Below, piece by piece: positions 1 through 64,000 of a stretch of DNA of 64,000 bases. The position numbers and the translations under genes are program-made. Under the pieces are notes generated by a model. That model saw only the letters and a program-made list of their open reading frames with translations, was not told where the DNA came from and did no database searches. The stretch comes from a virus (Duplodnaviria > Heunggongvirae > Uroviricota > Caudoviricetes), in the IMG/VR virus record IMGVR_UViG_3300006056_000031, positions 15,911 through 79,910 of that record; one strand, 5' to 3'. Position 1 is the first letter of the stretch, and the number at the start of each line of letters is the position of its first letter.

Positions 1-300
1 ATCTTTATTTATGGACATGGCCCTCCAGATTTTAATTTTACCATCTTTGACAATTTCTCCTTTGATCTTGGAAACAAATTCATCTGCTAGATAGTCTAAT
101 TCGTATTTAACCCAATTTGAAAATTCTTCTTCCTCTACCTCGTCATCATTAGATATTCCCTCCTCGTGCATATATTGATACATTAAAGATTCCCTATTAT
201 AGCTATCTGATAGAACTATACTTAGAAATTTTTTATTTATCACGTCGTCGAGTCCTATTGCGGCTATCGATGCTTCATTTATAAAATCTGCATATTTTAA
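1..300 (-). CDS. hypothetical protein (partial; gene runs off the window edge, start codon at 298-300 on minus strand)
   Basis: Reverse-complement reading from ATG(298-300) gives an uninterrupted ORF of about 100 codons (MLKYADFINEASIAAIGLDDV...) that reaches the window edge. It is co-oriented with the two minus-strand ORFs that follow. Confidence 0.4.
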
Positions 301-310
301 CATCTGTTGA

Positions 311-877
311 TTATTTCTTCTTTTTGGTGGATTTTGCTTTCTTAGCTTGTTTGTAAAGTGCACCGTCACCAACCTCTGTTGTTCTACCCCCAACTACAAA
401 CGAATTAACTCTAGAAAATCCCCATTGCTGCGGGTTTGTCCCAGGTACGTGACCATTTTTCCATGCTGCATAACCTCTAGCAAAAACCTTTCTAAGTATT
501 CCTAGTGGAAATCCTGTTTTTTTAGCTTTGTTCTTTAGAGCTTTATCAACCTTTGAATCCTCAAGTAGTGATTCATCATTAAATTCCTCGAATATCTCAT
601 ATGCTGCTAATTCAATCTCTGAATTAAATTCCTCGATTGGTACTATATTTCCAGGTGTTTCGAAATCTTCGCTCTCCCCGTATAGCTCTTTAAATTTCTT
701 AGTGTATTTACTAGCTTTAGTTGGAACTTTTTTACCCTTCCCAGCTTTACCGCTTTTATAATCAGCATCCCAAGGTCCATATGCTGAGTCATCATTGTCA
801 GCTTTATCTCCATGCTTTTTTATTTCCCTTTTCATGATGTTGGGATTAGTTTTTAGGTATTTCTTTGGATATTTCAT
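311..877 (-). CDS. hypothetical lysine-rich protein
   Basis: ORF of 188 aa on the minus strand, Lys-rich at both termini. No recognised motif. Confidence 0.5.
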   Translation of the reverse strand: MKYPKKYLKTNPNIMKREIKKHGDKADNDDSAYGPWDADYKSGKAGKGKKVPTKASKYTKKFKELYGESEDFETPGNIVPIEEFNSEIELAAYEIFEEFNDESLLEDSKVDKALKNKAKKTGFPLGILRKVFARGYAAWKNGHVPGTNPQQWGFSRVNSFVVGGRTTEVGDGALYKQAKKAKSTKKKK

Positions 878-1112
878 ACTTTATGTTTTTTATAATTTAG
901 TCCATTCTTTAAATCTCATAATGGATTCCTTTAGTGTTTCAACAAAATCGAAATCTCTAAGAAAATCACCAAAGTCTTCCAGGTATCCCCTTTTAGTTTC
1001 GTCGTATTTATCTTTGGTCCATTGCCAGTTAAAACTCAATACTTCAGGAGTCTTAAATCCAAAAAATCTAAATACATCCCTTTCCAATTTAACAGCATTT
1101 TCACCATTCCAG

Positions 1113-1631
1113 TTATGACCAATTGCTACAATTCCGCATTCCTTGTTTTTTTAATAAATTAGACTCGCCCAATGTGGCGTGTCTATTTTCTAACCAAGTT
1201 AATCTTTCAATTAATTCGGTGTAAATGGAATTCATTTTACCCCAACGGATGGAACCGAAAAATATAATTATATCTGCTTCGAAAATAGCGTTTGCTACCT
1301 TGTACATCTCATCAGATTCATTATTTAGAGAAGCCCAGCATCTGATATTTCCAGTTGGATTCTTTGATTTATTTTTTAGCATAGCCTCTTTTAAACCACA
1401 AGTGTTACCTCTCTTAGTGGATACGTTACCCTCACATGGGAATATTTTCAGTTTTGCAACATTGATCAATTCGATATTATCAGAACCAAGTTTTTTAATA
1501 AGCTCGTGTGCTATCATTGAAGATTTGGGTAATTCCTTGTCACCTTCCCATCTATTGGAGGTTGTTAGAAAGAGTACCTTTTTCTTTTTGTTCTTCTTTA
1601 TGTAATTATAAAGTCTTTTCAATTTATCCAT
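1113..1631 (-). CDS. flavodoxin-like fold protein (NAD(P)H-dependent FMN-reductase-like)
   Basis: ORF of 172 aa. The N-terminal KKVLFLTTSNRWEG and the later EADIIIFFGSIRWG resemble the two nucleotide-binding loops of flavodoxin-like FMN reductases. This is motif-level similarity only. Confidence 0.35.
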   Translation of the reverse strand: MDKLKRLYNYIKKNKKKKVLFLTTSNRWEGDKELPKSSMIAHELIKKLGSDNIELINVAKLKIFPCEGNVSTKRGNTCGLKEAMLKNKSKNPTGNIRCWASLNNESDEMYKVANAIFEADIIIFFGSIRWGKMNSIYTELIERLTWLENRHATLGESNLLKKQGMRNCSNWS

Positions 1632-1650
1632 GGATTATATATCCATAATT

Positions 1651-1688
1651 TTTTTTATCCGCAAGATTGTTTTATATTTGCAATATAA
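1651..1688 (+). promoter_or_regulatory. phage promoter, Bacteroidota -7 box TATATTTGC (1673-1681), with upstream T-rich/TCCGCAAG element; divergent from the minus-strand gene upstream
   Basis: Motif shared with 14 other sites in the window. ATG at 1699. Confidence 0.55.
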
Positions 1689-1698
1689 AAAATAGAAT

Positions 1699-2013
1699 AT
1701 GACGGTAAGTGAATTTAGGGATGGTATGGCTGATCTATCAAAGATCATTCATGGGAAAGGTGCTAAGGAATTTTATTTACTTTCAGAGAATCTGTGCATG
1801 AGCAAGCATTTAATACCAGAGGAACTTAGAGGTGAATTTGAGGAATTCTATTCCGGTGGTGATTATGGAGAACATACCGCTAACACAGCAGAATTTATAC
1901 ATCAATTTGCACGTGACATGGAAGCTAATATGATACTGATGGATTTTGAAATTGATGAATTTTTAGAAACGTTAACCTGGGTCAGAAATTCTGAAGCAGA
2001 AAAAATGGATTAA
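1699..2013 (+). CDS. hypothetical protein
   Basis: ORF of 104 aa immediately downstream of a TATATTTGC promoter box. Its stop overlaps the next start. Confidence 0.5.
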   Translation: MTVSEFRDGMADLSKIIHGKGAKEFYLLSENLCMSKHLIPEELRGEFEEFYSGGDYGEHTANTAEFIHQFARDMEANMILMDFEIDEFLETLTWVRNSEAEKMD

Positions 2014-2015
2014 TT

Positions 2016-2801
2016 ATGGGGCTAGATATAACAGTTTATCGACCAATAAAGGTCACAGACATCGAAAAAATAGAGGACTATTATGTCCTTAGTGAAATGC
2101 CAGAACTTGATGTTTTCAGGGATTTAGCTTTCGAAAAGGAAAACTCATACTATGATTTGGAAGCACCAATAAAATTATTGGGAAGAGAACCGGAAGACTT
2201 CTTGTGTGTTGGAGCATCCTATGGGAAGGAAGCTGCCTTTAGTTATCTTGATAGCAAACATGAACTGTATGAAGCCTACGAATTTCTGAATGAGCATTGG
2301 CACTCCGTATATTTCGAAACTAAGGAGGAATTATTTGCTTCGGAGATTTTCAAGGAATATAACAAAAGATTTGCTTCAGTAATGAAGAAATTTGGATACC
2401 GACCAAGATACAAATATTTTGCAAGCGGTAATATGACAACCTATTACAATCTGAATTTGGCAAAAGATTTTTCTGAAAAATGGGTAAAGATGATTATTAT
2501 AGATCCGCCAACAGAAAATAAGATAGAAACCTGTATAGGATTTGAGGAGGTTGGTTACCAAAGAAAGGGTGCTAATAAAAAATTCTACGAGGATGGCACA
2601 TGGGATTCACCATGTATCGTTGATTCAAAAACACTTAATGAACACTGGGAAAAATACTTCTCCCACCAAACACCAGAAAGCAAAGGTGGATGGGGTAGCG
2701 GTGTTGAATACAGTAAAGAAGACACTGAAATGCGAGAGGATTTCAAAAGAAATATTATTGACAAGTTCGTCGAAGGTGAAACCTTTGTGATTTACCATTA
2801 A
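2016..2801 (+). CDS. hypothetical protein
   Basis: ORF of 261 aa, followed by a strong hairpin terminator. Confidence 0.55.
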   Translation: MGLDITVYRPIKVTDIEKIEDYYVLSEMPELDVFRDLAFEKENSYYDLEAPIKLLGREPEDFLCVGASYGKEAAFSYLDSKHELYEAYEFLNEHWHSVYFETKEELFASEIFKEYNKRFASVMKKFGYRPRYKYFASGNMTTYYNLNLAKDFSEKWVKMIIIDPPTENKIETCIGFEEVGYQRKGANKKFYEDGTWDSPCIVDSKTLNEHWEKYFSHQTPESKGGWGSGVEYSKEDTEMREDFKRNIIDKFVEGETFVIYH

Positions 2802-2825
2802 TATTAATTGTTTTTATTTTGAAAA

Positions 2826-2866
2826 AAATCCTCGGGAATATTTTTTTATTCTCGAGGATTTTTATT
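2826..2866 (+). terminator. rho-independent terminator
   Basis: AATCCTCGGGAATA-ttttttt-ATTCTCGAGGATT hairpin followed by a T run. Confidence 0.6.
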
Positions 2867-2880
2867 ATATTTGCATTATA
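2845..2880 (+). promoter_or_regulatory. phage promoter (-7 box 2866-2874)
   Basis: ttattctcgaggatttttattatatttgcattataaaa. The upstream element overlaps the terminator stem. Confidence 0.55.
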
Positions 2881-2893
2881 AAATATAAAAGTA

Positions 2894-3160
2894 ATGAATA
2901 AGGAATATTTTGAGAGTATTGGTTGGAAATTTAACTCCGAATTCAGAGGAGTAATTCAATTCCAAAGAGGAGATATCTGGAAGGATAATGGAGCTGGAGC
3001 TTTTATAGATTTTGATACAAATACAAGCAAGCTTCTTATAATCACTACTGATATTGGCTTTAATGTGAATGGACCAAACACGTCAACTAAATTCAACGGT
3101 CGATGTGACTCACCAGAAACATTCAAACTAATCTGTGATCTAATAGAATTAAAAGTATGA
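2894..3160 (+). CDS. hypothetical protein
   Basis: ORF of 88 aa downstream of promoter box 2866-2874. ATGA overlap with the next ORF. Confidence 0.5.
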   Translation: MNKEYFESIGWKFNSEFRGVIQFQRGDIWKDNGAGAFIDFDTNTSKLLIITTDIGFNVNGPNTSTKFNGRCDSPETFKLICDLIELKV

Positions 3161-3522
3161 GTTTAAAAATAAACAAAGATCAAATAGCTAGTGTTACTCA
3201 ACATAACCAATTGAAATCCCGCTATTATGACGAATGGACAGAAGCTGGTAAGGAAACATGGTTTTTTGGTTTACTAACCGTTAATTCATGGGAAGGTGGT
3301 TATCATTCTTCATTTCTTAATACCTATGAAAATAAGGAACAATGGGAGAAGGACAACTATTACGAGAAAGAACCACGGGGTGGCTTATATTATGATCCGC
3401 ACTTAATAATTAAGATGTCCAACGGTGAAAGCATTACTAAATATTTTAAAACCATCAGCTCGATGGAATGGTGGGTTGTTGATAATCTAAAAGACGTTAA
3501 CTTAATAAAAATAAACGACTAA
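3157..3522 (+). CDS. hypothetical protein
   Basis: ORF of 121 aa in an operon-like array. Confidence 0.5.
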   Translation: MSLKINKDQIASVTQHNQLKSRYYDEWTEAGKETWFFGLLTVNSWEGGYHSSFLNTYENKEQWEKDNYYEKEPRGGLYYDPHLIIKMSNGESITKYFKTISSMEWWVVDNLKDVNLIKIND

Positions 3523-3524
3523 TT

Positions 3525-3914
3525 ATGGAAGATCTTTTTGTTGGTTACCTATTATCATATAAACTTAAATCCGCTGGTTTTAATGAACCCTGTTTTGCTT
3601 ACTATGGTGAAATAAATGGTGGAGAAATGATATTATTCGACAAGAAACGCTTTGATACAGAGCATGCTGGTGTTCTTGCTCCTACTATTCAGCAGGTGGA
3701 GAAATGGCTCCTCGAAGTCCATGAGATTTTATTGATCCCAAATTTTGATGACGCCACCTGGACTTGTGATATTTTCGAGTTTGCTGAACCTGATTTGGTT
3801 TATCTTGACACTGTTGGAATCGAGGAGAAGGGTTATTATTCAGAGTCACTTCGAGCTAAGAATGAGGTCCTAATTAAAGCAATATATGAATCTTTAAATA
3901 AAATTAAAAAATGA
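3525..3914 (+). CDS. hypothetical protein, paralog family A (GF-EPC N-terminal motif)
   Basis: 129 aa. The N-terminal LxxxLKSAGFNEPCFAYY and the central APTIQQVEKWL motif are shared with the ORFs at 6306, 29468 and 29851. Confidence 0.55.
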   Translation: MEDLFVGYLLSYKLKSAGFNEPCFAYYGEINGGEMILFDKKRFDTEHAGVLAPTIQQVEKWLLEVHEILLIPNFDDATWTCDIFEFAEPDLVYLDTVGIEEKGYYSESLRAKNEVLIKAIYESLNKIKK

Positions 3915-4903
3915 TAGATAAAATATTCACAGTTTTCAAGAAAAAACCATCAGTAGAATCAGAGGTAGCTGTATATGATAATCCGGGTCTTTCGGAGGAT
4001 CAGAGATTGATTGACGAAATTCATAATGAATTCGATACAGCTCCTCAGCGTATTTTAGATCAAGCATTAGAGATCATCAATAGGGAATCCGATGTTAAGG
4101 TGGAACTCCAGAGCAAGATAGTGGAAAAAGCATTAAGACTTAAAACTTTAGGGTTTGAGAAGAATGCACTAGTTCACAATCTTACCCATACTGAAAGGGA
4201 AATTAAAAAATCCGAGGGTCTTATTGACATGGGTTCCGCGATGGCACACAGAGTCAAGTACTACACAAGCACTTATCCATTCTTGAAGTTTCTTCCTGAA
4301 TCTGAACTTGACCGAATATGTGACAAGTACGGATTGGTTTATGCTCCTGTAAAACATTACAAGATGCCGGTTCCGGAAAAGAATCTACAAGAGATTGAAA
4401 ATGCGCAAAGACTGAATCCATCAGACGAACAAAAGAATCTTGTCACTTATAAGTTTCAAAATAAGTACGAATCTAATAGTAAAGATTTTAACGAATTAGT
4501 TAAACTGTTTGGTGGAGATACTTTTAATGAAGAACAACTAAAACAAATTCACATGGAGTATTTTGGAGGACTTAATCAGCATAGATTATCCGATACCTTT
4601 TGGCACTATGGTTATCTTGCAGAGAGAGGTAGAATATCCAATCCAGTGATTTCTAAAGGTATTATTGCTGATGCAATAGAGACAACATACGACAGAACAG
4701 GTCTATTCATTGCTGCCCCAAAAGAACACTTTGATCTGAGTGGTTTAGCATTTGATAAAAATAAAGGCTACTATCATGCTAAAACTGTTCGGATCATCAA
4801 AGATCCAATTGTATTTCGTTATGTAAAAGGTGGGATACAGGTTTTATCAAAATGGGGGCTTGAAGCTGAAGATCCAGCTCTACAGGTTGAAATTTTAAAT
4901 TAA
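3911..4903 (+). CDS. hypothetical protein
   Basis: ORF of 330 aa. ATGA overlap with the upstream ORF. Confidence 0.55.
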   Translation: MIDKIFTVFKKKPSVESEVAVYDNPGLSEDQRLIDEIHNEFDTAPQRILDQALEIINRESDVKVELQSKIVEKALRLKTLGFEKNALVHNLTHTEREIKKSEGLIDMGSAMAHRVKYYTSTYPFLKFLPESELDRICDKYGLVYAPVKHYKMPVPEKNLQEIENAQRLNPSDEQKNLVTYKFQNKYESNSKDFNELVKLFGGDTFNEEQLKQIHMEYFGGLNQHRLSDTFWHYGYLAERGRISNPVISKGIIADAIETTYDRTGLFIAAPKEHFDLSGLAFDKNKGYYHAKTVRIIKDPIVFRYVKGGIQVLSKWGLEAEDPALQVEILN

Positions 4904-4908
4904 CACCA

Positions 4909-5295
4909 ATGAGAGAATTTAAGGACAGATCTGAGATGACTCGGGAGGAGATTATCGACATGGAGCATTCTTTGGAATGTGAAATGTATGGTAAAAAATA
5001 CCCTGACACATTCAAGAAAAAATATCCGAAGATCACAAAGGAGAATAGCGAAGAGATGGAATTAGCATACTGCGATCATTCGGTTAAAAATCTGAAGGTT
5101 GGTAATAGACTCATTACATCTTTCTATACACCCTATGGCATATCCGGTATAGATGGATGGTTTTCTAAACAGATCAAAAATGGTCCTGACAGATACACCA
5201 GAGAGAACATGGAGAGAATGATACGCAGAAATCCGCATCTCTCAAATATTATAAAAACTAATTTATTGGATAATCTGGAATCGATATGGAAATGA
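4909..5295 (+). CDS. hypothetical protein
   Basis: ORF of 128 aa. Confidence 0.5.
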   Translation: MREFKDRSEMTREEIIDMEHSLECEMYGKKYPDTFKKKYPKITKENSEEMELAYCDHSVKNLKVGNRLITSFYTPYGISGIDGWFSKQIKNGPDRYTRENMERMIRRNPHLSNIIKTNLLDNLESIWK

Positions 5296-5418
5296 CAGTA
5301 CAGGATTGCTTAGATCAACTTGACGAGAAAGCCAAGATACTTAAATGGCTCATAGAAGGAAGTGGAATACACTGTCTCCCTATATCCTTCCTACATATTC
5401 TAACAAAAGAAAGAATAT

Positions 5419-5844
5419 GTGAGCTTTATAACACAGAACTATCATACTTTGAATAAAATGATTGAATTAAAAACACCTAAAATCGAGGAGAAACCAACTT
5501 ATTGCCATGCGTGGGTTTCTAAAGTTTCCGACAAGGTTATGTGCAATACCATGACCTGTTGCGGCTATGCCTTTCATGGATTGAAGGACAGAGTAACTAA
5601 TGGGTTTATGAAATCCGCAAATAAGAACGGGTTATTGGAAGATGATCCACATAAGTTGGAGAAAATAGGCTCGCATCCTTTAGTGGAGGGTAAGTTCATG
5701 TTTAATGATGGAACATTCCATGATCCAAATAAAACTCCGGAGCAATATAAAAAAGACATCACAGAAATCCGCAGAAAGGTGGACGAGGAAATGAGGGAGA
5801 AATTTGGTGACTATATGAACGATTCAGATGAAGACGATGAGTAA
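5419..5844 (+). CDS. hypothetical protein (acidic C-terminus)
   Basis: ORF of 141 aa with a Cys/His-rich N-terminal half and a DSDEDDE tail. Confidence 0.5.
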   Translation: MSFITQNYHTLNKMIELKTPKIEEKPTYCHAWVSKVSDKVMCNTMTCCGYAFHGLKDRVTNGFMKSANKNGLLEDDPHKLEKIGSHPLVEGKFMFNDGTFHDPNKTPEQYKKDITEIRRKVDEEMREKFGDYMNDSDEDDE

Positions 5845-6313
5845 GGATTTCGAAAGATTCTGTAACATGCTATATGCATCAGGTGGACATATATGGACTA
5901 GTCTTAATAACGGTACACCAATGTATCTTTACGAAGGTGAGGTTTACTATGAGGGAAGGGATTGTTTTAAAGACGCAAAGTATGGCTATCTTTATTTCAT
6001 AACAAGAAATGAAGATGGACAAATGGTAGCAACAAAGGCATCTAAAAACTATAAACAAATTGGCCATGTTCTTTCGCTAAACCTTGCAATATATCTTCTT
6101 AGAAAAGCAGATGGCGAAGTTTATAATATAGTTCCTGCGGAGAGGGGATTTAAAATATTCACACCTCTTGGGACATATCATTATCACGATGGAAACTTCT
6201 ATGAGAACAGAGAGATAATAGATAGACTTTGTGTGGCATTCGAGGAGGACCTTAAAAAATATCCATTGTTTGTGGATGAAGTTGAATTTCAAAATATAGA
6301 ACATCATGGATAA
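5828..6313 (+). CDS. hypothetical protein
   Basis: ORF of 161 aa overlapping the upstream ORF by 17 nt. Confidence 0.5.
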   Translation: MKTMSKDFERFCNMLYASGGHIWTSLNNGTPMYLYEGEVYYEGRDCFKDAKYGYLYFITRNEDGQMVATKASKNYKQIGHVLSLNLAIYLLRKADGEVYNIVPAERGFKIFTPLGTYHYHDGNFYENREIIDRLCVAFEEDLKKYPLFVDEVEFQNIEHHG

Positions 6314-6680
6314 AGAATTTATATCATATGATCTTGCCGAGGAATTAAAATCGATGGGCTATGATGAACCGTGCCTCGCAATGTATTCGGATGAGGTCCT
6401 GGAGATGTGGCTGCAGGATCAATACGATTTTAGGAGTGTAGGTGAAGAGGGAGGATTCCAATTTAGGAATTCGATGTGGGATGATTCCAGATTCGTAGCA
6501 GCTCCTCTATTGCAACAAGGTTTTAATTGGTTTCTAGATAATTATGGCATATTCGCCGAAACAACCTTATGGGGTGACGGTATAGGATATATGAGCACAA
6601 TCAAGGAGATAAGACAGGAGAACTTCAAGGAAGTTTATAATCTAGGTTCAGCAACTCCGAATAGGGGTTTACCCAATTGA
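6306..6680 (+). CDS. hypothetical protein, paralog family A
   Basis: 124 aa. LAEELKSMGYDEPCLAMY and AAPLLQQGFNWFL match the family A motifs. Confidence 0.55.
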   Translation: MDKEFISYDLAEELKSMGYDEPCLAMYSDEVLEMWLQDQYDFRSVGEEGGFQFRNSMWDDSRFVAAPLLQQGFNWFLDNYGIFAETTLWGDGIGYMSTIKEIRQENFKEVYNLGSATPNRGLPN

Positions 6681-6689
6681 GACAGGAAT

Positions 6690-6950
6690 TTGGAATCTCT
6701 GGCTTGTCTTAAAAAGATAATTGAGATTGTAAAATCTAAAGAATCATTGGATACTGATAAATGGAGGGTTCTAATAAATCCTATAGAAAGAGAAGATTTC
6801 CTATTATCCATTAGCTCGATATTACCAGATGAGAATAATGATACCACAGGGAAGGGATATAGTGAAACGTATCATACCGACCATGGAACATATGAGGTTA
6901 TATGGAAAACTGATAAAGAACAACCGATCGTTAGAAAACTTATAAAATGA
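6690..6950 (+). CDS. hypothetical protein
   Basis: ORF of 86 aa. Confidence 0.45.
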   Translation: MESLACLKKIIEIVKSKESLDTDKWRVLINPIEREDFLLSISSILPDENNDTTGKGYSETYHTDHGTYEVIWKTDKEQPIVRKLIK

Positions 6951-7372
6951 TAGAAGAAATAGTAAAATATGAAACTGCCATACTAGCAAAGACTAAGAAA
7001 TTTAATGTGCTTGTTAGTGATGCTTATTTCATGGCAAATGATAATGGTGAAATAACATTGGGAATGTCTAATTACGATGAGCCTATATATGGTGAAATTA
7101 AGGCACCAAGTCAATCTCTATTGCAAAGATGGCTTAGAGAAACCCACAACATTGATGTTGATGTAACCAGAGATAGCGAGGTCCACTACCAGGATGAAAC
7201 TCGATGGATAGTTAAGGTTTCGAATTGGAATGATATTCAGATAAAGGAATTCTCGATTGCACAATTGAAATTTCCGAACCATTCGCATCACATCGATTTT
7301 AAATCGTATGAGGAAGCATTAGAAAAAGGATTAGAAGAAGGATTAAAATTTATAGAGAATGAGAAAATTTGA
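6947..7372 (+). CDS. hypothetical protein
   Basis: ORF of 141 aa with an ATGA overlap. Confidence 0.5.
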   Translation: MIEEIVKYETAILAKTKKFNVLVSDAYFMANDNGEITLGMSNYDEPIYGEIKAPSQSLLQRWLRETHNIDVDVTRDSEVHYQDETRWIVKVSNWNDIQIKEFSIAQLKFPNHSHHIDFKSYEEALEKGLEEGLKFIENEKI

Positions 7373-7844
7373 GAAATTAACCCAGCTTAGAGGTTATGTT
7401 AGGAGAGCTTTAAATGGAGGTCTTAAGGAAGTACATATAGGCGATGATGTTTGGCTTTTTGGAAGACAAAAGCATATAAAAGGTAAAGGTATGCATATGG
7501 TTGTTTATGGTCCAGATAGAAAAACTGAACATCATATCTGGGGTGAGGATGTTAATGATCTTGTCATTGACGACGATTATGGAAATGATGGCTATGTTAA
7601 CAGAGATGGCAACAGAGCATCGGAAGCAAAGGTAAAGATCTACATTCTAACAAACATCCTAGACAGCCGTGAAAATTGGTGCTTTGATTTAAAGATGATC
7701 CCGGAAAATGGTCCGCTTAAAGTTGTTTATTCGAACGGGACCGTTAGGAACATAGAATTTGATGGTGTATTTGAGGATGCCCAATTGAAGAAGGATTGGG
7801 GATACAGATATGAGGTTAAGCCGGTAGGCTATCGAATTAAATAG
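7359..7844 (+). CDS. hypothetical protein
   Basis: ORF of 161 aa. Confidence 0.5.
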   Translation: MRKFEKLTQLRGYVRRALNGGLKEVHIGDDVWLFGRQKHIKGKGMHMVVYGPDRKTEHHIWGEDVNDLVIDDDYGNDGYVNRDGNRASEAKVKIYILTNILDSRENWCFDLKMIPENGPLKVVYSNGTVRNIEFDGVFEDAQLKKDWGYRYEVKPVGYRIK

Positions 7845-7852
7845 GAATTTAT

Positions 7853-7890
7853 TTTTTTATCTCGAATCTTTTATTTATATTTGCATAATA
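7853..7890 (+). promoter_or_regulatory. phage promoter (-7 box 7876-7884)
   Basis: tttttttatctcgaatcttttatttatatttgcataataaaa. Confidence 0.55.
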
Positions 7891-7899
7891 AAATAACAA

Positions 7900-8694
7900 A
7901 TGAAAGTGAAGGACTACTATTTAAAAAACGGCGAAAGGGTAAGACTCATAGAGAAGATAGGAGATAATAGGTTTCTTGTTGAGAACTATATGTACTACAC
8001 TGGATACGAGGGTGAGGAATTTGAGGATCCCTCAGGGATACAAACAGTAGTCAATGAAATTTTCGAATCTGTTCAACCAATTTATGCTAAGGAAGTTGAA
8101 TTCAACAAACAAAAATTAGCTGATATAAACAAGGAGATCGCGGAAAAAAGAAAAGAGCTCCTGGACGTAAAGACCGAATTAACGGTAAACGAAAAAAAGA
8201 GAAACGATCTAAGTAGGTTAATAATAGATCGGAGCCAATTTTTGACCTGTAAGGAGATGGTTATTTTCATAAAGGACAGAATAATGCCAGTTAGAAGAGA
8301 AGGCGGTGTGAGAGGTCTAAAAATGTCAATCGAAATAAATATGATAACCGGCGAGGAGAGAAGATGGACATATAAGATATATGACGACTATAACTCAAGC
8401 GGTGATTATGTTGAAAAATACTCGGATATTCTTTTTGATCCAACAGAGGAACAAGTTTATGATACTATAAAATCGAGAATAAAATCCGGAAATTTCACGT
8501 CAGCACAAATAGAATCGGTAGATGACAGTTATTTAGACGAAGCTCAGATTGAACGTAAGTATAATGATATTTTGGAAAGACAGATGCAGGAATATAATAA
8601 AATCGAATCTGAGATGACCAAACAAAAGGAAAAGTTAGATGATTTATCGATCAAGATAAGTAAAAATTTAAAATGGAAAAAACAAGAAGTATGA
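7900..8694 (+). CDS. hypothetical coiled-coil protein
   Basis: 264 aa with Lys/Glu-rich heptad-like stretches, downstream of promoter box 7876-7884. Confidence 0.5.
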   Translation: MKVKDYYLKNGERVRLIEKIGDNRFLVENYMYYTGYEGEEFEDPSGIQTVVNEIFESVQPIYAKEVEFNKQKLADINKEIAEKRKELLDVKTELTVNEKKRNDLSRLIIDRSQFLTCKEMVIFIKDRIMPVRREGGVRGLKMSIEINMITGEERRWTYKIYDDYNSSGDYVEKYSDILFDPTEEQVYDTIKSRIKSGNFTSAQIESVDDSYLDEAQIERKYNDILERQMQEYNKIESEMTKQKEKLDDLSIKISKNLKWKKQEV

Positions 8695-9068
8695 TAAGAA
8701 TAAACAATAATGACTATGTTGGTAGATCAATCAGCATAAGCGGAAATAAGATCATAGTGGACGGTAAGGATGTTACTGCGGATCACAAGGACAGTAAAAC
8801 AATTACGATTAATGTTACAGGGGATCTTGATAGCCTTGATGTCGATTACTGTGATAAGATAGAGATTAACGGAAACGTTAATAAAGCTAGAACAGGGAGT
8901 GGAGACATCAACTGCAACTCTATCACAAACGGAGCACAGACTGGGTCCGGTGATATTGAATGTGAATCTATTTCAGGTGATGTGCAGACAGGATCAGGAG
9001 ACGTAAAATCAACAACAATTACTGGATCTGTTAAGACTGGATCTGGTGATATTAAATATAGAAAATAA
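8691..9068 (+). CDS. repeat protein with four TGSGD(I/V) repeats
   Basis: The ORF contains tandem ~14-aa repeats: ..ARTGSGDINCNSIT / AQTGSGDIECESIS / VQTGSGDVKSTTIT / VKTGSGDIKY. The start was moved to the ATG at 8691 (ATGA overlap); the longer ORF began at 8673. Confidence 0.5.
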   Translation: MIRINNNDYVGRSISISGNKIIVDGKDVTADHKDSKTITINVTGDLDSLDVDYCDKIEINGNVNKARTGSGDINCNSITNGAQTGSGDIECESISGDVQTGSGDVKSTTITGSVKTGSGDIKYRK

Positions 9069-9937
9069 TGAGTCATTTTACAGTTATGGTTTTCGGCGAT
9101 GATGCCGAGAAACAATTAGCTCCATTCCAGGAGAACAATATGGGCGATTGTCCTGATGTATACATGGAATTCAACGACGAAACCGAGTACATTCAGAAAG
9201 AATGGGCCGACGAGGATCAGGAAACCAAGGATGAGTATAATAATGATGTGGATGCTTATGCTGACGATTATCATGGATACAAAAAAGACGAGGAAACTGG
9301 AAAGTATGGTTACTGGGAAAATCCTAATGCAAAATGGGATTGGTATCAGTTAGGAGGAAGATGGGCAGGTTTCTTTAAACTTAAACCTGGTGCAAAGGGA
9401 ACGGAAGGAAGAGCAGGATTATTCAGTAAAGGTGCTGAACCAGGACATGCTGATGCAGTTAGAAAATGTGATATCGATTTCGAGGGAATGAGAGAAGAAG
9501 CAGAAAAAGAGGCTGGTCAGAAATATGATGATGTGATAGCCATAGTTGGTGATTCGGTAAATGAAATGCAACCATGGGATTATGTTAGAGACGTTATGTT
9601 TCCGAAGGATCGAGATTTAGCTAGGGATTTCTATAATTCACAAATAGCACCAACAAGGTTAAAAGAATGGAACTCCAAGAATGATTTTAAAAATTCTTTT
9701 ATCAGTCTTGAGGATTTCAAAACAACCAGGGAGGAATATTGCAAAAGACAAGGGGATGCATCATTTGCTTCTTTCGCAGTAATCAAGGATGGAACTTGGT
9801 ACGAGAAAGGTGATATGGGATGGTGGGGAATGGTTTCTGACGAGAAGGAACAATCCAATTGGAATGCCGAGGTAGCCAACCTATTAGCAGATTTACCAGA
9901 TGACACATTAATCTCTCTTTACGATTGTCACATCTAG
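9068..9937 (+). CDS. hypothetical acidic protein
   Basis: ORF of 289 aa, Asp/Glu/Trp-rich. Confidence 0.5.
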   Translation: MSHFTVMVFGDDAEKQLAPFQENNMGDCPDVYMEFNDETEYIQKEWADEDQETKDEYNNDVDAYADDYHGYKKDEETGKYGYWENPNAKWDWYQLGGRWAGFFKLKPGAKGTEGRAGLFSKGAEPGHADAVRKCDIDFEGMREEAEKEAGQKYDDVIAIVGDSVNEMQPWDYVRDVMFPKDRDLARDFYNSQIAPTRLKEWNSKNDFKNSFISLEDFKTTREEYCKRQGDASFASFAVIKDGTWYEKGDMGWWGMVSDEKEQSNWNAEVANLLADLPDDTLISLYDCHI

Positions 9938-9962
9938 GATTACACTAATAAAAATCACCAAT

Positions 9963-10208
9963 ATGGATACATTCAAAATGCATCGCCACGGGAGCAACCC
10001 AAAAGAGAAGGAATTCTATGAAAAATTCCTTGCCAATAATGACAGGGACATGGATCTAATCATTTTTGGACATGGTGCAAATTCATTTAGACCTTTGGAC
10101 CATCTATCGGACAGGGAAAAACAAATTGTTCTTTCCACTGTACAGTGGTTAGGAAGTCCAGTTGGACAGGGATTTTTAAGAGAATGTGGGTTTGAAAAAA
10201 TTAAATAG
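9963..10208 (+). CDS. hypothetical protein
   Basis: ORF of 81 aa. Confidence 0.45.
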   Translation: MDTFKMHRHGSNPKEKEFYEKFLANNDRDMDLIIFGHGANSFRPLDHLSDREKQIVLSTVQWLGSPVGQGFLRECGFEKIK

Positions 10209-10217
10209 ATTTATACA

Positions 10218-10493
10218 ATGACAGAGGACAAGGACTTATTAATTTGTGACTGTAACAGCACAGAACACATGATGATGGTTTTCTATGCTGAAGACAAGAT
10301 GGATGATAGGGTTTACCCAACGGTTTATATTCATATCCATTTGTCCAAAAAATCATTTTGGAAGAGGGTTAAATACGCCATCAATTACATCTTTGGTAGA
10401 CAGTGTCGATATGGAGCATTTGAGGAGATGATTTTAAATCCTGATGACGCACCAAAATTTGAAAAGATTTCGGAATTTTTAAAGAAACAATAA
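10218..10493 (+). CDS. hypothetical protein
   Basis: ORF of 91 aa. Confidence 0.45.
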   Translation: MTEDKDLLICDCNSTEHMMMVFYAEDKMDDRVYPTVYIHIHLSKKSFWKRVKYAINYIFGRQCRYGAFEEMILNPDDAPKFEKISEFLKKQ

Positions 10494-10642
10494 TGGAAAA
10501 TAAAGAGAAGAAAAACCCATTGCTATTCCCATTTATAACGGCAGCGGTGTGCGCTGTTATGTACTGTGTGGCATTTCACTCGGAAAGAAACAAAGTTAAT
10601 GAGCTTGAGAAGAAATTAGAAATCTATAAAACCAAAAAATAA
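10493..10642 (+). CDS. small membrane protein (49 aa)
   Basis: TAATG overlap with the upstream ORF. Hydrophobic core (LLFPFITAAVCAVMYCVAF). Falls below the ORF-track length cutoff. Confidence 0.35.
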   Translation: MENKEKKNPLLFPFITAAVCAVMYCVAFHSERNKVNELEKKLEIYKTKK

Positions 10643-10643
10643 T

Positions 10644-10790
10644 ATGTGGTCAAGAATGCTAAGAGGTTTTGTTGGAATCCTGTTTATAGCGACACTCCCA
10701 GTTACCGCACCACTCTGTGTGTTGATATGGATAGCAACAGGTAGACAGTATTTGATTGTAATAGCGGATTGGGTAGTACTCGGTGAATAA
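10644..10790 (+). CDS. small membrane protein (48 aa)
   Basis: ATG one nt after the preceding stop. Two hydrophobic segments (GFVGILFIATLPV, LCVLIWIA). Below the ORF-track cutoff. Confidence 0.35.
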   Translation: MWSRMLRGFVGILFIATLPVTAPLCVLIWIATGRQYLIVIADWVVLGE

Positions 10791-11030
10791 TAATAAAAAG
10801 AAACCAACACATAGAAAGGCAAACAGGTAAGAAGTCAGGAGATGAACCTTTGATAAAAAAACATTATTTCTTGCAACATTGTCAAGAGGTGTTATGTTTG
10901 TTGAGTATGGTAATATCTACGAGGAACGAGATACGTGGAGAAATCCTCGATTATTGTTATTAGGTAGTAGAAAGATTTATCCCAATCTTGATGGATGTGT
11001 TGGTTTATAATAAAAATAAAAAAATAAAAA

Positions 11031-12122
11031 ATGGAAAGAAAACTTGCAAGTATTAGAAAGATTAGTGATCTTCAACCAATCGAAGGTGCGGACCTTATAG
11101 AATTGGCAATTGTGGATGGATGGAAAGTTGTAGTAGCCAAAGAAGTTGGCCATAAGATTGGAGACTTTGTGATCTATTGCGAGGTTGATTCATTCCTCCC
11201 AATCCGCGAGGAATTTGAATTTCTTAGAAAAAGTTCGTACAGAAAGATAATCGATCAGGAGGGATTCAGACTTAAAACCATAAAATTAAGAGGACAAATT
11301 TCTCAGGGACTTATCCTTCCGCTTTCCATATTGGAAGGTGAAGAAGAGGACGAAAAACTTGGTCATCTAGAAACTCCTGATGGACCAATTTATCAATTAG
11401 GACCATATGAGTGGGCTCTTGTTATAGAGGAAGGTGCAGATGTTACCAACATGCTTGGTATTGTTAAATGGGATCCACCTATGCCTGCATGTCTGTCTGG
11501 TATAGCAAAGGGTAACTTTCCAAGCTGGGGGAGAAAAACTGACCAGGAGAGAGCACAGAATCTTGTTTCAGAGATTGGTTTGGAGCTATCAAATGATTCG
11601 AAATTTGAAATATCTATAAAATTGGATGGTACATCGATGTCAGTAGGAAAGAATGGTAGCGATATAGTAGTTTGTTCAAGAAATTTGATTCTTAATACTG
11701 AGCAGGAAGGAAATACTTTAATTGATGTTGCTAAATCTCTAGGATTGTTGGATAGAATTAGTGAATTTGGTGATATAATGATATCTGGGGAATTGTGTGG
11801 TCCTGGAATACAAGGGAATCGTGAAAAACTTGGTAAACATAAATTTTTTGTATTTGATATATTCGACGTTAGAAGTGGGGAATATATCAGTCCTGAAGAA
11901 AGAATAAAGATTGTAGAATCTTTGGGTTTAGATCATGTTCCAATTATTCATAAATCGGTAAAGCTTAATGAGATTGGATTAAATTCACTTGATGATATAT
12001 TAGCTTATGCAAACGGAGAATCCTTAAATTCGAAGATTAGAGAGGGACTAGTTTTTAAGAAGGTTGATGGATCTTTTAGCTTCAAGGCAATAAGTAACGA
12101 ATTTCTTCTTAAATTTGAGTGA
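11031..12122 (+). CDS. ATP-dependent RNA ligase (Rnl2/Rnl5-like nucleotidyltransferase) with N-terminal Myf/EMAP-like tRNA-binding OB domain
   Basis: Motif I KxDG (SIKLDGTSMSV). FVFDIFDV, ISGELCGPG and the motif-V-like EGLVFKKVDG are ordered as in the covalent nucleotidyltransferase ligases. The N-terminus (IRKISDLQPIEGADLIELAIVDGWKVVVAKEVGHKIGDFVIYCEVDSFLP) matches the tRNA-binding Myf-domain pattern. Confidence 0.7.
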   Translation: MERKLASIRKISDLQPIEGADLIELAIVDGWKVVVAKEVGHKIGDFVIYCEVDSFLPIREEFEFLRKSSYRKIIDQEGFRLKTIKLRGQISQGLILPLSILEGEEEDEKLGHLETPDGPIYQLGPYEWALVIEEGADVTNMLGIVKWDPPMPACLSGIAKGNFPSWGRKTDQERAQNLVSEIGLELSNDSKFEISIKLDGTSMSVGKNGSDIVVCSRNLILNTEQEGNTLIDVAKSLGLLDRISEFGDIMISGELCGPGIQGNREKLGKHKFFVFDIFDVRSGEYISPEERIKIVESLGLDHVPIIHKSVKLNEIGLNSLDDILAYANGESLNSKIREGLVFKKVDGSFSFKAISNEFLLKFE

Positions 12123-12159
12123 TCTGATTGGTGTCGATATATAAGTAAAAATAATATTT

Positions 12160-12966
12160 ATGAATAATGATTTTTATGTTTATGTTTATATTGACCCAAG
12201 AAATAATGAACCATTTTATGTAGGTAAAGGTAAAGGAAGAAGATATAAACATCATCTGAATTCTGCAAAATCTGATCTCCATTACAAGGAATCAAATAGA
12301 ATTAAAATTAATAAAATTAGGAAAATATTAGAGTCCGGAATGGAACCAATTATAGAGATATTTAGCGATCTTAGCGAGAATGATTCATTCATTATGGAGA
12401 TGAATCTGATATCCAAATATGGTAGGATGGATCTAGGAACAGGAACATTGACAAATCTATCCGAAGGTGGTGAAGGGCAATCAGGATGGATTCCTGGTGA
12501 TGACTATCGAAAAAGAATGTCAGATTCGACAAGGGGTGAAAAAAATGGAATGTTTGGAAAGAATCAAAGTAATGAGACCAGGGAAAAAATAAAAAATAAA
12601 GCATTGGGTAGGAAGCTATCCGAATCAACAAGAAAAAAAATGTCAGAGCAAAGAATTGGTGAGATGAATGGATTCTTTGGTAAAAAACACACGAATGAAT
12701 CTTTAAAAATAATATCCATCAATAGGAAGGGTAAATGTAAAGGATCCGATAATAGTAGTTCTAAAAAATTTCTATTTATTTCTCCGGAAGGATCAAATTA
12801 TATTATAAACGGTGGATTTGAAAATTTCTGCAATAATAATCAATTATCGCACGGAAGAATGAAAAGATTTATAAATTCTGGAAAAATACCAGAATGTAAC
12901 AAATCTCATAATATGACAACACAATTAACTATTAACTGCTTTGGGTGGGAAGTCAAAATAATATAA
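12160..12966 (+). CDS. GIY-YIG homing endonuclease with NUMOD3-like repeats
   Basis: N-terminal YVYVYIDPRNNEPFYVGKGKGRRYKHH...E (GIY-YIG). Three G(E/M)xNxxFGKxxxxET/SR DNA-binding repeats, as in I-TevI-type enzymes. Confidence 0.8.
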   Translation: MNNDFYVYVYIDPRNNEPFYVGKGKGRRYKHHLNSAKSDLHYKESNRIKINKIRKILESGMEPIIEIFSDLSENDSFIMEMNLISKYGRMDLGTGTLTNLSEGGEGQSGWIPGDDYRKRMSDSTRGEKNGMFGKNQSNETREKIKNKALGRKLSESTRKKMSEQRIGEMNGFFGKKHTNESLKIISINRKGKCKGSDNSSSKKFLFISPEGSNYIINGGFENFCNNNQLSHGRMKRFINSGKIPECNKSHNMTTQLTINCFGWEVKII

Positions 12967-12967
12967 T

Positions 12968-13381
12968 ATGATATGCAATAACATTTTACCAGTATCACCA
13001 TATAGAGAAAGGGATGAAATCCAGCTGATGATCTTTCAGGGGAGAAAGGCTATTTTCAAATGTGATTATTGTGAAAAATGCCAAAGTACAGAAATATCAC
13101 AAATACGATTTAGAGGAGACGATAACTTGGAGATCCATTATAGTAATTCTTATATGCCGATAACGGGAAAGATAGTTATGAGATGCCCGGATCATCGCGT
13201 AAGTGACGATACCATCGAAGTTGAAACAATATACCATCCAAATCCAATAGAAATGACATACGGATGGGAAAGGAGAATGATACAAGGACCACCAATAGCT
13301 GAAAATGTGATATCACATGCATATGGAAGGGATAGAATTATATTTGATGAGAATGATTTTTTATGGATAACAATCAAATAA
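12968..13381 (+). CDS. hypothetical Cys-rich protein (putative zinc ribbon)
   Basis: 137 aa with CDYCEKCQ ... RCPDHR. Confidence 0.45.
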   Translation: MICNNILPVSPYRERDEIQLMIFQGRKAIFKCDYCEKCQSTEISQIRFRGDDNLEIHYSNSYMPITGKIVMRCPDHRVSDDTIEVETIYHPNPIEMTYGWERRMIQGPPIAENVISHAYGRDRIIFDENDFLWITIK

Positions 13382-13563
13382 TATTAGGAAAAATGGCTGC
13401 ACTGAAAGATTATGGTGATTATATTGGATCATCTCTAAATGACACCAATAATACCATTTTCGAGCTTGAGAAAAGAGTCTCAGAATTGGAAGCAATTCTC
13501 CTTATGGTAAAGGATATAGATTGGAAAACAATTAGATTTAAGGAGAGAGCCGAAACTTTTTAA
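13363..13563 (+). CDS. hypothetical protein
   Basis: ORF of 66 aa overlapping the upstream ORF. Confidence 0.4.
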   Translation: MDNNQIILGKMAALKDYGDYIGSSLNDTNNTIFELEKRVSELEAILLMVKDIDWKTIRFKERAETF

Positions 13564-13631
13564 TCGATAGATTGTATAATATAACATACGGGGAAATCCG
13601 AAAACCGTCAATAGAGTAGGAAAATCAAAAT

Positions 13632-14135
13632 TTGAAAAAAATGAAAAAAATTTTATTTATCGCAATTGCTTTAATCGCAATACAAACGAGCTTTGCTCAA
13701 GACCAAGAATCTACACCTGGTTTCTCTAAAGGGGACACCTTCGTAACAGGATCTTTTAACTATTCTGATGCAACAAAAGATTTTAATTTAAGCGCATCCG
13801 CCAATACTTTTATAACGAAAAGTATCTCTGTTGGTGCTGGTTATACAAGAACCCAGTTAGGCGACATTAAAACAAACGACGTAACAGTAAATGTTAGAAA
13901 CTATTACAGCGCAGCAAAACAATTTTCGGTTTTTGGAGAACTAAGAGGTGCTAAAAATCTTGACGGCAATGCTAATGTTAACATCGCGATTAACCCTGGA
14001 TTAAATTATTTTGTATCTAAAAACTTCTCGGTTGAAACAACATTGGGATTACTTAGTTACGACACCGATGGTGGAAACTATGAATTCGGAACAGACTTTA
14101 GAAATATCCAATTAGGATTGAATTACCGATTCTAA
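13632..14135 (+). CDS. outer-membrane beta-barrel protein (OmpA/OmpW-like porin fold) with signal peptide
   Basis: N-terminal signal MKKILFIAIALIAIQTSFAQ. Alternating hydrophobic pattern and a C-terminal ...LGLNYRF ending in Phe, typical of Bacteroidota OM beta-barrels. Followed by a strong terminator. Confidence 0.6.
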   Translation: MKKMKKILFIAIALIAIQTSFAQDQESTPGFSKGDTFVTGSFNYSDATKDFNLSASANTFITKSISVGAGYTRTQLGDIKTNDVTVNVRNYYSAAKQFSVFGELRGAKNLDGNANVNIAINPGLNYFVSKNFSVETTLGLLSYDTDGGNYEFGTDFRNIQLGLNYRF

Positions 14136-14156
14136 TTAAAAAATATCTCTGCTAAA

Positions 14157-14186
14157 AAGGTCCAGTGCTCTGGACCTTTTTTTTGT
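14157..14186 (+). terminator. rho-independent terminator after the OMP gene
   Basis: GGTCCAG-tgct-CTGGACC followed by TTTTTTTT. Confidence 0.7.
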
Positions 14187-14216
14187 TTGAATATATAGTG
14201 TAAAGTATTACTTAAA

Positions 14217-14957
14217 ATGAAATATATCAGGCTATTTGAGAATTATAATAAACCAAATCCGACTGAGGATGATGTATACAATGACGCTGATGAATATTTT
14301 CTTTCTTTGAACCCAGATCTGATGAAAATTACCGGTTATAACACATATGCACATCACGTTTCGGCAAGGAAAGATAAGGATTTCAAATCAACTCATGCTA
14401 TACAAATTTCTAGAGCTTTTGAAAAAAGCTCGGATGAAGTTTATAGGGGTTTACAAACATTTTTTATAAAAAGAGGTTATGATATTCAAACATACTCTCC
14501 AATATTAGATGGCAACGAAAGAAAAGCAGCGGAGCTTATTGCTAGAATAAACTTATCTAAAAATATAAACAAGAATGGTGAATTAGGTAGGGCAATATGG
14601 ATAAAATGCTCATCCGGAAAAACTATATGTTTCTATTTTTCACCGGGTACCGATACTAACTGGTGGCCGGAAGGATTAACAATATGCAGATTTGATGACG
14701 GAAAAATGGTTTCTGTGTATTGGACACAGCCTGACAGGAATGGAAATTTTCAATTAGCTTTTTGGAACGAGTCAGGAATAATAGATGGGGAATTTAAAAT
14801 AAAGTACGAGTATGATTATGATGAAATGGAGAGCTCGTATGATAAGTACAGTGCCTCATGTGATTCAGCATCCGATTCGTCGGGTTATACAGTAACTGTA
14901 AAAATACCACATGGTGAAAGTGATCCTGAGGATGTTATTAGCATCAGAAGAAAATAA
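14217..14957 (+). CDS. hypothetical protein
   Basis: ORF of 246 aa. Confidence 0.5.
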   Translation: MKYIRLFENYNKPNPTEDDVYNDADEYFLSLNPDLMKITGYNTYAHHVSARKDKDFKSTHAIQISRAFEKSSDEVYRGLQTFFIKRGYDIQTYSPILDGNERKAAELIARINLSKNINKNGELGRAIWIKCSSGKTICFYFSPGTDTNWWPEGLTICRFDDGKMVSVYWTQPDRNGNFQLAFWNESGIIDGEFKIKYEYDYDEMESSYDKYSASCDSASDSSGYTVTVKIPHGESDPEDVISIRRK

Positions 14958-14963
14958 AAAAGA

Positions 14964-15374
14964 ATGAATAAAAAACAAGAAGTTAGCGACCTGGAGGTTG
15001 CAAGAAAGATGATAAAAATACATCAAAGTGCTGCAGATAGAAAGTTAGATTTTGATTTAAGTTTAGAGACAGTTAGAAAGCTATTAACATATAAAACATG
15101 CTATTATACTGGGAAGGAATTTGAAGAGGATGGAGCTTTTTCGAGAAGCTTTGATAGAGTGGATTCATCAAAAGGTTACATAGAGGGAAATGTGGTTTCG
15201 TGCACTGTTGATATAAACGGTAAGAAAAGCAATCTAACATTCGATGAAATATCGGCTTTATATCACAAATTAAAGCCTCTAAATGATGAAAAATCAGGGG
15301 TTGAGATTGAGGTGAAGGTAAGGAAACCAAAGCCTGTAAGAAAGAAAAAAATCAAGGTTGAAAATGCCGACTAA
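14964..15374 (+). CDS. hypothetical protein (weak HNH-like core?)
   Basis: 136 aa. SFDRVDSSKGYIEGNVVSCTVDINGKK loosely resembles an HNH beta-beta-alpha core, but the catalytic His is absent. Confidence 0.4.
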   Translation: MNKKQEVSDLEVARKMIKIHQSAADRKLDFDLSLETVRKLLTYKTCYYTGKEFEEDGAFSRSFDRVDSSKGYIEGNVVSCTVDINGKKSNLTFDEISALYHKLKPLNDEKSGVEIEVKVRKPKPVRKKKIKVENAD

Positions 15375-16194
15375 AAAATTTAATGATTGGAAAGCAAACG
15401 AGTCCATAGAATGGGACTCGAAGGATGGGATTGAGGGAATTCTTAGCGATCTCCCAATGATTAAAAAATGGGACGACCACAGAGCAAAGAGTCTAAATTT
15501 TAATGGAGGTAGATACTCAATAAGTATTCTGAAGGGCTTTAAAAGCGTTGGGAATCACAAGAGCATGAGAATGAATCTCAATCTGCCAAGAGTTTTCATC
15601 GCAAAAGTTAGAGATCTGGAGAAATTTTCACATTGTCATATAACACCAGATGTTGTTGGTGACAGATTTAGCATAACCCTAATATGTGATGAAAGTTTAA
15701 AGCCGTATAGTAGCGACTCCGACGTTAAACGTAGATTTAGCGATGATGGTGAGATGAATCTGGAGGTTAGATTTAATAGCGACAGCTCGGGAGAATTTGT
15801 AAAGATATTTCAGGAGTCAGTGAATTTTATAATTGATGATATTAGGGATTCCAATTATATTTTCAATTCTGATATAAGAAGGTTTCCGAAGCTTAATGCC
15901 ATAATGAAACAGCAAATCGATGAAACATACCAAAGCATGATTGATGATCTAAGTGATGGCGATATTGAAAAAATAGAAAAAGACTATATATTTGATGATC
16001 AGCTAATCCTTGCCATGATAGGTAGAGCGATGGAGGAAGATCCTTCGTTAGTTGACTCTGTAAATTCATTTCCTGACGAATTCAAAGATATATTCTTTAA
16101 GGAATTCGGAGGAAGGGATTACAAGGCTACTAAGGATCTAGCTAGAATTATAAAGGCAGCGAAAACTGTTAAAAATGCAATGAGATTCATATGA
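15358..16194 (+). CDS. hypothetical protein
   Basis: ORF of 278 aa. Confidence 0.5.
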   Translation: MKMPTKKFNDWKANESIEWDSKDGIEGILSDLPMIKKWDDHRAKSLNFNGGRYSISILKGFKSVGNHKSMRMNLNLPRVFIAKVRDLEKFSHCHITPDVVGDRFSITLICDESLKPYSSDSDVKRRFSDDGEMNLEVRFNSDSSGEFVKIFQESVNFIIDDIRDSNYIFNSDIRRFPKLNAIMKQQIDETYQSMIDDLSDGDIEKIEKDYIFDDQLILAMIGRAMEEDPSLVDSVNSFPDEFKDIFFKEFGGRDYKATKDLARIIKAAKTVKNAMRFI

Positions 16195-16577
16195 TGAAAA
16201 ATTTAAAAGTTTACGAAAAATGGGACGAAGGATCAGAAGAAAATCTGGATCTTCTGAGAGATTACATTGAAAATAAAAAATTTAGAGAGGATTTTGACAA
16301 GGCTTTCGAGGATAGACAGATGGAAGCTGATATTGTAAGAGAACCACTTTCAGATACAGAGTTTATCGTGGAATGCTGGCCAAAAACATTCGATGGGGCA
16401 GTTCCAAATAAGATAAGCTATTATATAGACGAAATAGCAAAAATATTTTCAGGTCTTTTTGGTGTCAAGAATGTAACATGGAGGTTTGAGGGTGGCAAGG
16501 GTGTATCAAGAATAATATTTGATCTGAACGAACCGATAAATAGAAATCTTCTCAAGTTTAAAAATATGATAATGTAA
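16191..16577 (+). CDS. hypothetical protein
   Basis: ORF of 128 aa with an ATGA overlap. Followed by a terminator. Confidence 0.5.
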   Translation: MMKNLKVYEKWDEGSEENLDLLRDYIENKKFREDFDKAFEDRQMEADIVREPLSDTEFIVECWPKTFDGAVPNKISYYIDEIAKIFSGLFGVKNVTWRFEGGKGVSRIIFDLNEPINRNLLKFKNMIM

Positions 16578-16597
16578 CATTTGTATGTTGCTATTTA

Positions 16598-16634
16598 AAA
16601 ATAACCTTAATTTTCATTAAGGTTATTTTTTTTT
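16598..16634 (+). terminator. rho-independent terminator
   Basis: AAATAACCTTAAT-tttc-ATTAAGGTTATTT followed by a T run. Confidence 0.65.
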
Positions 16635-16666
16635 GTTCGGGAATTTTTATTATATTTGCCTTATAA
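16633..16666 (+). promoter_or_regulatory. phage promoter (-7 box 16651-16659)
   Basis: ttgttcgggaatttttattatatttgccttataa. Confidence 0.55.
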
Positions 16667-16669
16667 TAA

Positions 16670-16894
16670 TTGCATATGGATCAGAAATATAAAGAATGGT
16701 TGGAGCTTAGAAAAAAATCAACCAACGAGGAAGGTGAACAACTTTGCTACTGCGGACACACAAAGAGATGTGACTGCGGGGATCCTGATTTACTAACATT
16801 TACAGAATCAGTTTCTAGAGGTGACATCGTACCTGACGATCCCAACAATGGATGGAGGACGGTACAACCATCAGGAAACTTTGTTTGGGAATAA
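16670..16894 (+). CDS. hypothetical small Cys-rich protein
   Basis: 74 aa with CYCGHTKRCDCG, downstream of promoter box 16651-16659. Confidence 0.4.
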   Translation: MHMDQKYKEWLELRKKSTNEEGEQLCYCGHTKRCDCGDPDLLTFTESVSRGDIVPDDPNNGWRTVQPSGNFVWE

Positions 16895-16913
16895 TAAACT
16901 AAAAATATAAAAA

Positions 16914-17267
16914 TTGAAAACTAAAGGACAAATTGAATTCTCAGAATTCTTAGAAATAGAAAATAGATTAGATATCCGCATAGGTCAAATCTTGACCGCT
17001 GAGCGTGTACCTAAGAGTGATAAACTTTTGAAGTTATCAGTTAAATTTGATATTGGGTTAGATGGGTTGCTAACGGTGGTTACGAATATTGGTGAAACCA
17101 GAACTCCAGAATCTTTAGTAGGTTTAACGATGCCATTTATCGTAAACCTTAAACCTTCAAAAATGATGGGTGTTACCAGTGAAGCTATGATTATAGTCGG
17201 TACTAGTCTTGAAGGTCAAATGCAAGTGGGATTAGACTACTTTGCTATCGGAACCAAAATACTTTAA
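16914..17267 (+). CDS. tRNA-binding domain protein (CsaA/EMAP/Myf fold)
   Basis: LDIRIGQILTAERVPKSDKLLKLSVKFDIG...LVGLTMPFIVNLKPSKMMGVTSEAMII matches the tRNA-binding OB domain consensus (I.G.I...E..P.SDKL..L.VD.G ... NLKP.K..G..S.GMi). Confidence 0.75.
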   Translation: MKTKGQIEFSEFLEIENRLDIRIGQILTAERVPKSDKLLKLSVKFDIGLDGLLTVVTNIGETRTPESLVGLTMPFIVNLKPSKMMGVTSEAMIIVGTSLEGQMQVGLDYFAIGTKIL

Positions 17268-17270
17268 ATT

Positions 17271-18014
17271 ATGCCAAAATTATATAAAGTTGGAGGCTGC
17301 GTTAGGGATGCTATCCTTGGTATTGATTCCAAGGATATAGACTTCACTTTCGTGCTAGATGATCTAAACCAAACTGTCGAGGAGGGATTCCAAAAAATGG
17401 ATGATTGGATGACTGAAAAAGGATTTGAGATATTTCTAAGAGTCCCAGAGATGTACACCATCCGTGCTAGATTTCATAAAGGAGATCCAAACGAGAAACT
17501 TGTTGCTGATTTTGTGATGGCAAGAAAGGAAATGGGATATAGCGACGATAGCAGAAGACCAGTGTTGAAACTAGGTACCTTGGCCGATGATCTTATTCGT
17601 AGAGATTTTACGATCAATGCAATGGCTGAGGACTCGGAAGGGAATCTAATTGATTTATTTGGTGGACAGGATGATCTGAGAATAGGAATACTAAGAACAC
17701 CTAAGCACCCGGATATAACATTCTACGAGGATCCACTACGATTACTTAGAGCACTTAGATTCACCATAACGAAGGATCTTGTTATGCATGATGACATCTG
17801 GGAAGCTATGAAGAACCCAGAATTACTCAAAAAACTAGAACTCACTGTTAGCGGGGAAAGAATTAGGGAGGAGATTTCTAAGATGATGAAACACGACACA
17901 GTTAGAGCAATCCTGCTAATAAAAGATTGCGATGAACACATGGGATTAGGGTACAAATTATTAAGAGTGCTATTTAAAAACGGTCTTTGGCTAAAACCAA
18001 CATTTGAGCAATGA
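17271..18014 (+). CDS. tRNA nucleotidyltransferase (CCA-adding enzyme) head/neck domain, lacking the HD domain
   Basis: LYKVGGCVRDAILGIDSKDIDF corresponds to the class-II CCA enzyme GGxVRD...D.D motif. RRDFTINAMAED...EDPLRLLRALRF matches the RRD.TINA and EDPLR..R..RF motifs. At 247 aa there is no room for a C-terminal HD domain. Confidence 0.8.
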   Translation: MPKLYKVGGCVRDAILGIDSKDIDFTFVLDDLNQTVEEGFQKMDDWMTEKGFEIFLRVPEMYTIRARFHKGDPNEKLVADFVMARKEMGYSDDSRRPVLKLGTLADDLIRRDFTINAMAEDSEGNLIDLFGGQDDLRIGILRTPKHPDITFYEDPLRLLRALRFTITKDLVMHDDIWEAMKNPELLKKLELTVSGERIREEISKMMKHDTVRAILLIKDCDEHMGLGYKLLRVLFKNGLWLKPTFEQ

Positions 18015-18283
18015 AAGGAAATCTTAAATTAGTAGATGGTGTTTGGATGATGTCATACGACAATCAAGAAATCCCTGTTGATTCGAGCAGCTTCATTAAA
18101 ATAAAATCAATGAATCACGACAACTCGCAGGAGTTTGAATTCGAAATAAGTCACCGCATGAGAGAATCATTCACAGAAATAGCGAATCGATGTATATCAT
18201 ACTGCGAAAGATCTGGCCCATGCGGATGTGACAGGTATTGGAAAAGCGAAGCAAATCACATAAAAACAGCAAAGCTACTATGA
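18011..18283 (+). CDS. hypothetical protein
   Basis: ORF of 90 aa with an ATGA overlap. Confidence 0.4.
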   Translation: MKGNLKLVDGVWMMSYDNQEIPVDSSSFIKIKSMNHDNSQEFEFEISHRMRESFTEIANRCISYCERSGPCGCDRYWKSEANHIKTAKLL

Positions 18284-19080
18284 GCGAGCCAATTAAAATT
18301 GTAACAGCCGGGCTATACGGTAAAAGTTCAAGCGATGATGCATTCAAAAAGATGCTGGAATCATGGAGTCCATTGGATTCATTGGGTGATGGAGAGCCGG
18401 AGGAGTTAACACAGGAGGAAATCAATGAGCGACAAGCCTATATTGAAGACACCAAGAATGGTTACTCTGAAGCTGCTATTCATAAAATTCTTAAAGATCT
18501 AAAAGTTGACGAACCGGTTCTCAACATATACAGATACGGAAGTCGAATCTACGGAACTGCTGATCAGAATTCGGATCACGATTACATTATAGTTACCAAG
18601 GGTGCTATGCTTAAGAGTGGTGCTTTTAAACAGAACGCCATCTCCAGTGAGAATCGTAACATCCAGGGGATTCTTTATTCAAGAAGTGGATTTACTGATG
18701 CTATCAACAACTATGACATCAGTGCTCTAGAATGTTTATCCCTACATCCCAACGATGTTCTTATGAGCACATGGCCATTCAAGGTTCAGAAGTGGGATAA
18801 TAAGGTGATGATCAAGAAGATCATATCTAAGGTTTCTGCATCATGGCACACTGCTGATATGCAGGCAAAGGATGGATTCAGAGATCGTGCTAAGAAAGGA
18901 ATTTTTCATGCACTTAGAATTCTACATTTCGCTTTGCAATTGAAGGTGAATCAAAGAATTGATGATTTCGGTTGTGTTAACTACATCTGGGAGGATTTTA
19001 AATTGATACCTGATGATGAATTTGACACCAGAGACTACATCAAGGAAAGAGATGAACTAATGGAACAATTGAGATCATGA
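18280..19080 (+). CDS. minimal nucleotidyltransferase (pol-beta superfamily) with possible C-terminal HEPN-like helical domain
   Basis: YRYGSRIYGTADQNSDHDYIIV gives the GS-x9-13-D-x-D NTase signature. The C-terminal RDRAKKGIFHALRIL fits an Rx4-6H HEPN-like pattern. Start moved to ATG 18280 (ATGA overlap). Confidence 0.55.
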   Translation: MSEPIKIVTAGLYGKSSSDDAFKKMLESWSPLDSLGDGEPEELTQEEINERQAYIEDTKNGYSEAAIHKILKDLKVDEPVLNIYRYGSRIYGTADQNSDHDYIIVTKGAMLKSGAFKQNAISSENRNIQGILYSRSGFTDAINNYDISALECLSLHPNDVLMSTWPFKVQKWDNKVMIKKIISKVSASWHTADMQAKDGFRDRAKKGIFHALRILHFALQLKVNQRIDDFGCVNYIWEDFKLIPDDEFDTRDYIKERDELMEQLRS

Positions 19081-19277
19081 ATCTAAAAGTTGGAGACAAG
19101 GTAATAAAAAATCCAGCCACGTGGATCGGTAGTGATTTTGATTCCTGGGGAGCAGGTGAGGGTGTGGGTGAGATTGTAGAGCCACCATTTGAACTCGATG
19201 AAACTGAAGTTGATGTGAGATGGCCGGAGGGAAGATGCTTCCAGAAAGCAAGTGAACTTATAAAGGTTGAGGAATGA
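19077..19277 (+). CDS. hypothetical protein
   Basis: ORF of 66 aa. Confidence 0.4.
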   Translation: MNLKVGDKVIKNPATWIGSDFDSWGAGEGVGEIVEPPFELDETEVDVRWPEGRCFQKASELIKVEE

Positions 19278-19504
19278 TAAGAATAGACGAGAAAAAGCTT
19301 GACAGATACTACCAGGAATACCTAAATGGTATTGCGGAGAATCCAGAGATTAGCCACAATTTGAAGGATCTAGCACCGGCAAATTGGTATAGCACCAATA
19401 TGGTTTCCTGCATATTTGCATCAATACTGGAAAGCAATTTCCACGATCTAGCAACATTAGATTTTGAAGTTAAATTTGAAACAATAAAAAATGAAAATAA
19501 CTGA
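19274..19504 (+). CDS. hypothetical protein
   Basis: ORF of 76 aa. Confidence 0.4.
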   Translation: MIRIDEKKLDRYYQEYLNGIAENPEISHNLKDLAPANWYSTNMVSCIFASILESNFHDLATLDFEVKFETIKNENN

Positions 19505-20300
19505 TCATATAGCAAAAGCCATACAGGAATATCCCTCTTTATATAAGGATGTGGATTATGAAAAATCCAAACTGAAAGTGCTAAACCATATATTCTTTAC
19601 TAATGGTAATGGATTAGAGATGGCAGAAACCGAGAATCCTGAGGATGGTGGATATGTTGTCCAGCCGAAACACAAGAAAGACAAGTTTGGAGATTGGAAA
19701 AGAATTAAGGATAAGCCATATGCTTCGGTAAAATATAAGAAAATACCAGATGGGTATTTTGAGAGTGTGGTTTATTATGTATATGGCAGCGGAGGACCAC
19801 TGGAAACTCTACACAGAAAGGATGGCCATGGCGGTTCCGATACTTTATTCAGATACGAAAAAACCGACAGGGAATACCAAAAACCTAGACTTTATGAGGC
19901 CGAATCCAGATCGAATTTTTCACCTTATCCATTGAGTAAAGGCTATGCTCTTGCATGTGACATTTTCTACGAGAATCAATTTCTGCAAGAGGATTGGATG
20001 GCGGAGCTTGTTATTTTGTGCGAGAGAACTCTTGAGTATTTTAATAATCATGAATATCTCGATCATGTTTACTATCCAAGTGATGGACGTGTTGGTAGCG
20101 ATCTAAGAGCATTCAACGAGAAATTTGAAAATTCTGGTATAAAGGGAGTAAACGAATTAAGAAAAATCTGGGGATATGAAGCAAAGGAAACGCCAGTTGA
20201 TCGTGATGAAGTACTAGAGAAGAAGAAAAAATCTTGGGAAAAATTTAAAAATGAGCAGATTAGTTTTTTAACTAAATTTCTAAAAAAATATAAAAAATAG
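19491..20300 (+). CDS. hypothetical protein
   Basis: ORF of 269 aa. Confidence 0.5.
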   Translation: MKITDHIAKAIQEYPSLYKDVDYEKSKLKVLNHIFFTNGNGLEMAETENPEDGGYVVQPKHKKDKFGDWKRIKDKPYASVKYKKIPDGYFESVVYYVYGSGGPLETLHRKDGHGGSDTLFRYEKTDREYQKPRLYEAESRSNFSPYPLSKGYALACDIFYENQFLQEDWMAELVILCERTLEYFNNHEYLDHVYYPSDGRVGSDLRAFNEKFENSGIKGVNELRKIWGYEAKETPVDRDEVLEKKKKSWEKFKNEQISFLTKFLKKYKK

Positions 20301-20301
20301 A

Positions 20302-20550
20302 ATGAGAATAAAAGCAATTTATAAAAAAAACCTGAAAATGCCAGAGGGAAAAGTGGCATCACAGGTTGCACATGCAGTTAAGAATCTTGGTATCACACCA
20401 ATCGATTCGGTGATAGTTGTTCTTGCAGTTTCCAATAAGAAATTTGCGGAACTTGTTGCTGAGCACCCAAACTGTTATGTACAAACCGATCTTGGTTTAA
20501 CCTGCGTGGAAAGTGGTACACGTACTGCTGCTGCATGGATAGAAGAATAA
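20302..20550 (+). CDS. peptidyl-tRNA hydrolase, PTH2 family (compact)
   Basis: LKMPEGKVASQVAHAV matches the PTH2 motif (L.MgkGKiAAQc.HAa). YVQTDLGLTCVESGTRTAAAWI corresponds to the PTH2 C-terminal motif D.G.TqI..GS.TvlAigP. Confidence 0.65.
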   Translation: MRIKAIYKKNLKMPEGKVASQVAHAVKNLGITPIDSVIVVLAVSNKKFAELVAEHPNCYVQTDLGLTCVESGTRTAAAWIEE

Positions 20551-20553
20551 ATT

Positions 20554-21000
20554 ATGACGAATAAAGTTAACATAAACAACAGAAAAGCAAAGTTTGATTA
20601 CGAGTTCATTAGAACTCTAACCGCTGGAATGCAGTTAATGGGTTCGGAAGTAAAGGCTATCAGAGATGGTAGAGTTTCATTTGTTGATTCCTACTGTTAT
20701 TTCAATGGAAAGGAACTTTTTCTGAAGAATCTAAACATTACACCAATATCCTCGACATATACACACGAGCCAAACAGAGAAAGAAAATTACTTCTTAATA
20801 GAAGTGAACTTAAAAAGTTACAGAATGACATGGATAGAGGAATGACTATAGTTCCATTCCGAATTTTTACTAATGAGAAGGGTTTGATTAAATTGGATAT
20901 TGCTCTTGCGAGGGGAAAGAAGACCTATGATAAAAAGAAAAAAATAAGGGAGGAGGATATAGAGAGGGATACGAAAAGATCCATCGCCGGGGATATATAG
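20554..21000 (+). CDS. smpB: SsrA-binding protein SmpB
   Basis: AKFDYEFIRTLTAGMQLMGSEVKAIRDGRVSFVDSYCYF...ELFL.N..ITP..........ERKLLLNRSELKKL....DRGMTIVPFRIF.NEKGLIKLDIALARGKKTYDKKKKIREEDIER is collinear with the SmpB family over its full length. Confidence 0.8.
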   Translation: MTNKVNINNRKAKFDYEFIRTLTAGMQLMGSEVKAIRDGRVSFVDSYCYFNGKELFLKNLNITPISSTYTHEPNRERKLLLNRSELKKLQNDMDRGMTIVPFRIFTNEKGLIKLDIALARGKKTYDKKKKIREEDIERDTKRSIAGDI

Positions 21001-21019
21001 GTATAAAAATGTACCTAAT

Positions 21020-22054
21020 ATGAGATACGATAAAAAATATTTGATTAATTATCTAATAGAAAATTATAGCAAAAAGAGCAAATCTGAAATAATCAATGAA
21101 CTTGGTCTTTCCTGGTCATATTTACAAAGAATAGCATCATTAAATGGTATAAAGAGGGAATTTTCGGAAAATAAAAATGTAGGTAAATATTCGATACTAA
21201 CAAACTATGATGATATAACAAGTTGTTATTGGTTGGGATTTATGCTAGCTGATGGTAACATAAGCAAAAAAAATAATATGATGCTTAATTTAGCAATAAA
21301 GGATAAAGATCATATACTCAAAATAGAAGATCATGTTGGGAAAACTAGCGTTTATTATCAAAATGATAATATAATAAGGGTTGTTTTAAATGACTCCGGA
21401 ACATTTAGAAAAATAGCATCCGATTTTGAATGGAAAACAAACAAAACTAAAAATCCACCAGTCCTACCAGAATCAATGCAGCAAGATTGTATATTTTCGA
21501 TGGTTGTTGGATTTATTGATGGCGATGGATGCATTGACGAAAGACATGGACTCGCCGTTAAATGCGATGGCTCGTGGCAAGACATGCTTAATTATTTTTA
21601 TTTGATATTAACAGGAGATTCTAAAAAATATCAAATTGATAATAATGGATATTCAATATTTCGCATAGGAAACATGATAAAACTAAAGGATATAAAGAAA
21701 AAAATTATTGAGCTTAATATTCCGGCTATGGATAGAAAGTGGGATAAAGTGGATATTAACAGGATATACAAATCGGAGAAAGAATCTATTATTTCAGAGA
21801 TGCTAAATAATGGAAATAATATGAATGCAATATTGGAAAAAACAGGATTTAGTAAAACCTTATATTATTCAGTTGCAAATAAGAAAGGTGTAAATATAAG
21901 AAAAAATAAAATATCCAATGATCAATTCATGTCAATAGTAACAATGTACAACAATGGAATTAATCCGTCAGAGATGTCCAGATCTATTGAATTGAGTATA
22001 TCCACAATATATAGGCAGATTAAAAAATATAAAGCAACTAAAAGAAGTTTATAA
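21020..22054 (+). CDS. LAGLIDADG homing endonuclease (two-motif, monomeric type)
   Basis: Two LAGLIDADG motifs: CYWLGFMLADGNIS and FSMVVGFIDGDGCID. Confidence 0.75.
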   Translation: MRYDKKYLINYLIENYSKKSKSEIINELGLSWSYLQRIASLNGIKREFSENKNVGKYSILTNYDDITSCYWLGFMLADGNISKKNNMMLNLAIKDKDHILKIEDHVGKTSVYYQNDNIIRVVLNDSGTFRKIASDFEWKTNKTKNPPVLPESMQQDCIFSMVVGFIDGDGCIDERHGLAVKCDGSWQDMLNYFYLILTGDSKKYQIDNNGYSIFRIGNMIKLKDIKKKIIELNIPAMDRKWDKVDINRIYKSEKESIISEMLNNGNNMNAILEKTGFSKTLYYSVANKKGVNIRKNKISNDQFMSIVTMYNNGINPSEMSRSIELSISTIYRQIKKYKATKRSL

Positions 22055-22311
22055 TGGAAAGAGTTGAAATGAGGGATAAGACGAATAGATCAAATCCAAA
22101 AATTGAGACGCCAGCAAATTCTGGTAAAAAATCACATAAGTATCCGCCATCTAACAAGGAAATGGTATCACTTGGCTCTTCCGGACCTACTGGTATTCCT
22201 GGTCCTTCGGGAATAAATGGATTCGGAGATATGTCATCAGGTTCAGTAAAGATTGGAAAAACTGCTAAAAAGGTGAAAAATTGGGATACTTCATTTAATG
22301 ATTTTTTCTAA
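22054..22311 (+). CDS. hypothetical Gly-rich (collagen-like) small protein
   Basis: 85 aa with GSSGPTGIPGPSGINGFG Gly-X-Y-like triplets. Confidence 0.4.
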   Translation: MERVEMRDKTNRSNPKIETPANSGKKSHKYPPSNKEMVSLGSSGPTGIPGPSGINGFGDMSSGSVKIGKTAKKVKNWDTSFNDFF

Positions 22312-22604
22312 TGAAAGAATCATTAAAAGACCTTTCATTACCATTAATCTTTGTCGGGATCCCAATATTGGTTCTAGGACTTATTATAGTGCTGCATACG
22401 GAACCAAATAGATATGTGGGTACTGTAATGAAGGTAAGCAGTTGGGATGGAGCAGCGAGCTTAAAAACAAAGAATAAGAAGGGTAAGGATACCATCATCG
22501 AGGTCAAACCAAGAAGATCTGAAAGATTCACAGAAGGGCAGGTAATTACTGTTTGGACTGGCGGTGATTTAGTAGGTGGAATAGCAACAACAAATCCACA
22601 ATAA
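22311..22604 (+). CDS. hypothetical membrane-anchored protein
   Basis: 97 aa. N-terminal TM segment LSLPLIFVGIPILVLGLIIVL. Confidence 0.4.
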   Translation: MKESLKDLSLPLIFVGIPILVLGLIIVLHTEPNRYVGTVMKVSSWDGAASLKTKNKKGKDTIIEVKPRRSERFTEGQVITVWTGGDLVGGIATTNPQ

Positions 22605-22607
22605 CAA

Positions 22608-23105
22608 ATGAAAAATATAATGAGACAAGACATACTAGATATTAAAAAAATAGCAATAGAAACTTTTGTCATGGACAAGGATTCCATCCATGGGATTCAA
22701 CATTGGGATGAGGTCTATGGGAATGGCATGATGTTATCACAACAGCTGGGAGTTGACCAATTAGTTGTTGGTCTTTTTGCATACCTACATGATTGCAAAA
22801 GGGAAGATGATCATCAGGATCCTGAACATGGTGACAGAGCTGCTGATTTTGTGGTTTTTTTAAGAAACAGCGGAAAGTTGGAATTCCTAGAACATAGCCA
22901 ATATATCCAGCTATGGAAAGCCTGCTTACAACACCACAAGGGTGTAGTTGACATCGAGGACATCACAATAGGTGCCTGCTTTGATGCTGACAGAATAGAG
23001 CTAATCCGATGTGGTATAGTACCCAGGGTTGAACTAATGAGTACACCAATGGGAATTAGAATAGCACAGAAAATGAAAGAATTACAAACATTTAAAGGAC
23101 ATTAA
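22608..23105 (+). CDS. HD-domain phosphohydrolase (resembles the HD domain of bacterial CCA-adding enzymes)
   Basis: IHGIQHWDEV...LFAYLHDCKRED...HGDRAADF gives an H...HD...D metal-binding pattern. It aligns with the E. coli Cca HD region (IDTGIHTL...ATLCHDLGK). Confidence 0.55.
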   Translation: MKNIMRQDILDIKKIAIETFVMDKDSIHGIQHWDEVYGNGMMLSQQLGVDQLVVGLFAYLHDCKREDDHQDPEHGDRAADFVVFLRNSGKLEFLEHSQYIQLWKACLQHHKGVVDIEDITIGACFDADRIELIRCGIVPRVELMSTPMGIRIAQKMKELQTFKGH

Positions 23106-23106
23106 T

Positions 23107-23286
23107 ATGAAAAAATATAGAATAAGAGTACTGTTGAATAATGGACAATCAATATCATATTTTGCTGTAGACACGGCCATAAAAGGAGAACTTACTGAAA
23201 TTGGCGATAACCATTACCGCTTTAGAGACGACAATGGGAGGTTTAGCTACTATCCAATCGTTAACACAATAGTGGAGGAACAATAA
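23107..23286 (+). CDS. hypothetical small protein (59 aa)
   Basis: ATG two nt after the upstream stop; TAATG overlap with the next ORF. Below the track cutoff. Confidence 0.35.
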   Translation: MKKYRIRVLLNNGQSISYFAVDTAIKGELTEIGDNHYRFRDDNGRFSYYPIVNTIVEEQ

Positions 23287-23519
23287 TGGCAAAGTTATAT
23301 GATGCTGTAGGAATCGCAAGGAAAAAAGGTAGAAGCACCAAAACTACCAGGGAGGGCAACAGACTATTTGATAGCCTGGATATGGCAATCATCAAACATG
23401 ATGAGGCGGTACATAATGCCCAATTAAAAAGAGGTGAAATTGAAAAAGGTATAAAACATAAGATCTATGCTTGCGGGTGTGGTGGTTCAGGATGTTGCTT
23501 ACATGTTGAAATTAAATAA
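23286..23519 (+). CDS. hypothetical protein
   Basis: 77 aa with a C-terminal CGCGGSGCC. Confidence 0.4.
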   Translation: MAKLYDAVGIARKKGRSTKTTREGNRLFDSLDMAIIKHDEAVHNAQLKRGEIEKGIKHKIYACGCGGSGCCLHVEIK

Positions 23520-23526
23520 AAAAATC

Positions 23527-23844
23527 ATGGCAAAATATTTAGGAGAGGTTGAGGTAGGGATGGAAGATCCAGGAAATCCATACACTGGATTTGGAATCAA
23601 AGATTGGATGTTTGAGTTCATCGAGAGATACGGATCGATTGACGGTGCACACCACAAGGATTGGGTAATGAACCAATGTACAAAAATCTATCACGGAACA
23701 CCGGTTATGATTAGATTGGCATCATGGGATAATGGAGAAACCGAATACAGAATAAATCTTGGCGAGGATTCAGAAGCATATAAAAAATATGTAGAGGAGA
23801 CGGAGGAAGCAGGTTATGAGGTGGAAGAGGGAATTGCTCCATAA
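23527..23844 (+). CDS. hypothetical protein
   Basis: Start moved to the in-frame ATG at 23527 (MAKYLGEV...) to avoid overlap with the upstream ORF. Followed by a promoter box. Confidence 0.45.
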   Translation: MAKYLGEVEVGMEDPGNPYTGFGIKDWMFEFIERYGSIDGAHHKDWVMNQCTKIYHGTPVMIRLASWDNGETEYRINLGEDSEAYKKYVEETEEAGYEVEEGIAP

Positions 23845-23850
23845 ATATTT

Positions 23851-23886
23851 TTTTATCTCGAAATATTTTATTATATTTGCGATATA
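23851..23886 (+). promoter_or_regulatory. phage promoter (-7 box 23872-23880)
   Basis: ttttatctcgaaatattttattatatttgcgatataaaaa. Confidence 0.55.
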
Positions 23887-23899
23887 AAAATAAAAGAAC

Positions 23900-24484
23900 A
23901 TGGATTTGACAACCTACGTAGACTGGTGCATAGCACAACACGATAATACCAACCACATGTATGACAAATATTTGCCATATTCTTTCCATTTAAGAATGGT
24001 TGATAGAGCAGCACAACAATTCGAGCATCTTTTGGATGATACGAAAGACATGCAAACTGGTAAATCTAGAGAGATCCTGGATGGAAATAGATTAGGATTC
24101 GTTTCTCTTAGAATGGCTTGTAGAAAAGCTGGCTGGGGACATGATACAATCGAGGACACCAGAACATCATATAATGACGCAGTTAACCATCTTGGTAAAG
24201 ATGCAGCTGATATTGTTTATGCTGTTACTAACGAGAAAGGTAAGAATCGTTCGGAAAGAGCTAATGACAAATACTACGAGGGAATAGTAGCAACACCAGG
24301 AGCGGTTTTCGTTAAGCTTTGCGATCGTATTGCTAATGTTCAGTATGGTAAAATGACAGGAAGTGGTATGTACGACAAGTACAAAAAAGAGAATGCTAAC
24401 TTTATTACCAAGCTTGGTGGCGATGATAAGGATCATAAATTAGCTCCAATGTTCGAATATTTATTAAACCTTTTTAAAGACTAA
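23900..24484 (+). CDS. small alarmone hydrolase (Mesh1/SpoT-type HD-domain (p)ppGpp hydrolase)
   Basis: RMACRKAGWGHDTIEDT...AVNHLGKDAADIVYAVTNEKG...KLCDRIANV matches the SpoT/RelA hydrolase-domain signature HDxxED(T) and its flanking helices. Its 194 aa is typical of single-domain SAH enzymes. Confidence 0.65.
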   Translation: MDLTTYVDWCIAQHDNTNHMYDKYLPYSFHLRMVDRAAQQFEHLLDDTKDMQTGKSREILDGNRLGFVSLRMACRKAGWGHDTIEDTRTSYNDAVNHLGKDAADIVYAVTNEKGKNRSERANDKYYEGIVATPGAVFVKLCDRIANVQYGKMTGSGMYDKYKKENANFITKLGGDDKDHKLAPMFEYLLNLFKD

Positions 24485-25363
24485 TTGATGATAACAAATT
24501 CAAACAAATTAGAGATATTTGAAAACTTCATTGCTCTACCTAAAACTAGCAAGAAGCCGGATAATTCAATCGGAGGTATCACTATTGGTAATACTATGAC
24601 ATCGTTCATAAGTGGTGCTATGGAAAGAGATAGCAATTCACTTACTGAATCAATAGAGGTTCGTGCAGTTGATTATTTTCACTATCTTCATATGCACGAG
24701 CATACGTTCAAAAGCTGGATTAAATTAAGAGCGGCTGAACTGCTTTTTCCAAATAAGAAAATAACTAAAATCAGATACCAATCAGTTGATGAATTTTTTA
24801 ATGACGTTAAGAATTCAATCAAAATCCTGGAAGTAAATCCAGGTTCCGTTGAATTCTATACCAATGCAATAGAAACAGCAAAGGATAACGGACAAATAGC
24901 TTTTTTAGAAATATTAAGGGATAAGAAGGATGGAGTTCTTGCTGAGGCTAAACTATTGGAGGTTGGTGAGATGAAATACGTTACTGAAGAGGACGTAGTT
25001 AAGTTTTATAAAAAAGCAAATCTAAAAGATAGAATGCTGAAAATGACGTGGATGAAAAACTACGCCAGAATGATTCCCGAGGATGTTATAGAGGAGAAGA
25101 AAAAATACGACGCTTCTGAGCTATTCGATAATTATGTTATCCTACATTTTGATAAGTATGACAATTCCACGAAGATGACAAAAGCCGAGGTTGAAAAGGC
25201 CAAGGATCCAATTCTATTTGGTGTTCTTAAAGGTACTAGAAAATTGTACTTTATAGGTGATTGGATAGATGAGTATTGTGATCTGACATTGGATAAATTC
25301 TTATCAACTCTCGAAATGGAAGAAGCTAGAAAGCTAACATCCGAAACAATGGTAAAGAACTAA
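24485..25363 (+). CDS. hypothetical protein
   Basis: ORF of 292 aa. Confidence 0.5.
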   Translation: MMITNSNKLEIFENFIALPKTSKKPDNSIGGITIGNTMTSFISGAMERDSNSLTESIEVRAVDYFHYLHMHEHTFKSWIKLRAAELLFPNKKITKIRYQSVDEFFNDVKNSIKILEVNPGSVEFYTNAIETAKDNGQIAFLEILRDKKDGVLAEAKLLEVGEMKYVTEEDVVKFYKKANLKDRMLKMTWMKNYARMIPEDVIEEKKKYDASELFDNYVILHFDKYDNSTKMTKAEVEKAKDPILFGVLKGTRKLYFIGDWIDEYCDLTLDKFLSTLEMEEARKLTSETMVKN

Positions 25364-25384
25364 AAAAATAACAATTTCAATTCT

Positions 25385-25849
25385 ATGAATAGATTTATAG
25401 CGATTTTTCTCCTTTTCTTGTGTGCTTCTGGGTACAGTCAAAATAGAAGCCACATCACCAGAAATAGAAAACCTTTGACCTCCATCGGATCAATTAAGAT
25501 TGGTTCCGATATTGAATCTGTCGATGTCAACTTAGAAAATTTTGTTCCTGTTGAATCCGAGTTTGTGGAGATCTATAGAATCGATAACTATCCTTTTACT
25601 AAAAATATCATATTAAGTAATCTATATTTAAAATTTTATAAGCGTAAATTGGTTGAGATAATTCTCGATTTTAATCAGCAGTATAGCGATTATATAGGAT
25701 ATCTCCAGAGAACTGAATATTCAGATAGACCTAATGGTGAGATTGTGATAACATATAACACTTTTACTCCTGGTATTATATTCAGATCATTTCTAAATGG
25801 TGATCGGAAAGATTCAATGATAATGTGCATTGAAAATTATCAGGAATAA
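25385..25849 (+). CDS. hypothetical secreted protein/lipoprotein
   Basis: 154 aa. Signal-peptide-like N-terminus MNRFIAIFLLFLCASGYSQ (a Cys near the cleavage region suggests a lipobox). Confidence 0.5.
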   Translation: MNRFIAIFLLFLCASGYSQNRSHITRNRKPLTSIGSIKIGSDIESVDVNLENFVPVESEFVEIYRIDNYPFTKNIILSNLYLKFYKRKLVEIILDFNQQYSDYIGYLQRTEYSDRPNGEIVITYNTFTPGIIFRSFLNGDRKDSMIMCIENYQE

Positions 25850-25865
25850 ATTCATTTTTATTTTT

Positions 25866-25900
25866 TTATTCCGGAATAATTTCATATATTTGCAATGTAA
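25866..25900 (+). promoter_or_regulatory. phage promoter (-7 box 25885-25893); upstream element is the perfect palindrome TTATTCCGGAATAA
   Basis: ttattccggaataatttcatatatttgcaatgtaa. Confidence 0.55.
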
Positions 25901-25912
25901 TTAATAATAGGA

Positions 25913-26161
25913 ATGGCAAAGAATAAGGAACAGGCGGAGAGATACAAAGCAGAAGGACTTAGACGAATGCTTGCTAGAAAAAAGCAAAGGTTCGAAAAGT
26001 ACAGAACACTTGCTATCGAAGCTAGTAATTTAGGAATTCCTTTAGCAGGTGCAAGACTTGGAGGATCCTGGCCAGACCCAGATTCACCAACAGGATATTC
26101 ACAGAAATGCTCATATGAGGTATGGGGAACATGTCAATCACCTTGTAATGGTGATTGTTAA
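25913..26161 (+). CDS. hypothetical basic protein
   Basis: 82 aa, Arg/Lys-rich at the N-terminus and Cys-rich at the C-terminus. Downstream of promoter box 25885-25893. Confidence 0.45.
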   Translation: MAKNKEQAERYKAEGLRRMLARKKQRFEKYRTLAIEASNLGIPLAGARLGGSWPDPDSPTGYSQKCSYEVWGTCQSPCNGDC

Positions 26162-26168
26162 TAAGATT

Positions 26169-26225
26169 TGGGATATAGCTTAGTGGTAGAGCTTTACAGC
26201 GGAGGTTCAATTCCTTCTATCCCGA
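26169..26225 (+). tRNA. tRNA-like element lacking an anticodon arm (about 57 nt; acceptor + D arm + T arm only); possible tRNA pseudogene or anticodon-less tRNA mimic
   Basis: The acceptor stem TGGGATA/TATCCCG, a canonical D arm (GCTTAGTGGTAGAGC) and a T arm (GGAGG-TTCAATT-CCTTC) are contiguous. Only 8 nt lie between the D and T arms. Confidence 0.4.
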
Positions 26226-26424
26226 CAAAGCAGTTTTTATTGTGCATCTCCATCGGACGAGAACATTGTTTTAGATTTAAAAACAAGGTTAATAGGACCG
26301 GGTAGTTTAAAAGTTTTCCTAGCCTTAAGGAAAAGTAAGGGTGGTTTTGCAGATGACAGTTTCCTAACCTAGTGGAAAAGTCGGTATAATAGGGAAATCG
26401 GTCGGCTTTAACCGATTCCCAACA

Positions 26425-26548
26425 GGGGGAATAGACCAACGGTATGGTACATCTCTAACTTACATCATAGATAGAATCTATGACGTCTTCACACAAAGGC
26501 GAAGTTTAGCTGATTCAAGTGTCACAGGTTCGATTCCTGTTTCCCCCA
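26425..26548 (+). tRNA. tRNA-like gene, oversized (about 124 nt) between D arm and T arm
   Basis: Perfect acceptor pairing GGGGGAA/TTCCCCC. T arm ACAGG-TTCGATT-CCTGT at 26524-26540. A 3-bp D stem of the type-II kind. The interior contains a 7-bp/3-nt-loop hairpin (26466-26482), but no canonical 5+7+5 anticodon arm could be placed by eye. Confidence 0.4.
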
Positions 26549-26735
26549 CTAGCCACGTCACTGTAAGCTGCAGTGATAACTGGACACGAAATAAGGTGGT
26601 TCCGCGGATCACTAACGAAATCGTCTGAGGTAGAGTCCGAGTCCAGGGTTAAAACATAAAGAGTCTACTACATAACGAGGCGCCAAATTAATCTCGACAT
26701 GTACTGTCTGGCAGGTCAGACTAGGCTCTTTAAAC

Positions 26736-26812
26736 GATTGGAAATAGCTTGATTGTGGCGCGACGCCTATTGGGAGCAGTGGTAAAAATGGGTTCGAATC
26801 CTGTTCCAATCA
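26736..26812 (+). tRNA. tRNA gene (77 nt; isotype undetermined)
   Basis: Acceptor GATTGGA/TCCAATC. T arm ATGGG-TTCGAAT-CCTGT at 26788-26804. Total length is canonical. The D and anticodon arms are not cleanly assignable by eye. Confidence 0.55.
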
Positions 26813-26896
26813 CGAAACACGTAAAACGCAAACGCACGGGCCCTAGATGCATAAGGTGAGGCGCACCCCGTATACTGGATGACCTCTGTTTTTAAC

Positions 26897-27003
26897 GACC
26901 AGAATGCAGGGATGGAACCCTGCACATTAGAAAGTTCCTATAAAGCAATGGTTGATGTCGTGGAGCTTTGACATTAACTGCGGGTTCGATTCCTGCACTG
27001 GTC
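26897..27003 (+). tRNA. tRNA-like gene, oversized (about 107 nt)
   Basis: Acceptor GACCAGA/ACTGGTC (6 of 7 bp). T arm GCGGG-TTCGATT-CCTGC at 26979-26995. A 7-bp interior hairpin at 26903-26922. Confidence 0.35.
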
Positions 27004-27016
27004 ACAAATGCAAATG

Positions 27017-27083
27017 GGGAGATATGCTTAAAGTCACGTGGAGGTAAAGCAATAAGATTGGAGGTTCGAGTCCTTCTCTCTCC
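27017..27083 (+). tRNA. tRNA-like gene (short, about 67 nt)
   Basis: T arm GGAGG-TTCGAGT-CCTTC at 27059-27075. 3' acceptor TCTCTCC pairs with GGAGATA at 27017-27023 (6 of 7 bp). Confidence 0.35.
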
Positions 27084-27298
27084 ACAAAAAGAAAATGTTC
27101 TTCGTGGTGAATGAACGGTATTTTATAGGATGGACGCATTGGTAATAGTTGGGTAAGGAGAGAACTGCAGTGGGCTGCTGCACTACACCTCAAGAAAAAT
27201 CGCAAGATAAAACTGCCAATTTAGATAGAAAGAACTAAGCCATCCAATAAAATGCCAAAGAAACAATTTTAAAATAATTGTTATTGTTATTTTTTTAA

Positions 27299-27340
27299 TC
27301 CGAATTATTATCATATATTTGTGTGATAATTCGGATTTTT
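27299..27340 (+). promoter_or_regulatory. phage promoter (-7 box 27313-27320) embedded in the loop of a 12-bp inverted repeat
   Basis: AATCCGAATTAT-tatcatatatttgtgtg-ATAATTCGGATT. The stem arms flank the TATATTTG box. Confidence 0.5.
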
Positions 27341-27357
27341 AATTTAAAAATAAACTC

Positions 27358-27579
27358 ATGACACCAGAAACATTAAAGGAGGCTAAGGATTTCAGAAGAA
27401 GTACCGGAATAATGGCAATAGTTCTTTGGACTTTTATGCCATTCTTCGTTTACCTATCGGATTCGAAATCAATTGATATCACAGTACTTATTTCAATTGG
27501 AGCGATAGTACTCACATTCATCTACTTCAAAATGAATGGTCTAATTAAGAAATACGAGAGGATATCAGATGGAAAATAA
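27358..27579 (+). CDS. hypothetical membrane protein
   Basis: 73 aa with two hydrophobic segments. Downstream of promoter box 27313-27320. Confidence 0.45.
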   Translation: MTPETLKEAKDFRRSTGIMAIVLWTFMPFFVYLSDSKSIDITVLISIGAIVLTFIYFKMNGLIKKYERISDGK

Positions 27580-28111
27580 AAATCAAACACTGGAGGAGAA
27601 ATTTCTGGATTCTCTAAGAAAAAAGTCAGACAAGAAACCAAAGCTTTTTATCTATTGGAATCTTTTCAGTGTACTGCATCTCGGCGATCCTGATTTTCTG
27701 GAATATATCGTAACTGAATATAAACAAGCACCGGAGGATAGCTGGTGGTTTGTAAATTTCCACAAGGCACTTAGACAGTGTGACTATTTCAGCGACTCCC
27801 TATGTATGACTAATTCTGTAATAACAGATGAGGAAAATAAAAGGAGAAACGAGATATTATCGCTTAGAGCAAAGATCAGAAGAACAGCGGAATTTGACGT
27901 GGAAAGCAAAGAAACCGAATACTACTCCTTGGGTCTAGAATTAGGTGTATTAAACAGGAAAAACACAACCTACAATAGAACATCGATTTCTGGACATCTG
28001 GATTCCATACTTTATCAGTGTATAAGTAATGGGAATGATGAGCTATTCGATTTCATGGGTGAGTTTCTAAAAGAAAATGTTGAGTTTGATAAAGTAGAAC
28101 CCGCTTCGTAA
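27569..28111 (+). CDS. hypothetical protein
   Basis: ORF of 180 aa. Confidence 0.5.
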   Translation: MENKNQTLEEKFLDSLRKKSDKKPKLFIYWNLFSVLHLGDPDFLEYIVTEYKQAPEDSWWFVNFHKALRQCDYFSDSLCMTNSVITDEENKRRNEILSLRAKIRRTAEFDVESKETEYYSLGLELGVLNRKNTTYNRTSISGHLDSILYQCISNGNDELFDFMGEFLKENVEFDKVEPAS

Positions 28112-28866
28112 TGAAAGACCTTCCCATCCTTTGTCCTTGCTGTTTATCACCCCTTGTCGTTACACATCGGGACAGATACGAGGATCTAAGCGACCGTGTT
28201 TCAAATCCAAACGAAACGCCATCAATGAAGGATGGATATCAATGTCTAAATCACGATTGGTGTTTTGCTTCCACGTACAACTGCACCTGGCTAGAGGACG
28301 GTGATTTCTTCTGTGGTGCACCACCGGAGGGAATGGGTTACGGTGACATAAGTAGAATCCTTGATAGGCATTGGAAATTTCCAACTAAAACTTTAGCCGT
28401 AAATTCATGGAACTTCTTTTATAGACTTGGTGAAATTGAAAGGAAGAAAAGAATTAAATCATTCACAATTGGCAAATATACAGTCAGATTTATACCCAGG
28501 GATAAAGGCTATAAATATCCGCTCAGTGAGCAGTATATGCCAAGAAAATTCTCGTACAAAACGGAGATATTAAAAGCAACATCGGATGGGTGTTATACGG
28601 TTATGATTAGTGATTATCGAATGATCAAACATACCATATCGGATTTTAATGCCAATTACTATGATGAATTTAACACCAATGGTGCTTCGTACAGAGGAAC
28701 TTTTTTAGTTGACAAATGTATGGAAGCCATCCGGTGCTCAACAATCTCTGGCTATGAGGACAGAAGAAGGTACAAAGTAATATCAATGTTTCTTATAAAG
28801 ATATTATTTCCATATAAGGTTAAGAGGATAAAAAATCTTGCAAAAGAGAAAAAAAGATTTTTTTAA
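28111..28866 (+). CDS. hypothetical protein
   Basis: ORF of 251 aa with a Cys-rich N-terminus. Confidence 0.5.
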   Translation: MKDLPILCPCCLSPLVVTHRDRYEDLSDRVSNPNETPSMKDGYQCLNHDWCFASTYNCTWLEDGDFFCGAPPEGMGYGDISRILDRHWKFPTKTLAVNSWNFFYRLGEIERKKRIKSFTIGKYTVRFIPRDKGYKYPLSEQYMPRKFSYKTEILKATSDGCYTVMISDYRMIKHTISDFNANYYDEFNTNGASYRGTFLVDKCMEAIRCSTISGYEDRRRYKVISMFLIKILFPYKVKRIKNLAKEKKRFF

Positions 28867-28897
28867 TTCGAAATTTTTTCATACATTTGTATAAAAT
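28863..28897 (+). promoter_or_regulatory. phage promoter (-7 box TACATTTGT 28883-28891)
   Basis: ttaattcgaaattttttcatacatttgtataaaa. Confidence 0.5.
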
Positions 28898-29432
28898 TTT
28901 ACATATGGAAACATTAGCTTACATAGTATTAGCAATATTTGCAATAGTGATTATAATCACCATTAGATCTTTTCTTAAAAGAAGATCAAGAAAATCTGAG
29001 TATAAGGATTGGAAGGTTGGTGATAAGTTGATTATGGATCAATTTAATAGGGACACTGCATACGAAGTTCTAAGAAAAAAGGGTAAAAGTTACGCAAAGC
29101 TTTGTGGTTGGACGGATGATGATGTTTATGTCGATGTTCACGACGGGAATGTTTATAAGATAAAATGGAAGGAAGTAAAATTGAATAAATCTGCATACTG
29201 GAGAAGAAATTACGAGGAAGCTAAGAAGGTCATGGGAACTGATCCGTCATTTAGTGCTGATATAGAAGAACCAACAAGCTCATCATCAATCTCACCCAAA
29301 GGAACTATAGACGGAAAACCGATAGAGTTACTAACTGAGATTGAGTGCCAGGTTTATTTAAAAAATGCAATCGAATCCGAGGATTATAAAGCTGCGGAAG
29401 CGATAAGAAAAAGAATGGAAAATTTCAGATAA
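28887..29432 (+). CDS. hypothetical membrane-anchored protein
   Basis: 181 aa. N-terminal TM segment LAYIVLAIFAIVIIITI. Downstream of promoter box 28883-28891. Confidence 0.5.
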   Translation: MYKILHMETLAYIVLAIFAIVIIITIRSFLKRRSRKSEYKDWKVGDKLIMDQFNRDTAYEVLRKKGKSYAKLCGWTDDDVYVDVHDGNVYKIKWKEVKLNKSAYWRRNYEEAKKVMGTDPSFSADIEEPTSSSSISPKGTIDGKPIELLTEIECQVYLKNAIESEDYKAAEAIRKRMENFR

Positions 29433-29467
29433 TCACAGATAAGACTTTAATACTAAAACATCGAAGA

Positions 29468-29860
29468 ATGAATAAATTATTTGTTAGTTTGGAATTAGCA
29501 ACCTCGCTTAAGGAATTTGAATTTGATGGTGAGTGTATCTGTTTCTATAAAGGGGGAAGACTATCGGTAACTGATCAACATTGGGGATCAGGAATTAGCG
29601 GGATATCTAAAGCACTGGGATATAGAATCGATGATCTAATACTTGCACCAACACACCAGCAGGTAACTGATTGGCTGAGAGATGAGCATGGGATTATCAT
29701 TGTGGTTATGCCATTTCTAATGGAAGATAATGTCATTACCTATGAGTACACAAACTACACAGATAAGGACCAGGACGAAATAGATCATGGCGATGGTCCC
29801 TACGAAGATTACTACGAAGCACTAAACGCAGCAATAAAATCAGCAATATCATGCATTTAA
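29468..29860 (+). CDS. hypothetical protein, paralog family A (divergent)
   Basis: 130 aa. LATSLKEFEFDGECICFY and LAPTHQQVTDWL match the family A motifs. Confidence 0.5.
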   Translation: MNKLFVSLELATSLKEFEFDGECICFYKGGRLSVTDQHWGSGISGISKALGYRIDDLILAPTHQQVTDWLRDEHGIIIVVMPFLMEDNVITYEYTNYTDKDQDEIDHGDGPYEDYYEALNAAIKSAISCI

Positions 29861-30261
29861 TGGAGGAATACTGTGTACCTGTTGATATAGCGGTGCAACT
29901 TAAAAATAGAGGATTTAGTGAACCATGCTTCATGATTTACAATGAAGATGGGATACTAGAGGAGTGTATTAACGTTAATACTCATAAACTTCATCCGATG
30001 GACTATAACCATTTTGGTGGTTTACCGTCATCCATTTCTGCTCCATTATACCACCAGGTTGTTAATTGGTTGGAAAAAAGATGCAGCACACTGATAGAAA
30101 CTTTCAGAGGCGATGATGGATTTCTTGATCTACGGGTTAGAGTTTGGGAAGATCATGATGCTGATGGATATGGCTACATGGAAAAATACAACTCATATTC
30201 AACAAGGGATATGAGAGAATGCTTAGCTGAGGGAATCAGGGAGGCTCTAAAACTTTTATAA
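29851..30261 (+). CDS. hypothetical protein, paralog family A
   Basis: 136 aa. IAVQLKNRGFSEPCFMIY and SAPLYHQVVNWL match the family A motifs. Confidence 0.55.
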   Translation: MHLMEEYCVPVDIAVQLKNRGFSEPCFMIYNEDGILEECINVNTHKLHPMDYNHFGGLPSSISAPLYHQVVNWLEKRCSTLIETFRGDDGFLDLRVRVWEDHDADGYGYMEKYNSYSTRDMRECLAEGIREALKLL

Positions 30262-30614
30262 TGAGAAGACTTTTTAAATTCTATAGGGACGAAACTGGAT
30301 GGTTTGTTGATCTACCTGAATGGGAGGGATCAAAAGCTGATCTACAGATGGTTTCCGGTGCTGATACATTTCTAGATATACTTTCACAGGGAGACACAAC
30401 CATTTATGTTACTTTATCCGATGAGGATTTCGAGGGCGCGAATTTTATGGAGTTTTTATATCTTGGTCGCTTGGAAAATTGGGAATTAGGTGAAGGTGCA
30501 TGGTATAGAATGGAGAAATATATGGGTATCAGATATGATATTGATATGTGGCTTTGTGATGTTACCAAGTTTGTATTTGGTGGATTTCCTGCCACAATCT
30601 ATTTTAAATCATGA
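30261..30614 (+). CDS. hypothetical protein
   Basis: ORF of 117 aa. Confidence 0.5.
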   Translation: MRRLFKFYRDETGWFVDLPEWEGSKADLQMVSGADTFLDILSQGDTTIYVTLSDEDFEGANFMEFLYLGRLENWELGEGAWYRMEKYMGIRYDIDMWLCDVTKFVFGGFPATIYFKS

Positions 30615-30865
30615 GAATCAAAATACCATTGTCAATAGCTCTTTTTTTCCTTAGCGTATCATGCGACGGATTACGTAATATATGTAAGACGGACGAAAGA
30701 ATGAACGGTGAAGTTATCTATGCAGTCCCATCGTCTTGGGGAAGGACAGTTACACTAGAAACAAAATCCGGAAGAGTTATCATATACAGGGTTCCATTGG
30801 AACAACCACTTTACAATATACCAGTTTGTAAGCATCGTGGTAAATATTATTGGGTTATGCCATGA
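30611..30865 (+). CDS. hypothetical secreted small protein
   Basis: 84 aa. Signal-like N-terminus MRIKIPLSIALFFLSVSC. Confidence 0.45.
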   Translation: MRIKIPLSIALFFLSVSCDGLRNICKTDERMNGEVIYAVPSSWGRTVTLETKSGRVIIYRVPLEQPLYNIPVCKHRGKYYWVMP

Positions 30866-31272
30866 AAGGCAGAGTAATATCAATATTAGCTTATAATAAA
30901 TTCGCATTTGGTGATCAGACTGTTTCACAGTTTGTTCTATTCGAATGTAAATGGTTATTCTCCATCATCTTCTTTTATTTTCATAAAAGCGATGGCGCAC
31001 AGGATAGATTTCACACACATGCATTTAATGCATTCTCAGTGAAACTATTTGGAAGATATGATGAGTTTATTCTTCTTGACGAAAAAACTGGAGAATATGA
31101 AGTTAGACCAAGGGTGAAGGTTTTCCAATACTTTCCTAGAGATTCATATCACAAAATAGGAAATGGAACTGGATGCATGACAATATTGTTTTCCGGACCA
31201 TGGAAAAAGACATGGAAGGAGTATATCGATGGAGAAATAATTAAATATAACTGGAACAGAAAAAAATTATGA
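30850..31272 (+). CDS. hypothetical protein
   Basis: ORF of 140 aa. Confidence 0.45.
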   Translation: MGYAMKGRVISILAYNKFAFGDQTVSQFVLFECKWLFSIIFFYFHKSDGAQDRFHTHAFNAFSVKLFGRYDEFILLDEKTGEYEVRPRVKVFQYFPRDSYHKIGNGTGCMTILFSGPWKKTWKEYIDGEIIKYNWNRKKL

Positions 31273-31646
31273 CACAATCAGACATGTTAAGGAGTTTCTT
31301 TGACTTTAACGGCTTATATCAAAAAATAAGAGAAAAAACATTAGAGGACTTCCCGACACTGGAAGAATACCTACAATTCATAGATGATCACGAAGAGGAT
31401 AAGCAGAAGGCTGAGAGTCTTTATTATTTCATAACCGATCCGAAGCACAATGAGATTTTCATGGACTTTGAAGTTGGTGAGGATAATGAGATAGTAGTTA
31501 AGAACGACGCTATAGAAATCCACTTCTGGGAAGATACGAGTTACTCCAACGAGGGCGGAAGTCACGATGGAGGATACGAGTATTGGTTCCGAATTAATCT
31601 GGATCTTGAAAACTTTATTGGGTTGGATGTCGTAAATCAAAATTAA
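31269..31646 (+). CDS. hypothetical protein
   Basis: ORF of 125 aa with an ATGA overlap. Confidence 0.45.
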   Translation: MTQSDMLRSFFDFNGLYQKIREKTLEDFPTLEEYLQFIDDHEEDKQKAESLYYFITDPKHNEIFMDFEVGEDNEIVVKNDAIEIHFWEDTSYSNEGGSHDGGYEYWFRINLDLENFIGLDVVNQN

Positions 31647-31648
31647 AA

Positions 31649-32155
31649 ATGGAGGAAAAAATTAAGATTATATTTCTCGATATTGACGGCGTATTGAATG
31701 TTTATTCCCACGATCATGATGAATTTGGAAGTCAATTTCACAAGCATTTCGTTGATAACCTTGGGATGATAATAGAAGAGACAGGAGCCAAGATAGTGAT
31801 CTCATCAACATGGAGATACGCAGGATTGGAGAGAATGAAAGAGATGTGGCAGAAGAGAAATCTGCCAGGTGAGGTTATTGATGTTACACCAGACTGTACA
31901 TATTTATATAATGAGGGACTACTTGAGCTCACCACGAGAATTGAAAGAGGCCATGAGGTAGAGTATTGGTTAGATGAAAACAGGAAGAATGTTACTAAAT
32001 ATGTTATTCTTGACGACAATAGTGATTTTTTACCCCACCAACTCGGTAATTTTGTTATGACATCAAATAATATCAATCATCCGGATTGTGTGGATATCGG
32101 ATATGGTTTAACTAAAGAATGTTCAAAAAAAGCAATTAGAATATTAAATGGCTAA
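31649..32155 (+). CDS. HAD-superfamily phosphatase (DxDGV motif; Pnkp-phosphatase/5'-nucleotidase-like)
   Basis: N-terminal KIIFLDIDGVLN is HAD motif I (hhhDxDGT/V). A downstream ...VISSTWR... suggests motif II (S/T). Its size fits a stand-alone small HAD phosphatase. Confidence 0.5.
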   Translation: MEEKIKIIFLDIDGVLNVYSHDHDEFGSQFHKHFVDNLGMIIEETGAKIVISSTWRYAGLERMKEMWQKRNLPGEVIDVTPDCTYLYNEGLLELTTRIERGHEVEYWLDENRKNVTKYVILDDNSDFLPHQLGNFVMTSNNINHPDCVDIGYGLTKECSKKAIRILNG

Positions 32156-32444
32156 GGAAGAAAAAGACGAATACTGGAGATGTGTGATTGGACCAGTTAA
32201 GAGAAGAGAATTACCAAACGGAGCAGATTTTCCATTAAGGTGGGCTGTTAGAGAAAAATTCGAGGAGATGATTGGTAGAGATGCTGAAACATGTTCATCC
32301 GGATGGGGCATGGATGAAGAAACTAGATCAGTTTGTTCCAGTATAGGCTTGTTGAGCATAACAGACCCGTCGGGGGTTAAACTGAAAATGATAAAGGAAA
32401 TATTGGATTCTGAGTTTCTTGATTTTCCAAACCTTAAGAAATAA
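32148..32444 (+). CDS. hypothetical protein
   Basis: ORF of 98 aa. Confidence 0.45.
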   Translation: MAKEEKDEYWRCVIGPVKRRELPNGADFPLRWAVREKFEEMIGRDAETCSSGWGMDEETRSVCSSIGLLSITDPSGVKLKMIKEILDSEFLDFPNLKK

Positions 32445-32460
32445 TTCGGAATAAATTTTT

Positions 32461-32495
32461 ATATCTCGAATTAAATTCATACATTTGCAATATAA
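32461..32495 (+). promoter_or_regulatory. phage promoter (-7 box TACATTTGC 32480-32488)
   Basis: atatctcgaattaaattcatacatttgcaatataa. Confidence 0.55.
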
Positions 32496-32943
32496 TTTAA
32501 TAAAAGAAATCATGGCATCGGATATGTTGGAGAAAATGAAAGCTTTCATGGAGACTCCCGAGGGAAAGGCTTCACTCGAAAGAATGAGAGATAAGATGAA
32601 ACGAGAGGCTGACAGAAAGCAAAGAGCCTTCGAATATATCGAGAGCCTATCCAGAGCGGAATTTGAATCTAAATTAGCTAAGGAGATTGCCAGACATGAT
32701 GATGCCTACGTAGGAAGATGTTATGCTAAGGGTCACATGCCACACCCAAGAAATCTAATGTATTTTGTATTTGATGCAGCTGAGATTGGCGGGAGACCTT
32801 ATAACAAGCAGCTTGACACTTTTGATGCAAGTTTCGGTGGTGGAACTATTAAATATAGAGGCCACTACTTCAATTGGGTATTTGGACAGGGGACTGTTCT
32901 AAGAATATTCAATCCAAAAAAAGAATGTATTTTTTCACTATAA
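32485..32943 (+). CDS. hypothetical protein
   Basis: ORF of 152 aa downstream of promoter box 32480-32488. Confidence 0.5.
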   Translation: MQYNLIKEIMASDMLEKMKAFMETPEGKASLERMRDKMKREADRKQRAFEYIESLSRAEFESKLAKEIARHDDAYVGRCYAKGHMPHPRNLMYFVFDAAEIGGRPYNKQLDTFDASFGGGTIKYRGHYFNWVFGQGTVLRIFNPKKECIFSL

Positions 32944-32955
32944 AAACCAAATAAA

Positions 32956-33153
32956 ATGGCAGTAACAAGACAAAAATTTTTAATCACTTCGAGTACTAAA
33001 GCTAATGCACAGGAAGAAGTTGATGCTGTGTTAAACGACGGGTGGAGAATCATCTCAGTAACGGCAAGAGAAGTAGCAACAGGAAAATCCGGGGTAACAG
33101 AACATGGAGGATTTGGTATTCTATTTGAAAAATTCTTCCCAGACGAAAACTAA
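32956..33153 (+). CDS. hypothetical protein
   Basis: ORF of 65 aa. Confidence 0.4.
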   Translation: MAVTRQKFLITSSTKANAQEEVDAVLNDGWRIISVTAREVATGKSGVTEHGGFGILFEKFFPDEN

Positions 33154-33167
33154 TACAGATTTCATCT

Positions 33168-33216
33168 GATTGTGGTGATATATAGAAATAAAGATTCATA
33201 TGTATTTCTATGTATA
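33168..33216 (+). promoter_or_regulatory. imperfect inverted repeat spanning the start codon of the GIY-YIG gene (possible translational occlusion hairpin)
   Basis: TATATAGAAATA-aagattcatATG-TATTTCTATGTATATA. The ATG (33200) lies inside the predicted stem-loop. Confidence 0.35.
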
Positions 33217-34135
33217 TAAAATAACTAACACTGAACCTCTTGATGAAAGAAAATTTTATATTGGTGTAAGAACATCAAAGGTTGAACCATTATTGGATAT
33301 AAAATATTGGGGTTCATCAAAATCACTGAGCAGGGAGATAAGGGAGAGAGGAATTTCAATATTTAGGAAAGAAATACTTTCAATTTTTAACGACAGATCA
33401 GCAGCGGTGGAGGAAGAAATAAGACTCCATATGCTCTATAATGTTGATAAAAATTTGGAATATTATAATTTATCAATAAGTGGATCAATAGAATATGATG
33501 CTTCTGATAGGGTTAGCGTATTCGATAGCGAAGGTAAAACCCTAAGTGTTTCCACCAAAGATCCGAAATATCTATCGGGAAATTACAAATCCATAACCCA
33601 TGGATTTGTAACGTGTAGAAATGATAAGGGTGAAAATGTTAGAGTTAAGAAGGATGACTTCTACTCCAATGAAAAGTATACGAGTCCAAACGTAGGAATG
33701 GTTCCAGCAAAAGATTTTAACGGAAATACTTTCCTTGCAAATAAAAATGATCCAAGGTTACTAAATGGTGAGATAATGAGTGTTCATAAAGGTAAAGTTA
33801 TGTGCACAGACCAATGTGGAAAAAATAGATTAGTTACGTCTGATGAATTTAAAAACGACCCAAATCTGTTTGGCGTATGTAAAAATAAAATCTCGGGAAA
33901 TAAAAACGGGAGAGCTAAAATTATAGATATATTTAATAATAGTGGTGATCTTATTTATAGATGCGATGGAAATTTTAAAAAAGTTTGTATGGAAAATAAA
34001 TTTCCATTCGTGCCATTAAAAAAGTCCCATATAAATGGGGGTGTACCTATATACCAATCAAAAAAAGCAAAAACTGATTCAATTAAAAATGGTACGCAAT
34101 CCTATATAGGATGGTACGCAAAAGAAATTAAATAA
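33200..34135 (+). CDS. GIY-YIG homing endonuclease
   Basis: N-terminal FYVYKITNTEPLDERKFYIGVRT...E (GIY-x10-YIG). Long C-terminal DNA-binding region. Confidence 0.75.
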   Translation: MYFYVYKITNTEPLDERKFYIGVRTSKVEPLLDIKYWGSSKSLSREIRERGISIFRKEILSIFNDRSAAVEEEIRLHMLYNVDKNLEYYNLSISGSIEYDASDRVSVFDSEGKTLSVSTKDPKYLSGNYKSITHGFVTCRNDKGENVRVKKDDFYSNEKYTSPNVGMVPAKDFNGNTFLANKNDPRLLNGEIMSVHKGKVMCTDQCGKNRLVTSDEFKNDPNLFGVCKNKISGNKNGRAKIIDIFNNSGDLIYRCDGNFKKVCMENKFPFVPLKKSHINGGVPIYQSKKAKTDSIKNGTQSYIGWYAKEIK

Positions 34136-34136
34136 A

Positions 34137-34376
34137 ATGAAGTACAATAGCATAAATGAAATCGTGACTTCTCCTGAATGGAAGGAGTTCATTGACCTTG
34201 AAAACAAAGCAGCCGAGGAGAGATTAGCTAATATGACACTCAAGGAAAGAATGACTGAAGCTATGGATAGAATGGTTGGACCACAAGAAGGTGTGCTAAA
34301 TATGATTGTTGGAAAGTCAGCAAGTGGATCATCCATGATACAAAAATTCTTAGATAAATATCAAAAAGATGTATAA
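34137..34376 (+). CDS. hypothetical protein
   Basis: ORF of 79 aa. Confidence 0.45.
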   Translation: MKYNSINEIVTSPEWKEFIDLENKAAEERLANMTLKERMTEAMDRMVGPQEGVLNMIVGKSASGSSMIQKFLDKYQKDV

Positions 34377-34626
34377 ACCAAAGTATATTATAGCAGACGG
34401 AAGTGCAATTATTTTCTCTGCAGCAATCCAACATAGCGATATGGCTAGAGGAATGGGTAGAATAGATGGTGCTGGATTCGTAGACTTTAGAACAGAGGTT
34501 GACTCATGGGGAGAAACTATAGTGAAAGCCTTCGCGTACGGAAAGAGCACATCATTGGGAATAGAATCCAGACCGGAAGAGGATTCAGCAATCTTAACAA
34601 GACAGATCACAAATGTCTTCGGATAA
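34369..34626 (+). CDS. hypothetical protein
   Basis: ORF of 85 aa. Confidence 0.45.
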   Translation: MYKPKYIIADGSAIIFSAAIQHSDMARGMGRIDGAGFVDFRTEVDSWGETIVKAFAYGKSTSLGIESRPEEDSAILTRQITNVFG

Positions 34627-35062
34627 ACATATGACAATAGCAATAGCTCAGGCTGATGTTCCAAATCTAATAGGTAACATCTACACAAAAGAGGCTATAA
34701 CTAAAATGTATGAGAATGTCAAGGAAGCGATAGATAAAGGATTCTTTGGTGGTGAGCTAATACATGATGCTAGCGATAGGACCTACGAAACCACGCTTGA
34801 TCTATCAAAGGTGACTCATCAAGTATCAAAGGTGGATGTGGTTGATGGGTTTCTTGTTGCTGATGTTGAGTTTATGGATACCCATCATGGCGAAATAGCT
34901 AGAACCCTAGTTGAATCTGCGGCTGGTGTCATAAGACCGACCATTGCTGGTACTCTTGATCCAATAACAAAAGAGATTACAGTGAGCAACGTTATAAGTT
35001 TTGATATAATACAATATCACGATGATTTTAGATTACATATAACTTGGAAACAAATAAAATAA
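34613..35062 (+). CDS. hypothetical protein
   Basis: ORF of 149 aa. Confidence 0.5.
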   Translation: MSSDKHMTIAIAQADVPNLIGNIYTKEAITKMYENVKEAIDKGFFGGELIHDASDRTYETTLDLSKVTHQVSKVDVVDGFLVADVEFMDTHHGEIARTLVESAAGVIRPTIAGTLDPITKEITVSNVISFDIIQYHDDFRLHITWKQIK

Positions 35063-35063
35063 T

Positions 35064-35381
35064 ATGGCAGATAAAATATTCATATTCATCCTGCTAATAC
35101 ACTTCCTAGCAGATTTTGCGTTACAGACCGACGACCAGGCAAAGGGTAAAAGCACGGATACAAAATGGTTAACGTATCACGTTGCTGTTTATTCGATTAT
35201 ATGGTTGATGGCATCTTGGTTCTATTTTGGTGATTTTAGACAAGCAGTATTCTTTGCTACCGTGACATTCATTTGTCACTGGTGTACAGATTTTCTTACA
35301 AGCAGAATTGGTAAACCTTTCTGGGATATGAGCCATTGGTTCTTAATAAATTATTGGAAAAATATATGGAATCCGATATAG
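35064..35381 (+). CDS. hypothetical membrane protein
   Basis: 105 aa with three hydrophobic segments. Confidence 0.45.
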   Translation: MADKIFIFILLIHFLADFALQTDDQAKGKSTDTKWLTYHVAVYSIIWLMASWFYFGDFRQAVFFATVTFICHWCTDFLTSRIGKPFWDMSHWFLINYWKNIWNPI

Positions 35382-35623
35382 TTATTGGTGTGACTAACAT
35401 ACATTCACAAATAGGTAGGATATATTACAATTTTGAAAATGTTGAAAGAACATATTACCCCGATTTTTATATCAAAAGCATAAATACAATAATAGAGGTT
35501 AAAAGTGAATATACATTTAATATAAAGAAGGAAGAAAATATGGCAAAGTATAATGCCTGTATAAGTTCGGGATTTTTGTTTGAATTTAATATAGTAGATA
35601 GAAATGGAATACGTAGAAATTAA
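35336..35623 (+). CDS. small PD-(D/E)XK-like nuclease (putative homing-endonuclease fragment or stand-alone nuclease)
   Basis: YYPDFYIKS...IIEVKSEY fits a PD-x(n)-(D/E)xK pattern. Confidence 0.35.
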   Translation: MVLNKLLEKYMESDIVIGVTNIHSQIGRIYYNFENVERTYYPDFYIKSINTIIEVKSEYTFNIKKEENMAKYNACISSGFLFEFNIVDRNGIRRN

Positions 35624-36098
35624 AGGTGATCTTATTAAACTTGCATTAGAGGGTAGTTTTGACGTCATTAGTCACGGCGTAAATTGTTACGCCACTATGG
35701 GAGCTGGTATAGCACCACAAATGGCGAAAGCATTTGGTTGTGATAAGTTTCCGTTGGAGAGTCAACAGCATAGAGGTGACTATAACAAGCTTGGACAGAT
35801 TGATTGGAAGATTAATACATACACCGGAGAAAATGGCGAATTTGATTTGGCTGTTGTTAATAGCTACACCCAGTACGGGTTTGGATTAAACCATGATGGC
35901 GGAACCGCTAGACCACTTGATTATGATGCACTTAGACTCTGCATGAGAAAAATAAACCACCAATTCAAAGGTAGACCCGTCGGACTCCCGAAAATTGGTT
36001 CAAAACTCGCCGGCGGTGATTGGGAGATTATAAAAGTAATTATCCAAGAGGAACTAAAAGATTGTAAAGTAACCGTTGTAATATACGATAAGGAATAA
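35604..36098 (+). CDS. macro-domain-like protein (ADP-ribose binding/processing), tentative
   Basis: GDLIKLALEGSFDVISHGVNCYATMGAGIAPQMAKAFG resembles the macro-domain core (GDIT....DaIVNaAN..L.gGgGV..AI..AaG). Motif-level similarity only. Confidence 0.4.
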   Translation: MEYVEIKGDLIKLALEGSFDVISHGVNCYATMGAGIAPQMAKAFGCDKFPLESQQHRGDYNKLGQIDWKINTYTGENGEFDLAVVNSYTQYGFGLNHDGGTARPLDYDALRLCMRKINHQFKGRPVGLPKIGSKLAGGDWEIIKVIIQEELKDCKVTVVIYDKE

Positions 36099-36508
36099 TG
36101 AAGGTTATTTTTGAAAACAAATATACTGGCGACAAAGTAATCAGGGTGGACGAGAAATATCATTTTCTGGATGGGAATAAGGTGCTTAAGGAAACCATTA
36201 AAAATGGAATAATCGATAAGGGTGAAGATTGGGAAATGATTGAACCTAAAGGGGATCTTTATATAAAAGGAACCAACGAAAGGGGTAAGGATTACTTCAG
36301 AAGCTTCTGTAAGGGAATAGAATATCATCCGGGTGACAGTATAACAATACAGAAAAATGTGTCATTTGGTGACGGTAGAAGAGACTTTGTAATAAAGAGC
36401 TTTTATATAAGCGACAAACCAAATGATGATGGAGTTTATGAATACGTTTATGCAGAGACAATTTGTGGAAGAAGTATTCATTTAAGCGAAGTAATAATTA
36501 AACCATAA
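36098..36508 (+). CDS. hypothetical protein
   Basis: ORF of 136 aa with a TAATG overlap. Confidence 0.5.
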   Translation: MKVIFENKYTGDKVIRVDEKYHFLDGNKVLKETIKNGIIDKGEDWEMIEPKGDLYIKGTNERGKDYFRSFCKGIEYHPGDSITIQKNVSFGDGRRDFVIKSFYISDKPNDDGVYEYVYAETICGRSIHLSEVIIKP

Positions 36509-36519
36509 TAAAAAATAAT

Positions 36520-36747
36520 ATGACAAGAGATCAATTTAAAATAGTAGCAAAGTATTACGATACAAATTCATTAACATATATTTTCTATCTCGATATTATT
36601 ATCGGCTACGTTGAAGTTTATAGTGATCTATACTACTTGGAAGTTGAAAAGGATAATTGGAAATCACAGAAAAAGAAAAGAAAACCAGATGCAATCAATT
36701 CTGAGTGTGAGGTTCTTATTAAAAAATATATTGCTGCAAATTCATAA
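36520..36747 (+). CDS. hypothetical protein
   Basis: ORF of 75 aa. Confidence 0.4.
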   Translation: MTRDQFKIVAKYYDTNSLTYIFYLDIIIGYVEVYSDLYYLEVEKDNWKSQKKKRKPDAINSECEVLIKKYIAANS

Positions 36748-36758
36748 TCCAAAAAGCC

Positions 36759-36923
36759 ATGATAGAAAGATTAATAAGCAGACTAACAATGAAATGTGAA
36801 GGTTCATTGTTTACCGACGTTGTTAACGGAAGATCAGTAAATCTTTATATAGATGGCTATGGAGTTGAATGGATGGCACAATCAAAGTGGGGATTTAGAA
36901 CTAAAAGAAAAGAAAATCAATAA
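36759..36923 (+). CDS. hypothetical small protein (54 aa)
   Basis: An ATG-initiated ORF fills the gap up to the 36926 start. Below the track cutoff. Confidence 0.3.
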   Translation: MIERLISRLTMKCEGSLFTDVVNGRSVNLYIDGYGVEWMAQSKWGFRTKRKENQ

Positions 36924-36925
36924 AA

Positions 36926-37999
36926 ATGAGCGATAATAAAAAGTTTTTAAAAGAGTATTTAGACGCATTCTCACCTGTAGGTAGAGAAATCGAAGGTCAA
37001 AAGGTTTGGATCGATTACGTTAGACCATTAGTTAACGAAATAAAAGTTGATGCTTATGGTACCGCATACGGTCTTATTAAGGGAACTGGTGACAAGAAGG
37101 TAATTTTGGAAAGCCACTGCGACGAAATTTCCTGGATTATCACGGAAATCGAAGCAAATGGAATGATCCGGGTGAAAACAAACGGGGGATCCGACAATAT
37201 GATTGCACCATCAATGACAGTATTTGTTCATACCCATGACGGTAAAAAAGTACCTGGAGTTTTTGGATGGCCTGCTATCCACACGAGAGAGAAGAGGGTT
37301 GATATGGGTCCGGAAGTTCATGATCTATGGGTCGACTTGGGCGTTGACACAGCAAAGAAAGTTGCAAAGCTTGGTGTTGAGGTTGGTAACTGTATCACAT
37401 TTGACCAACCATTCTTCGAACTTGGTAAGTATTACGTAGGTAGATCTTTGGACAACAAAATTGGTGGTTATATCATCGCCGAAGTTGCGAGAGAACTTAA
37501 GGAGGAAGGCACAATTTTACCTTTCGACCTCTACATCGTTAATGCTGTACAGGAAGAGGTTGGGTTATTCGGTGCAAGGTTGATTGCACAAACAATCAAA
37601 CCAGACATTGCATTGGTTCATGACGTTACACATAACACAAACTCGCCTAAGATGAACAAAGCCAAATCCGGCGATGTTAAAGGAGGTGCAGGACCGGTTA
37701 TTGAGTACGCATCACAGAACCACAAGGATCTAATCAAGATGGTTAGAGAGGTTGCTAAGAAGAAAGAAATTCCATTGCAGCTATCTGTTGGGTCTTATGG
37801 AAATGACACTGTTTCGTTCTTCCTCGAAAACATCCCTACGGTGATCGTAGCTAGTCCGTTGAAGTATATGCATACTACAGTAGAGATGGTACATAAAGAT
37901 GACGTAGCGGCTGCAATACAAGTTTTTAAAGAGACGTTGAAGCAATTGACCACCGGCACAATTGCTATGATTAACGACCAAACACATAAATACGTATAA
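36926..37999 (+). CDS. M42-family metallo-aminopeptidase (FrvX/CelM/deblocking aminopeptidase-like)
   Basis: SPVGREIEGQKVWIDYV..VDAYGTAYGLIKG...VILESHCDEISWII matches the M42 N-terminal region and the H-x-D-E-I metal-binding motif. Length (357 aa) and domain order fit M42. Confidence 0.75.
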   Translation: MSDNKKFLKEYLDAFSPVGREIEGQKVWIDYVRPLVNEIKVDAYGTAYGLIKGTGDKKVILESHCDEISWIITEIEANGMIRVKTNGGSDNMIAPSMTVFVHTHDGKKVPGVFGWPAIHTREKRVDMGPEVHDLWVDLGVDTAKKVAKLGVEVGNCITFDQPFFELGKYYVGRSLDNKIGGYIIAEVARELKEEGTILPFDLYIVNAVQEEVGLFGARLIAQTIKPDIALVHDVTHNTNSPKMNKAKSGDVKGGAGPVIEYASQNHKDLIKMVREVAKKKEIPLQLSVGSYGNDTVSFFLENIPTVIVASPLKYMHTTVEMVHKDDVAAAIQVFKETLKQLTTGTIAMINDQTHKYV

Positions 38000-38000
38000 T

Positions 38001-38249
38001 ATGGCAGTTTCACCACAATTATTGGACGAAAATCTCCAAAAGGAAGCCGATGGATTTGAAAAAAAGATAGATCTTCATCTATCAAATTCTAAACTTAGGT
38101 CAGGGGGAACTTTAACTCTTAAGGTTCCAGAAGGTATGAGTTATTTACATCTTGAAATAATAAGAGGCAGGTACATCAAGGCTGGATGGAAAAAAGTTGA
38201 AATGAAATCCGATCAGCGAGAAGGCACCTGGTTAGAATTTACATCATAA
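38001..38249 (+). CDS. hypothetical protein
   Basis: ORF of 82 aa. Confidence 0.45.
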   Translation: MAVSPQLLDENLQKEADGFEKKIDLHLSNSKLRSGGTLTLKVPEGMSYLHLEIIRGRYIKAGWKKVEMKSDQREGTWLEFTS

Positions 38250-38254
38250 TAGGC

Positions 38255-38953
38255 ATGAGAAAGGAATCCATAGAGGAAATATTAGATGCTGGAGGATCAA
38301 TAAGATTCCCATATAAAACTGATCTTAAAGATTGGTACTCGGAAATTTCGATAGCCAAACTTGAGGAGTCCTATCGCATCTCCCCAGGGACGACTTTTTA
38401 TTCATTTGATGCTGCAATAAACTATCTATTTAGTATGATTCTAGCACCAAAGAATGCTGCTTACATTATAGATAGACTCAAGAAGAGGGGAATAGAATGT
38501 GATCTTGAAGATCCGGACGAAAACTATTTGTCAGAATTTAAAACAGAGAAAAAGGTGGTGTCTGAGGAATTCAAAAAATTGAACATAGCCAAACAAAAGA
38601 GAGGAACAAAGGAGGAAATAGAGAATTTTCTAGACAAAGTTTCTGCTAGAATTGTTACCAACGGGTTCCCAATCCTTTTACATACTGATCTGAGACTTTT
38701 TGTTAATCTCTATGCGCTCAATTCACCACATATCAGCATCTCGTTTTGTTATTCCATTGAAAGTCAGGAATCCATATTCAGAAATGGGGTTGAACTAAAG
38801 GACTTAACCCCACATAAACTTGAAGCAGCGAGGAAACTCGAAATTTTTAACGATAAATCGGGGGTTAAATATCTATTTACTGAATTAAATGTATCATACT
38901 ATCCAAAGGAGGGCGGTGGGAGAATTTATAAAAGGTACGAACTTAAAATATAA
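38255..38953 (+). CDS. hypothetical protein
   Basis: ORF of 232 aa. Confidence 0.5.
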   Translation: MRKESIEEILDAGGSIRFPYKTDLKDWYSEISIAKLEESYRISPGTTFYSFDAAINYLFSMILAPKNAAYIIDRLKKRGIECDLEDPDENYLSEFKTEKKVVSEEFKKLNIAKQKRGTKEEIENFLDKVSARIVTNGFPILLHTDLRLFVNLYALNSPHISISFCYSIESQESIFRNGVELKDLTPHKLEAARKLEIFNDKSGVKYLFTELNVSYYPKEGGGRIYKRYELKI

Positions 38954-38956
38954 CAT

Positions 38957-39127
38957 ATGCCAAGAATAGAAATCAAGGATTCTAAATTGAGCTCGATTAT
39001 CAAAAAGTGCGAGTCCTTAAAATTGGACACAAAAAAAGTTAAAATAGAAACAGCAACATTCGAGGATTTAACAAATCCCGATGAATATTATACTAAACTA
39101 TATTTAAGATATGAAAACAACAAATAA
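38957..39127 (+). CDS. hypothetical small protein (56 aa)
   Basis: ATG at 38957 fills the gap. Overlaps the 39111 start by 17 nt. Confidence 0.3.
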   Translation: MPRIEIKDSKLSSIIKKCESLKLDTKKVKIETATFEDLTNPDEYYTKLYLRYENNK

Positions 39128-39584
39128 ATACGTGTTTTTCTGGAATGGAATTTACTCGCAATGGCATAAAGCAAATATGACCATTGGCAAAATAGAATAT
39201 AATTCATGCGAGCAATACATGATGCACCAGAAGGCATTGTTATTTGGCGATGAAGAAACTGCAGAATTAATCATGCAGGAGAAAAATCCAAGGGAACAAA
39301 AGAAATTCGGAAGGATGGTTAAGAACTTTGACAAATCAATTTGGGAAAGGAATTGCTTAGCTATTGTATATGAAGGAAATCTTGCTAAGTTCTCACAAAA
39401 CGAGGATCTAAAAGAGGAGCTTCTCGCAACGGACAATAGGATTCTTGTTGAAGCAAGTCCAGTTGATAGTATCTACGGGATAGGATTGGCTGAGGATGGA
39501 AGGGGCATCGAGGATCCATCAAATTGGAGGGGTCTTAACATTCTGGGATCAATAATAACTATGGTTAAAAATGAATTAAGATAG
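39111..39584 (+). CDS. NADAR-domain protein (YbiA-like, DUF1768)
   Basis: YVFFWNGIYSQWH...EYNSCEQYMMHQKALLFGDEE.....NPREQKKFGRMVKNFDKSIWERNCLAIVYEGNLAKFSQNEDLKEELLATDNRILVEASPVDSIYGIGL is collinear with the NADAR/YbiA consensus (FfwG..S.FS ... sEq..qA.K ... P...K.lGr ... W...r..vm...n.aKF.Q...L...Ll.Tg...LvE.s..D..WG.G). Confidence 0.65.
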   Translation: MKTTNKYVFFWNGIYSQWHKANMTIGKIEYNSCEQYMMHQKALLFGDEETAELIMQEKNPREQKKFGRMVKNFDKSIWERNCLAIVYEGNLAKFSQNEDLKEELLATDNRILVEASPVDSIYGIGLAEDGRGIEDPSNWRGLNILGSIITMVKNELR

Positions 39585-40394
39585 AATATATTTTTCACAA
39601 ATAAATCCCTTGTGTGATTTATATTTTTTTGCTGATACTTTATACATTCCTGATTCTGATAATCCGTTTCTTCTACAAAATAGTGATAGATTATCGACAG
39701 CAAATTTCTCTCCTGATTCTATATTAGTTATTATATAATTATTTGGACACCATACATTATTAATATGTACGGTGTCCATTTTATTAAATATCTCGAATTT
39801 TCTGGGTAGATATACGGTTGCTTCCGTATAGATGTACTTTCTGAATTCGTGCGTATATTTATCTATATTTAGATTTGCAAGATCTTTATTTTTATGATCA
39901 ATGCTTATATTACCATAACCCAAATAGACAAGTAGATCCTCTATAAATCTTACATTCGATATTATTGATACCCGGTAGGAATTACCACCTCTGTGTGATA
40001 TGCACCCATCGCCATCAAAATATCCTCTTATAAAATGATTCATAAGACTATGACTGATATTAGGAAGTCTTATTTTAAATCCCTTATTCGTAACACATCC
40101 ATTATCTATTAAATCCAGAACCATTCTCTTACATCCTATTGTTATCTGACAATATGGATTAGCGACAGTATCATATATTTCTATTCTATGATTGGATCCT
40201 ATAGATTCTCTAAATTTCTCCATGTGGCTGAAATCTTTGATTGCTAGTTTTAATCTAGCAAAATTTAGCGTGTTTGATCTTATATACCCGTCAGCATACA
40301 GGAATCCAAGCCAATATGCTTTTTCCTCAGAATCTATGCTACTAAAAAAATTTTCATCAATATTATACTTTTTCATCCGCTTTATATTTTTCAA
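39576..40394 (-). CDS. LAGLIDADG homing endonuclease (minus strand)
   Basis: Two motifs: AYWLGFLYADGYIR and IRGYFDGDGCIS. The annotated first codon is TTG. The first in-frame ATG is at 40376 (MKKYNIDENFF...). Confidence 0.7.
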   Translation of the reverse strand: MKNIKRMKKYNIDENFFSSIDSEEKAYWLGFLYADGYIRSNTLNFARLKLAIKDFSHMEKFRESIGSNHRIEIYDTVANPYCQITIGCKRMVLDLIDNGCVTNKGFKIRLPNISHSLMNHFIRGYFDGDGCISHRGGNSYRVSIISNVRFIEDLLVYLGYGNISIDHKNKDLANLNIDKYTHEFRKYIYTEATVYLPRKFEIFNKMDTVHINNVWCPNNYIITNIESGEKFAVDNLSLFCRRNGLSESGMYKVSAKKYKSHKGFICEKYILS

Positions 40395-40512
40395 TTTCAG
40401 AATCTATAAAATTTCTTATCCTCTTACTCATATCCATCCCATTTTCATCCAATATTTTTTTATATTGAATATATTTATTCTCGTCAATTCTTATCGTGAT
40501 TAATCTTTTCAT
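40363..40512 (-). CDS. small ribbon-helix-helix (CopG/Arc-like) protein, 49 aa
   Basis: Reverse-complement ORF MKRLITIRIDENKYIQYKKILDENGMDMSKRIRNFIDSEIEKYKADEKV. It has the beta-strand (RLITIRID) plus two helices typical of RHH DNA-binding proteins. Its end overlaps the LAGLIDADG gene start by 14 nt. Confidence 0.4.
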   Translation of the reverse strand: MKRLITIRIDENKYIQYKKILDENGMDMSKRIRNFIDSEIEKYKADEKV

Positions 40513-40554
40513 ATCTAATAATTTTGTATATACATATATATCGAAATATATTTT

Positions 40555-40590
40555 ATTTTTTCGGAATAATTCATTATATTTGCAATATAA
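40555..40590 (+). promoter_or_regulatory. phage promoter (-7 box 40575-40583)
   Basis: ttttttcggaataattcattatatttgcaatataa. Confidence 0.55.
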
Positions 40591-40615
40591 TTTATAAATA
40601 TTTATAATATGAAAA

Positions 40616-40945
40616 ATGAACTTCGAGGAGCTTAAAGAACAGGCACTCCTGTTTGTTTACTGGTGTAACAAACTAAGAGAGGGTGGTTTTCTGGAAGGAG
40701 GAACACTTATAACAGAAAAGGGATTCGACATGGCAATGGATCTTGTTGAATCTGGGGTTAAACTCGAGGAGAAAACTGCAATAAAATGTGCAGAGGAATT
40801 AAACGTCGATGTTAGAGTTGTTGATCTCATCATGGAGATGCAGGATATTGGATATACAGCATTCGTAGAATTAGCCAAGAAATTAGAAGGCATGTCAGAG
40901 AGTGACGGAATTAGTGATATAATTAATAACATAGATAAAGAATAG
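40616..40945 (+). CDS. hypothetical acidic protein
   Basis: ORF of 109 aa downstream of promoter box 40575-40583. Confidence 0.5.
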   Translation: MNFEELKEQALLFVYWCNKLREGGFLEGGTLITEKGFDMAMDLVESGVKLEEKTAIKCAEELNVDVRVVDLIMEMQDIGYTAFVELAKKLEGMSESDGISDIINNIDKE

Positions 40946-40947
40946 TT

Positions 40948-41730
40948 ATGGGATTAGACATTTATTTGAAAAGGTACGATGATTTCAAAGCAACCAGACA
41001 ATCAGAGGAAGAGTACGAGAAATTATCAAACAAAATCTGGGAAGAAGGTGAGGTGAAATATGACGATATGTCGGATGAAGAAAAAGAATCCCGCAGATCA
41101 CAGGTTAATGCAAATGCACAAAGACTTGGACTTAATACCTGGGGTTCTGATGAAGCCAACGTTGAATCAATAGAGGAACCACATCCGTGCTATCCGGATC
41201 ACTACTTCAAGATTGGTTATTTTAGAAGCTCCTATAACGATAGTGGCATCGAGAGAATATTAGGAAATATGGGGGTTCCAACGCTTAGCGAAATATTCTC
41301 AGTGGAAAATGAGGACTATTATATCCAACCAAATTGGGAGGAGTCTCTAGAGAGAGTCAATTCAGCAATAGAGAAACTCAAGGTTGAACCAGCCTACAGA
41401 ATTAAAGCGGTTGGACCAAACATATTCCGTGATCCAGATGTTAATTCGGAGCAGGATGCAATGGCAATACTCAAAGAGAAATTAAATAGGGAGAAACACG
41501 AATATAATTACTCCTGCTCCGAGGGTGAATTTAGCATAGCAGAGCCACAAAAAATCGTTGCTCTCATACCGGGATACACACACGTACTTAGAAAGTCACC
41601 ATGTGTTTATGTGGTAACTGAAAGTGATAACACCTGGTATATTGAAGCTTTGGAAATAGTTAAATCCACAATCGAATATGTTCTAAGCAAAGATAAAAGG
41701 GAACAATATTACTTACACTGGAGCGGATAA
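40948..41730 (+). CDS. hypothetical protein
   Basis: ORF of 260 aa. Confidence 0.5.
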   Translation: MGLDIYLKRYDDFKATRQSEEEYEKLSNKIWEEGEVKYDDMSDEEKESRRSQVNANAQRLGLNTWGSDEANVESIEEPHPCYPDHYFKIGYFRSSYNDSGIERILGNMGVPTLSEIFSVENEDYYIQPNWEESLERVNSAIEKLKVEPAYRIKAVGPNIFRDPDVNSEQDAMAILKEKLNREKHEYNYSCSEGEFSIAEPQKIVALIPGYTHVLRKSPCVYVVTESDNTWYIEALEIVKSTIEYVLSKDKREQYYLHWSG

Positions 41731-41732
41731 TT

Positions 41733-42308
41733 ATGAACATAGAAGATCCAAAGAGAAATCCGGAAATTGAATCGTTTATGGCATTCGAATTTCCAATAGT
41801 TAGAAACGTGAGCGGAAATACAATAGCAGATTCATTAGAATCGGTTACACCGAAAGCTCCTGGAAAAATCAAAAAACAATATGAAAATCACTGGGGGGAA
41901 ACTGTTACACAGTATGAGGGAAGTATGTTTAGCACCATTACGAGTTACGATTCACATTATATGTTTGGCGACAGAGGGCACGCCTTTGGGATGGGTTGGT
42001 ACATCGTTAACGAAACGGGTAAAATGGTTTATTCCGGCAATGAAGAATATAACGAGCTCGTTAATAAATGTTCAATTTACTGGGAAGCGATGGAAATTCT
42101 TCGCAGAAAATACAAGCTCCCAGAATACTCCGTCGAGAGAGGGAGAGGAGATCGTCTCGTTGTCAACGATAAAATCATCAAAGGTATCCTTATCCACCCA
42201 GGGTCGTTCCGAGGAGGGCTTATGATATTTTTAGATTGTGCTTTCGATTTAATAGATGCAGATATTGCATCAGGTAGAATAAAACCTGGAGAATATGGAA
42301 GGGAATAA
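41733..42308 (+). CDS. hypothetical protein
   Basis: ORF of 191 aa. Confidence 0.5.
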   Translation: MNIEDPKRNPEIESFMAFEFPIVRNVSGNTIADSLESVTPKAPGKIKKQYENHWGETVTQYEGSMFSTITSYDSHYMFGDRGHAFGMGWYIVNETGKMVYSGNEEYNELVNKCSIYWEAMEILRRKYKLPEYSVERGRGDRLVVNDKIIKGILIHPGSFRGGLMIFLDCAFDLIDADIASGRIKPGEYGRE

Positions 42309-42507
42309 ATTAGTCAAGCGATATAAAATAAGTGTAAAGGCTTATAATTTCAGCGATCACTACGGAACCCATGTCGATATGCAAGACACACCACCATCGG
42401 AACAGGACATAATTAATTCAATCCTTGAATCAAAGGAGACATTAAAATGGGGGTCAAGGGAAGCATCGGTTGAGGAGGTTTATATACTAATGAAAGAAAA
42501 AGAGTAA
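42295..42507 (+). CDS. hypothetical protein
   Basis: ORF of 70 aa. Confidence 0.4.
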   Translation: MEGNKLVKRYKISVKAYNFSDHYGTHVDMQDTPPSEQDIINSILESKETLKWGSREASVEEVYILMKEKE

Positions 42508-42869
42508 TGAGGGATCCAAAAGAAATCAGGGAAGAAATAGCAACAGCAGAAGAAGAAATAGCAACCCTAGAATTGGAGCTAAAGAAATCCGAAGAGTTCT
42601 ATAAATGGGAATTTCTAACAGGAAGCGATGAACCAGGAGAAAGCATAGGATCTTTTAATATAGCAAAAGCCAAACTTATATTAACAGAACTAAGAAAAGG
42701 AAAAAGAGTTCAGCTTAGACACGATGCTCTAGGAACATATGAGGTTTATATGAATCCGCAGAGGAATAGAATATTGGTTGATCCTGAGGGGAAATATGTG
42801 AAAGAGGATAACATAATGGGCTTCATAGTTTGGCATGCTGGTGATTGGTATAAGACTAGAGAAAAATAG
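42507..42869 (+). CDS. hypothetical protein
   Basis: ORF of 120 aa. Confidence 0.5.
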   Translation: MRDPKEIREEIATAEEEIATLELELKKSEEFYKWEFLTGSDEPGESIGSFNIAKAKLILTELRKGKRVQLRHDALGTYEVYMNPQRNRILVDPEGKYVKEDNIMGFIVWHAGDWYKTREK

Positions 42870-43200
42870 GATGAAAAGATCATATGCAAAAAAGCTAGCG
42901 GAAACAGTTACTAACGAGGAACTAAGAGATATGTTTTATAATGCGCAGCGATCAATAACCCAATGGGGGAATTGGGAAAAGGTTAGCAAGGTTAATAAAT
43001 CATTGTCTATTGGCACTGCATTTAATATACTATCATGTGGTGTTGATTCTGAGGATTTTCTGGATCAAAAAATAGCTCCAATAGCTAAATTCAACATGAT
43101 CCGGGAGTTTGGTGAGTATTTACCAAATTATCAGCCGGAACAAACCAGAGCCAAACCAAATATAAAGATTACACATCACGAACCCAAATTTCTAAAATAA
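42835..43200 (+). CDS. hypothetical protein
   Basis: ORF of 121 aa. Confidence 0.45.
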   Translation: MLVIGIRLEKNRMKRSYAKKLAETVTNEELRDMFYNAQRSITQWGNWEKVSKVNKSLSIGTAFNILSCGVDSEDFLDQKIAPIAKFNMIREFGEYLPNYQPEQTRAKPNIKITHHEPKFLK

Positions 43201-43433
43201 TGAAAGCAACAGAATTTTGTTTTTGGATTCAAGGCTTCTTTGAGCTATCCGAATCAGAACAGTTAACACCAAGACAAGTGGAAATAATCAGAAATCATTT
43301 AAAGCTGGTTTTCTATCACGATATAGATCCATCATATTCAGAGGATCCAGTGGTACAAGAAGAAATGCAAGCTATCCATGACGGAACCACAAAACCACCA
43401 AAGAAACAACAAGGTACAATTGTAAAATGTTAA
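43200..43433 (+). CDS. hypothetical protein
   Basis: ORF of 77 aa. Confidence 0.45.
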   Translation: MKATEFCFWIQGFFELSESEQLTPRQVEIIRNHLKLVFYHDIDPSYSEDPVVQEEMQAIHDGTTKPPKKQQGTIVKC

Positions 43434-43445
43434 ATGATATAAACT

Positions 43446-43649
43446 ATGATTAAAGTAATCTGGACACCAGAAAAGAAAGAAGCTGTAATCCAAAAATTGA
43501 CAGAATACTTCGAAAAACACGGAATAGGTGAAATGATAATGCAGGATGATGACGCTCTTATTGAAGCACCAGAGTATCTTGCTGAGATTGCAGACGAGAT
43601 ATTAATTGATCGTGAAGGTATAATCTTTATTGATGAGGACGATGAATAA
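43446..43649 (+). CDS. hypothetical acidic protein
   Basis: ORF of 67 aa. Confidence 0.45.
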   Translation: MIKVIWTPEKKEAVIQKLTEYFEKHGIGEMIMQDDDALIEAPEYLAEIADEILIDREGIIFIDEDDE

Positions 43650-43902
43650 GCTACAAGGATTTGTGATGTGGCTGGATGGATTTTTAGCTGCAACCGGCGA
43701 CCATCTAACAACTAGTCAGACGAAAACTGTTAAAGAAAAACTAAATGGTCTATTCGAGCACGAAGCAGAACCACCGAAGAAACCAAATCCCACCCTCGAG
43801 GAATTGGGGGAACAACACGGATTTGAGGTGACACCTGGATTCCCAGGGGAACATAAAGGATTCCCAGGAAGGGACGAAGACGGAGTATTATACAGATGTT
43901 AG
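43630..43902 (+). CDS. hypothetical protein
   Basis: ORF of 90 aa. Confidence 0.45.
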   Translation: MMRTMNKLQGFVMWLDGFLAATGDHLTTSQTKTVKEKLNGLFEHEAEPPKKPNPTLEELGEQHGFEVTPGFPGEHKGFPGRDEDGVLYRC

Positions 43903-44234
43903 AAAAAAGAGGTCTTGCGGTAAAAAAAGATGACAGATGGTACATTTCCATCTGCTGTGGTGGATGTAATGGTATTGACGAGGTTTGTAAGCCAATTGAA
44001 TATAAACTACATCCTTCAGACCACCAGGACTTTGACCTTATACACAAGAATGCTACTTCAGTCCAAGATTTACCTCTATGGACATTTGTTCTTCTCGTCG
44101 AAGAGGAGGATTTTGTGGGAGGGTGTGGGCATACAGGGTATCCGACATACACAACTTACGCAAAGCTTTCTAATAAATTATATACCCCAATATTCATAAC
44201 CATAAAAGATCTAGATAATCTAATAGACTTCTAA
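43896..44234 (+). CDS. hypothetical Cys-rich protein
   Basis: 112 aa with ICCGGCNG...C and GGCGH. An alternative-frame ORF at 43930..44199 competes for this interval. Confidence 0.4.
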   Translation: MLEKRGLAVKKDDRWYISICCGGCNGIDEVCKPIEYKLHPSDHQDFDLIHKNATSVQDLPLWTFVLLVEEEDFVGGCGHTGYPTYTTYAKLSNKLYTPIFITIKDLDNLIDF

Positions 44235-44567
44235 ATGAGAAAAATAATTTACCTAGCATCACCTTATAGCCATCCAGATGACAAAAAAAGGGAGGAGAAT
44301 TTCGAGAAAATATCAAAAATAGCAGCGGATCTTTGTGCGAATGGGAACGTAGCATTTTCACCCATAACATACGGGCACACCCTTACACAATTTAAAGAAA
44401 TGCCAACGGACTGGCCATTCTGGCAGAATTTCTGTCTAAGCTTTCTTCAAGTTAGTGATGAGCTACATGTCTGCAAAATGGAAGGCTGGAATCATTCAAG
44501 AGGTGTCGCAGAAGAAATAGAATTTGCGGTCAAGGAAGGCATCGAAATAAAATATATTGATTGTTAG
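44235..44567 (+). CDS. nucleoside 2-deoxyribosyltransferase-like protein (DUF4406-type)
   Basis: KIIYLASPYSHPD...AFSPITYGH...W..WQNFCLSFLQVSDELHVCKMEGWNHSRGVAEEIEFAVKEGIEI resembles phage DUF4406/Rcl-like proteins (iYlAsPysh ... fsPi ... GW..SrG...E...A...g). Confidence 0.45.
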   Translation: MRKIIYLASPYSHPDDKKREENFEKISKIAADLCANGNVAFSPITYGHTLTQFKEMPTDWPFWQNFCLSFLQVSDELHVCKMEGWNHSRGVAEEIEFAVKEGIEIKYIDC

Positions 44568-44571
44568 TTAA

Positions 44572-44609
44572 AAATTTCCAAATAAAATTTTTTTATTTGG
44601 AATTTTTTT
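44572..44609 (+). terminator. rho-independent terminator
   Basis: AAATTTCCAAATAAAA-ttttt-TTATTTGGAATTT followed by a T run. Confidence 0.55.
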
Positions 44610-44625
44610 TATATTTGCCTAACAA
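44596..44625 (+). promoter_or_regulatory. phage promoter (-7 box 44610-44618)
   Basis: tatttggaattttttttatatttgcctaac. The upstream element overlaps the terminator stem. Confidence 0.5.
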
Positions 44626-44634
44626 TTAAAAGGA

Positions 44635-45165
44635 ATGAAAAAAGCAATACTTTTTATCGGCTTACCTGGATCAGGAAAAACATCCATAGTCAATAGAGAC
44701 TATGCCGGAGACTATGCTATAGTTTCTGCTGACCTCATTAAACAATCCCATAAGGATTATGACCCCAAGGATCCGGAACCCCTTCACCAATGGAGTGTTA
44801 AAGAAGCGGAAAGACAAATGCGTGAACTATCTGATAAAGGGATTTCTATGTGCATGGACTCCGGCGGAGTTAATAACTCCTACTCATCAAGAATTCATTT
44901 ATTGGAAAGTATGAAACGTGAACATGCAATAGTTTTAGTTACGTCCTGTCTAAGAGAAGGAAGCGATTTTGAGTGGCTAATTGAAACTGCAAGATTAACC
45001 TCAGCAATGGGAGGTATGTGTTTCAAACTCCAAAGATCCCAGTATGGATCACAACACTTCAACTGGGAAGGTTGGAAAAGAATAATAGCATCCTTAGAAC
45101 CATCAGTCGCCAAAATGAAAGAGTATTATGGCTACGATGAAGATGGGGACGAGGATGATATATAG
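44635..45165 (+). CDS. polynucleotide 5'-kinase-like P-loop kinase (T4 Pnk kinase-domain-like)
   Basis: N-terminal MKKAILFIGLPGSGKTS resembles the T4 Pnk kinase N-terminus (MKKIILTIGCPGSGKST). Walker A is at the extreme N-terminus as in Pnk/AAA_33 kinases. At 176 aa it is kinase domain only. Confidence 0.55.
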   Translation: MKKAILFIGLPGSGKTSIVNRDYAGDYAIVSADLIKQSHKDYDPKDPEPLHQWSVKEAERQMRELSDKGISMCMDSGGVNNSYSSRIHLLESMKREHAIVLVTSCLREGSDFEWLIETARLTSAMGGMCFKLQRSQYGSQHFNWEGWKRIIASLEPSVAKMKEYYGYDEDGDEDDI

Positions 45166-45183
45166 TTAAATTAAAATAATCTG

Positions 45184-45930
45184 ATGAGTATATACAATGA
45201 AATTTATGGGCTCTGTGCCGCAAAAAATGTAGGTCCTATCTTCACCAATGGAAAGGAGCTTACCCCTAGGCTGGAGTTTATAGTGTCGCTTCTTGAAAAA
45301 GAGGGGATAGAATACGAGATCGATCGTTTCCCTGTCGATGAGAAAACGGATGGGTTCAACATCAATCTTTTAGGTAATTCGAATCAGTTTGTAGTTGCTC
45401 ATCATGATATAGTTAATCCAAAATCCGATAATGCAAATGATAATAGCTGTTCAGTTATTAATGCAATTGCACTTAAGAAATTGGTACCATCTATAAATGT
45501 ATCGATATTGGACGGCGAGGAGTATGGAGGATTTGGATCCAAGCATCTAAGCGAAAGAATTAATGCAGGAGATTTTGGTGATATTAAATGGGTACTTAAT
45601 TTCGAGTTAACCGGCAGAGGGGGTGAAGACTTCTTTATTGGCGACTACCCAGGGCCACTAACAGATCACATCCAATCCATCTTTGATTGTCCAATAGTTA
45701 GAACACCTTTCAATGATTCAGTTATTTTCAGAAAGAATGGTATAGATTCTGTTGTTATCAATCCATTACCTCCAACAGATAAGAAAACACCAGTTGTTTG
45801 TTCCGATGGGAGATGCTTAGATTTTGAAGTTCTATTTCTATGTCATAGAATGGAAGACTCTGTAGATAAGATATCACCTGCAGATATGAAGGCATTCGTT
45901 GAGAATATAGCCGCAAAAATAATTACATAA
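45184..45930 (+). CDS. M28/M20-like zinc peptidase fold protein
   Basis: VVAHHDIVNP...NANDNSCSVINAIAL...ILDGEEYGGFGS fits the co-catalytic metallopeptidase pattern H.D...D(N)..G..a.le.a...f.gaEE.G..GS. Confidence 0.45.
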   Translation: MSIYNEIYGLCAAKNVGPIFTNGKELTPRLEFIVSLLEKEGIEYEIDRFPVDEKTDGFNINLLGNSNQFVVAHHDIVNPKSDNANDNSCSVINAIALKKLVPSINVSILDGEEYGGFGSKHLSERINAGDFGDIKWVLNFELTGRGGEDFFIGDYPGPLTDHIQSIFDCPIVRTPFNDSVIFRKNGIDSVVINPLPPTDKKTPVVCSDGRCLDFEVLFLCHRMEDSVDKISPADMKAFVENIAAKIIT

Positions 45931-45931
45931 A

Positions 45932-46072
45932 ATGAAAACTTTTGAGAATATAAAAACATTTAAAACCTTCATACAAAAGATTGATGAAGACATGGAATTT
46001 CCTAAAAAATCAAAGGTTAAAAGGCCAAGGAAAGAGAAAATAGTAACAATCCCAGATTGGGGAACATACTAA
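45932..46072 (+). CDS. hypothetical small basic protein (46 aa)
   Basis: ATG two nt after the upstream stop. Followed by a terminator hairpin. Confidence 0.3.
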   Translation: MKTFENIKTFKTFIQKIDEDMEFPKKSKVKRPRKEKIVTIPDWGTY

Positions 46073-46073
46073 C

Positions 46074-46104
46074 AAAAAATCCGAATTTATTTCGGATTTT
46101 TTTT
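46074..46104 (+). terminator. rho-independent terminator
   Basis: AAAAATCCGAAAT-ttat-TTCGGATTTTTTTT. Confidence 0.65.
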
Positions 46105-46116
46105 GTGATTTATTTT

Positions 46117-46152
46117 TTTAATTCGAAATTTTGTCATATATTTGCATTCAAT
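46117..46152 (+). promoter_or_regulatory. phage promoter (-7 box 46137-46145)
   Basis: ttaattcgaaattttgtcatatatttgcattcaataa. Confidence 0.55.
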
Positions 46153-46178
46153 AATATTAACAATTAATAATTAAAAAA

Positions 46179-48095
46179 ATGCACGAACAAATTTCAAATT
46201 TATTAGGGTATGCTTGGTGGATTATTCCAATTCTAGCTGTACTATTTTACAAATTCACTCTCCGAGTATTCTTCGGTATGGTAATTATCCCAGAGGATAA
46301 AATTGGTCTAGTTACCAAAAAATTCGTACTTTTCGGATCAAACAAAACATTACCTGATGGTAAGATTATTGCTCTTAATGGAGAACCTGGATTTCAGGCC
46401 GACACATTAGCACCTGGATTATATTGGCTCTATTGGCCTTGGCAATTCACAATCGACCAATCTCCATTAACAGTTATACAAAAAGGAAAAATCGGAATAA
46501 TCACATCCAAGGACGGTGCTCAGCTTCCAACAGGGTCTATTTTAGCCAGACACGTTGATTGCGATAACTACCAGTCAGCTAGGGAATTCTTAACTAACGG
46601 AGGTCAACGTGGTAAGCAGGTTGGGTACCTTAACAATGGGGTTTACCGTATCAATAGACACATCTTTGAAATCTACGAGTCAGATATTACTTATATTGAA
46701 GACGGAATGGTTGGGGTAATAACTGCATTGGATGGTATACCTCTTAAAACCGGATCGATCGCAGGATCAACGGTGGAGGGGCATAACAACTTCCAGGATT
46801 TTGATAAATTCCTAGAAAACGGTGGACAAAGAGGACTTCAAGTTCAGGTCATCCAGGCAGGTTCGTATTCAATTAATCCTTGGGCAATAGAAATAGAGAA
46901 GAAGGAGATGACACAGATACCAATTGGTCACGTTGGAGTTGTTATATCTTATGTTGGAGACGAGGGAGTTGATACCACGGGAGAGGGATTTAAGCATGGG
47001 AATATCGTTCAGAAAGGACAAAAGGGTGTTTGTATTACGCCATTGGACCCAGGTAAATATGCAATCAATCCATACACCCACAAGATTGACTTGGTAGCCA
47101 CCACAAACATTGTTTTAAATTGGGCTGATTCAAAGAGTGAGTCACATAATCTTGACGAGGGTCTATGCACTATAACTGTTCGGTCAAAAGACGGTTTTAC
47201 TTTTAATCTCGATGTTGCTCAAATTATCCATATACCAGCATCGGAGGCACCTAAAGTTATTGCTAGATTTGGATCCGTTCCGAATTTAGTTTCGCAAATT
47301 CTACAACCAACAATAGGTAATTACTTTAGAAATTCAGCACAGGATTCCGATGTTATTTCATTTCTAAACGATCGTCAGAAAAGACAGAATGCAGCAAAGA
47401 GTGAGATTAAAAGGGTTCTTGATGAATATAATATTCATTCGGTGGATACACTGATAGGTGACATTACACCACCTGAAACTCTAATGAAAACATTAACAGA
47501 TCGTAAAATTGCACAGGAAGAGGAGGTAACATTCGAGACTCAGAAAAAAGCACAAGATCAACGTAAAACCCTTGAATCAGCAAAAGCCTTGGCTAACATG
47601 CAAGGAGAAATGGTAAGTGCCCAGCAATCGGTTGAGATCTCTCAAAGAAAAGCGGAGGCTGAAGTTAAGAGATCAGAAGGGGAAGCTAAAGCTATCGAAA
47701 TCAAAGCTGGAGCGGAGGCAAAAGCAAAAGAGTTAATGGCAAAAGCAGATGCTACTCAAATCGAAGTAACAGGTAAGGCTGAGGCTTCTAAGATTGAAGC
47801 TATCGGTAGAGCGACAGCAGAAGCTTACGAGAAACAAGTTCAAGCGATGGGTGCTGATAACTTCGGACAATTAAAAGTTGTTGAGTCAATCGGTGTTAAC
47901 AACATCAAGATCATTCCGGAAATTCTTATCACTGGTAGCGGTGATGGTGGTAATGGACCAATCTCAGGATTGCTTGGGATGGAATTACTAAACCAGGTTA
48001 ACGCTAGAAAAGCTACTACTGAGGTTAAGGAAACTCCAGAGGTAACTCCATCAAGTCCAATTAGTCAGGAAGGACCTAAAAGAGGTAACAAATAA
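46179..48095 (+). CDS. large membrane-anchored protein with internal triplicated module and Ala/Glu/Lys-rich coiled coil (flotillin/SPFH-like architecture)
   Basis: N-terminal TM segment WWIIPILAVLFYKF. Three repeats of (I/V)G(I/V)(I/V)T..DG..L.TGSI, each followed by FL.NGGQRG.Q. C-terminal AEAEVKRSEGEAKAIEIKAGAEAKAKELMAKADAT... resembles bacterial flotillin EA-repeat coiled coils. Confidence 0.45.
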   Translation: MHEQISNLLGYAWWIIPILAVLFYKFTLRVFFGMVIIPEDKIGLVTKKFVLFGSNKTLPDGKIIALNGEPGFQADTLAPGLYWLYWPWQFTIDQSPLTVIQKGKIGIITSKDGAQLPTGSILARHVDCDNYQSAREFLTNGGQRGKQVGYLNNGVYRINRHIFEIYESDITYIEDGMVGVITALDGIPLKTGSIAGSTVEGHNNFQDFDKFLENGGQRGLQVQVIQAGSYSINPWAIEIEKKEMTQIPIGHVGVVISYVGDEGVDTTGEGFKHGNIVQKGQKGVCITPLDPGKYAINPYTHKIDLVATTNIVLNWADSKSESHNLDEGLCTITVRSKDGFTFNLDVAQIIHIPASEAPKVIARFGSVPNLVSQILQPTIGNYFRNSAQDSDVISFLNDRQKRQNAAKSEIKRVLDEYNIHSVDTLIGDITPPETLMKTLTDRKIAQEEEVTFETQKKAQDQRKTLESAKALANMQGEMVSAQQSVEISQRKAEAEVKRSEGEAKAIEIKAGAEAKAKELMAKADATQIEVTGKAEASKIEAIGRATAEAYEKQVQAMGADNFGQLKVVESIGVNNIKIIPEILITGSGDGGNGPISGLLGMELLNQVNARKATTEVKETPEVTPSSPISQEGPKRGNK

Positions 48096-48111
48096 TACCT
48101 GAACATATATG

Positions 48112-48141
48112 CAAAACCCGTGAGTAATCACGGGTTTTTTT
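48112..48141 (+). terminator. rho-independent terminator after the flotillin-like gene
   Basis: AAACCCGTGA-gtaa-TCACGGGTTTTTTT. Confidence 0.7.
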
Positions 48142-48157
48142 ATGAAACAAAATAGCT

Positions 48158-49240
48158 TTGCTGTGTATAAATTCTAAAGAATTAATTATGGCCAAATCAG
48201 AAAATCTTATAGGTAAAAGATTTGGAAAATTGTTGGTGTTAAATAAGAAAAATATTGACAAGAAAATATTATGGGAATGTAGATGCGAGTGTGGATCTAT
48301 GTTGCTAATAAGAACCAGCAGATTAATAGGAGCGGATAAGCATAGTGATAAATGCATTGATTGCACGGGAATATTATGGAATAAAAATGAAATAGATTAC
48401 CTAGTTGAAAATTACAAATTAATGGAAACTGTGGAAATAGCAAATAATATTAAAAGAACTATTAAAGCAATAAGCTCGAAAGCAAAAAAATTGGGTCTGA
48501 AGAAGGATGTTTCATTAATTAGTAATAGAATAATAAAAAGTAATAAGTTAAGGACAAGGGACATAAATATAGATTCACTGATTAAAATAGCATCAAAATT
48601 TATAACCAAGAGGGAATTTAGGGAAAGTGATAATTATGCTTACAGAAGGGCAAAGGAGATCGGATTCAATTTAATATGTCCACATATTATGGATATTTCA
48701 TATAGTTTACCTCAGTGCATACTATATGAAATATTATACGAATTACTAAAGTCAACCATTTATATGAATGATAGGAAAATAATAAAACCATATGAGCTAG
48801 ATTTATATATCCCATTATATAATATAGCATTTGAGTATGATGGAAGTTATTGGCATGCTAATGAATCAGCCAAAGAAAATGACAAAAACAAGGAAAATCT
48901 TTGCATTATCTCAGGGATTAATTTATTCAGAATAAAGGAAAAATCTAAAAACTATGTGGAGGATATAAAAAATCAACTAGTAGAAATTTTAGATGATTTA
49001 AACTTATTAACAAATAAAAAAATAACAAGAAAAGAAATATTGGATATTCGTATAGATTCGGATTTTATCAGAGATAAACACCACATGATATTTTTTTCTT
49101 ATAAATCCCTACATGAATTCACTAAGGAAAATTATTCACTATACAGAAAGCTAAAAAAGCATAATTTAGTCGAAAAATATTGCTCACACATGGAATATGA
49201 TTTACCGCCTAATATGAAACCACCATATATTAAAATATAA
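48158..49240 (+). CDS. putative homing endonuclease (N-terminal Cys-cluster DNA-binding region + C-terminal Vsr/PD-(D/E)XK-like nuclease)
   Basis: N-terminal GKRFGKLLVL..........WECRCECGS......L. C-terminal ELDLYIPLYNIAFEYDGSYWH resembles the D-x(n)-(F/Y)xDGxxWH core of Vsr-like endonuclease domains. Confidence 0.45.
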   Translation: MLCINSKELIMAKSENLIGKRFGKLLVLNKKNIDKKILWECRCECGSMLLIRTSRLIGADKHSDKCIDCTGILWNKNEIDYLVENYKLMETVEIANNIKRTIKAISSKAKKLGLKKDVSLISNRIIKSNKLRTRDINIDSLIKIASKFITKREFRESDNYAYRRAKEIGFNLICPHIMDISYSLPQCILYEILYELLKSTIYMNDRKIIKPYELDLYIPLYNIAFEYDGSYWHANESAKENDKNKENLCIISGINLFRIKEKSKNYVEDIKNQLVEILDDLNLLTNKKITRKEILDIRIDSDFIRDKHHMIFFSYKSLHEFTKENYSLYRKLKKHNLVEKYCSHMEYDLPPNMKPPYIKI

Positions 49241-49256
49241 ATAAAAAAAATAAAAA

Positions 49257-50165
49257 ATGAGTGAGATTAAAAAACATATATCTGTATCACAGGTGGACAG
49301 TGGACATGGGATATTAACTTACCTGGCCACAGAATTAAAGGATACACCTAGCGAAGACGGATTTCCAGAAATCGGAGTAACAACAAAAACAAAACTTGTT
49401 GAACTAGAGACATATCGGGTTAAATCAACAGTCAATAACGAACAGATACAAGATCTTGATGCACTCCATGGTATTGATGCTATGACAATGATTGAATCCG
49501 CCCTTAGAGGAGAATCCAGTACAGGTCAAGAAAAGCAGATTTATAAAAAAATGAAATTGCTTGGCTATGAATCAAACAGAAAGCTATGGACAAAAATCCA
49601 AAATCTTGCCAATAAATGGACAGGGTATATTCCAATGGTTGATGTATCAAAGAATGGGGAATTAGTAAGAAAGGTACTACTTTTATCCTATCAAATAGCG
49701 GCTGCTTCGAGAATTGGACCAGCAAACTTTGTTATAATAGGTCCCGGATTATTACCGCATTTCTCCGACAGCGAAGGATTCAGTCCGATTGAACATGATT
49801 CATCAATGGGACAGAGAGGACTATCAGGATTAATCTATAAATGCGGGGTATACAGGGGAAAAATTGAAATCCTAGTAAATCCAAATCTTAACTGGAAGGA
49901 TAAAAGAGTGGTTATAGGTAGAAATAACGGACCGATGAATGAAGGAATATTTCTAGTTGAGCATTCAGAGGGCGAGGGTTTCAATAGAAGTGAAAGAGTA
50001 AACCATGCTTCTCTTACAACCGAGGTTGATATTACATTAATAAAAAGATATGGTCTAGTTCACACACAAAACGCATCAAAAAATTACATAACGATAACTT
50101 GTACTGATAAAAAACATAATATCATCACGCATATTATAGATCGGTACTTTAAAAAGAAAAAATAA
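49257..50165 (+). CDS. hypothetical protein
   Basis: ORF of 302 aa. Confidence 0.5.
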   Translation: MSEIKKHISVSQVDSGHGILTYLATELKDTPSEDGFPEIGVTTKTKLVELETYRVKSTVNNEQIQDLDALHGIDAMTMIESALRGESSTGQEKQIYKKMKLLGYESNRKLWTKIQNLANKWTGYIPMVDVSKNGELVRKVLLLSYQIAAASRIGPANFVIIGPGLLPHFSDSEGFSPIEHDSSMGQRGLSGLIYKCGVYRGKIEILVNPNLNWKDKRVVIGRNNGPMNEGIFLVEHSEGEGFNRSERVNHASLTTEVDITLIKRYGLVHTQNASKNYITITCTDKKHNIITHIIDRYFKKKK

Positions 50166-50629
50166 TGGTTAGTTTATATTCTTCAATCCTTTGGGATAAA
50201 ATGGGTCACGATCACAAAGAATTCAAAATACACGAGAAAGAATTTCCGGAGATATTTGCAGAATTCAAAAAGTATATAGAGGAAAAAGGATCTGATCAAT
50301 TCTTTAATGACGTCAAGGAATTAGACGGTATAGTGGGGGAAACTAGCGAGTTCAGTTACTACGATGGACAGATCTATGAACACAAGACACACACCAATGA
50401 AAGCAACATCAAGGATCCGGAGGATTGGGAGGAGGGAAAGAGAAATGGTTATAAGGAGATCCGAATGATCTTCCATGAATCGGAAGTTCTCCCATCAGTT
50501 CTAAGACTCATGATGGAATTTCTAGGTCCGGATGAGGTTTCTTTTCTTGCAGATGTTCATAGAGAATACTATAAAAACAAGAAAGATGTAGCTGTTGAGG
50601 ATTGCCAATTGAAACCCAATGATGAATAA
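50165..50629 (+). CDS. hypothetical acidic protein
   Basis: ORF of 154 aa. Confidence 0.5.
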   Translation: MVSLYSSILWDKMGHDHKEFKIHEKEFPEIFAEFKKYIEEKGSDQFFNDVKELDGIVGETSEFSYYDGQIYEHKTHTNESNIKDPEDWEEGKRNGYKEIRMIFHESEVLPSVLRLMMEFLGPDEVSFLADVHREYYKNKKDVAVEDCQLKPNDE

Positions 50630-51188
50630 TAAAACTTACGTTTTACATTCTGGTGGAGCAATAGGAGCGGATATCACATGGGAAATCATCGGACGTCGTT
50701 TTGGTCTAAGAGAATTCAATCATTATTTTATAGATGGATATAAAACAACGAAGGGTAATGCATCAATAAAGATGTCAGATAAGCTAGAAAAGATAATTGA
50801 TTCGGATCTTATTAAAGCAAATAAAACTCTGAAAAGGAAATACCCAACCAGAAATGCTTATGTTAATAATCTTCTGAGAAGAAATTGGTTTCAGGTTAAT
50901 AAATCTGATTCTGTTTTTGCAATATCGAGAATAGAAAACAATCTAGTAAGTGGAGGAACAGGCTGGGCAGTTCAGATGGCAATTGATAAAGAAATGCCAG
51001 TTTTTGTTTTCTGTCAATTAGTCAAAGAATGGCACACATATTCTTCAGGATCTTGGGTAATTATAGAAACTCCAAAATTGACCGAAAATTTTGCAGGCGT
51101 AGGTACAAGGGAGATAGACGAATCAGGAATAAAGGCCATCGAGGATGTTTATAATAAAACCTTCGGGGTAAAAAAAGCTGAAGAATAA
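50619..51188 (+). CDS. SLOG-superfamily (DprA/LOG/YpsA-like Rossmann) protein, tentative
   Basis: YVLHSGGAIGADITWEI resembles the DprA/SMF GG.A.G.D motif. A later SGGTGWAVQMAIDKEMPVFVF is consistent with the SLOG fold. Confidence 0.35.
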   Translation: MMNNKTYVLHSGGAIGADITWEIIGRRFGLREFNHYFIDGYKTTKGNASIKMSDKLEKIIDSDLIKANKTLKRKYPTRNAYVNNLLRRNWFQVNKSDSVFAISRIENNLVSGGTGWAVQMAIDKEMPVFVFCQLVKEWHTYSSGSWVIIETPKLTENFAGVGTREIDESGIKAIEDVYNKTFGVKKAEE

Positions 51189-51203
51189 ATCTTCAGCTTT
51201 TTT
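51172..51203. terminator. bidirectional terminator between convergent genes
   Basis: AAAAAAGCTGAAG-aataaat-CTTCAGCTTTTTT. The stop codon of the + gene lies in the loop. Confidence 0.55.
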
Positions 51204-51510
51204 AATTTGCAAATGGTTTTCCTACTGATGCGTATCCAGGTTGTCCTAGCATCTCCTTCAACATACTCTGACATTCCTTTATATACCCTTCATATGTGTG
51301 TTCCTCGTCCATATCATTATGATATTCGTTAGCCTCGTCCATTAAATGCTTTTCGCAAAGTTTTTTCATTTTGGTTATTGCTTTTTCACTCATACATGAT
51401 TGTTTCTGTGAATCAGCATCCCAATTTTCACCAACGTAATCGTTGAATCTTTCGTAACTTTTAATATTTTCCATTTTATTTAGTTTGATTTGAATCCGAT
51501 GGGGTTTCAT
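51202..51510 (-). CDS. hypothetical acidic protein
   Basis: 102 aa on the minus strand, convergent with the 50619 gene across a bidirectional hairpin. Confidence 0.45.
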   Translation of the reverse strand: MKPHRIQIKLNKMENIKSYERFNDYVGENWDADSQKQSCMSEKAITKMKKLCEKHLMDEANEYHNDMDEEHTYEGYIKECQSMLKEMLGQPGYASVGKPFAN

Positions 51511-51742
51511 CCTTACCCTTATATTTTAATGCAAGTATTTTTTCAATAACGCTTAATCCCAATCCCCCACCTGCTATAAGGCAAAGAGAATCATACATAA
51601 ATTCCGGTGTTACTCCATCCTCTGATCTGAATGTAGCAATATAAGCTAGTATCACAATATTAATTAGCACAAAAATGGAAGCAATTCTTTTCGAAGAAAC
51701 CTCATTATTGCTAGAAAACATGTCTATCAGAAATTTTTTCAT
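51476..51742 (-). CDS. small two-TM membrane protein (holin-like)
   Basis: 88 aa with two hydrophobic segments (IASIFVLINIVILAYIATF, SLCLIAGGGLGLSVIEKILA) and a charged C-terminus. Confidence 0.4.
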   Translation of the reverse strand: MKKFLIDMFSSNNEVSSKRIASIFVLINIVILAYIATFRSEDGVTPEFMYDSLCLIAGGGLGLSVIEKILALKYKGKDETPSDSNQTK

Positions 51743-51777
51743 GTCGCTAATTTTTTATTCTATATATCTTTATTTGT

Positions 51778-52206
51778 TTGAATATATACAGTATGGAAAA
51801 CATATTAAACTTCAATTCATTCATAAATGAAAATCAAATGGCAGACCCACAGGATTGGGTTGAAGGTGGTATATTACTTGTTAGGGGTTTAACCATCAAC
51901 GATATAACTAGAATGTACGCATTTAAAATTAAAAAGATAACATCAGCAGGTGGTGGTAGGATGGCTCATTTAGATTTCCAACCTTACAGAATAGCAAAAC
52001 AAGACGGTAACTTTAAAGCCGTATCTATAGTTTCTGATCCGTCCCACATAAAGAAAAATATTGGACTTAATGGTCCTAGAATAATGTTAAATGCAAAAAA
52101 TGGAAAAACCCCATTGTGGAGAGAATCCGTTTTAGAAAGGAATTTTAAAAAATTCCTGAATGATAATGCATCGATATTAGATTCATGGAAAGATATAACT
52201 TATTAA
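51778..52206 (+). CDS. hypothetical protein
   Basis: ORF of 142 aa. Confidence 0.5.
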   Translation: MNIYSMENILNFNSFINENQMADPQDWVEGGILLVRGLTINDITRMYAFKIKKITSAGGGRMAHLDFQPYRIAKQDGNFKAVSIVSDPSHIKKNIGLNGPRIMLNAKNGKTPLWRESVLERNFKKFLNDNASILDSWKDITY

Positions 52207-52437
52207 ATGAAAAACTTACAATTATTTGAGGATTACTCAATATCTTCAGCTTACGGAACAACAACCCTTGACAAATTCATGGCCCTAAAGAGAGGGGATA
52301 AGGTTAAATATATGGGAGATCGCTATATAGTAGAAGAACCTGGTGAATTTGATGTGCTTCTAAGAAGTGAGGATGTTGAAGATGGTGAAATAAGAATCAA
52401 CTACAACATGTTCAAAGCAAAGGGAATGATCGACTAG
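52207..52437 (+). CDS. hypothetical protein
   Basis: ORF of 76 aa. Confidence 0.45.
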   Translation: MKNLQLFEDYSISSAYGTTTLDKFMALKRGDKVKYMGDRYIVEEPGEFDVLLRSEDVEDGEIRINYNMFKAKGMID

Positions 52438-52997
52438 GATAACAGATCCTTAAGAACCCATTCCGTTCTATCTTCTATGGGAATAACTGAGAGATCAACA
52501 TATGGTATTCTTTCAAGTTCCAAATAGTTTTTAATTATGGAATCCAATCTAATTATTTCCTCCTTATTGTGGAACCTTATTCCATCGTTCTCATCGTCCT
52601 CCAAGAATGGAGGAACATAGTAGATCTTATGCCACTGGCTCAGAGACTTAAGTATCTCTTTTTGTATATGGTTAATAGTTGCAATATCTTTAAGTGATAA
52701 CTGGTTTCCAAAGAGGGATCTGAAATAAAAGTAATTTAAGATTGTACTCGAATCACACACTATCCATTCCTTAGAACCAACATACATTCTTTCCCTTCCG
52801 AGCTGCTTATAGAATATGACTAATTGATCCGTCGGTGTGTCCGGTATTCCCCATTCAGCTATGTAATCGGTTGCAGCTTCACCAACAAATATGGAGTTTT
52901 TCTTTCTAATCTTAAGTCTATAGTGAACAGATGTTGCTAATGTTGATTTTCCGGACATCGGTGAACCTATTATACTAATAAGCTTAGAATCTCTCAT
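52434..52997 (-). CDS. P-loop NTPase (nucleoside/nucleotide kinase-like, AAA_28/NadR-kinase-like)
   Basis: Walker A KLISIIGSPMSGKSTLA near the N-terminus if translation starts at the internal Met (MRDSKLISIIG...). Downstream DxxG-like and ...VPPFLEDDENDGIRF.. regions. The longer ORF to 53171 adds a low-complexity hydrophobic leader and overlaps the divergent gene. Confidence 0.45.
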   Translation of the reverse strand: MRDSKLISIIGSPMSGKSTLATSVHYRLKIRKKNSIFVGEAATDYIAEWGIPDTPTDQLVIFYKQLGRERMYVGSKEWIVCDSSTILNYFYFRSLFGNQLSLKDIATINHIQKEILKSLSQWHKIYYVPPFLEDDENDGIRFHNKEEIIRLDSIIKNYLELERIPYVDLSVIPIEDRTEWVLKDLLS

Positions 52998-53112
52998 TTT
53001 CTGTAATTTATGTGTTATTAATTTTATCAAAAAAATCAATAATGTTTCGGTTTCATTACCATTATTGGAGCTCTTTCTTGTGGACAGATATATAGATAAA
53101 AATAAATATAAT

Positions 53113-54036
53113 ATGCTAAGCGAAGATAAAATATCTGCATATATTAGGGAAAATATAGAATTCACATCCAAAAAAACTATGTGCGAATTTTTAAGTATTC
53201 ACAGGAGAACCCTTGATAAAATAATAAAAAAGAATAACATACCTGACGATAGAATCTATAGGTACTGTCCATCCTGCAACAATAAGATCTATCACGTAAA
53301 CAAAACTGAGAGAGAAAGACGCGAGAGCAGAAATTGTATAAAATGCAGCAGACCTGATATCAGGGGAGAAAAAAATCCATTCTTCGGTAAACATCACACA
53401 GACGGGATGAAAAAATTCTATCATGATATCCACAAGGGTAAAAGATATTCACCAGAGACTGAATTTAAGAAGGGGTCAGCGGGAAATCCAGTAAGCAATC
53501 ATGATTCATGGGTCAAAAAATACGGGAAGGATATAGCTGATATAAAAAACGAGGCTTTTAAACTAAAAACATCAATAAATAATTCAGGGGAGGGGAATCC
53601 TATGTATGGAAAGCCAGCACCAATTGGATCTGGTAATGGTTGGTCTGGATGGTATAAGGGATGGTATTTTAGAAGCCTATTGGAGCTATCCTATATGATC
53701 TTTGTTATAGAAAGATTTAATATTAAATGGGAGACAGGAGAGTCTAAGAAAAATAAAATTGAATATCAGTATGATGGTGTCATTAAAAATTATTTTCCTG
53801 ACTTTATACTAAATGAAAAATATGTAATTGAATGTAAACCTAAAAAATTGCAGAATAGTGAAATCAATAAAATAAAAATGGAATATGCTAAATACTATTG
53901 CGAATCCAGAGGACTCGTTCTGAAGATAAGAGACTGCAGAAAAATTAAAAAGCAAGAACTTATCGAATTATACAAATCAGGAAATGTTAGATTTATAGAA
54001 AAATATGAATTAAAAATAAATGAAATAATTCCTTAA
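53113..54036 (+). CDS. putative homing endonuclease (Cys-cluster + NUMOD3-like repeats + PD-(D/E)XK nuclease)
   Basis: CPSCNN...C.KCS zinc-ribbon-like. GEKNPFFGKHHTDG and GEGNPMYGKPAP are NUMOD3-like repeats. C-terminal YFPDFILNEKYVIECKPKK fits PD-(D/E)xK. Start chosen at the internal ATG 53113. Confidence 0.5.
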   Translation: MLSEDKISAYIRENIEFTSKKTMCEFLSIHRRTLDKIIKKNNIPDDRIYRYCPSCNNKIYHVNKTERERRESRNCIKCSRPDIRGEKNPFFGKHHTDGMKKFYHDIHKGKRYSPETEFKKGSAGNPVSNHDSWVKKYGKDIADIKNEAFKLKTSINNSGEGNPMYGKPAPIGSGNGWSGWYKGWYFRSLLELSYMIFVIERFNIKWETGESKKNKIEYQYDGVIKNYFPDFILNEKYVIECKPKKLQNSEINKIKMEYAKYYCESRGLVLKIRDCRKIKKQELIELYKSGNVRFIEKYELKINEIIP

Positions 54037-54039
54037 ATA

Positions 54040-54070
54040 TTTTTTTATGTTGAATCTTTTCCATATATTT
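54040..54070 (+). promoter_or_regulatory. phage promoter (-7 box 54054-54062)
   Basis: ttgaatcttttccatatatttgccctataat. Confidence 0.5.
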
Positions 54071-54113
54071 GCCCTATAATTAATAACAACAATTAAAATT
54101 AAAAAACACAAAA

Positions 54114-54671
54114 ATGGACACTAGCAAAATTATCAAGTTTGGTATTATTGGTTTGGTACTTATCGTGATCTTCGGATTATTCTCGAGCGTTATTTCAACA
54201 AGCAACGATGAGGTAGATTTAAGAAATCGATTCAAACAAAAAATGGACGAGCGTACAGCTTTCTACGACAAAATGTGGAAAACTATCTCTCAGAAATCAC
54301 AAATCGCTGTTAAGAATGACAGTTCATTCGTTCGTAACGTTAACATTATTATGTCAGGACGTAAGGACGCACAAGGACTTGTTATGAAATGGGTACAAGA
54401 ATCCAATCCAAATGCAAACTTCGATCAAGTATCAGCTTTATATGCGGATCTTAGCCGTACTATAGAGGGCCAGAGAGATGGTTTCTTCATGCAGGAGAAA
54501 ATGATTATGGATATTGTATTAGCACATGATAACATCATGACCAAATTCCCATCAGGATTTATTCTTTCCAGCTTTATGGGTAGAACCAGATTAACCTATA
54601 AGCCAATCACGTCGGATCGAACAGACGATGTCATAAAAACTGGCAAGGACAACGACACAAAAGTATTTTAA
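54114..54671 (+). CDS. membrane-anchored protein, paralog family B
   Basis: N-terminal TM segment IIKFGIIGLVLIVIFGLFSSVIS. YDKMWKTIS....NDSSF...IIMSGRKDAQGLVMKWVQESNPNANFDQVSALYADLS..IEGQRDGF.....FP.....R.TYKP.TSDRTDDVIKTG aligns along its length with the 60519 ORF. Confidence 0.5.
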   Translation: MDTSKIIKFGIIGLVLIVIFGLFSSVISTSNDEVDLRNRFKQKMDERTAFYDKMWKTISQKSQIAVKNDSSFVRNVNIIMSGRKDAQGLVMKWVQESNPNANFDQVSALYADLSRTIEGQRDGFFMQEKMIMDIVLAHDNIMTKFPSGFILSSFMGRTRLTYKPITSDRTDDVIKTGKDNDTKVF

Positions 54672-54683
54672 TAAAAACAAATC

Positions 54684-54712
54684 AAAGGCAGACTTCGGTC
54701 TGCCTTTTTTCT
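54684..54712 (+). terminator. rho-independent terminator
   Basis: AAAGGCAGAC-ttcg-GTCTGCCTTTTTTC. Confidence 0.7.
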
Positions 54713-54726
54713 AAAAAGTAAAGATT

Positions 54727-55938
54727 ATGTCTATCTGGTTATGCCTTCTAATACCGATTATAGGCGCCGTAGTGCTGCTTAAATTTTTCTCAAAGAAATT
54801 GACATGGTGGGAAGTTTTAATTCCGCTATTGGCTTGTTTATCATTCATAGCGATCTTTAAGGCTATAGTGGAGAAGGTACAAGTGACTGACACGGAGTAT
54901 CATGGAGCTCTAATTGTATCGGCAAGATATTACGAGCCATACACGACATGGGTTTCTAAAACATGTAGTTATACTGTCTCGTGTGGTAAGAACTGCAGAA
55001 GAACCGTTTATTATGATTGCTCATATTGTGACGAGAATGGTCCGGAATGGGAGATTAAGAATTCATTAGGGAAAACATGGAATATTACACAGAAAGAGTA
55101 TAATAGACTAATGAAAAAATGGTCTGCTAAACCAGAATTTGTTGAGCTCGGCAGAAATATCAACTATCACGGGGGTTGTGGACAGGATGGAGATGCATAC
55201 CAGATAAACTGGAACGGGTTACCGCTTACTGCTGAATCCACAACAACAGAGAACAGTTACGAAAATAGGGTTCAGGCAGCTCATACAGCATTTGATTATC
55301 CGGTTATAACTGACGAAGACAAAAAACAATATAAGCTATTTGATTATCCCGAAGTTGAAGGGTATGGTCAGAAAATGGTTCTTGGTCTGGATAGTATCAA
55401 ATGGGTAAACAAAAGAGACAAGTGGTACATGAATCAATGGGCTACTTTTCTAAACGGTAAGTTGGGTGTTAAGAAACATGCAAGAATCTATTTTCTTTAC
55501 TTCAAAGATATGCCATCGGTTGCTGCTGATATGCAAGAGGCTTATTGGGACGGAGGCAATGATAATGAAATTGTGGTTTGTGTCGGTCTATCCAGCAAAT
55601 CTAGAGAAATCCAATGGGTAAAACCTTTTAGCTGGAGTCCGATCAGAAGAATAATCCCAGATGTCCGTGAGGATATAATGAAGAATAAAAGCTTCGATGC
55701 AGGTAAATTATCAAATGCTGTTTGGTATAACGTTGATAGGGAATTTAAAAGAAAAGATTTTAGCGAATTTTCATACATTTCAGTAGATCCACCAACATGG
55801 GCAAAATGGGTTACTTTCTTTATAACATTGATCATAACCGTATGGATTTGCTATTGGGCAGTTGTTAACGATATTGACGGTAGTGATGATCCACTCAATG
55901 ATATGTTCAAAGGTAACAATAGAAATGGATACTATTAA
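54727..55938 (+). CDS. polytopic membrane protein with Cys-rich extracytoplasmic domain
   Basis: 403 aa. Two N-terminal and one C-terminal TM segments. CSYTVSCGKNCRRTVYYDCSYCDENG cluster. Confidence 0.5.
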   Translation: MSIWLCLLIPIIGAVVLLKFFSKKLTWWEVLIPLLACLSFIAIFKAIVEKVQVTDTEYHGALIVSARYYEPYTTWVSKTCSYTVSCGKNCRRTVYYDCSYCDENGPEWEIKNSLGKTWNITQKEYNRLMKKWSAKPEFVELGRNINYHGGCGQDGDAYQINWNGLPLTAESTTTENSYENRVQAAHTAFDYPVITDEDKKQYKLFDYPEVEGYGQKMVLGLDSIKWVNKRDKWYMNQWATFLNGKLGVKKHARIYFLYFKDMPSVAADMQEAYWDGGNDNEIVVCVGLSSKSREIQWVKPFSWSPIRRIIPDVREDIMKNKSFDAGKLSNAVWYNVDREFKRKDFSEFSYISVDPPTWAKWVTFFITLIITVWICYWAVVNDIDGSDDPLNDMFKGNNRNGYY

Positions 55939-56281
55939 AGAGAAAGCAACATATCTAAATAGACATTCGGATAAGATTGTATTTGAGAGAGTTGATTTAC
56001 TGAAATTCCAAATGACTGGATTCATGCCAGGAGGAACCAGAACCATAAGAGGAGAATCGGGTACAAATATTATAGCTATTGATCCGCCGGGTGGACCATT
56101 GATAAGTGCACATCAGGAGAACACTTGGCCTTCTACCGATCTAGGTGAGTTTAATAAGAAATGGAAGGGAATGAAAGTCATATCAATAAATTTCGACATT
56201 ACTGAATTTCACAAGATCATAATGGAATGTGAATACATTTTAGAAAATATAAAATGGAAGGGAATAAAAAATCCAGCTTGA
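55925..56281 (+). CDS. hypothetical protein
   Basis: Start placed at the internal ATG 55925 to limit overlap with the upstream ORF. The longer ORF begins at 55862. Confidence 0.35.
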   Translation: MDTIKEKATYLNRHSDKIVFERVDLLKFQMTGFMPGGTRTIRGESGTNIIAIDPPGGPLISAHQENTWPSTDLGEFNKKWKGMKVISINFDITEFHKIIMECEYILENIKWKGIKNPA

Positions 56282-56306
56282 TGCTGGATTTTTTTATTTT
56301 AACCAT
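56274..56306. terminator. bidirectional terminator between convergent genes
   Basis: AAAAAATCCAGC-ttgat-GCTGGATTTTTTT. Confidence 0.65.
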
Positions 56307-56896
56307 CGGTCTAATATATTCATTGCTGTCTTATATTTCCTAATTCCATCATCAAAATCTTTTCTTGTTGTTTTTATTTTTTTTATAAATTTGTTCTTTT
56401 CATCATCTCCCAGAGAATCATACAGTGAGTATATCAATAATGGATCCTTAGCATTTTTCTTGACCATGAAATCTATAACAGAATCAGTATTTAAAAATTC
56501 GGATTTTTTAATATCTCCATATTTGCTAACTATTCCCTTCTTCTTGTATTGCTTCAGCGTCCAGTCATAAACATAAAGAAACTGATCATTCCATCTCTTC
56601 AATGTTTCATCACCATCAAATTTTATTCTAACACTTTGATTGGATGGCTTATATCTGGTTGGTGTATTTCTTCTAATATAGCCACTAGAATAAACCACAA
56701 TATTATCATTAGGATTATCTAATTCAAGTTCATTGTTGTATAACCTTACGCTCATGTGTTTCTTCATAGCTGGTGTACTAGTTTCATAATATCCCATAGC
56801 AAGAAGCAATTTAAAGGCTGGAAGTTCCTTTATATCATCCATCGAATATTTCTCCCCGTAGCTTTCGAATATTCGAAAAGTCATTAAATTTACCAT
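56294..56896 (-). CDS. hypothetical protein
   Basis: 200 aa on the minus strand, convergent across a bidirectional terminator. Confidence 0.5.
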   Translation of the reverse strand: MVNLMTFRIFESYGEKYSMDDIKELPAFKLLLAMGYYETSTPAMKKHMSVRLYNNELELDNPNDNIVVYSSGYIRRNTPTRYKPSNQSVRIKFDGDETLKRWNDQFLYVYDWTLKQYKKKGIVSKYGDIKKSEFLNTDSVIDFMVKKNAKDPLLIYSLYDSLGDDEKNKFIKKIKTTRKDFDDGIRKYKTAMNILDRWLK

Positions 56897-56921
56897 GGAA
56901 TATATATCTTAAAAAAATAAA

Positions 56922-57104
56922 ATGATTGGAGCTATAGTTATTAAGGGTTGGGATGTACACCAGGCCAAGCTTAAATGGGGTGAGGAATTTGTTGATAACG
57001 TCATGCTGAAATGTAGCGGAAAACATCCATCAGTTCTTTATAATGAAACCGATGACGAAGATATAAAAGAATGTCTAAAGCTTCTATTTAAGGAAAATGT
57101 ATAG
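56922..57104 (+). CDS. hypothetical small protein
   Basis: ORF of 60 aa. Confidence 0.35.
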   Translation: MIGAIVIKGWDVHQAKLKWGEEFVDNVMLKCSGKHPSVLYNETDDEDIKECLKLLFKENV

Positions 57105-57136
57105 AAAAAGTCAATCTTAGGATTGACTTTTTCTTT
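57105..57136. terminator. bidirectional terminator between convergent genes
   Basis: AAAAAGTCAATC-ttag-GATTGACTTTTTC. Confidence 0.65.
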
Positions 57137-57383
57137 TTAACTTTGGTATACTAATTTTCTTTCCTGAAATCCAAAAATAGATTCCAAAGAAAAAAGCCGA
57201 GAGGCAATAAAATATACCATCTGTTATCAGATACGATCCTGTCCAATGCATCACTAATGCAAAAAGTGCGTCGAAGCCTAGTGGGTTGAAGAATGTCGCC
57301 AGGATCAGAACAATTGTCTGAATGTTTTTTCTCTGCATTTTTCTTGGGTGTTTCGGTGTCCATAATGGAATTTTTTTGCACAA
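57117..57383 (-). CDS. small membrane protein
   Basis: 88 aa on the minus strand with two hydrophobic segments. Confidence 0.4.
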   Translation of the reverse strand: MCKKIPLWTPKHPRKMQRKNIQTIVLILATFFNPLGFDALFALVMHWTGSYLITDGIFYCLSAFFFGIYFWISGKKISIPKLKRKSQS

Positions 57384-57503
57384 TTTTCATCTTTAGTGGA
57401 AAAAAATTGAGAGATTCTAGTTATCTGATCTATATATTGGAAAAAAATCGGAAACTTTTACCTTTTTTATCTATAATTAATACCAACATAAAAACATAAC
57501 GTC

Positions 57504-57779
57504 ATGCTCAAATTACCAAAATCTTACGAACAAACATTTGATCAGTTAGAATACTCCAGAGCAATTAACAAATTAAAATCCTCATACTATGTTCTATCTA
57601 ACGAAAAGATAGAAGAGATTCATAAGCTTTCACCGGATATTCGATCAAATGAATCCTACTATAATATAACATTTGATCAAGCAAGGTATAATGAATCAAT
57701 TGGAAATTTAAAAAATGCATATTATACCCTACCCTACGAATCCATAGAGAGGGTCAAGGTATTGGCCAAAGATTTATAA
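57504..57779 (+). CDS. hypothetical protein with internal duplication
   Basis: 91 aa. YEQTFDQLEYSRAINKLKSSYYVLSNEKIEEIHKL repeats as YNITFDQARYNESIGNLKNAYYTLPYESIERVKVL. Confidence 0.45.
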   Translation: MLKLPKSYEQTFDQLEYSRAINKLKSSYYVLSNEKIEEIHKLSPDIRSNESYYNITFDQARYNESIGNLKNAYYTLPYESIERVKVLAKDL

Positions 57780-58165
57780 TGGATGAAATAACACTCATAA
57801 ATCCTAATGGCTATGATCTAAAAGAAACTATTCTTATAAATAATAGACTCCATTATGCAAAACATCACGTCTGTCAGACATGCGGTGTATCTGAGTGTGT
57901 TCAATATTGGACGGAAGGAAACGGTGTAGCTAGATGCGAATCACCTGTTCTGGGTGACACCATGATATACGGTAAACTTTTCGGTAGATGTTTAGAATGT
58001 AGAATACCTGATCCAGATAAAGAGTATTTCTATCAGCCAAGATTGGATATCTTTGGAATTGAGGATGGGGGAAGACCATTCAAATTATCACTTAATCTGT
58101 ATGATCCGAATAGGGACCAAATAATTTCAGACTCCACGCTAATAGAATGGAGTAAAATAAGATGA
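57779..58165 (+). CDS. hypothetical Cys-rich protein
   Basis: 128 aa with CQTCGVSEC ... CESP ... CLEC. Confidence 0.45.
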   Translation: MDEITLINPNGYDLKETILINNRLHYAKHHVCQTCGVSECVQYWTEGNGVARCESPVLGDTMIYGKLFGRCLECRIPDPDKEYFYQPRLDIFGIEDGGRPFKLSLNLYDPNRDQIISDSTLIEWSKIR

Positions 58166-58175
58166 ATTTTATTTT

Positions 58176-58207
58176 TTTATTCCGCTTTCATTTAATATAT
58201 TTGCAGC
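58176..58207 (+). promoter_or_regulatory. phage promoter (-7 box 58196-58204) abutting the start codon at 58208
   Basis: tttattccgctttcatttaatatatttgcagcATG. Confidence 0.5.
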
Positions 58208-58765
58208 ATGAAAGGAAAAGATCTAAATACGTTCGTTAGATTCGGCGGGGTTAACCCAAAGAAGCAGAAGGGGTACAAGCCAGAACCGGATACGTATCAT
58301 TCCCCACCCGCTACTAGAGGTTTCTACGCTATGCCTAAGATTGCCCAAGAGTTTTTTCTTATTAGTTCTATGGGAAGATACCAACCAAGTACTGTCCCAA
58401 AGGAGGTTGAATATGATGAAAATAGAACAATAGAGGAATCAGAAAAACTCTGGGATGATTATAATAAAAGAAGAAAGAAAGCTATAAGCTCCATGAGAAA
58501 AGAGTTTATTAAAATGGATGGGAACATCTGGCATCATTTAAGGGATCACGTAAAACCAAATGAAGTTATAGATAGACACGGATCTTGGGTTAAAACAGAT
58601 ATAAAGTCATGGCAAAAGGCATTCACCAAGAGATCGCTAAAATATCGATATGGTGAAAGAGATGATTTTGGAGGAACTGTATCAATCAATGAACCAGCAC
58701 GATCTGGTCTTTTCGGAGTTTACTCGAGAGACGAATTTGAAGTATTTTTTGACGAAAAAGTTTAA
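58208..58765 (+). CDS. hypothetical protein (near-leaderless transcript predicted)
   Basis: 185 aa. The ATG lies only 3 nt after the TATATTTGC -7 box. Confidence 0.5.
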   Translation: MKGKDLNTFVRFGGVNPKKQKGYKPEPDTYHSPPATRGFYAMPKIAQEFFLISSMGRYQPSTVPKEVEYDENRTIEESEKLWDDYNKRRKKAISSMRKEFIKMDGNIWHHLRDHVKPNEVIDRHGSWVKTDIKSWQKAFTKRSLKYRYGERDDFGGTVSINEPARSGLFGVYSRDEFEVFFDEKV

Positions 58766-58768
58766 ATT

Positions 58769-59167
58769 ATGGAATTAAAAGGAATTATAACATCAGGAGA
58801 GAGAATATCAGTTACCTGTTGTGAAAACATTCAGGATCTAGAAATAGATGGAGTTTCTTTATATAAGAAACTAGAGGAGCTATTTGCTCAAAGTGAGGAG
58901 GATCATTGGAATGATTCCACGAAACAAAGTCCAAGATATCAAGTTCGCTATGTTATACTTGACGAGAAGCCGGAAGATGAGAAATCTTTCGAACAGCAAA
59001 GCGCCGAGGTGGTAACATCCATGCTTTATGCTAATCTGATATATGGATGCTATTCGGAGTGGACTTGTGGATATGGCGGATTTGATTATGTTGCTGATGA
59101 GAATGGTCATTCCATATTTAAAGAGCTTGAAAGCTATAGAGGCAAATATGTTCATTTTACAATATAA
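58769..59167 (+). CDS. hypothetical acidic protein
   Basis: ORF of 132 aa. Confidence 0.5.
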   Translation: MELKGIITSGERISVTCCENIQDLEIDGVSLYKKLEELFAQSEEDHWNDSTKQSPRYQVRYVILDEKPEDEKSFEQQSAEVVTSMLYANLIYGCYSEWTCGYGGFDYVADENGHSIFKELESYRGKYVHFTI

Positions 59168-59189
59168 AAAAATATACAAAATAATTTTT

Positions 59190-59225
59190 TTATATCGAAA
59201 ATGTTTCATACATTTGCCATGTAAT
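59190..59225 (+). promoter_or_regulatory. phage promoter (-7 box TACATTTGC 59209-59217)
   Basis: tttatatcgaaaatgtttcatacatttgccatgtaa. Confidence 0.55.
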
Positions 59226-59239
59226 TAAATAAAACAAAA

Positions 59240-60493
59240 ATGAAACTTTCAAATTTGCACACCACCAAATCTGGATATGAATTGAAGAGCATGATCCTAA
59301 ATGAATCTAGAACCGTAATAATCGGTAAGGTTCAGGACAAAGATCAAATCAAAGAAAATCCAGATATCGAGTCTATCTACATCTCAACCAAATGGGATAT
59401 TGACAGGGAGAACAAAATCTGTAAATGCCAGCTCGGTATCAGTGAGTATGATATTAGCCTGGAGAACAAGTATATCCCGGGTGTAACCGCTGAGCCAAAA
59501 CCAAAAAAGAACTTCTACACATTCAAGAAAGATGCTTGGCACTGTAAAGTCTATAAATGGGTTTTTGGTAAAGAACCACATAAGGTTCACCCTACCATGT
59601 GCCCATACTTCTGGATAATGGTTGTTGTATTTTTAACATTCCCACTTATTTTACTTGTCAAGATGACGGGTAAAATGGGAGCAAATTTCATCGAGTCTTG
59701 TTCAACATATTCTAAAAGAATGGAGGAGAAAAGAAGAGCAGCTTTCGTTAAAAGCTGTTTGGATAAACTTCCAACCATGACTGATAGAGAAGCCTATGTA
59801 CTTAAGCATAGCAAGATCTTTAAGAAGTATCAATACGAACTTCATTTTAAGGAAAGATATGCAATAGAGGATAAAGGATCAGAGTGGTATAACCAAAAAT
59901 GTCAGAAGGAGAGGGAGGAAAGAATGGGAAGAGACGAAGCGGAAAGAATGAAAAGAGAAATCAGAGATCGGAAAGATGATGAAAAATACCAAAATAAAAA
60001 GGTGAGAGAAGTAAAGATAGAGGAATTTAAACAGTCCAAAACTTCTAAGATCATTGGTATAGGTCTGGTGGTTATCATGTCTTACTTTATAATCTGGGGA
60101 TTAGGGGTAGCTACCGTTAAAGCGGTTGAGTGGATAAACTGGAAATACGTTGGGTATACAATTTTAGTAATAGCCTCAATTGTGACTGCGGCATTTATAA
60201 TATACATAACATTCAAATATATTATAAATCCATTCTTTAAATGGGTATTTATGCAAATGAGCAAGATCAATCCACCAAAAATTCCAAGCCCTAAGATGCC
60301 AGTTTATAAATTCGGCAGGGGTATAGGAAGGGGTTTTAAATTCCTCTTCGGTTGGGTAGAACCTCTATTCAGAGCAATAGTTCAGGGTATCATCTATATG
60401 GTTGATTTCTTCGGAATGGTTAGAGATTTAATCCACAGTATGTACAAAAAGAATTGTCCAGTCATTACATGGACTGACGATGATCAAAAATAA
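59240..60493 (+). CDS. polytopic membrane protein
   Basis: 417 aa with a charged central Arg/Glu/Lys-rich coiled coil flanked by TM segments. Confidence 0.5.
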   Translation: MKLSNLHTTKSGYELKSMILNESRTVIIGKVQDKDQIKENPDIESIYISTKWDIDRENKICKCQLGISEYDISLENKYIPGVTAEPKPKKNFYTFKKDAWHCKVYKWVFGKEPHKVHPTMCPYFWIMVVVFLTFPLILLVKMTGKMGANFIESCSTYSKRMEEKRRAAFVKSCLDKLPTMTDREAYVLKHSKIFKKYQYELHFKERYAIEDKGSEWYNQKCQKEREERMGRDEAERMKREIRDRKDDEKYQNKKVREVKIEEFKQSKTSKIIGIGLVVIMSYFIIWGLGVATVKAVEWINWKYVGYTILVIASIVTAAFIIYITFKYIINPFFKWVFMQMSKINPPKIPSPKMPVYKFGRGIGRGFKFLFGWVEPLFRAIVQGIIYMVDFFGMVRDLIHSMYKKNCPVITWTDDDQK

Positions 60494-60518
60494 AAATTAA
60501 CAATTAACAATCAATTTT

Positions 60519-61340
60519 ATGAGCATCTTTAAAAAAGGTAAATTAAGTAAGCCAGAATTCATCTCGAAGATGATTGGCACAGTCATCTCGCTTTTGGCAT
60601 TTGGCTTCATGTGGACGGTAGAGTTCCCAGGTGACACGGTAAAGGACAACGGATCCTTAAGTTTTTCGGCAATGCACACAACATTCAACATTGCTTTCTT
60701 GGTGGGCTTATTTGTCTATATCGTTATTCTAATGAGAAAGTCATTGGACCAGAATTTGGAATGGGATTTTAGAGAATCTAATGACGGCGATAAAAATCCA
60801 TTCGGAAGCGTAGCAGGTTTATTGGTTCTATTGCTTTTAGTTATTGGGCTGAGCCGATTCTATAAAGATTCAAAAGTCATCTATAATCAAACAGTTCTAT
60901 ATCAAAATGATTATGCTCAAGTGAGCCAAGAGAAAGAAACATACTACGACAACATGTGGAAATCTTATACACTTAAACATAATGTGCTAATCGAAAATAA
61001 ACAAACTTTTATCGAGATAACTAAGATGATCATGGATGGAAGACGTGATGGTGAAAAACTTACGTGGAAATGGTTACAAGAAAATCAACCAATACCATAT
61101 AGTGAATTTAGCAGCTTCTATGCTGACCTATCACAATTCGTAGAAACACAAAGAGCTGGATATTTAGCTTTAGAAGTGAAGTCACAGAACATCGCAAAAG
61201 CTAATAATATATTGCTACAGACTTTCCCGAACAATGTATATAATAGGGTTTTGAAAAGATCTCAGATTGATTACAAACCTGGATTTAGTTCAACAAAAAC
61301 TAAGAATGTGTTCCAAACAGGGATAGAAGATATTGAATAA
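60519..61340 (+). CDS. membrane-anchored protein, paralog family B
   Basis: Two N-terminal TM segments. The C-terminal 150 aa are collinear with the 54114 ORF (YDNMWKSYT ... IMDGRRDGEKLTWKWLQENQPIPYSEFSSFYADLS ... QRAGY ... FP ... YKPGFSSTKTKNVFQTG). Confidence 0.5.
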   Translation: MSIFKKGKLSKPEFISKMIGTVISLLAFGFMWTVEFPGDTVKDNGSLSFSAMHTTFNIAFLVGLFVYIVILMRKSLDQNLEWDFRESNDGDKNPFGSVAGLLVLLLLVIGLSRFYKDSKVIYNQTVLYQNDYAQVSQEKETYYDNMWKSYTLKHNVLIENKQTFIEITKMIMDGRRDGEKLTWKWLQENQPIPYSEFSSFYADLSQFVETQRAGYLALEVKSQNIAKANNILLQTFPNNVYNRVLKRSQIDYKPGFSSTKTKNVFQTGIEDIE

Positions 61341-61344
61341 AAAT

Positions 61345-61372
61345 AAAACCAGAGTTTAAGCTCTGGTTTAAA
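61345..61372 (+). terminator. rho-independent terminator
   Basis: AAACCAGAG-tttaag-CTCTGGTTTAAAT. Weak T tail. Confidence 0.5.
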
Positions 61373-61403
61373 TGGTCCTTCAACTTAATACGATTCGGCA
61401 ATC

Positions 61404-61802
61404 GTGTCAGCCTCTAAAACTGATGTAACGTGTTCGATGCACGGTGGGATCACAAAAAACATAACGATGAAAGAATATTCATGGAAAACAGCTCTAGGAG
61501 AAACTAAAAAATTCTCGGAAATAGATCATCAGCACCTATCGAATATACTTTGGTTCAGAGAGATTTTAACAGGAGCTAATTTTTGTAACTGTGAGGTTCA
61601 AAGGCTTTTAAATTCTGAACTAAAAAGAAGATTCAAAGGGGAGAGATTGCCATGGAAGCCATTACCAATTCCAAATGAGATAGATTGGATAAGAAAGGCG
61701 GCTTACATAAACAGTAAAGGTGAAATAATAGGAACAATGAAAACACCATCACATTACGGTAGAGTTATTGGATCTATTGCTCATATAGAAAAACTCAATT
61801 AG
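61404..61802 (+). CDS. hypothetical protein
   Basis: ORF of 132 aa. Confidence 0.45.
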   Translation: MSASKTDVTCSMHGGITKNITMKEYSWKTALGETKKFSEIDHQHLSNILWFREILTGANFCNCEVQRLLNSELKRRFKGERLPWKPLPIPNEIDWIRKAAYINSKGEIIGTMKTPSHYGRVIGSIAHIEKLN

Positions 61803-61881
61803 CGGAGAGTAGGGGAAACCCAAAAATAGCTAAGCTGTGTAAAGCGACAGAACTGATAATCTGTTAGAAGCTAGGTTGGAT

Positions 61882-62030
61882 GGCGGAAAGCTTATAATGG
61901 AAGAAATTCTATTACAGCAAGGAAGACGCTATATTAGAGAAAGGACGCACTGGATTTGGAAACCCAGTTAGCGACAGTGGAAGAATCAACGCTCTAATTA
62001 CCATTGTGGGTTCGAATCCCACTTCAGCCA
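61882..62030 (+). tRNA. tRNA-like gene, strongly oversized (about 149 nt), tentative
   Basis: T arm GTGGG-TTCGAAT-CCCAC at 62006-62022. 3' acceptor TTCAGCC pairs with GGCGGAA at 61882-61888 (6 of 7 bp). The interior contains an anticodon-like hairpin near 61847-61866 outside this span, so the boundaries are uncertain. Confidence 0.3.
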
Positions 62031-62050
62031 CTAATAAAAATATAAAAATA

Positions 62051-62557
62051 ATGAAAAAAGCATTGATTGCATTAGCTTTAATATTAGCGATAAATTCAAT
62101 ATATTCGCAAGATAATAAAGTAATTATTGAAAATTGCACCAACAAGTCTCAACTTTATGGACCAAGTGGTGTAATCTGTTCAAATATTGATAGAACAAAG
62201 TGGTTCACATTAAAACCAAACTACTTATTAGATGGTGATAGATTGTCTTGCCATGGCCTTATAGTAATTAAATCAAACATTGGTGGTCCGAGTAAAAAAT
62301 GCCAATTGGTATTTTCATTTAGCGATGGAAGTAAATTAAGACTGAAACCTGAGGAGGAATCAAAAACTGGGAACATTTTTTATTTTAAATTAACCGAATT
62401 AGAATTCATAATTTTAAAAAGTAAAAAAATTAATCACGCTAGATACATTAACGGAATTGATAATATCTCGTTCCAATATAAAATGGGTGAGGAAGAAAAA
62501 AATTACTATGTAAATTTGTTTACTAATTATCATATTCAAAAAATGTACTGTGAATAA
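62051..62557 (+). CDS. hypothetical secreted protein
   Basis: Start moved to MKKALIALALILAINSIYSQD (signal peptide). The longer ORF from 62006 would overlap the tRNA-like T arm. Confidence 0.45.
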   Translation: MKKALIALALILAINSIYSQDNKVIIENCTNKSQLYGPSGVICSNIDRTKWFTLKPNYLLDGDRLSCHGLIVIKSNIGGPSKKCQLVFSFSDGSKLRLKPEEESKTGNIFYFKLTELEFIILKSKKINHARYINGIDNISFQYKMGEEEKNYYVNLFTNYHIQKMYCE

Positions 62558-62559
62558 AT

Positions 62560-62662
62560 GGGTAGTTGGCGAATTGGCTAACGCAAAGGGTTAGTTTATA
62601 TCGGTAACAAATCAAGGTATAAATGAGTCCCTCATACGCAGGTTCGAATCCTGTACTACCCA
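62560..62662 (+). tRNA. type-II (Leu/Ser-like) tRNA-like gene with enlarged anticodon region (103 nt)
   Basis: Acceptor GGGTAGT/ACTACCC. D arm TGGCGAATTGGCTAACGCA is nearly identical in layout to bacterial tRNA-Leu. Variable-arm hairpin ATGAG-TCC-CTCAT. T arm GCAGG-TTCGAAT-CCTGT. The anticodon region is about 18 nt longer than canonical and no 5/7/5 arm fits. Confidence 0.5.
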
Positions 62663-62906
62663 CAAATCAGCGATGTTAACTACTCTGTGGTATCTACGGA
62701 GTGCTAGGAGTAAACCTAGAAACTTGCTTAGGTAAGTTAAGGATTAAATGAGTTACAGTTCGGATTTGAACCTTAAAAAAGCTAATGCTTTAATGACATG
62801 TAGATTCAGAATAGCTTATACTATTTAGGTACCTGAACCATTCAAAGAAGTCTTAGCAGATGATGATATTTTTTAGCCAAGGCGGAAATTTTTTGATTCA
62901 CTATTT

Positions 62907-62999
62907 GGTCAGATTGGACATAAGGTCGGTTCGAGTCCGATGGAAGGTCATGGATGTCGGGTAGCTCCCTGTAGGAAGGTTCGATTCCTTCCCTGACTG
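62907..62999 (+). tRNA. tRNA-like gene (about 93 nt) with duplicated T-arm-like hairpins
   Basis: T arm GGAAGG-TTCGATT-CCTTCC at 62974-62992. 3' CTGACT pairs with GGTCAG at 62907-62912. A second T-arm-like hairpin GTCGG-TTCGAGT-CCGAT sits at 62926-62942. Confidence 0.35.
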
Positions 63000-63015
63000 C
63001 GGCGCTTTTTCGTAC

Positions 63016-63052
63016 TTTAGTTTAGATATATAAAATAAACTAAAGTATAGAA
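63016..63052 (+). promoter_or_regulatory. 10-bp inverted repeat immediately upstream of the GIY-YIG gene start (possible regulatory hairpin)
   Basis: CTTTAGTTTA-gatatataaaa-TAAACTAAAG, ending 4 nt before ATG 63053. Confidence 0.35.
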
Positions 63053-63727
63053 ATGGCAAGAAAAGAAAAACTGTTTCATTATATCTATAAGATAACAAAC
63101 ACAAAGAATGGTAAATATTATATAGGAATGCATTCTACCGATAATGTGGAGGATGGATATTTCGGAAGCGGAAAAAGAATAAGAAATTCGATTAGAAAGC
63201 ACGGATTACTAGTACACACAAAAGAAATTATAGAATATTTCGAAGATAGGGAATCATTAAGAAACTGTGAAATTGGATTGGTAAATGAGGATTTATTAAA
63301 CGATCCAATGTGTATGAATCTACAGCCCGGAGGTGGTGGTGGATTTATAAATGAGGAACATAGGAAAAAATGCGCATTAGCAGCGAAGCTGGCAAATACC
63401 AAACACTTAATAGAATTTTGGAAAGACCCAATAAATAGGAAGAAAAGGACCGATGATATCAAAAAAGCGATGGGAAAACTAAGTATGGAATATAAAAAAA
63501 ATTACGCATCGCACGGATTTAAAGACAAAACCCACACGGAAGAAGCTAAAGAACTAATAGGTGTAAAAAATTCAACAAAACAAAAAGGTGAAGGAAATTC
63601 CCAATGGGGTTCTTTTTGGGTAAATCATCCTGAAATGGGTAATAAAAAAATTAGAGGTGAAGAAAATCTGGATGTATATATTAATTCGGGATGGAATAGA
63701 GGCAGAAATATGAAATTTAAAAAGTGA
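63053..63727 (+). CDS. GIY-YIG homing endonuclease
   Basis: N-terminal FHYIYKITNTKNGKYYIGMHST....YFGSGK (GIY-YIG). Downstream H...N and Lys-rich DNA-binding tail. Confidence 0.75.
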   Translation: MARKEKLFHYIYKITNTKNGKYYIGMHSTDNVEDGYFGSGKRIRNSIRKHGLLVHTKEIIEYFEDRESLRNCEIGLVNEDLLNDPMCMNLQPGGGGGFINEEHRKKCALAAKLANTKHLIEFWKDPINRKKRTDDIKKAMGKLSMEYKKNYASHGFKDKTHTEEAKELIGVKNSTKQKGEGNSQWGSFWVNHPEMGNKKIRGEENLDVYINSGWNRGRNMKFKK

Positions 63728-63776
63728 AACAAAACAAAAATTGAATATATAATAATAAATTAAAAACAACACAATG

Positions 63777-64000
63777 ACTTAGATTAACAAATTTCAAGAA
63801 ACAAAACTGGTAGTAATTACCAGATCAGATATCCACCCAGGGTATCAATTACCCCAGGCTTGTCATAGTCTCGCAGATTTTGCACATGAACATCCTACAA
63901 AGTTCAAAGAATGGAAAGAGACATCAAATTCTATAATTTGTCTCTCCGCAAAATCAGAATCGCATTTAATTAAACTTTACGAAAAATTCAGACACGTCAC
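63777..64000 (+). CDS. PTH2-like peptidyl-tRNA hydrolase paralog (3'-partial; no ATG start found)
   Basis: The open frame to the window end encodes ..KLVVITRSDIHPGYQLPQACHSLADFAHEHP...SNSIICLSAKSESHLIKLYEKF, resembling the PTH2 N-terminal half (KmVlVVRtDL.MgkGKiaAQcsHAa...kVVLkv.sEeeL). There is no in-frame ATG between the upstream TGA (63774-63776) and the conserved block. Confidence 0.35.

Follow-up and report, generated by a model that had tools for sequence, protein, structure and literature searches.

Does this DNA encode a complete kit for mending broken tRNAs, or do its tRNA-related genes serve another end? The window (the whole 64,000-nt stretch that was analyzed) comes from a huge phage with a genome of ~430 kb, of which ~84 kb was visible sequence, and uses the standard genetic code. 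A sequence-only reading had seen in it a dispersed but unusually complete toolkit. All nine ORFs that it named were present, on the + strand and exactly at or close to the positions it gave, and profile and fold searches upheld most of its family calls, the kinase being refuted and the second PTH2-like ORF weakened. Enrichment of the window in genes working on tRNA ends and stalled ribosomes is supported, and most of these genes are less dispersed than that reading stated: apart from the truncated kinase and the PTH2-like ORF at 63774, the protein genes in question all fall within 11–32 kb.

11031..12122, + strand: Rnl5-family ATP-dependent RNA ligase (N-terminal OB, C-terminal nucleotidyltransferase, KLDG motif I)
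16914..17267, + strand: stand-alone tRNA-binding OB protein, Trbp111/CsaA/MetRS-C type (PF01588, tRNA_bind, 1.2e-17)
17271..18014, + strand: short class II tRNA nucleotidyltransferase, 247 aa (PF01743, PolyA_pol, 1.7e-20)
18280..19080, + strand: Pol-beta-type nucleotidyltransferase, GS..G..SDHD motif (PF01909 4.5e-4, at cutoff; phrog_388 1e-8)
20302..20550, + strand: predicted minimized Pth2-type peptidyl-tRNA hydrolase, 82 aa (PF01981 2.2e-5; fold)
20554..21000, + strand: SmpB, tmRNA-binding ribosome-rescue factor (PF01668 1.6e-47; NF003843 and TIGR00086 over cutoffs)
22608..23105, + strand: HD-superfamily phosphohydrolase, YedJ-like group (family profile)
23900..24484, + strand: Mesh1/small-alarmone-hydrolase (SAH)-type HD hydrolase (phrog_990 1.1e-21)
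31649..32155, + strand: HAD phosphatase, RNA-repair 'Swiss Army Knife' type, DIDGV motif (PF18143, HAD_SAK_2, 5e-26; phrog_1818 1.5e-28)
44635..45165, + strand: deletion-fusion remnant of a kinase, N-terminal half (P-loop, Asp33), Pnk/zeta/PSTK clade
63774..64000 (to 64124, past the window end), + strand: PTH2-fold-like ORF (PF01981 1.8e-5; phrog_1866 1.2e-13)

The Pol-beta nucleotidyltransferase, the Mesh1/SAH-type hydrolase and two RNA islands described below had been overlooked in the earlier reading.

The supposed intact Pnk-like 5′-kinase had to be rejected, because its catalytic half is lost and a foreign tail fused in its place. Residues 1–87 correspond to the N-terminal half of a kinase from the Pnk/zeta/PSTK clade. 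The sequence after residue 87 comes from the tail of an unrelated gene of 336 aa and is 76–83% identical to P0003/P0004; the intact gene order is present in the relative L060. Pfam returned a weak AAA_33 match only, under cutoff, and the family profile matched zeta toxin (5e-12), PSTK (8e-9), the CthPnkp kinase (4e-8) and T4 Pnk (6e-6). The conserved VDTPL..CLERN..RERKVPE segment is missing and was not found in the other frames, the lid arginines are absent, and the AF2 model falls below pLDDT 50 past residue ~105. The remnant is probably inactive, and since it is the sole kinase, the healing and sealing set is not unusually complete.

The ligase is homologous to NgrRnl over its full length and in both domains (5cot, 1.6e-66), with Pfam matches to PF21189 and PF09414 (PHA02142-OB and RNA_ligase, 3e-35 and 4e-27), 153.6 bits against TIGR02306, over that model's cutoff, and 1.5e-82 against phrog_968; orthologues in the relatives L052–L054 were 58–60% identical. 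It belongs to Rnl5, so its candidacy as an Rnl1-type ligase for anticodon-loop repair was dismissed. The notion of an unusual fusion with a tRNA-binding domain fell likewise: an N-terminal OB plus nucleotidyltransferase is the layout that defines Rnl5, a type counted in 385 phage records, and similarity between the ligase OB and the window's own tRNA-binding protein was not detectable. Rnl5 enzymes are template-directed nick sealers whose physiological role is uncharted (PMC7261155, PMC5397189), and their OB module works in lysine adenylylation (PMC7261155). The second of the two proposed peptidyl-tRNA hydrolases (63777–64000 in the earlier reading) is PTH2-like, but it opens ATG ACT TAG and so has no canonical start, no ATG, GTG or TTG start following the stop; it carries Tyr at the position of the Pth2 GK lysine and is absent from the source assembly's gene calls. 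With the kinase lacking its catalytic half, the ligase an Rnl5 and this ORF doubtful, a complete T4-style heal-and-seal system is therefore not encoded here.

The other calls held. The CCA enzyme comprises head and neck with motifs A–E (in translation GGCVRD/DID, RRDFTINA, DLFGGQDDL, EDPLRLLRALRF and GERIREE), without body and tail domains. It scored up to 1.7e-31 with CCA-nucleotidyltransferase models (NCBIfam CCA tRNA nucleotidyltransferase) versus 2.4e-20 with pcnB, and 2.8e-59 with phrog_24229, a profile of 245 positions. The tRNA-binding gene (TIGR00399, metG C-terminal domain, 3.5e-21) ends 3 nt upstream of the CCA enzyme start, an operon-like gap; of the four clade genomes, only the window and L053 have these two genes side by side. 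Directly 3′ of the CCA enzyme lies the Pol-beta nucleotidyltransferase, retained in L052–L054 at 86–98% identity.

The 82-aa ORF was confirmed as a minimized Pth2 on the strength of its model: AF2 gave pLDDT 89, the best 14 Foldseek matches in the PDB were all Pth2/Bit1 (TM 0.67–0.82), and a profile search of the PDB matched Pth2/Bit1 only. Its family counts at least 339 clusters of ~82 aa with K17, D63 and T67 invariant. The stop codon lies 3 nt upstream of the SmpB start, again operon-like. SmpB is 89–93% identical in L052–L054, and its nearest phage relatives are those of the huge phages LR756501 and Lak.

The separate HD phosphohydrolase had no Pfam match on its own, while 13 of its 27 homologues matched PF01966; family profile A5 retrieved 2pq7 (2.1e-8), 3djb (1.3e-6) and YedJ (8.6e-5), with H28, H61-D62 and D126/D128 (H..HD..D) invariant. 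The SAH-type hydrolase matched 3nr1 (1.7e-6), 6yvc (2.4e-6) and 6z3o, an SAH (8e-6), in the PDB, as well as MESH1 (5e-6) and spoT_relA (5e-6); a homologue lies 1.4 kb from SmpB in L055. SAH enzymes restore aminoacylation to CCA-pyrophosphorylated tRNA (bioRxiv 10.1101/2021.04.30.441581). In L054 an orthologue of the HAD phosphatase, 81% identical, sits 5 kb 3′ of SmpB.

Related ~430-kb phages retain a block of such tRNA-end and ribosome-rescue genes. L052 and L053 are IMG/VR contigs of 434.5 and 430 kb (SmpB 92–93% identical), and gene order is constant across the clade: ligase, CCA enzyme, Pol-beta nucleotidyltransferase, mini-Pth2 to SmpB, then RNA island A. In the clade comparison, the HD hydrolase was seen in L052 and L053 and the HAD phosphatase in L054. 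The concept is not new: translation genes of huge phages, among them those for CCA-adding enzymes, SmpB and tmRNAs, were described in 2020 (PMC7162821), and enzyme sets for end maturation, mending and ribosome rescue are already known from such phages.

The phage's own RNA genes interspersed with these enzyme genes are unusual. Two ORF-poor islands hold eight non-canonical tRNA-like genes, listed here with one protein gene and one further RNA.

25913..26161, + strand: small basic protein, C-terminal ...SPTGYSQxC..GxCxxPCNGDC invariant (alignment A7)
26169..26225, + strand: u1, 57-nt tRNA-like gene; acceptor, D and T arms, 1 nt for the anticodon arm, no CCA
26425..26548, + strand: u2, 124-nt tRNA-like gene; ~67-nt structured insert replaces the anticodon arm
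26736..26812, + strand: u3, 77-nt acceptor and T-arm unit, GATTGGA/TCCAATC (motif scan; conserved in L053)
26897..27004, + strand: u4, 108-nt acceptor and T-arm unit with long internal hairpin domain (motif scan)
27016..27084, + strand: u5, 69-nt tRNA-like gene; GGGG start, G3:U70, A73, no CCA
27095..27255, + strand: conserved structured non-coding RNA, with hairpin and T-run downstream (27296–27340)
61874..62030, + strand: island B unit 1, 157-nt acceptor and T-arm unit with large insert (motif scan, 7/7 acceptor pairs)
62560..62662, + strand: island B unit 2, 103-nt tRNA-like gene (Rfam tRNA 48.1 bits; fold z = -3.6)
62907..62999, + strand: island B unit 3, ~93 nt, two T-arm-like hairpins, GGAAGGT motif (motif scan)

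ARAGORN detected none of the eight, and none encodes a 3′ CCA. The T-loop motif occurred 10 times against 0.22 expected, nine of these on the coding strand inside the two islands; Rfam tRNA scores ran from 29 to 48 bits, and acceptor stems showed compensatory changes between clade members. Such tRNA-like genes without an anticodon arm are unusual and were not described before. For u2 (31.4 bits, fold z = -2.7) conservation extends to L052 and L053. The acceptor strands of u4 (fold z = -6.5) differ, with ACTGGCC in L053 and GGTCAGT/ACTGACC in L054. The RNA at 27095..27255 is the island's best-conserved stretch across four genomes; its consensus fold has a closing stem with three compensatory pairs, and it had no Rfam match at E≤1. 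Within island B, unit 1 folds with z = -2.2, and unit 2, which begins 2 nt past the stop codon that ends the ORF at 62051–62557, has an elongated arm and a 13-nt loop replacing the anticodon loop. Unit 3 has a weaker acceptor (6/7 pairs) and folds no better than shuffles; a homologue with the double T-arm lies in L054 (11576–11667).

The 43.6-bit Rfam match of u1 has model positions 27–43 deleted, and its acceptor shows compensatory changes in L052. Covariation across the class gave 96.6% paired and a score of 1.03 versus 0.23, and the class occurred in at least 44 viral contigs versus 6 genome contigs. The Cys-rich protein gene stops 7 nt upstream of u1, a junction that recurs in at least 10 contigs; the protein had no match in Pfam or PHROG, and its family numbers 41 clusters among 1.84 billion representatives. 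Unit u1 is thus a member of an armless, virus-specific class in tight coupling with the small Cys-rich protein gene.

With 29.3 bits in Rfam tRNA, a fold that also backs the tRNA-like shape and 3 nt standing for the anticodon arm, u5 is a candidate CDS-less mini-tmRNA. CDS-less tmRNAs are known from jakobid mitochondria, plastids and phage DS6A (PMC11915505), and u5 resembles them in its G3:U70/A73 alanine identity and missing anticodon arm. It lacks, however, the classic tmRNA 5′ signature UGGxUUCGAC, which some other viral mini-tmRNAs have, and the Rfam tmRNA model did not match it. It is conserved in L053 and absent from L052 and L054. Viral contigs yielded 35 further short G3:U70 genes, and no SmpB was seen within ~7 kb of the other viral mini-tmRNA-like genes. 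Outside the visible ~84 kb, the ~430-kb genome may have canonical tRNAs and a standard tmRNA; if so, u5 would be unnecessary as a partner of SmpB.

What, then, is the block for? The sequence-only reading suggested counter-defence or translation maintenance against host tRNA-targeting toxins or tRNA-depleting systems, and a counter-defence role is possible. Repair of anticodon breaks as in T4 needs a 5′-healing kinase; here that kinase is destroyed and the ligase belongs to another family, so the locus does not fit T4-type repair. The chemistry that is present (CCA addition, an SAH-type 3′-pyrophosphatase, Pth2) is indicative of the tRNA acceptor end rather than of cleavage in the anticodon loop. 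Since homing endonucleases and a transposase-like gene break up the block, the proximity of its genes could be partly incidental. The distant 735-kb phage LR756501 has part of the block: within 49 kb, among 33 canonical tRNA genes, it carries SmpB, an Rnl5 ligase and an SAH-like gene, and co-location of these enzymes with the phage tRNA gene region is therefore conserved.

On balance we lean toward reading the island as devoted to tRNA 3′-end maintenance and ribosome rescue, serving phage-encoded tRNA-like RNAs, and not as a kit for anticodon-nuclease repair. In the proposed scheme, host RNase P/Z would cut the transcribed RNA islands and the phage CCA enzyme would complete the 3′ ends, with the tRNA-binding protein perhaps giving the elbow contact normally made by the missing body and tail domains. 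Host AlaRS would charge u5, given its G3:U70, A73 and lack of an anticodon arm, and charged u5 would enter stalled ribosomes with phage SmpB as a CDS-less mini-tmRNA. Mini-Pth2 would then cleave the peptide off the released peptidyl-RNA, or off peptidyl-tRNAs that have dropped from the ribosome in the ordinary way. The SAH-type hydrolase, HAD phosphatase and CCA enzyme would keep 3′ ends free of pyrophosphate or phosphate and their CCA intact, while Rnl5 would seal nicks where RNA is base-paired. As proposed, the island as a whole would sustain translation capacity through a long infection.

The window, with ~35% G+C, carried about 110 genes, nearly all on the + strand and most without a Pfam match; it belongs to a 136.6-kb metagenomic contig (ENA ERZ27257534 k141_654739). 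No near-identical DNA was found among annotated phages. Because the IMG/VR relatives retrieved via SmpB were 434.5 and 430 kb long (SmpB 92–93% identical), and the nearest named relatives of SmpB and the ligase were the 735-kb phage LR756501 and the Lak megaphages, the window is regarded as part of a huge phage; the DNA examined was ~84 kb out of a ~430-kb genome. The window used the standard genetic code, with normal gene density under table 11. Stop-codon reassignment was considered and rejected, since recoding TAG or TGA gave similar, non-specific gains and the ORFs of interest ended at ordinary stops. Homing endonuclease genes (GIY-YIG, LAGLIDADG and SegE-like) were dense and interspersed, one directly after the ligase and another directly after SmpB; no homologue of the latter was detected in L054, a related contig of the same clade. 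A NADAR-domain protein (PF08719, precomputed match) was adjoined on the opposite strand by a LAGLIDADG endonuclease; NADAR proteins have been associated with undoing ADP-ribosylation, making this a possible counter-defence gene.

Features of the window (positions in the window unless another contig is named)
11031–12122, RNA ligase
12160–12966, homing endonuclease
16914–17267, tRNA_bind protein
17271–18014, CCA enzyme
18280–19080, Pol-beta nucleotidyltransferase
20302–20550, mini-Pth2
20554–21000, SmpB
21020–22054, homing endonuclease
22608–23105, HD hydrolase
23900–24484, probable SAH-type HD enzyme
25913–26161, 82-aa ORF
26169–27255, island A, with tRNA-like units u1 to u5 and a structured RNA
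u1 (island A), 57 nt, anticodon arm replaced by 1 nt
u2 (island A), 124 nt, 67-nt insert
u3 and u4 (island A), further units
u5 (island A), 69 nt, GGGG start, G3:U70, A73, anticodon arm replaced by 3 nt
27095–27255 (island A), structured RNA
31649–32155, HAD phosphatase
33200–34135, homing endonuclease
39111–39584, NADAR-domain protein
39576–40394, − strand, homing endonuclease
44635–45165, kinase remnant
61874–63000, island B, three further units
62051–62557 (island B), ORF
62560–62662 (island B), tRNA-like unit
63053–63727, homing endonuclease
63774–64000, second PTH2-like ORF
L007 4403–5188, homing endonuclease

ARAGORN detected no canonical tRNA or tmRNA in the window with 10 kb on either side (84 kb), or in the relatives. 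The Rfam tRNA model gave odd matches that ARAGORN had missed, and the T-loop motif GGTTCRANTCC occurred 10 times against 0.22 expected, nine of these lying on the + strand within two islands poor in ORFs. No unit of either island encoded CCA. Units u1 and u5 were without an anticodon arm, and the others carried inserts of 36–67 nt or larger and no 7-nt anticodon loop; in the 103-nt unit at 62560–62662, an extended helix of ~14 bp with a 13-nt loop replaced the arm. The acceptor of u5 read GGGGAGA...UCUCUCC-A. A standard or permuted tmRNA in the islands was sought with ARAGORN and Rfam and none was found: the sole match of the Rfam tmRNA model (10.7 bits) fell on a T arm, u5 was not recognised, and the mRNA-like domain (resume codon, tag ORF, pseudoknots) was absent from its 69 nt. 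No annotated counterparts of u1 or u5 were found in INPHARED. In the LR756501 region 172000–221000 (L059), Rfam tRNA matches of 111 and 118 nt lay at 32051–32161 and 35097–35214 of that segment, among 33 canonical tRNAs; insert-bearing tRNA-like genes may also be present in that phage.

Island A was syntenic downstream of SmpB in L052–L054, with modules gained and lost. Its acceptor stems showed compensatory change, U6-A67/A7-U66 in the window being C6-G67/G7-C66 in L052; the strain variant L002, identical across island A, was uninformative for covariation. Of the whole island, 27095–27255 was the best conserved: a structured RNA of ~130–160 nt, closed by a long stem that covaried (window GGAUGG/CCAUCC; L054 GAAUAG/CUAUUC), with a hairpin and T-run behind it and no Rfam match. 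A micro-ORF within it was dismissed, its frame being broken by 1-nt indels in L052 and L054. Scans for sigma-70 promoters and intrinsic terminators around both islands were not above chance.

Two units followed an ORF almost without a gap. In island B, the ORF at 62051–62557, predicted to be secreted or lipoprotein-like (signal peptide, MKKALIALALILAINSIYS...), stopped 2 nt before the 103-nt unit, and in island A the 82-aa ORF stopped 7 nt before u1. The protein encoded by the latter matched no Pfam or PHROG family. Its own family is a rare one of 41 clusters in 1.84 billion representatives, with a K/R-rich N-terminal helix and an invariant C-terminal SPTGYSQxC..GxCxxPCNGDC ending at the stop codon. 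In at least 10 divergent large-phage contigs (the window at 25913–26225, L014, L017, L022, L030, L045, L049, L052, L181, and L183), a member of the family stopped 3–11 nt short of a u1-type armless gene. In plant RNA virus 3′ tRNA-like structures and the MALAT1 mascRNA, a tRNA-like fold likewise directly follows a coding or functional RNA. The 2–7 nt separating ORF and unit in the window resemble that arrangement, although here the genome is that of a DNA phage and the units are without an anticodon arm. By analogy, RNase P/Z could process the RNA at the fold after the ORF, or the fold could serve as a protective 3′ end with a CCA tail; candidate explanations of the junction are an RNA–protein partnership, an RNase P/Z processing signal, or a CCA-tailed protective end of the mRNA.

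At least 44 IMG/VR contigs matched a search pattern in which a u1-type D arm is directly followed by a T arm; their acceptor stems were fully paired and of many different sequences. Among 22 distinct sequences, 96.6% of stem cells were paired against 56% in shuffles, and the covariation score was 1.03 against ~0.23 for both controls, for rows pre-selected to have at least 6/7 acceptor pairs and with part of the signal possibly reflecting descent from different tRNAs. Since 596 Gb of bacterial and archaeal genomes contained the pattern on 6 contigs only, all from MAGs, the u1-type class is essentially viral. The short GGGG...G3:U70...A73 pattern was present in at least 35 further viral contigs, some of them with compact tRNA-Ala genes and others with armless genes bearing the classic tmRNA 5′ signature. 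Viral genes of 56–64 nt in L071, L075, L178 and others had that signature (GGGG..UGGGUUCGAC) and G3:U70 with no coding region, and are apparent mini-tmRNAs, consisting of the tRNA-like domain only, in many unrelated viral contigs. No SmpB lay within ~7 kb of the short G3:U70 genes in other viral contigs, and neither SmpB nor other toolkit genes were found beside armless or G3:U70 units outside the window's own clade. Literature searches turned up no account of armless tRNA-like genes encoded in phage genomes.

CDS-less tmRNAs have been described in jakobid mitochondria, some plastids and mycobacteriophage DS6A (PMC11915505). Like these, u5 is in the range of 65–70 nt, comprises a tRNA-like domain only, and has G3:U70 and A73 with no tag frame, but where tmRNA has the ‘UUCGAC’ D-loop analogue, u5 carries a large loop on a D-like stem of 4 bp. 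The window phage also encodes SmpB with an adjacent Pth2, for which no report was found in DS6A. Together, u5, SmpB and mini-Pth2 would make a plausible tag-less rescue module.

The proteins around the islands were compared with their families. All five calls of the sequence-only reading for the RNA ligase, HAD phosphatase, PolyA_pol-head nucleotidyltransferase, tRNA_bind protein and SmpB were solid at profile level. SmpB matched PF01668 at 1.6e-47 and NF003843 with 164.7 bits (cutoff 130). The 247-aa putative CCA enzyme had head and neck motifs A–E in its translation (PF01743, 1.7e-20), and matched NCBIfam CCA-nucleotidyltransferase models at down to 1.7e-31 against 2.4e-20 for pcnB, with all scores below the equivalog cutoffs. 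It was without body and tail domains, its matches spanning the first ~220 positions of models of 360–470 positions, and it fitted the 245-position phage profile phrog_24229. In class II CCA-adding enzymes the body and tail hold the tRNA elbow. Directly after it was a Pol-beta nucleotidyltransferase that the sequence-only reading had not named. An Rfam DUF805b RNA motif (36.5 bits, just above the gathering score) was seen upstream of the CCA gene region in L054, at 4026–4060.

The mini-Pth2 had a weak Pfam match. Its family, of 82 aa and tightly conserved, comprised at least 339 clusters and was found metagenome-wide on large contigs (up to 376 kb), with 72–91% identity across at least 120 clusters among those listed. 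The family profile matched Pth2/Bit1 exclusively in the PDB, and the AF2 model (pLDDT 89) had Pth2/Bit1 structures as its best 14 Foldseek matches (probability 1.00, TM 0.67–0.82). K17, D63 and T67 were invariant in 31 family members, GKVASQVAHA aligning with GKIAAQVAHA of Ta0108; we take the GK...D...T residues to be those implicated in catalysis. The proposed PTH2-type peptidyl-tRNA hydrolase at this position is thus upheld by the fold, the Pth2/Bit1-only profile matches and the invariant residues. Archaeal and eukaryotic Pth2 (Bit1) share that fold and GK...D...T, while the phage form, at 82 rather than ~115 aa, has lost the helical segment that follows helix 1. A second PTH2-type hydrolase had been reported at 63777–64000 and did not survive as an intact gene: the ORF starts ATG ACT TAG, with no canonical start after the in-frame TAG, was uncalled in the source assembly, and has HPGYQ in place of GKGK, with Tyr for the catalytic lysine. 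It extends to 64124 in L006. The ORF would be a nonsense-disrupted gene, one with a non-canonical start (ATT/CTG), or a case of local TAG read-through; TAG is recoded in the related Lak phages, and nothing elsewhere in the window suggests recoding.

The HD phosphohydrolase described as encoded separately from the CCA enzyme proved to be an HD hydrolase, placed by its family profile as YedJ-like, but was not specifically a Cca repair domain; we infer the substrates of this protein and of the Pol-beta nucleotidyltransferase from family membership alone. A further HD enzyme, also missing from the sequence-only reading, lay between SmpB and island A. This putative protein of small-alarmone-hydrolase (SAH) type had no Pfam match; its best PDB matches were all Mesh1/SAH/Rel hydrolase domains, at just 1e-6 to 1e-5 over residues 57–173. 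A homologue lay 1.4 kb from SmpB in L055, and another in the LR756501 tRNA region. Once toxSAS has pyrophosphorylated the CCA end of a tRNA, SAH enzymes make the tRNA capable of aminoacylation again (bioRxiv 10.1101/2021.04.30.441581).

Since the ligase was a full-length homologue of Naegleria NgrRnl (1.6e-66; aligned stretches 3–99 and 134–361, in both domains) and scored 153.6 bits with TIGR02306, the DRB0094/DraRnl equivalog (cutoff 151.15), it is assigned by sequence to the Rnl5 family; Pfam, NCBIfam and PDB profile searches gave no Rnl1 match. It comprised an OB domain (PF21189, residues 5–98) and a nucleotidyltransferase domain (PF09414, 191–353), with SIKLDGTS at motif I (KxDG) aligned with TVKLDGSS of NgrRnl, and an N-terminal Arg and the Asp of the EVDSF segment aligned with NgrRnl adenylylation contacts. 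Rnl5 is defined by its N-terminal OB module, which works in lysine adenylylation (PMC7261155, PMC5397189). An identity of this OB with a Myf/EMAP tRNA-binding domain was rejected, given this adenylylation role and the lack of detectable similarity to the tRNA_bind protein of the window. The claim that a fusion of ligase and tRNA-binding domain is unusual is not supported, because the OB module defines Rnl5 and the family was found in 385 phage records. Compared with DraRnl and NgrRnl (PMC7261155, PMC4408790, PMC5397189), which show the same full-length homology, OB domain and KLDG motif I, nothing was structurally different, and the context within a proposed phage tRNA-service island alone was new. 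Rnl5 enzymes seal 3′-OH/5′-PO4 nicks in duplexes with an RNA 3′-OH strand (PMC4408790), and by family membership a nicked duplex is the presumed substrate here.

The kinase told a different story from that of the Pnk-like 5′-kinase initially described. Its homologues, of ~155–187 aa, matched zeta toxin, PSTK, the CthPnkp kinase domain and T4 Pnk by profile, so that the label ‘Pnk-clade’ is fair for the family; intact ones occur in related phages, some fused to an NT5C-type HAD in the domain order of T4 Pnkp. The window copy, with P-loop and Asp33 present, matched the family through residue ~87 only. The conserved VDTPL..CLERN..RERKVPE lid with its arginines was replaced by foreign sequence, residues ~82–176 being 76–83% identical to the C-terminus of unrelated proteins, and the AF2 model was disordered past residue ~105. 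Rescue by frameshift was discounted, the missing motif being in no other frame. In the close relative L060 the order is intact kinase, two small genes, NAPRTase, a 336-aa gene and an M28 peptidase; in the window, the chimera directly adjoins the peptidase, with the junction at a shared YS(S/L)RI microhomology. Relative to L060, a ~3.6-kb deletion removed the C-terminal half of the kinase, the two small genes, the NAPRTase and most of the 336-aa gene, leaving an in-frame chimeric ORF of which a 99% identical copy was present in an independent NCBI assembly. Because the deletion took the catalytic half of the kinase, 5′-end healing activity is predicted not to be encoded in the window. The DxDGV phosphatase was borne out (HAD_SAK_2, 5e-26; DIDGV motif) as a stand-alone gene, unfused to the kinase.

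These results bear on the proposal that the phage carries an unusually complete kit with which kinase, phosphatase and ligase, followed by CCA restoration, reverse cleavage by anticodon nucleases (PrrC, RloC, VapC, colicins). T4 Pnkp and Rnl1 perform such repair of the tRNA anticodon loop. The window resembles T4 in having an RNA ligase, an HAD-type (HAD_SAK_2) phosphatase and a gene of a Pnk-related P-loop kinase family, and the intact, partly HAD-fused kinases of related phages speak for the idea. However, the kinase of the window is truncated, without lid arginines and joined to foreign sequence, and among solved structures the one nearest in sequence to its family, zeta toxin, has a sugar nucleotide rather than RNA as its substrate. 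Separate genes 13 kb from each other encode kinase and phosphatase, a further 20 kb lies between phosphatase and ligase, and the three form no single operon. The ligase is not an Rnl1 but an Rnl5, sealing nicks in duplexes, with a physiological role called uncharted (PMC7261155, PMC5397189). With a dead kinase and this ligase, completeness does not hold, and T4-style anticodon repair is unlikely for this genome. Still less probable, by a little, is that the genes are independently acquired auxiliaries with no functional connection and the units decaying tRNA pseudogenes. The many unrelated ORFs and several homing endonucleases interspersed, the gain and loss of RNA modules between close relatives and the wrecked kinase all fit such a picture, yet within the clade the armless form was kept with compensatory stem changes and the enzyme order was conserved, and beyond it the same upstream small-protein family, at its gap of 3–11 nt, accompanied armless genes in the divergent contigs. 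The tight conservation of mini-Pth2 and the recurrence of enzymes with tRNAs in LR756501 also argue against it. In that phage the ligase, SmpB and a SAH-like gene are embedded among the 33 canonical tRNAs, from which co-location of the enzymes with a phage tRNA region is taken to be ancestral; the RNA genes of the window's clade have become non-canonical.

With moderate confidence, sequence comparison points to a tRNA-service and ribosome-rescue island. The intact enzymes would act mainly on the tRNA acceptor end, by CCA addition, SAH/HAD phosphatase chemistry and hydrolysis of aminoacyl or peptidyl esters, with SmpB in ribosome rescue, and they are interleaved in a conserved block with tRNA-type RNA genes needing CCA addition. 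An attractive if doubtful alternative is that the island protects or imitates the acceptor end against host toxins. ToxSAS/CapRel enzymes pyrophosphorylate the tRNA CCA end, and MenT-type nucleotidyltransferases and GNAT acetyltransferases act there too; the SAH-type enzyme would strip pyrophosphate, the CCA enzyme rebuild ends and Pth2 strip blocked aminoacyl groups, with armless RNAs as ‘top-half’ decoys. The SAH-type gene adjoins SmpB and the CCA enzyme, and the armless units, recurrent in viral contigs and scarce in cellular ones, retain exactly the acceptor/T/D ‘top half’. SAHs are also known as degraders of alarmones, which could be all that this enzyme does; the scheme is drawn from enzyme families, and a decoy would need high expression and would leave the tight coupling of u1 to a small-protein gene unexplained. 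SAHs reverse CCA pyrophosphorylation, and toxSAS toxins act in antiphage immunity (PMC11245113, PMC9712102).

A more novel reading, less likely than not, would have the armless genes as a functional, virus-specific class of RNA serviced by the phage CCA enzyme, SmpB and mini-Pth2, with the u1 and u5 types as subclasses. The u1 type could work with its dedicated small basic Cys4 protein, as an RNP or as a tRNA-like-tailed mRNA, and the u5 type would be a tag-less tmRNA; more broadly, the tRNA ‘top half’ may serve phages as a scaffold for small stable RNAs, or for decoys of the acceptor end, which go unreported by standard tRNA finders. The repertoires of huge phages such as Lak (Al-Shayeb et al., 2020; PMC7162821) are similar in their huge genomes, CCA-adding enzyme, SmpB and nearby tRNA-type genes. 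The 84 kb studied here differ in having no canonical tRNA or standard tmRNA, with units that are armless or insert-bearing and missed by ARAGORN, the tool used for tmRNAs in that study; in its available text, mini-Pth2, the SAH-type hydrolase, Rnl5 and HAD_SAK_2 do not appear.

The protein set alone would be one more example of the known carriage of translation genes by huge phages, and its analysis served to correct two over-readings, the ‘unusual’ ligase fusion and the ‘complete’ repair pathway with a dead kinase. The RNA side is the more valuable result. Because ARAGORN does not see the armless tRNA-like genes, phage annotations that rely on it lack them. Their structure is preserved as they evolve; SmpB, a CCA-adding enzyme and a small conserved protein are their neighbours, and the u1-type pattern, nearly absent from cellular genomes, recurs in viral contigs. 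If functional, these RNAs would give phage CCA enzymes and SmpB a defined substrate, extend the idea of tag-less tmRNA past one mycobacteriophage, and open a testable question of what use phages make of the tRNA acceptor half.

What the first reader, a model, noticed from the sequence alone, without database searches (positions are those of the whole stretch)
20554..21000. Phage-encoded SmpB without an obvious tmRNA partner in the window
SmpB functions only with tmRNA (SsrA) in trans-translation. A phage copy implies either hijacking of host tmRNA or a phage tmRNA elsewhere. The 26.2-27.3 kb RNA-gene block contains tRNA-like 5' and 3' halves separated by long structured spacers; for example 26226..26424 holds a 9-bp hairpin at 26390-26420 and a GCA-initiated short frame. 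I could not identify a canonical tag-peptide reading frame ending in ...LAA-stop.
Basis: partly seen in the sequence, partly recalled or inferred. Interest (0 to 1): 0.6.

Follow-up and report, generated by a model that had tools for sequence, protein, structure and literature searches.

The report
Phage SmpB with tRNA-like partners
A giant bacteriophage carries a genuine copy of the ribosome-rescue protein SmpB but no recognisable tmRNA in this window; phage SmpB is already known, but here it is genetically linked to small tRNA-like RNAs that lack an anticodon arm and could be an unconventional partner.

Summary
The ORF at 20554..21000(+) is a full-length SmpB. It scores 161-165 bits, above curated cut-offs, and keeps the C-terminal tail. 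It follows a miniature Pth2-like gene, within a module that also holds an RNA ligase and a CCA-adding-type nucleotidyltransferase. The window comes from a ~430 kb megaphage whose host is probably in the Bacteroidota. A near-identical SmpB from this clade is already annotated in Al-Shayeb 2020.

ARAGORN and Rfam find no tmRNA in the 64 kb, even at E<=10. They find none in about 120 kb of related loci either. Only 2 of 76 other phage smpB loci have a tmRNA within 10 kb.

The 26.2-27.3 kb block does not hold tRNA halves. It holds complete tRNA-like units, and two of them, A and E, lack the anticodon arm. E has the alanine identity pair G3:U70 plus A73.

A belongs to a covarying family that starts 2-7 nt after a small Cys-rich ORF. 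In a clade whose SmpB is 50% identical to this one, smpB overlaps the start of that ORF.

The most likely partner is host tmRNA. A phage tmRNA elsewhere in the genome, or a TLD-only partner of the kind seen in mycobacteriophage DS6A, remain open. No conserved tag reading frame exists.

The parts
20554..21000 (+). smpB: a full-length SsrA-binding protein of 148 aa, with the C-terminal tail motif GKKTYDKKKKIREEDIERDTKR.
   Evidence: Pfam 161 bits and NCBIfam equivalogs 165 and 159 bits. PDB phmmer E=1.8e-38 over residues 4-141. PHROG 6791. Homologues at 78-93% identity lie on phage contigs of 118-434 kb.
20302..20550 (+). Miniature Pth2-like gene (82 aa), ending 3 nt before the smpB start codon. 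The pair is conserved in relatives.
   Evidence: Pfam PTH2 at 25.1 bits (cut-off 23), covering the N-terminal motif only. Both the GKxAxQVAHA and D-G-T..E-GT-T motifs align in order with solved Pth2 structures 1xty and 1rlk, with the middle deleted; the second segment is not significant on its own. phrog_31188. The same gene sits before smpB in L003, L014, L016 and L017.
11031..12122 (+). RNA ligase (PHA02142 OB-fold plus RNA_ligase domains); part of the RNA-repair and translation module around smpB.
   Evidence: Pfam 120.9 and 95.8 bits. Conserved upstream of smpB in relatives.
17271..18014 (+). Nucleotidyltransferase of the CCA-adding / poly(A) polymerase family (head domain).
   Evidence: Pfam PolyA_pol at 74 bits. 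A 245-aa orthologue lies upstream of smpB in L011, L014, L015, L017, L019 and L164.
25913..26161 (+). Small basic Cys-rich ORF (82 aa). It has a long N-terminal basic helix and a nearly invariant C-terminus, GSWPDPxSPTGYSQKCSYxxWGTCQSPCNGDC. Element A follows it in every locus fetched.
   Evidence: 20 homologues, with an invariant C-terminal motif. AF2 helix 5-40, with block-mean pLDDT 91-95 over residues 11-40. No Pfam or PHROG family. The A-type RNA starts 2-7 nt after its stop codon in ten distinct loci; in L168 an extra ORF is inserted between them.
26169..26225 (+). Element A: a 57-nt tRNA-like RNA with acceptor stem, canonical D arm, 8-nt linker and T arm, but no anticodon arm. It has G3:C70, U1-G72 and A73, and CCA is not encoded.
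   Evidence: Rfam tRNA at 43.6 bits, with the anticodon arm deleted (15 model positions matched by 1 nt). Model R1 scores family members 67-83 bits against <=47 bits for ordinary tRNAs. All 7 acceptor pairs covary across 14 sequences; 97.8% of cells are paired, and 0/500 shuffles reach the observed values.
27016..27084 (+). Element E: a 69-nt tRNA-like RNA without an anticodon arm, with an enlarged D loop. It has G3:U70 and A73, the alanine identity that tmRNA also uses. It occurs only in the window and L002.
   Evidence: Rfam tRNA at 29.3 bits, with 17 anticodon-arm model positions matched by 3 nt. Acceptor GGGGAGA/UCUCUCC with 3:70 = G:U. R1 scores 35.9 bits. Absent from L001, L003, L015 and L164.
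26226..26424 (+). S1: a conserved non-coding stretch after A. It is also found after A in the L014/L017 clade. It has no conserved reading frame.
   Evidence: Alignment and RNAalifold. The consensus fold has only weak support (covariation term unfavourable). By eye in the alignment, the arms UUUCCU/AGGAAA (window) read UUUCUA/UAGAAA (L014).
26425..26548 (+). Element B: a 124-nt tRNA-like unit with about 67 nt in place of the anticodon arm.
   Evidence: Rfam tRNA at 31.4 bits. Homologues in L011, L015 and L164 have a canonical D arm, and their anticodon stem is extended by an extra helix.
26549..26735 (+). S2: a conserved multi-hairpin spacer RNA.
   Evidence: 85-89% identity to L001, L011 (first part only) and L015.
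26736..27089 (+). The C-D-E module (with a few flanking bases, about 359 nt; indel boundaries ~26731 and ~27089), present or absent as a unit. It contains C 26736-26812, the tag-like frame 26828-26854 (GCA AAC GCA CGG GCC CTA GAT GCA TAA = ANARALDA*), D 26897-27004 and E.
   Evidence: Present in the window and L002 only. The D acceptor stem shows a compensatory A2:U71 to G2:C71 change in L002. The weak tmRNA_permuted hit (12 bits, E=9.9) is not significant.
27093..27260 (+). Z: the most conserved non-coding domain of the block. It is closed by a long helix (27117-27133 with 27240-27256) and is always the last element before the terminator.
   Evidence: Nearly invariant in the window, L001, L002, L003 and L015. 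L003 has compensatory changes in the closing helix. A 1-nt indel in L001 rules out coding.
27292..27345 (+). Terminator-like hairpin. It also carries a TAnnTTTG motif of the kind used by Bacteroidota promoters.
   Evidence: Read directly from the sequence. The same motif lies upstream of the block in L002, L014 and L015.

Best explanation
The ORF is a functional, canonical SmpB carried by a ~430 kb megaphage whose host is probably in the Bacteroidota.

It is co-expressed with a miniature Pth2-like peptidyl-tRNA hydrolase. Both sit in a conserved 'translation damage-control' module that also holds RNA ligase(s), a CCA-adding-type nucleotidyltransferase and, in relatives, PNKP.

The most likely mechanism is ordinary trans-translation using the host's tmRNA. 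Phage SmpB would bind the tRNA-like domain of host SsrA, deliver it with EF-Tu to ribosomes stalled on broken mRNAs, and use its C-terminal tail to probe the empty mRNA channel. This would keep ribosomes available while host nucleases, or the phage's own, damage RNA. Pth2, the ligase and the CCA enzyme would recycle peptidyl-tRNA and repair tRNA.

Shown: the protein's identity and integrity, the gene neighbourhood, and the absence of tmRNA in the window and in the flanks of relatives. Inferred: use of host tmRNA, the purpose of the module, and the host phylum.
For: - **SmpB identity.** Equivalog-level profile matches.
- **Integrity.** Full-length alignment to solved SmpB structures, including the GKKxYDKR tail needed for trans-translation.
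- **Conservation.** Homologues run at 78-93%, then 67%, then about 60% identity across many phage contigs, with 34 invariant columns. This argues for purifying selection.
- **Closest cellular relatives.** Bacteroidia SmpB at about 57% identity. TAnnTTTG promoter-like motifs flank the RNA block. The protein should therefore fit a Bacteroidota tmRNA.
- **Conserved neighbourhood.** RNA ligase, PolyA_pol, Pth2-like gene and SmpB.
- **No tmRNA found.** None in the window, none in the +-10 kb flanks of L001-L007, none by ARAGORN in the further relatives L011-L021, and none by ARAGORN or Rfam in the 120 kb of cassette and relative loci. None lies within +-20 kb of smpB in Lak-A1 or the 735 kb phage. 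Only 2 of 76 further phage smpB loci carry one. Most phage SmpBs therefore appear to do without a linked tmRNA.
- **Literature.** Huge phages are reported to carry SmpB (PMC7162821).
Against: - No host genome or host tmRNA was examined. Binding is inferred only from conservation.
- About 85% of the phage genome is unseen, so a phage tmRNA is not excluded. L188 and L227 show that such pairs exist.
- Synteny of smpB with the Cys-rich ORF and A-type RNA cassette in three clades hints at a phage-encoded RNA partner instead of, or in addition to, host tmRNA.
- At 57-60% identity to cellular SmpB, the protein is not especially close to any host.
Confidence: 0.5

Rival explanations
1. SmpB works with phage-encoded TLD-only RNAs. 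These are the anticodon-arm-less tRNA-like RNAs A and E, possibly acting together with the small Cys-rich protein.

One version is tag-less ribosome rescue. Aminoacyl mini-tRNA plus SmpB enters the empty A site and accepts the nascent chain. The peptidyl-RNA is then hydrolysed by the adjacent mini-Pth2.

The other version is that these RNAs titrate or redirect SmpB to modulate host trans-translation. This has been shown for TLD-only molecules of the kind encoded by mycobacteriophage DS6A.
For: - A and E have exactly the TLD architecture: acceptor stem, D region and T arm, with no anticodon arm.
- E carries G3:U70 and A73.
- A is a real, covarying family.
- The cassette of Cys-rich ORF plus A lies 0-6 kb downstream of smpB in three clades whose SmpBs are only 50-67% identical to each other. 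In L165, L168 and L185, smpB overlaps the start of the small ORF.
- SmpB is otherwise very rare in phage contigs. A degenerate-pattern scan of 2.9 million contigs (not exhaustive) recovered 79 loci, and none of 120 control loci has one.
- There is precedent. The DS6A TLD-only tmRNA and CDS-less organelle tmRNAs co-occur with SmpB (PMC4131195, PMC11915505).
- Other phage contigs hold 58-64 nt mini RNAs with G3:U70: L109, L136 and L151.
- A CCA-adding-type enzyme and a Pth2-like hydrolase are in the same module.
Against: - None of the 14 A-type sequences has G3:U70, and 1:72 is unpaired in 5 of 14. Alanylation, the universal tmRNA property, is therefore not expected for A.
- E occurs only in the window and L002.
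- 73 of the 76 further phage smpB loci have neither an A-type RNA nor a tmRNA nearby.
- L002, L011 and L015 have SmpB but no A within 10 kb.
- Several cassette-bearing contigs show no SmpB in the flanks available.
- A has a normal tRNA D arm, not the tmRNA D loop. Rfam scores it as tRNA.
- CCA is not encoded.
- A may instead serve the small ORF, for example as an RNase P/Z processing signal at the mRNA 3' end.
Confidence: 0.2
2. The phage has its own canonical tmRNA somewhere in the ~370 kb of genome outside this window. The pair is then complete and unremarkable.
For: - Phage tmRNAs exist: phage G, Bxz1-like mycobacteriophages (PMC4131195) and Mar_Mega_1 (PMC9723777).
- Al-Shayeb 2020 reports both tmRNA and SmpB in huge phages.
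- Two phage smpB loci, L188 and L227, carry a standard tmRNA 5-6 kb from smpB, with tag GNVYNNMEVAGLLATSKVAA.
Against: - Where phage tmRNA and smpB co-occur, they are close together and sit among tRNAs.
- Here, 20 kb upstream and 43 kb downstream of smpB, including two RNA-gene blocks, contain none. The flanks of eight related lineages contain none either.
- The supplementary GenBank files of PMC7162821 that could be searched contain no tmRNA feature.
Confidence: 0.2
3. The phage SmpB has a role independent of any tmRNA. It might act as a general RNA-binding or ribosome-binding factor, as an inhibitor of host rescue, or simply as a recently acquired passenger gene.
For: Most phage smpB loci lack any linked tmRNA-like RNA. 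A homing endonuclease gene sits right next to it, which shows the locus is subject to gene flux.
Against: The core and the tail motif are strongly conserved across phage lineages down to 50% identity. The gene keeps a stable position beside the Pth2-like gene in a translation-related module. Neither is expected of a passenger or of a protein that has changed function.
Confidence: 0.1

Closest known systems
Bacterial SmpB-tmRNA trans-translation system
   Same: The protein is an equivalog-level SmpB with an intact core and C-terminal tail.
   Different: No tmRNA gene accompanies it in the 64 kb window or in the flanks of relatives. It is carried by a virus, and it is paired with a Pth2-like gene instead of the usual cellular neighbours.
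SmpB genes of huge phages (Al-Shayeb et al. 2020, PMC7162821; Lak megaphages; PHROG 6791)
   Same: The gene is of the same kind and has the same kind of setting, near tRNA genes and translation genes. A supplementary GenBank file of that paper annotates an SmpB whose visible first 44 residues nearly match L003's (ALT_09252017_20_scaffold_111).
   Different: In Lak-A1 and the 735 kb phage, smpB lies beside arrays of ordinary tRNAs. Here the neighbouring RNA genes are almost all aberrant tRNA-like units that ARAGORN does not call.
TLD-only (CDS-less) tmRNA: mycobacteriophage DS6A, Mallomonadaceae plastids, jakobid mitochondria (PMC4131195, PMC11915505)
   Same: Elements A and E are about 57-69 nt, with an acceptor stem and T arm, no anticodon arm and no tag frame. 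E has G3:U70 and A73. They lie in a genome that also encodes SmpB. In mitochondria, CDS-less tmRNA likewise co-occurs with SmpB.
   Different: A and E have a tRNA-type D stem-loop rather than the tmRNA D loop. Rfam scores them as tRNA. CCA is not encoded. The A family never has G3:U70. A is tightly coupled to a small protein gene, which has not been described for TLD-only tmRNAs.
Phage tRNA-repair modules (T4 Pnkp/Rnl type) and phage CCA-adding enzymes
   Same: RNA ligases, PNKP (in relatives) and a CCA-adding-type enzyme are clustered near tRNA-like genes.
   Different: SmpB and a Pth2-like hydrolase are added here. They extend the repair theme from tRNA to stalled ribosomes. That functional grouping is inferred, not shown.

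Membership tests
SmpB (PF01668 / TIGR00086 / NF003843) | Profile match above the curated cut-offs over the whole domain. | tested here: met
   161.4 bits (cut-off 27), 164.7 bits (cut-off 130) and 159.2 bits (cut-off 119.1), covering residues 3-144.
SmpB (PF01668 / TIGR00086 / NF003843) | C-terminal basic tail with the G-K-K-x-[YH]-D-K-R motif, required for A-site accommodation. | tested here: met
   ARGKKTYDKKKKIREEDIERD aligns with ARGKKKYDKREAIKKREMER of 7ljp and with T. thermophilus SmpB. It is conserved in phage relatives.
SmpB (PF01668 / TIGR00086 / NF003843) | A cognate tmRNA gene in the same genome. | tested here: inconclusive
   None in the 64 kb window or in the flanks of relatives. 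About 85% of the genome was not available.
SmpB (PF01668 / TIGR00086 / NF003843) | Binds the tmRNA TLD and supports trans-translation. | not testable with these tools
   Needs biochemistry or genetics.
tmRNA (standard RF00023, permuted RF04321, mitochondrial RF02544) | Detected by ARAGORN or by the covariance models. | tested here: not met
   ARAGORN finds 0. There are no Rfam hits at gathering thresholds, or at E<=10 over the whole window. The only fragments appear in a 1.6 kb sub-search: a T-arm match of 10.7 bits and a tmRNA_permuted match of 12 bits with E=9.9.
tmRNA (standard RF00023, permuted RF04321, mitochondrial RF02544) | 5' and 3' ends (or two pieces) form an alanine-type tRNA-like domain that encloses an mRNA-like domain. 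| tested here: not met
   Every T arm pairs with an acceptor strand 57-157 nt upstream, forming a closed unit. The match between E's 3' strand and GGAGAGA in Z is not conserved, because Z occurs without E in L001, L003 and L015.
tmRNA (standard RF00023, permuted RF04321, mitochondrial RF02544) | A conserved tag reading frame with a resume codon. | tested here: not met
   ANARALDA* (26828-26854) occurs only in the window and L002. In L002 its first codon is ACA. It lies outside any TLD. Frames in S1 and Z are broken or not conserved in relatives.
TLD-only / CDS-less tmRNA (DS6A type) | A short RNA with an acceptor stem and T arm, no anticodon arm and no CDS. | tested here: met
   A is 57 nt and E is 69 nt. 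The A family structure is supported by covariation.
TLD-only / CDS-less tmRNA (DS6A type) | The G3:U70 alanine identity pair. | tested here: not met
   E has G3:U70 and A73. The conserved A family has GC 9, AU 3, CG 1 and UA 1 at position 3:70, and never G-U. The feature is therefore met for E only.
TLD-only / CDS-less tmRNA (DS6A type) | Closer in sequence to tmRNA than to tRNA (tmRNA-type D loop, encoded CCA). | tested here: not met
   The best Rfam family within the clan is tRNA. The D arm is the canonical UAGCUCAGUUGGUUAGAGC. The 3' trailer is ACAA, not CCA.
Pth2 peptidyl-tRNA hydrolase (PF01981) | A full-length profile match with the catalytic motifs. | tested here: inconclusive
   25.1 bits, just above the cut-off of 23, for residues 7-26 only. 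It falls below the NCBIfam cut-offs. The C-terminal D-G-T..E-GT-T segment aligns in the right order but is not significant, and about 35 residues in the middle are missing.

The most novel reading that the evidence does not exclude
A phage-specific three-part module consists of SmpB, a small basic Cys-rich protein, and a 57-59 nt tRNA-like RNA that lacks the anticodon arm. In this window it also includes the alanine-type variant E and a mini-Pth2. The module would form a tag-less ribosome-rescue or trans-translation-modulating ribonucleoprotein. It would be a tRNA-derived, convergent counterpart of TLD-only tmRNA.
Probability: 0.2. Interest if true: 0.8.

Novelty: new member of a known kind. 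Interest (0 to 1): 0.45.

Why it matters
Taken alone, the SmpB gene adds one more member to a documented class of translation genes in huge phages, and it matters little.

It would matter if the linked anticodon-arm-less tRNA-like RNAs prove to be its partners. That would be a second, independently evolved route to a tmRNA-like rescue particle, derived from a tRNA rather than from SsrA. It would also give a tractable model for the unexplained CDS-less tmRNAs of organelles and of phage DS6A. Finally, it would show how giant phages keep ribosomes running, or manipulate host quality control, when RNA is under attack.

Whatever the partner turns out to be, two results stand on their own as testable observations:
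- the tightly conserved cassette of a small Cys-rich ORF followed by the tRNA-like RNA;
- an RNA operon built from aberrant tRNA-like units.

Tried and rejected
1. **Tag frame ANARALDA* (26828-26854), preceded by UAAAAC as in E. coli.** Rejected. It lies after a closed tRNA-like unit, not inside a TLD. It exists only in two ~97% identical genomes, and L002 changes the resume codon. The C-like element in L011 has no such frame downstream.

2. **Permuted tmRNA formed by E's 3' acceptor strand and GGAGAGA at 27156 in Z.** Rejected. Z is conserved without E in L001, L003 and L015. A 7-mer match is expected by chance at roughly the 10% level.

3. **Frames in Z and S1.** These were a GTG-initiated frame of about 23 codons (GTG at 27168) downstream of the AAGGAG motif, and GCA-initiated frames. 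They are broken by indels or not conserved, and the substitutions are not synonymous-biased.

4. **S2 as a minimal RNase P RNA with a P4-like AGAGUCC...GGCUCU pairing.** Rejected. The 3' strand pairs better with a nearby AAAGAGUCUA, and no Rfam RNase P hit appears even at E<=10.

5. **Relaxed ARAGORN settings (-ps80, -ps70).** These gave only noise: 5 'tmRNAp' calls and 105-409 'tRNA' calls.

7. **Megablast of the region, and tblastn of the small protein, against GenBank phages.** No match.

8. **S1 consensus fold.** Only weak support, and nothing tmRNA-like.

9. **Test of A-type enrichment in smpB loci from IMG/VR.** 3 of 79 smpB loci against 0 of 100 control loci is not significant taken that way. 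The association is visible only when starting from the cassette.
Full report
**1. The observation**

The ORF 20554..21000(+) encodes 148 aa. It matches Pfam SmpB at 161.4 bits and the two NCBIfam SmpB equivalogs at 164.7 and 159.2 bits. All three scores are far above the curated cut-offs.

phmmer against PDB sequences aligns residues 4-141 with solved SmpB (7ljp, E=1.8e-38). The alignment includes the C-terminal ARGKKxYDKK... tail. The protein also matches PHROG 6791. The gene is real and intact.

ARAGORN finds no tRNA or tmRNA in the 64 kb (local -m run). Rfam at gathering thresholds gives three 'tRNA' hits and nothing else. At E<=10 over the whole window, no tmRNA family appears. 'SmpB without an obvious tmRNA in the window' is therefore confirmed.

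**2. What the window is**

Nearly all ORFs lie on the + strand, and GC is about 35%. SmpB relatives at 89-93% identity lie on IMG/VR contigs of 434, 430 and 119 kb. Further relatives at 79% and 67% lie on contigs of 386 and 403 kb.

The nearest GenBank phages are the 735 kb LR756501 (51%) and the Lak megaphages (47-48%). The nearest named cellular homologues are Bacteroidia SmpBs at about 57%. TAnnTTTG motifs flank the RNA block. The host is therefore probably in the Bacteroidota, which is an inference.

Al-Shayeb et al. 2020 state that huge phages carry tmRNAs and SmpB. One of their supplementary GenBank files annotates an SmpB whose visible first 44 residues nearly match that of L003. The gene class, and this clade's SmpB, are therefore already published.

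**3. Neighbourhood**

Just upstream, ending 3 nt before the smpB start, is an 82-aa Pth2-like ORF. Both Pth2 sequence motifs align in order with solved Pth2, with the middle of the fold missing. The second segment is not significant alone.

The pair is conserved in L003, L014, L016 and L017. Further upstream are an RNA ligase, a GIY-YIG homing endonuclease and a PolyA_pol-family (CCA-adding-type) nucleotidyltransferase. Relatives add PNKP and a second ligase. A LAGLIDADG-like gene follows smpB in the window and in L164 but not in L003 or L014.

In Lak-A1 and LR756501, smpB lies 5-15 kb from large arrays of ordinary tRNAs. No tmRNA lies within +-20 kb.

**4. The RNA block at 26.17-27.35 kb**

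The block does not hold tRNA halves. Five T arms each pair with an acceptor strand 57-124 nt upstream. This gives:
- A: 26169-26225
- B: 26425-26548
- C: 26736-26812
- D: 26897-27004
- E: 27016-27084

Between and after them are conserved non-coding stretches S1, S2 and Z, followed by a terminator-like hairpin.

Relatives carry different subsets:
- L002 lacks A.
- L001, L015 and L164 lack the ~359-nt C-D-E module.
- L003 has A, other units, a D-like unit and Z.
- L014 has A, S1 and D.

Acceptor stems of A and D show compensatory changes. Z is closed by a long helix that has compensatory changes in L003.

A second block at 61.37-63.0 kb holds more such units. It also holds a 240-nt element homologous to part of L003's first block.

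**5. Is a tmRNA hidden there?**

I tested the obvious candidates, and none fits.
- The frame GCA AAC GCA CGG GCC CTA GAT GCA TAA looks tag-like. However, it sits after a closed unit, exists only in the window and L002, and has a changed first codon in L002.
- Frames in S1 and Z are not conserved or are broken by indels.
- The complementarity between E's 3' strand and Z cannot be general, because Z occurs without E.
- S1 has no well-supported fold.

ARAGORN and Rfam also find no tmRNA in about 120 kb of loci from related and cassette-bearing phages. Among 76 further phage smpB loci from IMG/VR, only L188 and L227 have a standard tmRNA within 10 kb.

**6. Anticodon-arm-less tRNA-like RNAs**

Rfam aligns A to the tRNA model with the 15 inner positions of the anticodon arm matched by a single nucleotide. 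In E, the 17 arm positions are matched by 3 nt. E has G3:U70 and A73, the alanine identity set that tmRNA also uses.

A pattern scan and a covariance model (R1) recovered A-type elements from 14 distinct loci, scoring 67-83 bits. Ordinary tRNAs score <=47 bits with the same model.

All seven acceptor pairs covary, 97.8% of cells are paired, and no shuffle or slid control comes close. Position 3:70 is never G-U in the A family, and 1:72 is unpaired in 5 of 14 sequences.

In 100 unrelated tRNA-bearing phage loci, no element reached 60 bits. A simple geometric scan did find three other mini-RNAs with G3:U70 there, in L109, L136 and L151.

**7. A conserved cassette and its link to smpB**

Element A starts 2-7 nt after the stop codon of a small ORF (window 25913-26161) in every fetched locus that has this ORF, except L168. 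This ORF encodes a basic N-terminal helix and a nearly invariant C-terminus...SPTGYSQKCSY..G.CQSPCNGDC. In L168 an extra ORF is inserted between the two. The protein has no Pfam or PHROG family and no match in GenBank phages.

The distance from smpB to the cassette varies by clade:

| Clade | Distance downstream of smpB |
|---|---|
| Window clade | 5 kb (1 kb in L003) |
| L014/L017 clade | 3.3 kb |
| L165/L168/L185 clade (SmpB 50% identical to the window's) | smpB overlaps the start of the small ORF |

Other cassette-bearing contigs show no SmpB in the flanks available. Most phage smpB loci have no cassette. The association therefore runs one way, from cassette to SmpB, and it is suggestive rather than proven.

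**8. Comparison with what is known**

TLD-only tmRNAs are documented. [quoted passage not shown] Such a molecule, whether or not it can be charged, strongly inhibits tmRNA, perhaps by titrating SmpB (PMC4131195). CDS-less tmRNAs of mitochondria and some plastids co-occur with SmpB (PMC11915505).

A and E share that architecture. They differ in having a tRNA-type D arm, no encoded CCA and, for A, no alanine identity. They therefore fail the membership test for tmRNA, although they may work in a similar way.

**9. Verdict**

The finding is correct as an observation. As stated, it is ordinary: a new member of the known class of phage SmpB genes.

| Explanation | Confidence |
|---|---|
| Canonical SmpB in a translation/RNA damage-control module, acting on host tmRNA | 0.5 |
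| Phage tmRNA elsewhere in the genome | 0.2 |
| Partnership with the phage's own TLD-like RNAs | 0.2 |
| tmRNA-independent role | 0.1 |

The first three are not mutually exclusive. The third is the novel reading and the one worth testing.

Noticed in passing
window 25913-26225; also L001, L003, L014, L017, L029/L035, L030/L038, L163-L168, L185: A conserved two-part cassette. A small basic ORF with an invariant Cys-rich C-terminus (…SPTGYSQKCSY..G.CQSPCNGDC*) is followed 2-7 nt later by a 57-59 nt tRNA-like RNA that lacks the anticodon arm. The protein has no known family. Neither the protein (tblastn) nor this region's DNA (megablast) matches any GenBank phage record.
   Followed up: yes
window 26136-26161: In the window, the last codons of the small ORF (CAA TCA CCT TGT AAT GGT GAT TGT) form a perfect 8-bp hairpin, CAATCACC/GGTGATTG. 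L165 shows an A:T to G:C change made by two synonymous substitutions, but L014 pairs poorly. It is unclear whether an RNA structure adds to the protein constraint.
   Followed up: partly
window 61374-63000: A second block of aberrant tRNA-like units. I is 61374-61452, F is 61874-62030 (157 nt), G is 62560-62662 (103 nt, Rfam tRNA 48 bits, with an extended anticodon arm) and H is 62907-62999 (two T-arm hairpins inside one acceptor stem). None is called by ARAGORN.
   Followed up: partly
window 61374-61452: Unit I has a 5-bp stem with the loop CCUCUAAAA. This could present CUA as an amber-suppressor anticodon, as in recoded Lak-type phages. The D region is atypical and the call is unverified. 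ORFs in this window read well under the standard code.
   Followed up: no
window 62663-62905 and L003 11668-11905: A ~240-nt non-coding element is shared between the window's second RNA block and L003's first block. Hairpins are maintained despite loop changes. Its function is unknown, and it shows that modules move between the RNA operons.
   Followed up: no
window 27093-27260: Domain Z is the most conserved RNA of the block. It is nearly invariant even in L003 and L015. It is closed by a 16-bp helix (one unpaired position on each strand) with compensatory changes. It contains an AAGGAG motif and a 5-bp hairpin whose 7-nt loop (UGGGCUG) varies. It matches no Rfam family.
   Followed up: partly
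window 26731-27089: The C-D-E stretch (~359 nt) is present or absent as one unit among genomes that are otherwise about 90-97% identical. tRNA-like units also recombine at their T arms: the 5' part of B differs between the window and L011/L015, while the T arm and S2 are homologous.
   Followed up: partly
window 13588-13622; L003 4026-4060; L014 2800-2834: This is the DUF805b RNA motif (RF02914). It scores 32.2 bits in the window, just under the gathering score of 35.6. It scores 36.5 bits in L003 and 48.5 bits in L014, both above it.
   Followed up: no
window 21020-22054 and 12160-12966: Homing-endonuclease-like genes lie next to smpB and next to the RNA ligase. The first is LAGLIDADG-like with weak support. 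The second is GIY-YIG plus NUMOD3. The first is absent from L003 and L014, so it is a recent insertion.
   Followed up: partly
L022 (Lak-A1) 30963-31117 and 34986-35172; L023 (LR756501) 29417-29706: Other megaphages hold tRNA genes with long insertions in the anticodon region. In Lak-A1 the inserts themselves contain a mini tRNA-like hairpin unit. LR756501 has a 290-nt unit whose acceptor arms are identical to those of the tRNA-Leu(CAA) gene at L023 25404-25488. Its ~200-nt insert might be a group I intron; that was not tested.
   Followed up: no
L188 16523-16942 and L227 6451-6857: Two phage contigs carry a standard tmRNA (tag GNVYNNMEVAGLLATSKVAA) 5-6 kb from a phage smpB that is 48-53% identical to the window's. 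In L188 it lies among 28 tRNAs. This shows that complete phage pairs exist.
   Followed up: partly
L109 7487-7550, L151 8796-8854 (minus strand), L136 4023-4080 (minus strand): These are TLD-only-like mini RNAs of 58-64 nt with G3:U70 and an encoded CCA, in unrelated phage contigs. L151 has a tmRNA-type GGGUUCGAC D loop, while L136 has a tRNA-type D arm like element E. No SmpB lies in the short flanks.
   Followed up: partly
L166 10259-11947; L165 11366-12253; L168 3103-3969: Cassette-bearing phages also encode a TROVE (Ro60-like) protein (L166) or Thg1 (tRNA-His guanylyltransferase) and YqeY (L165, L168), next to large tRNA arrays. These are further RNA-quality-control genes in the same neighbourhoods.
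   Followed up: no
L011 13874-15127: A TnpB / Cas12f-like (OrfB_IS605) gene is inserted directly after the RNA block in one relative. Two more odd tRNA-like units follow it, at 15160-15227 and 15305-15382.
   Followed up: no
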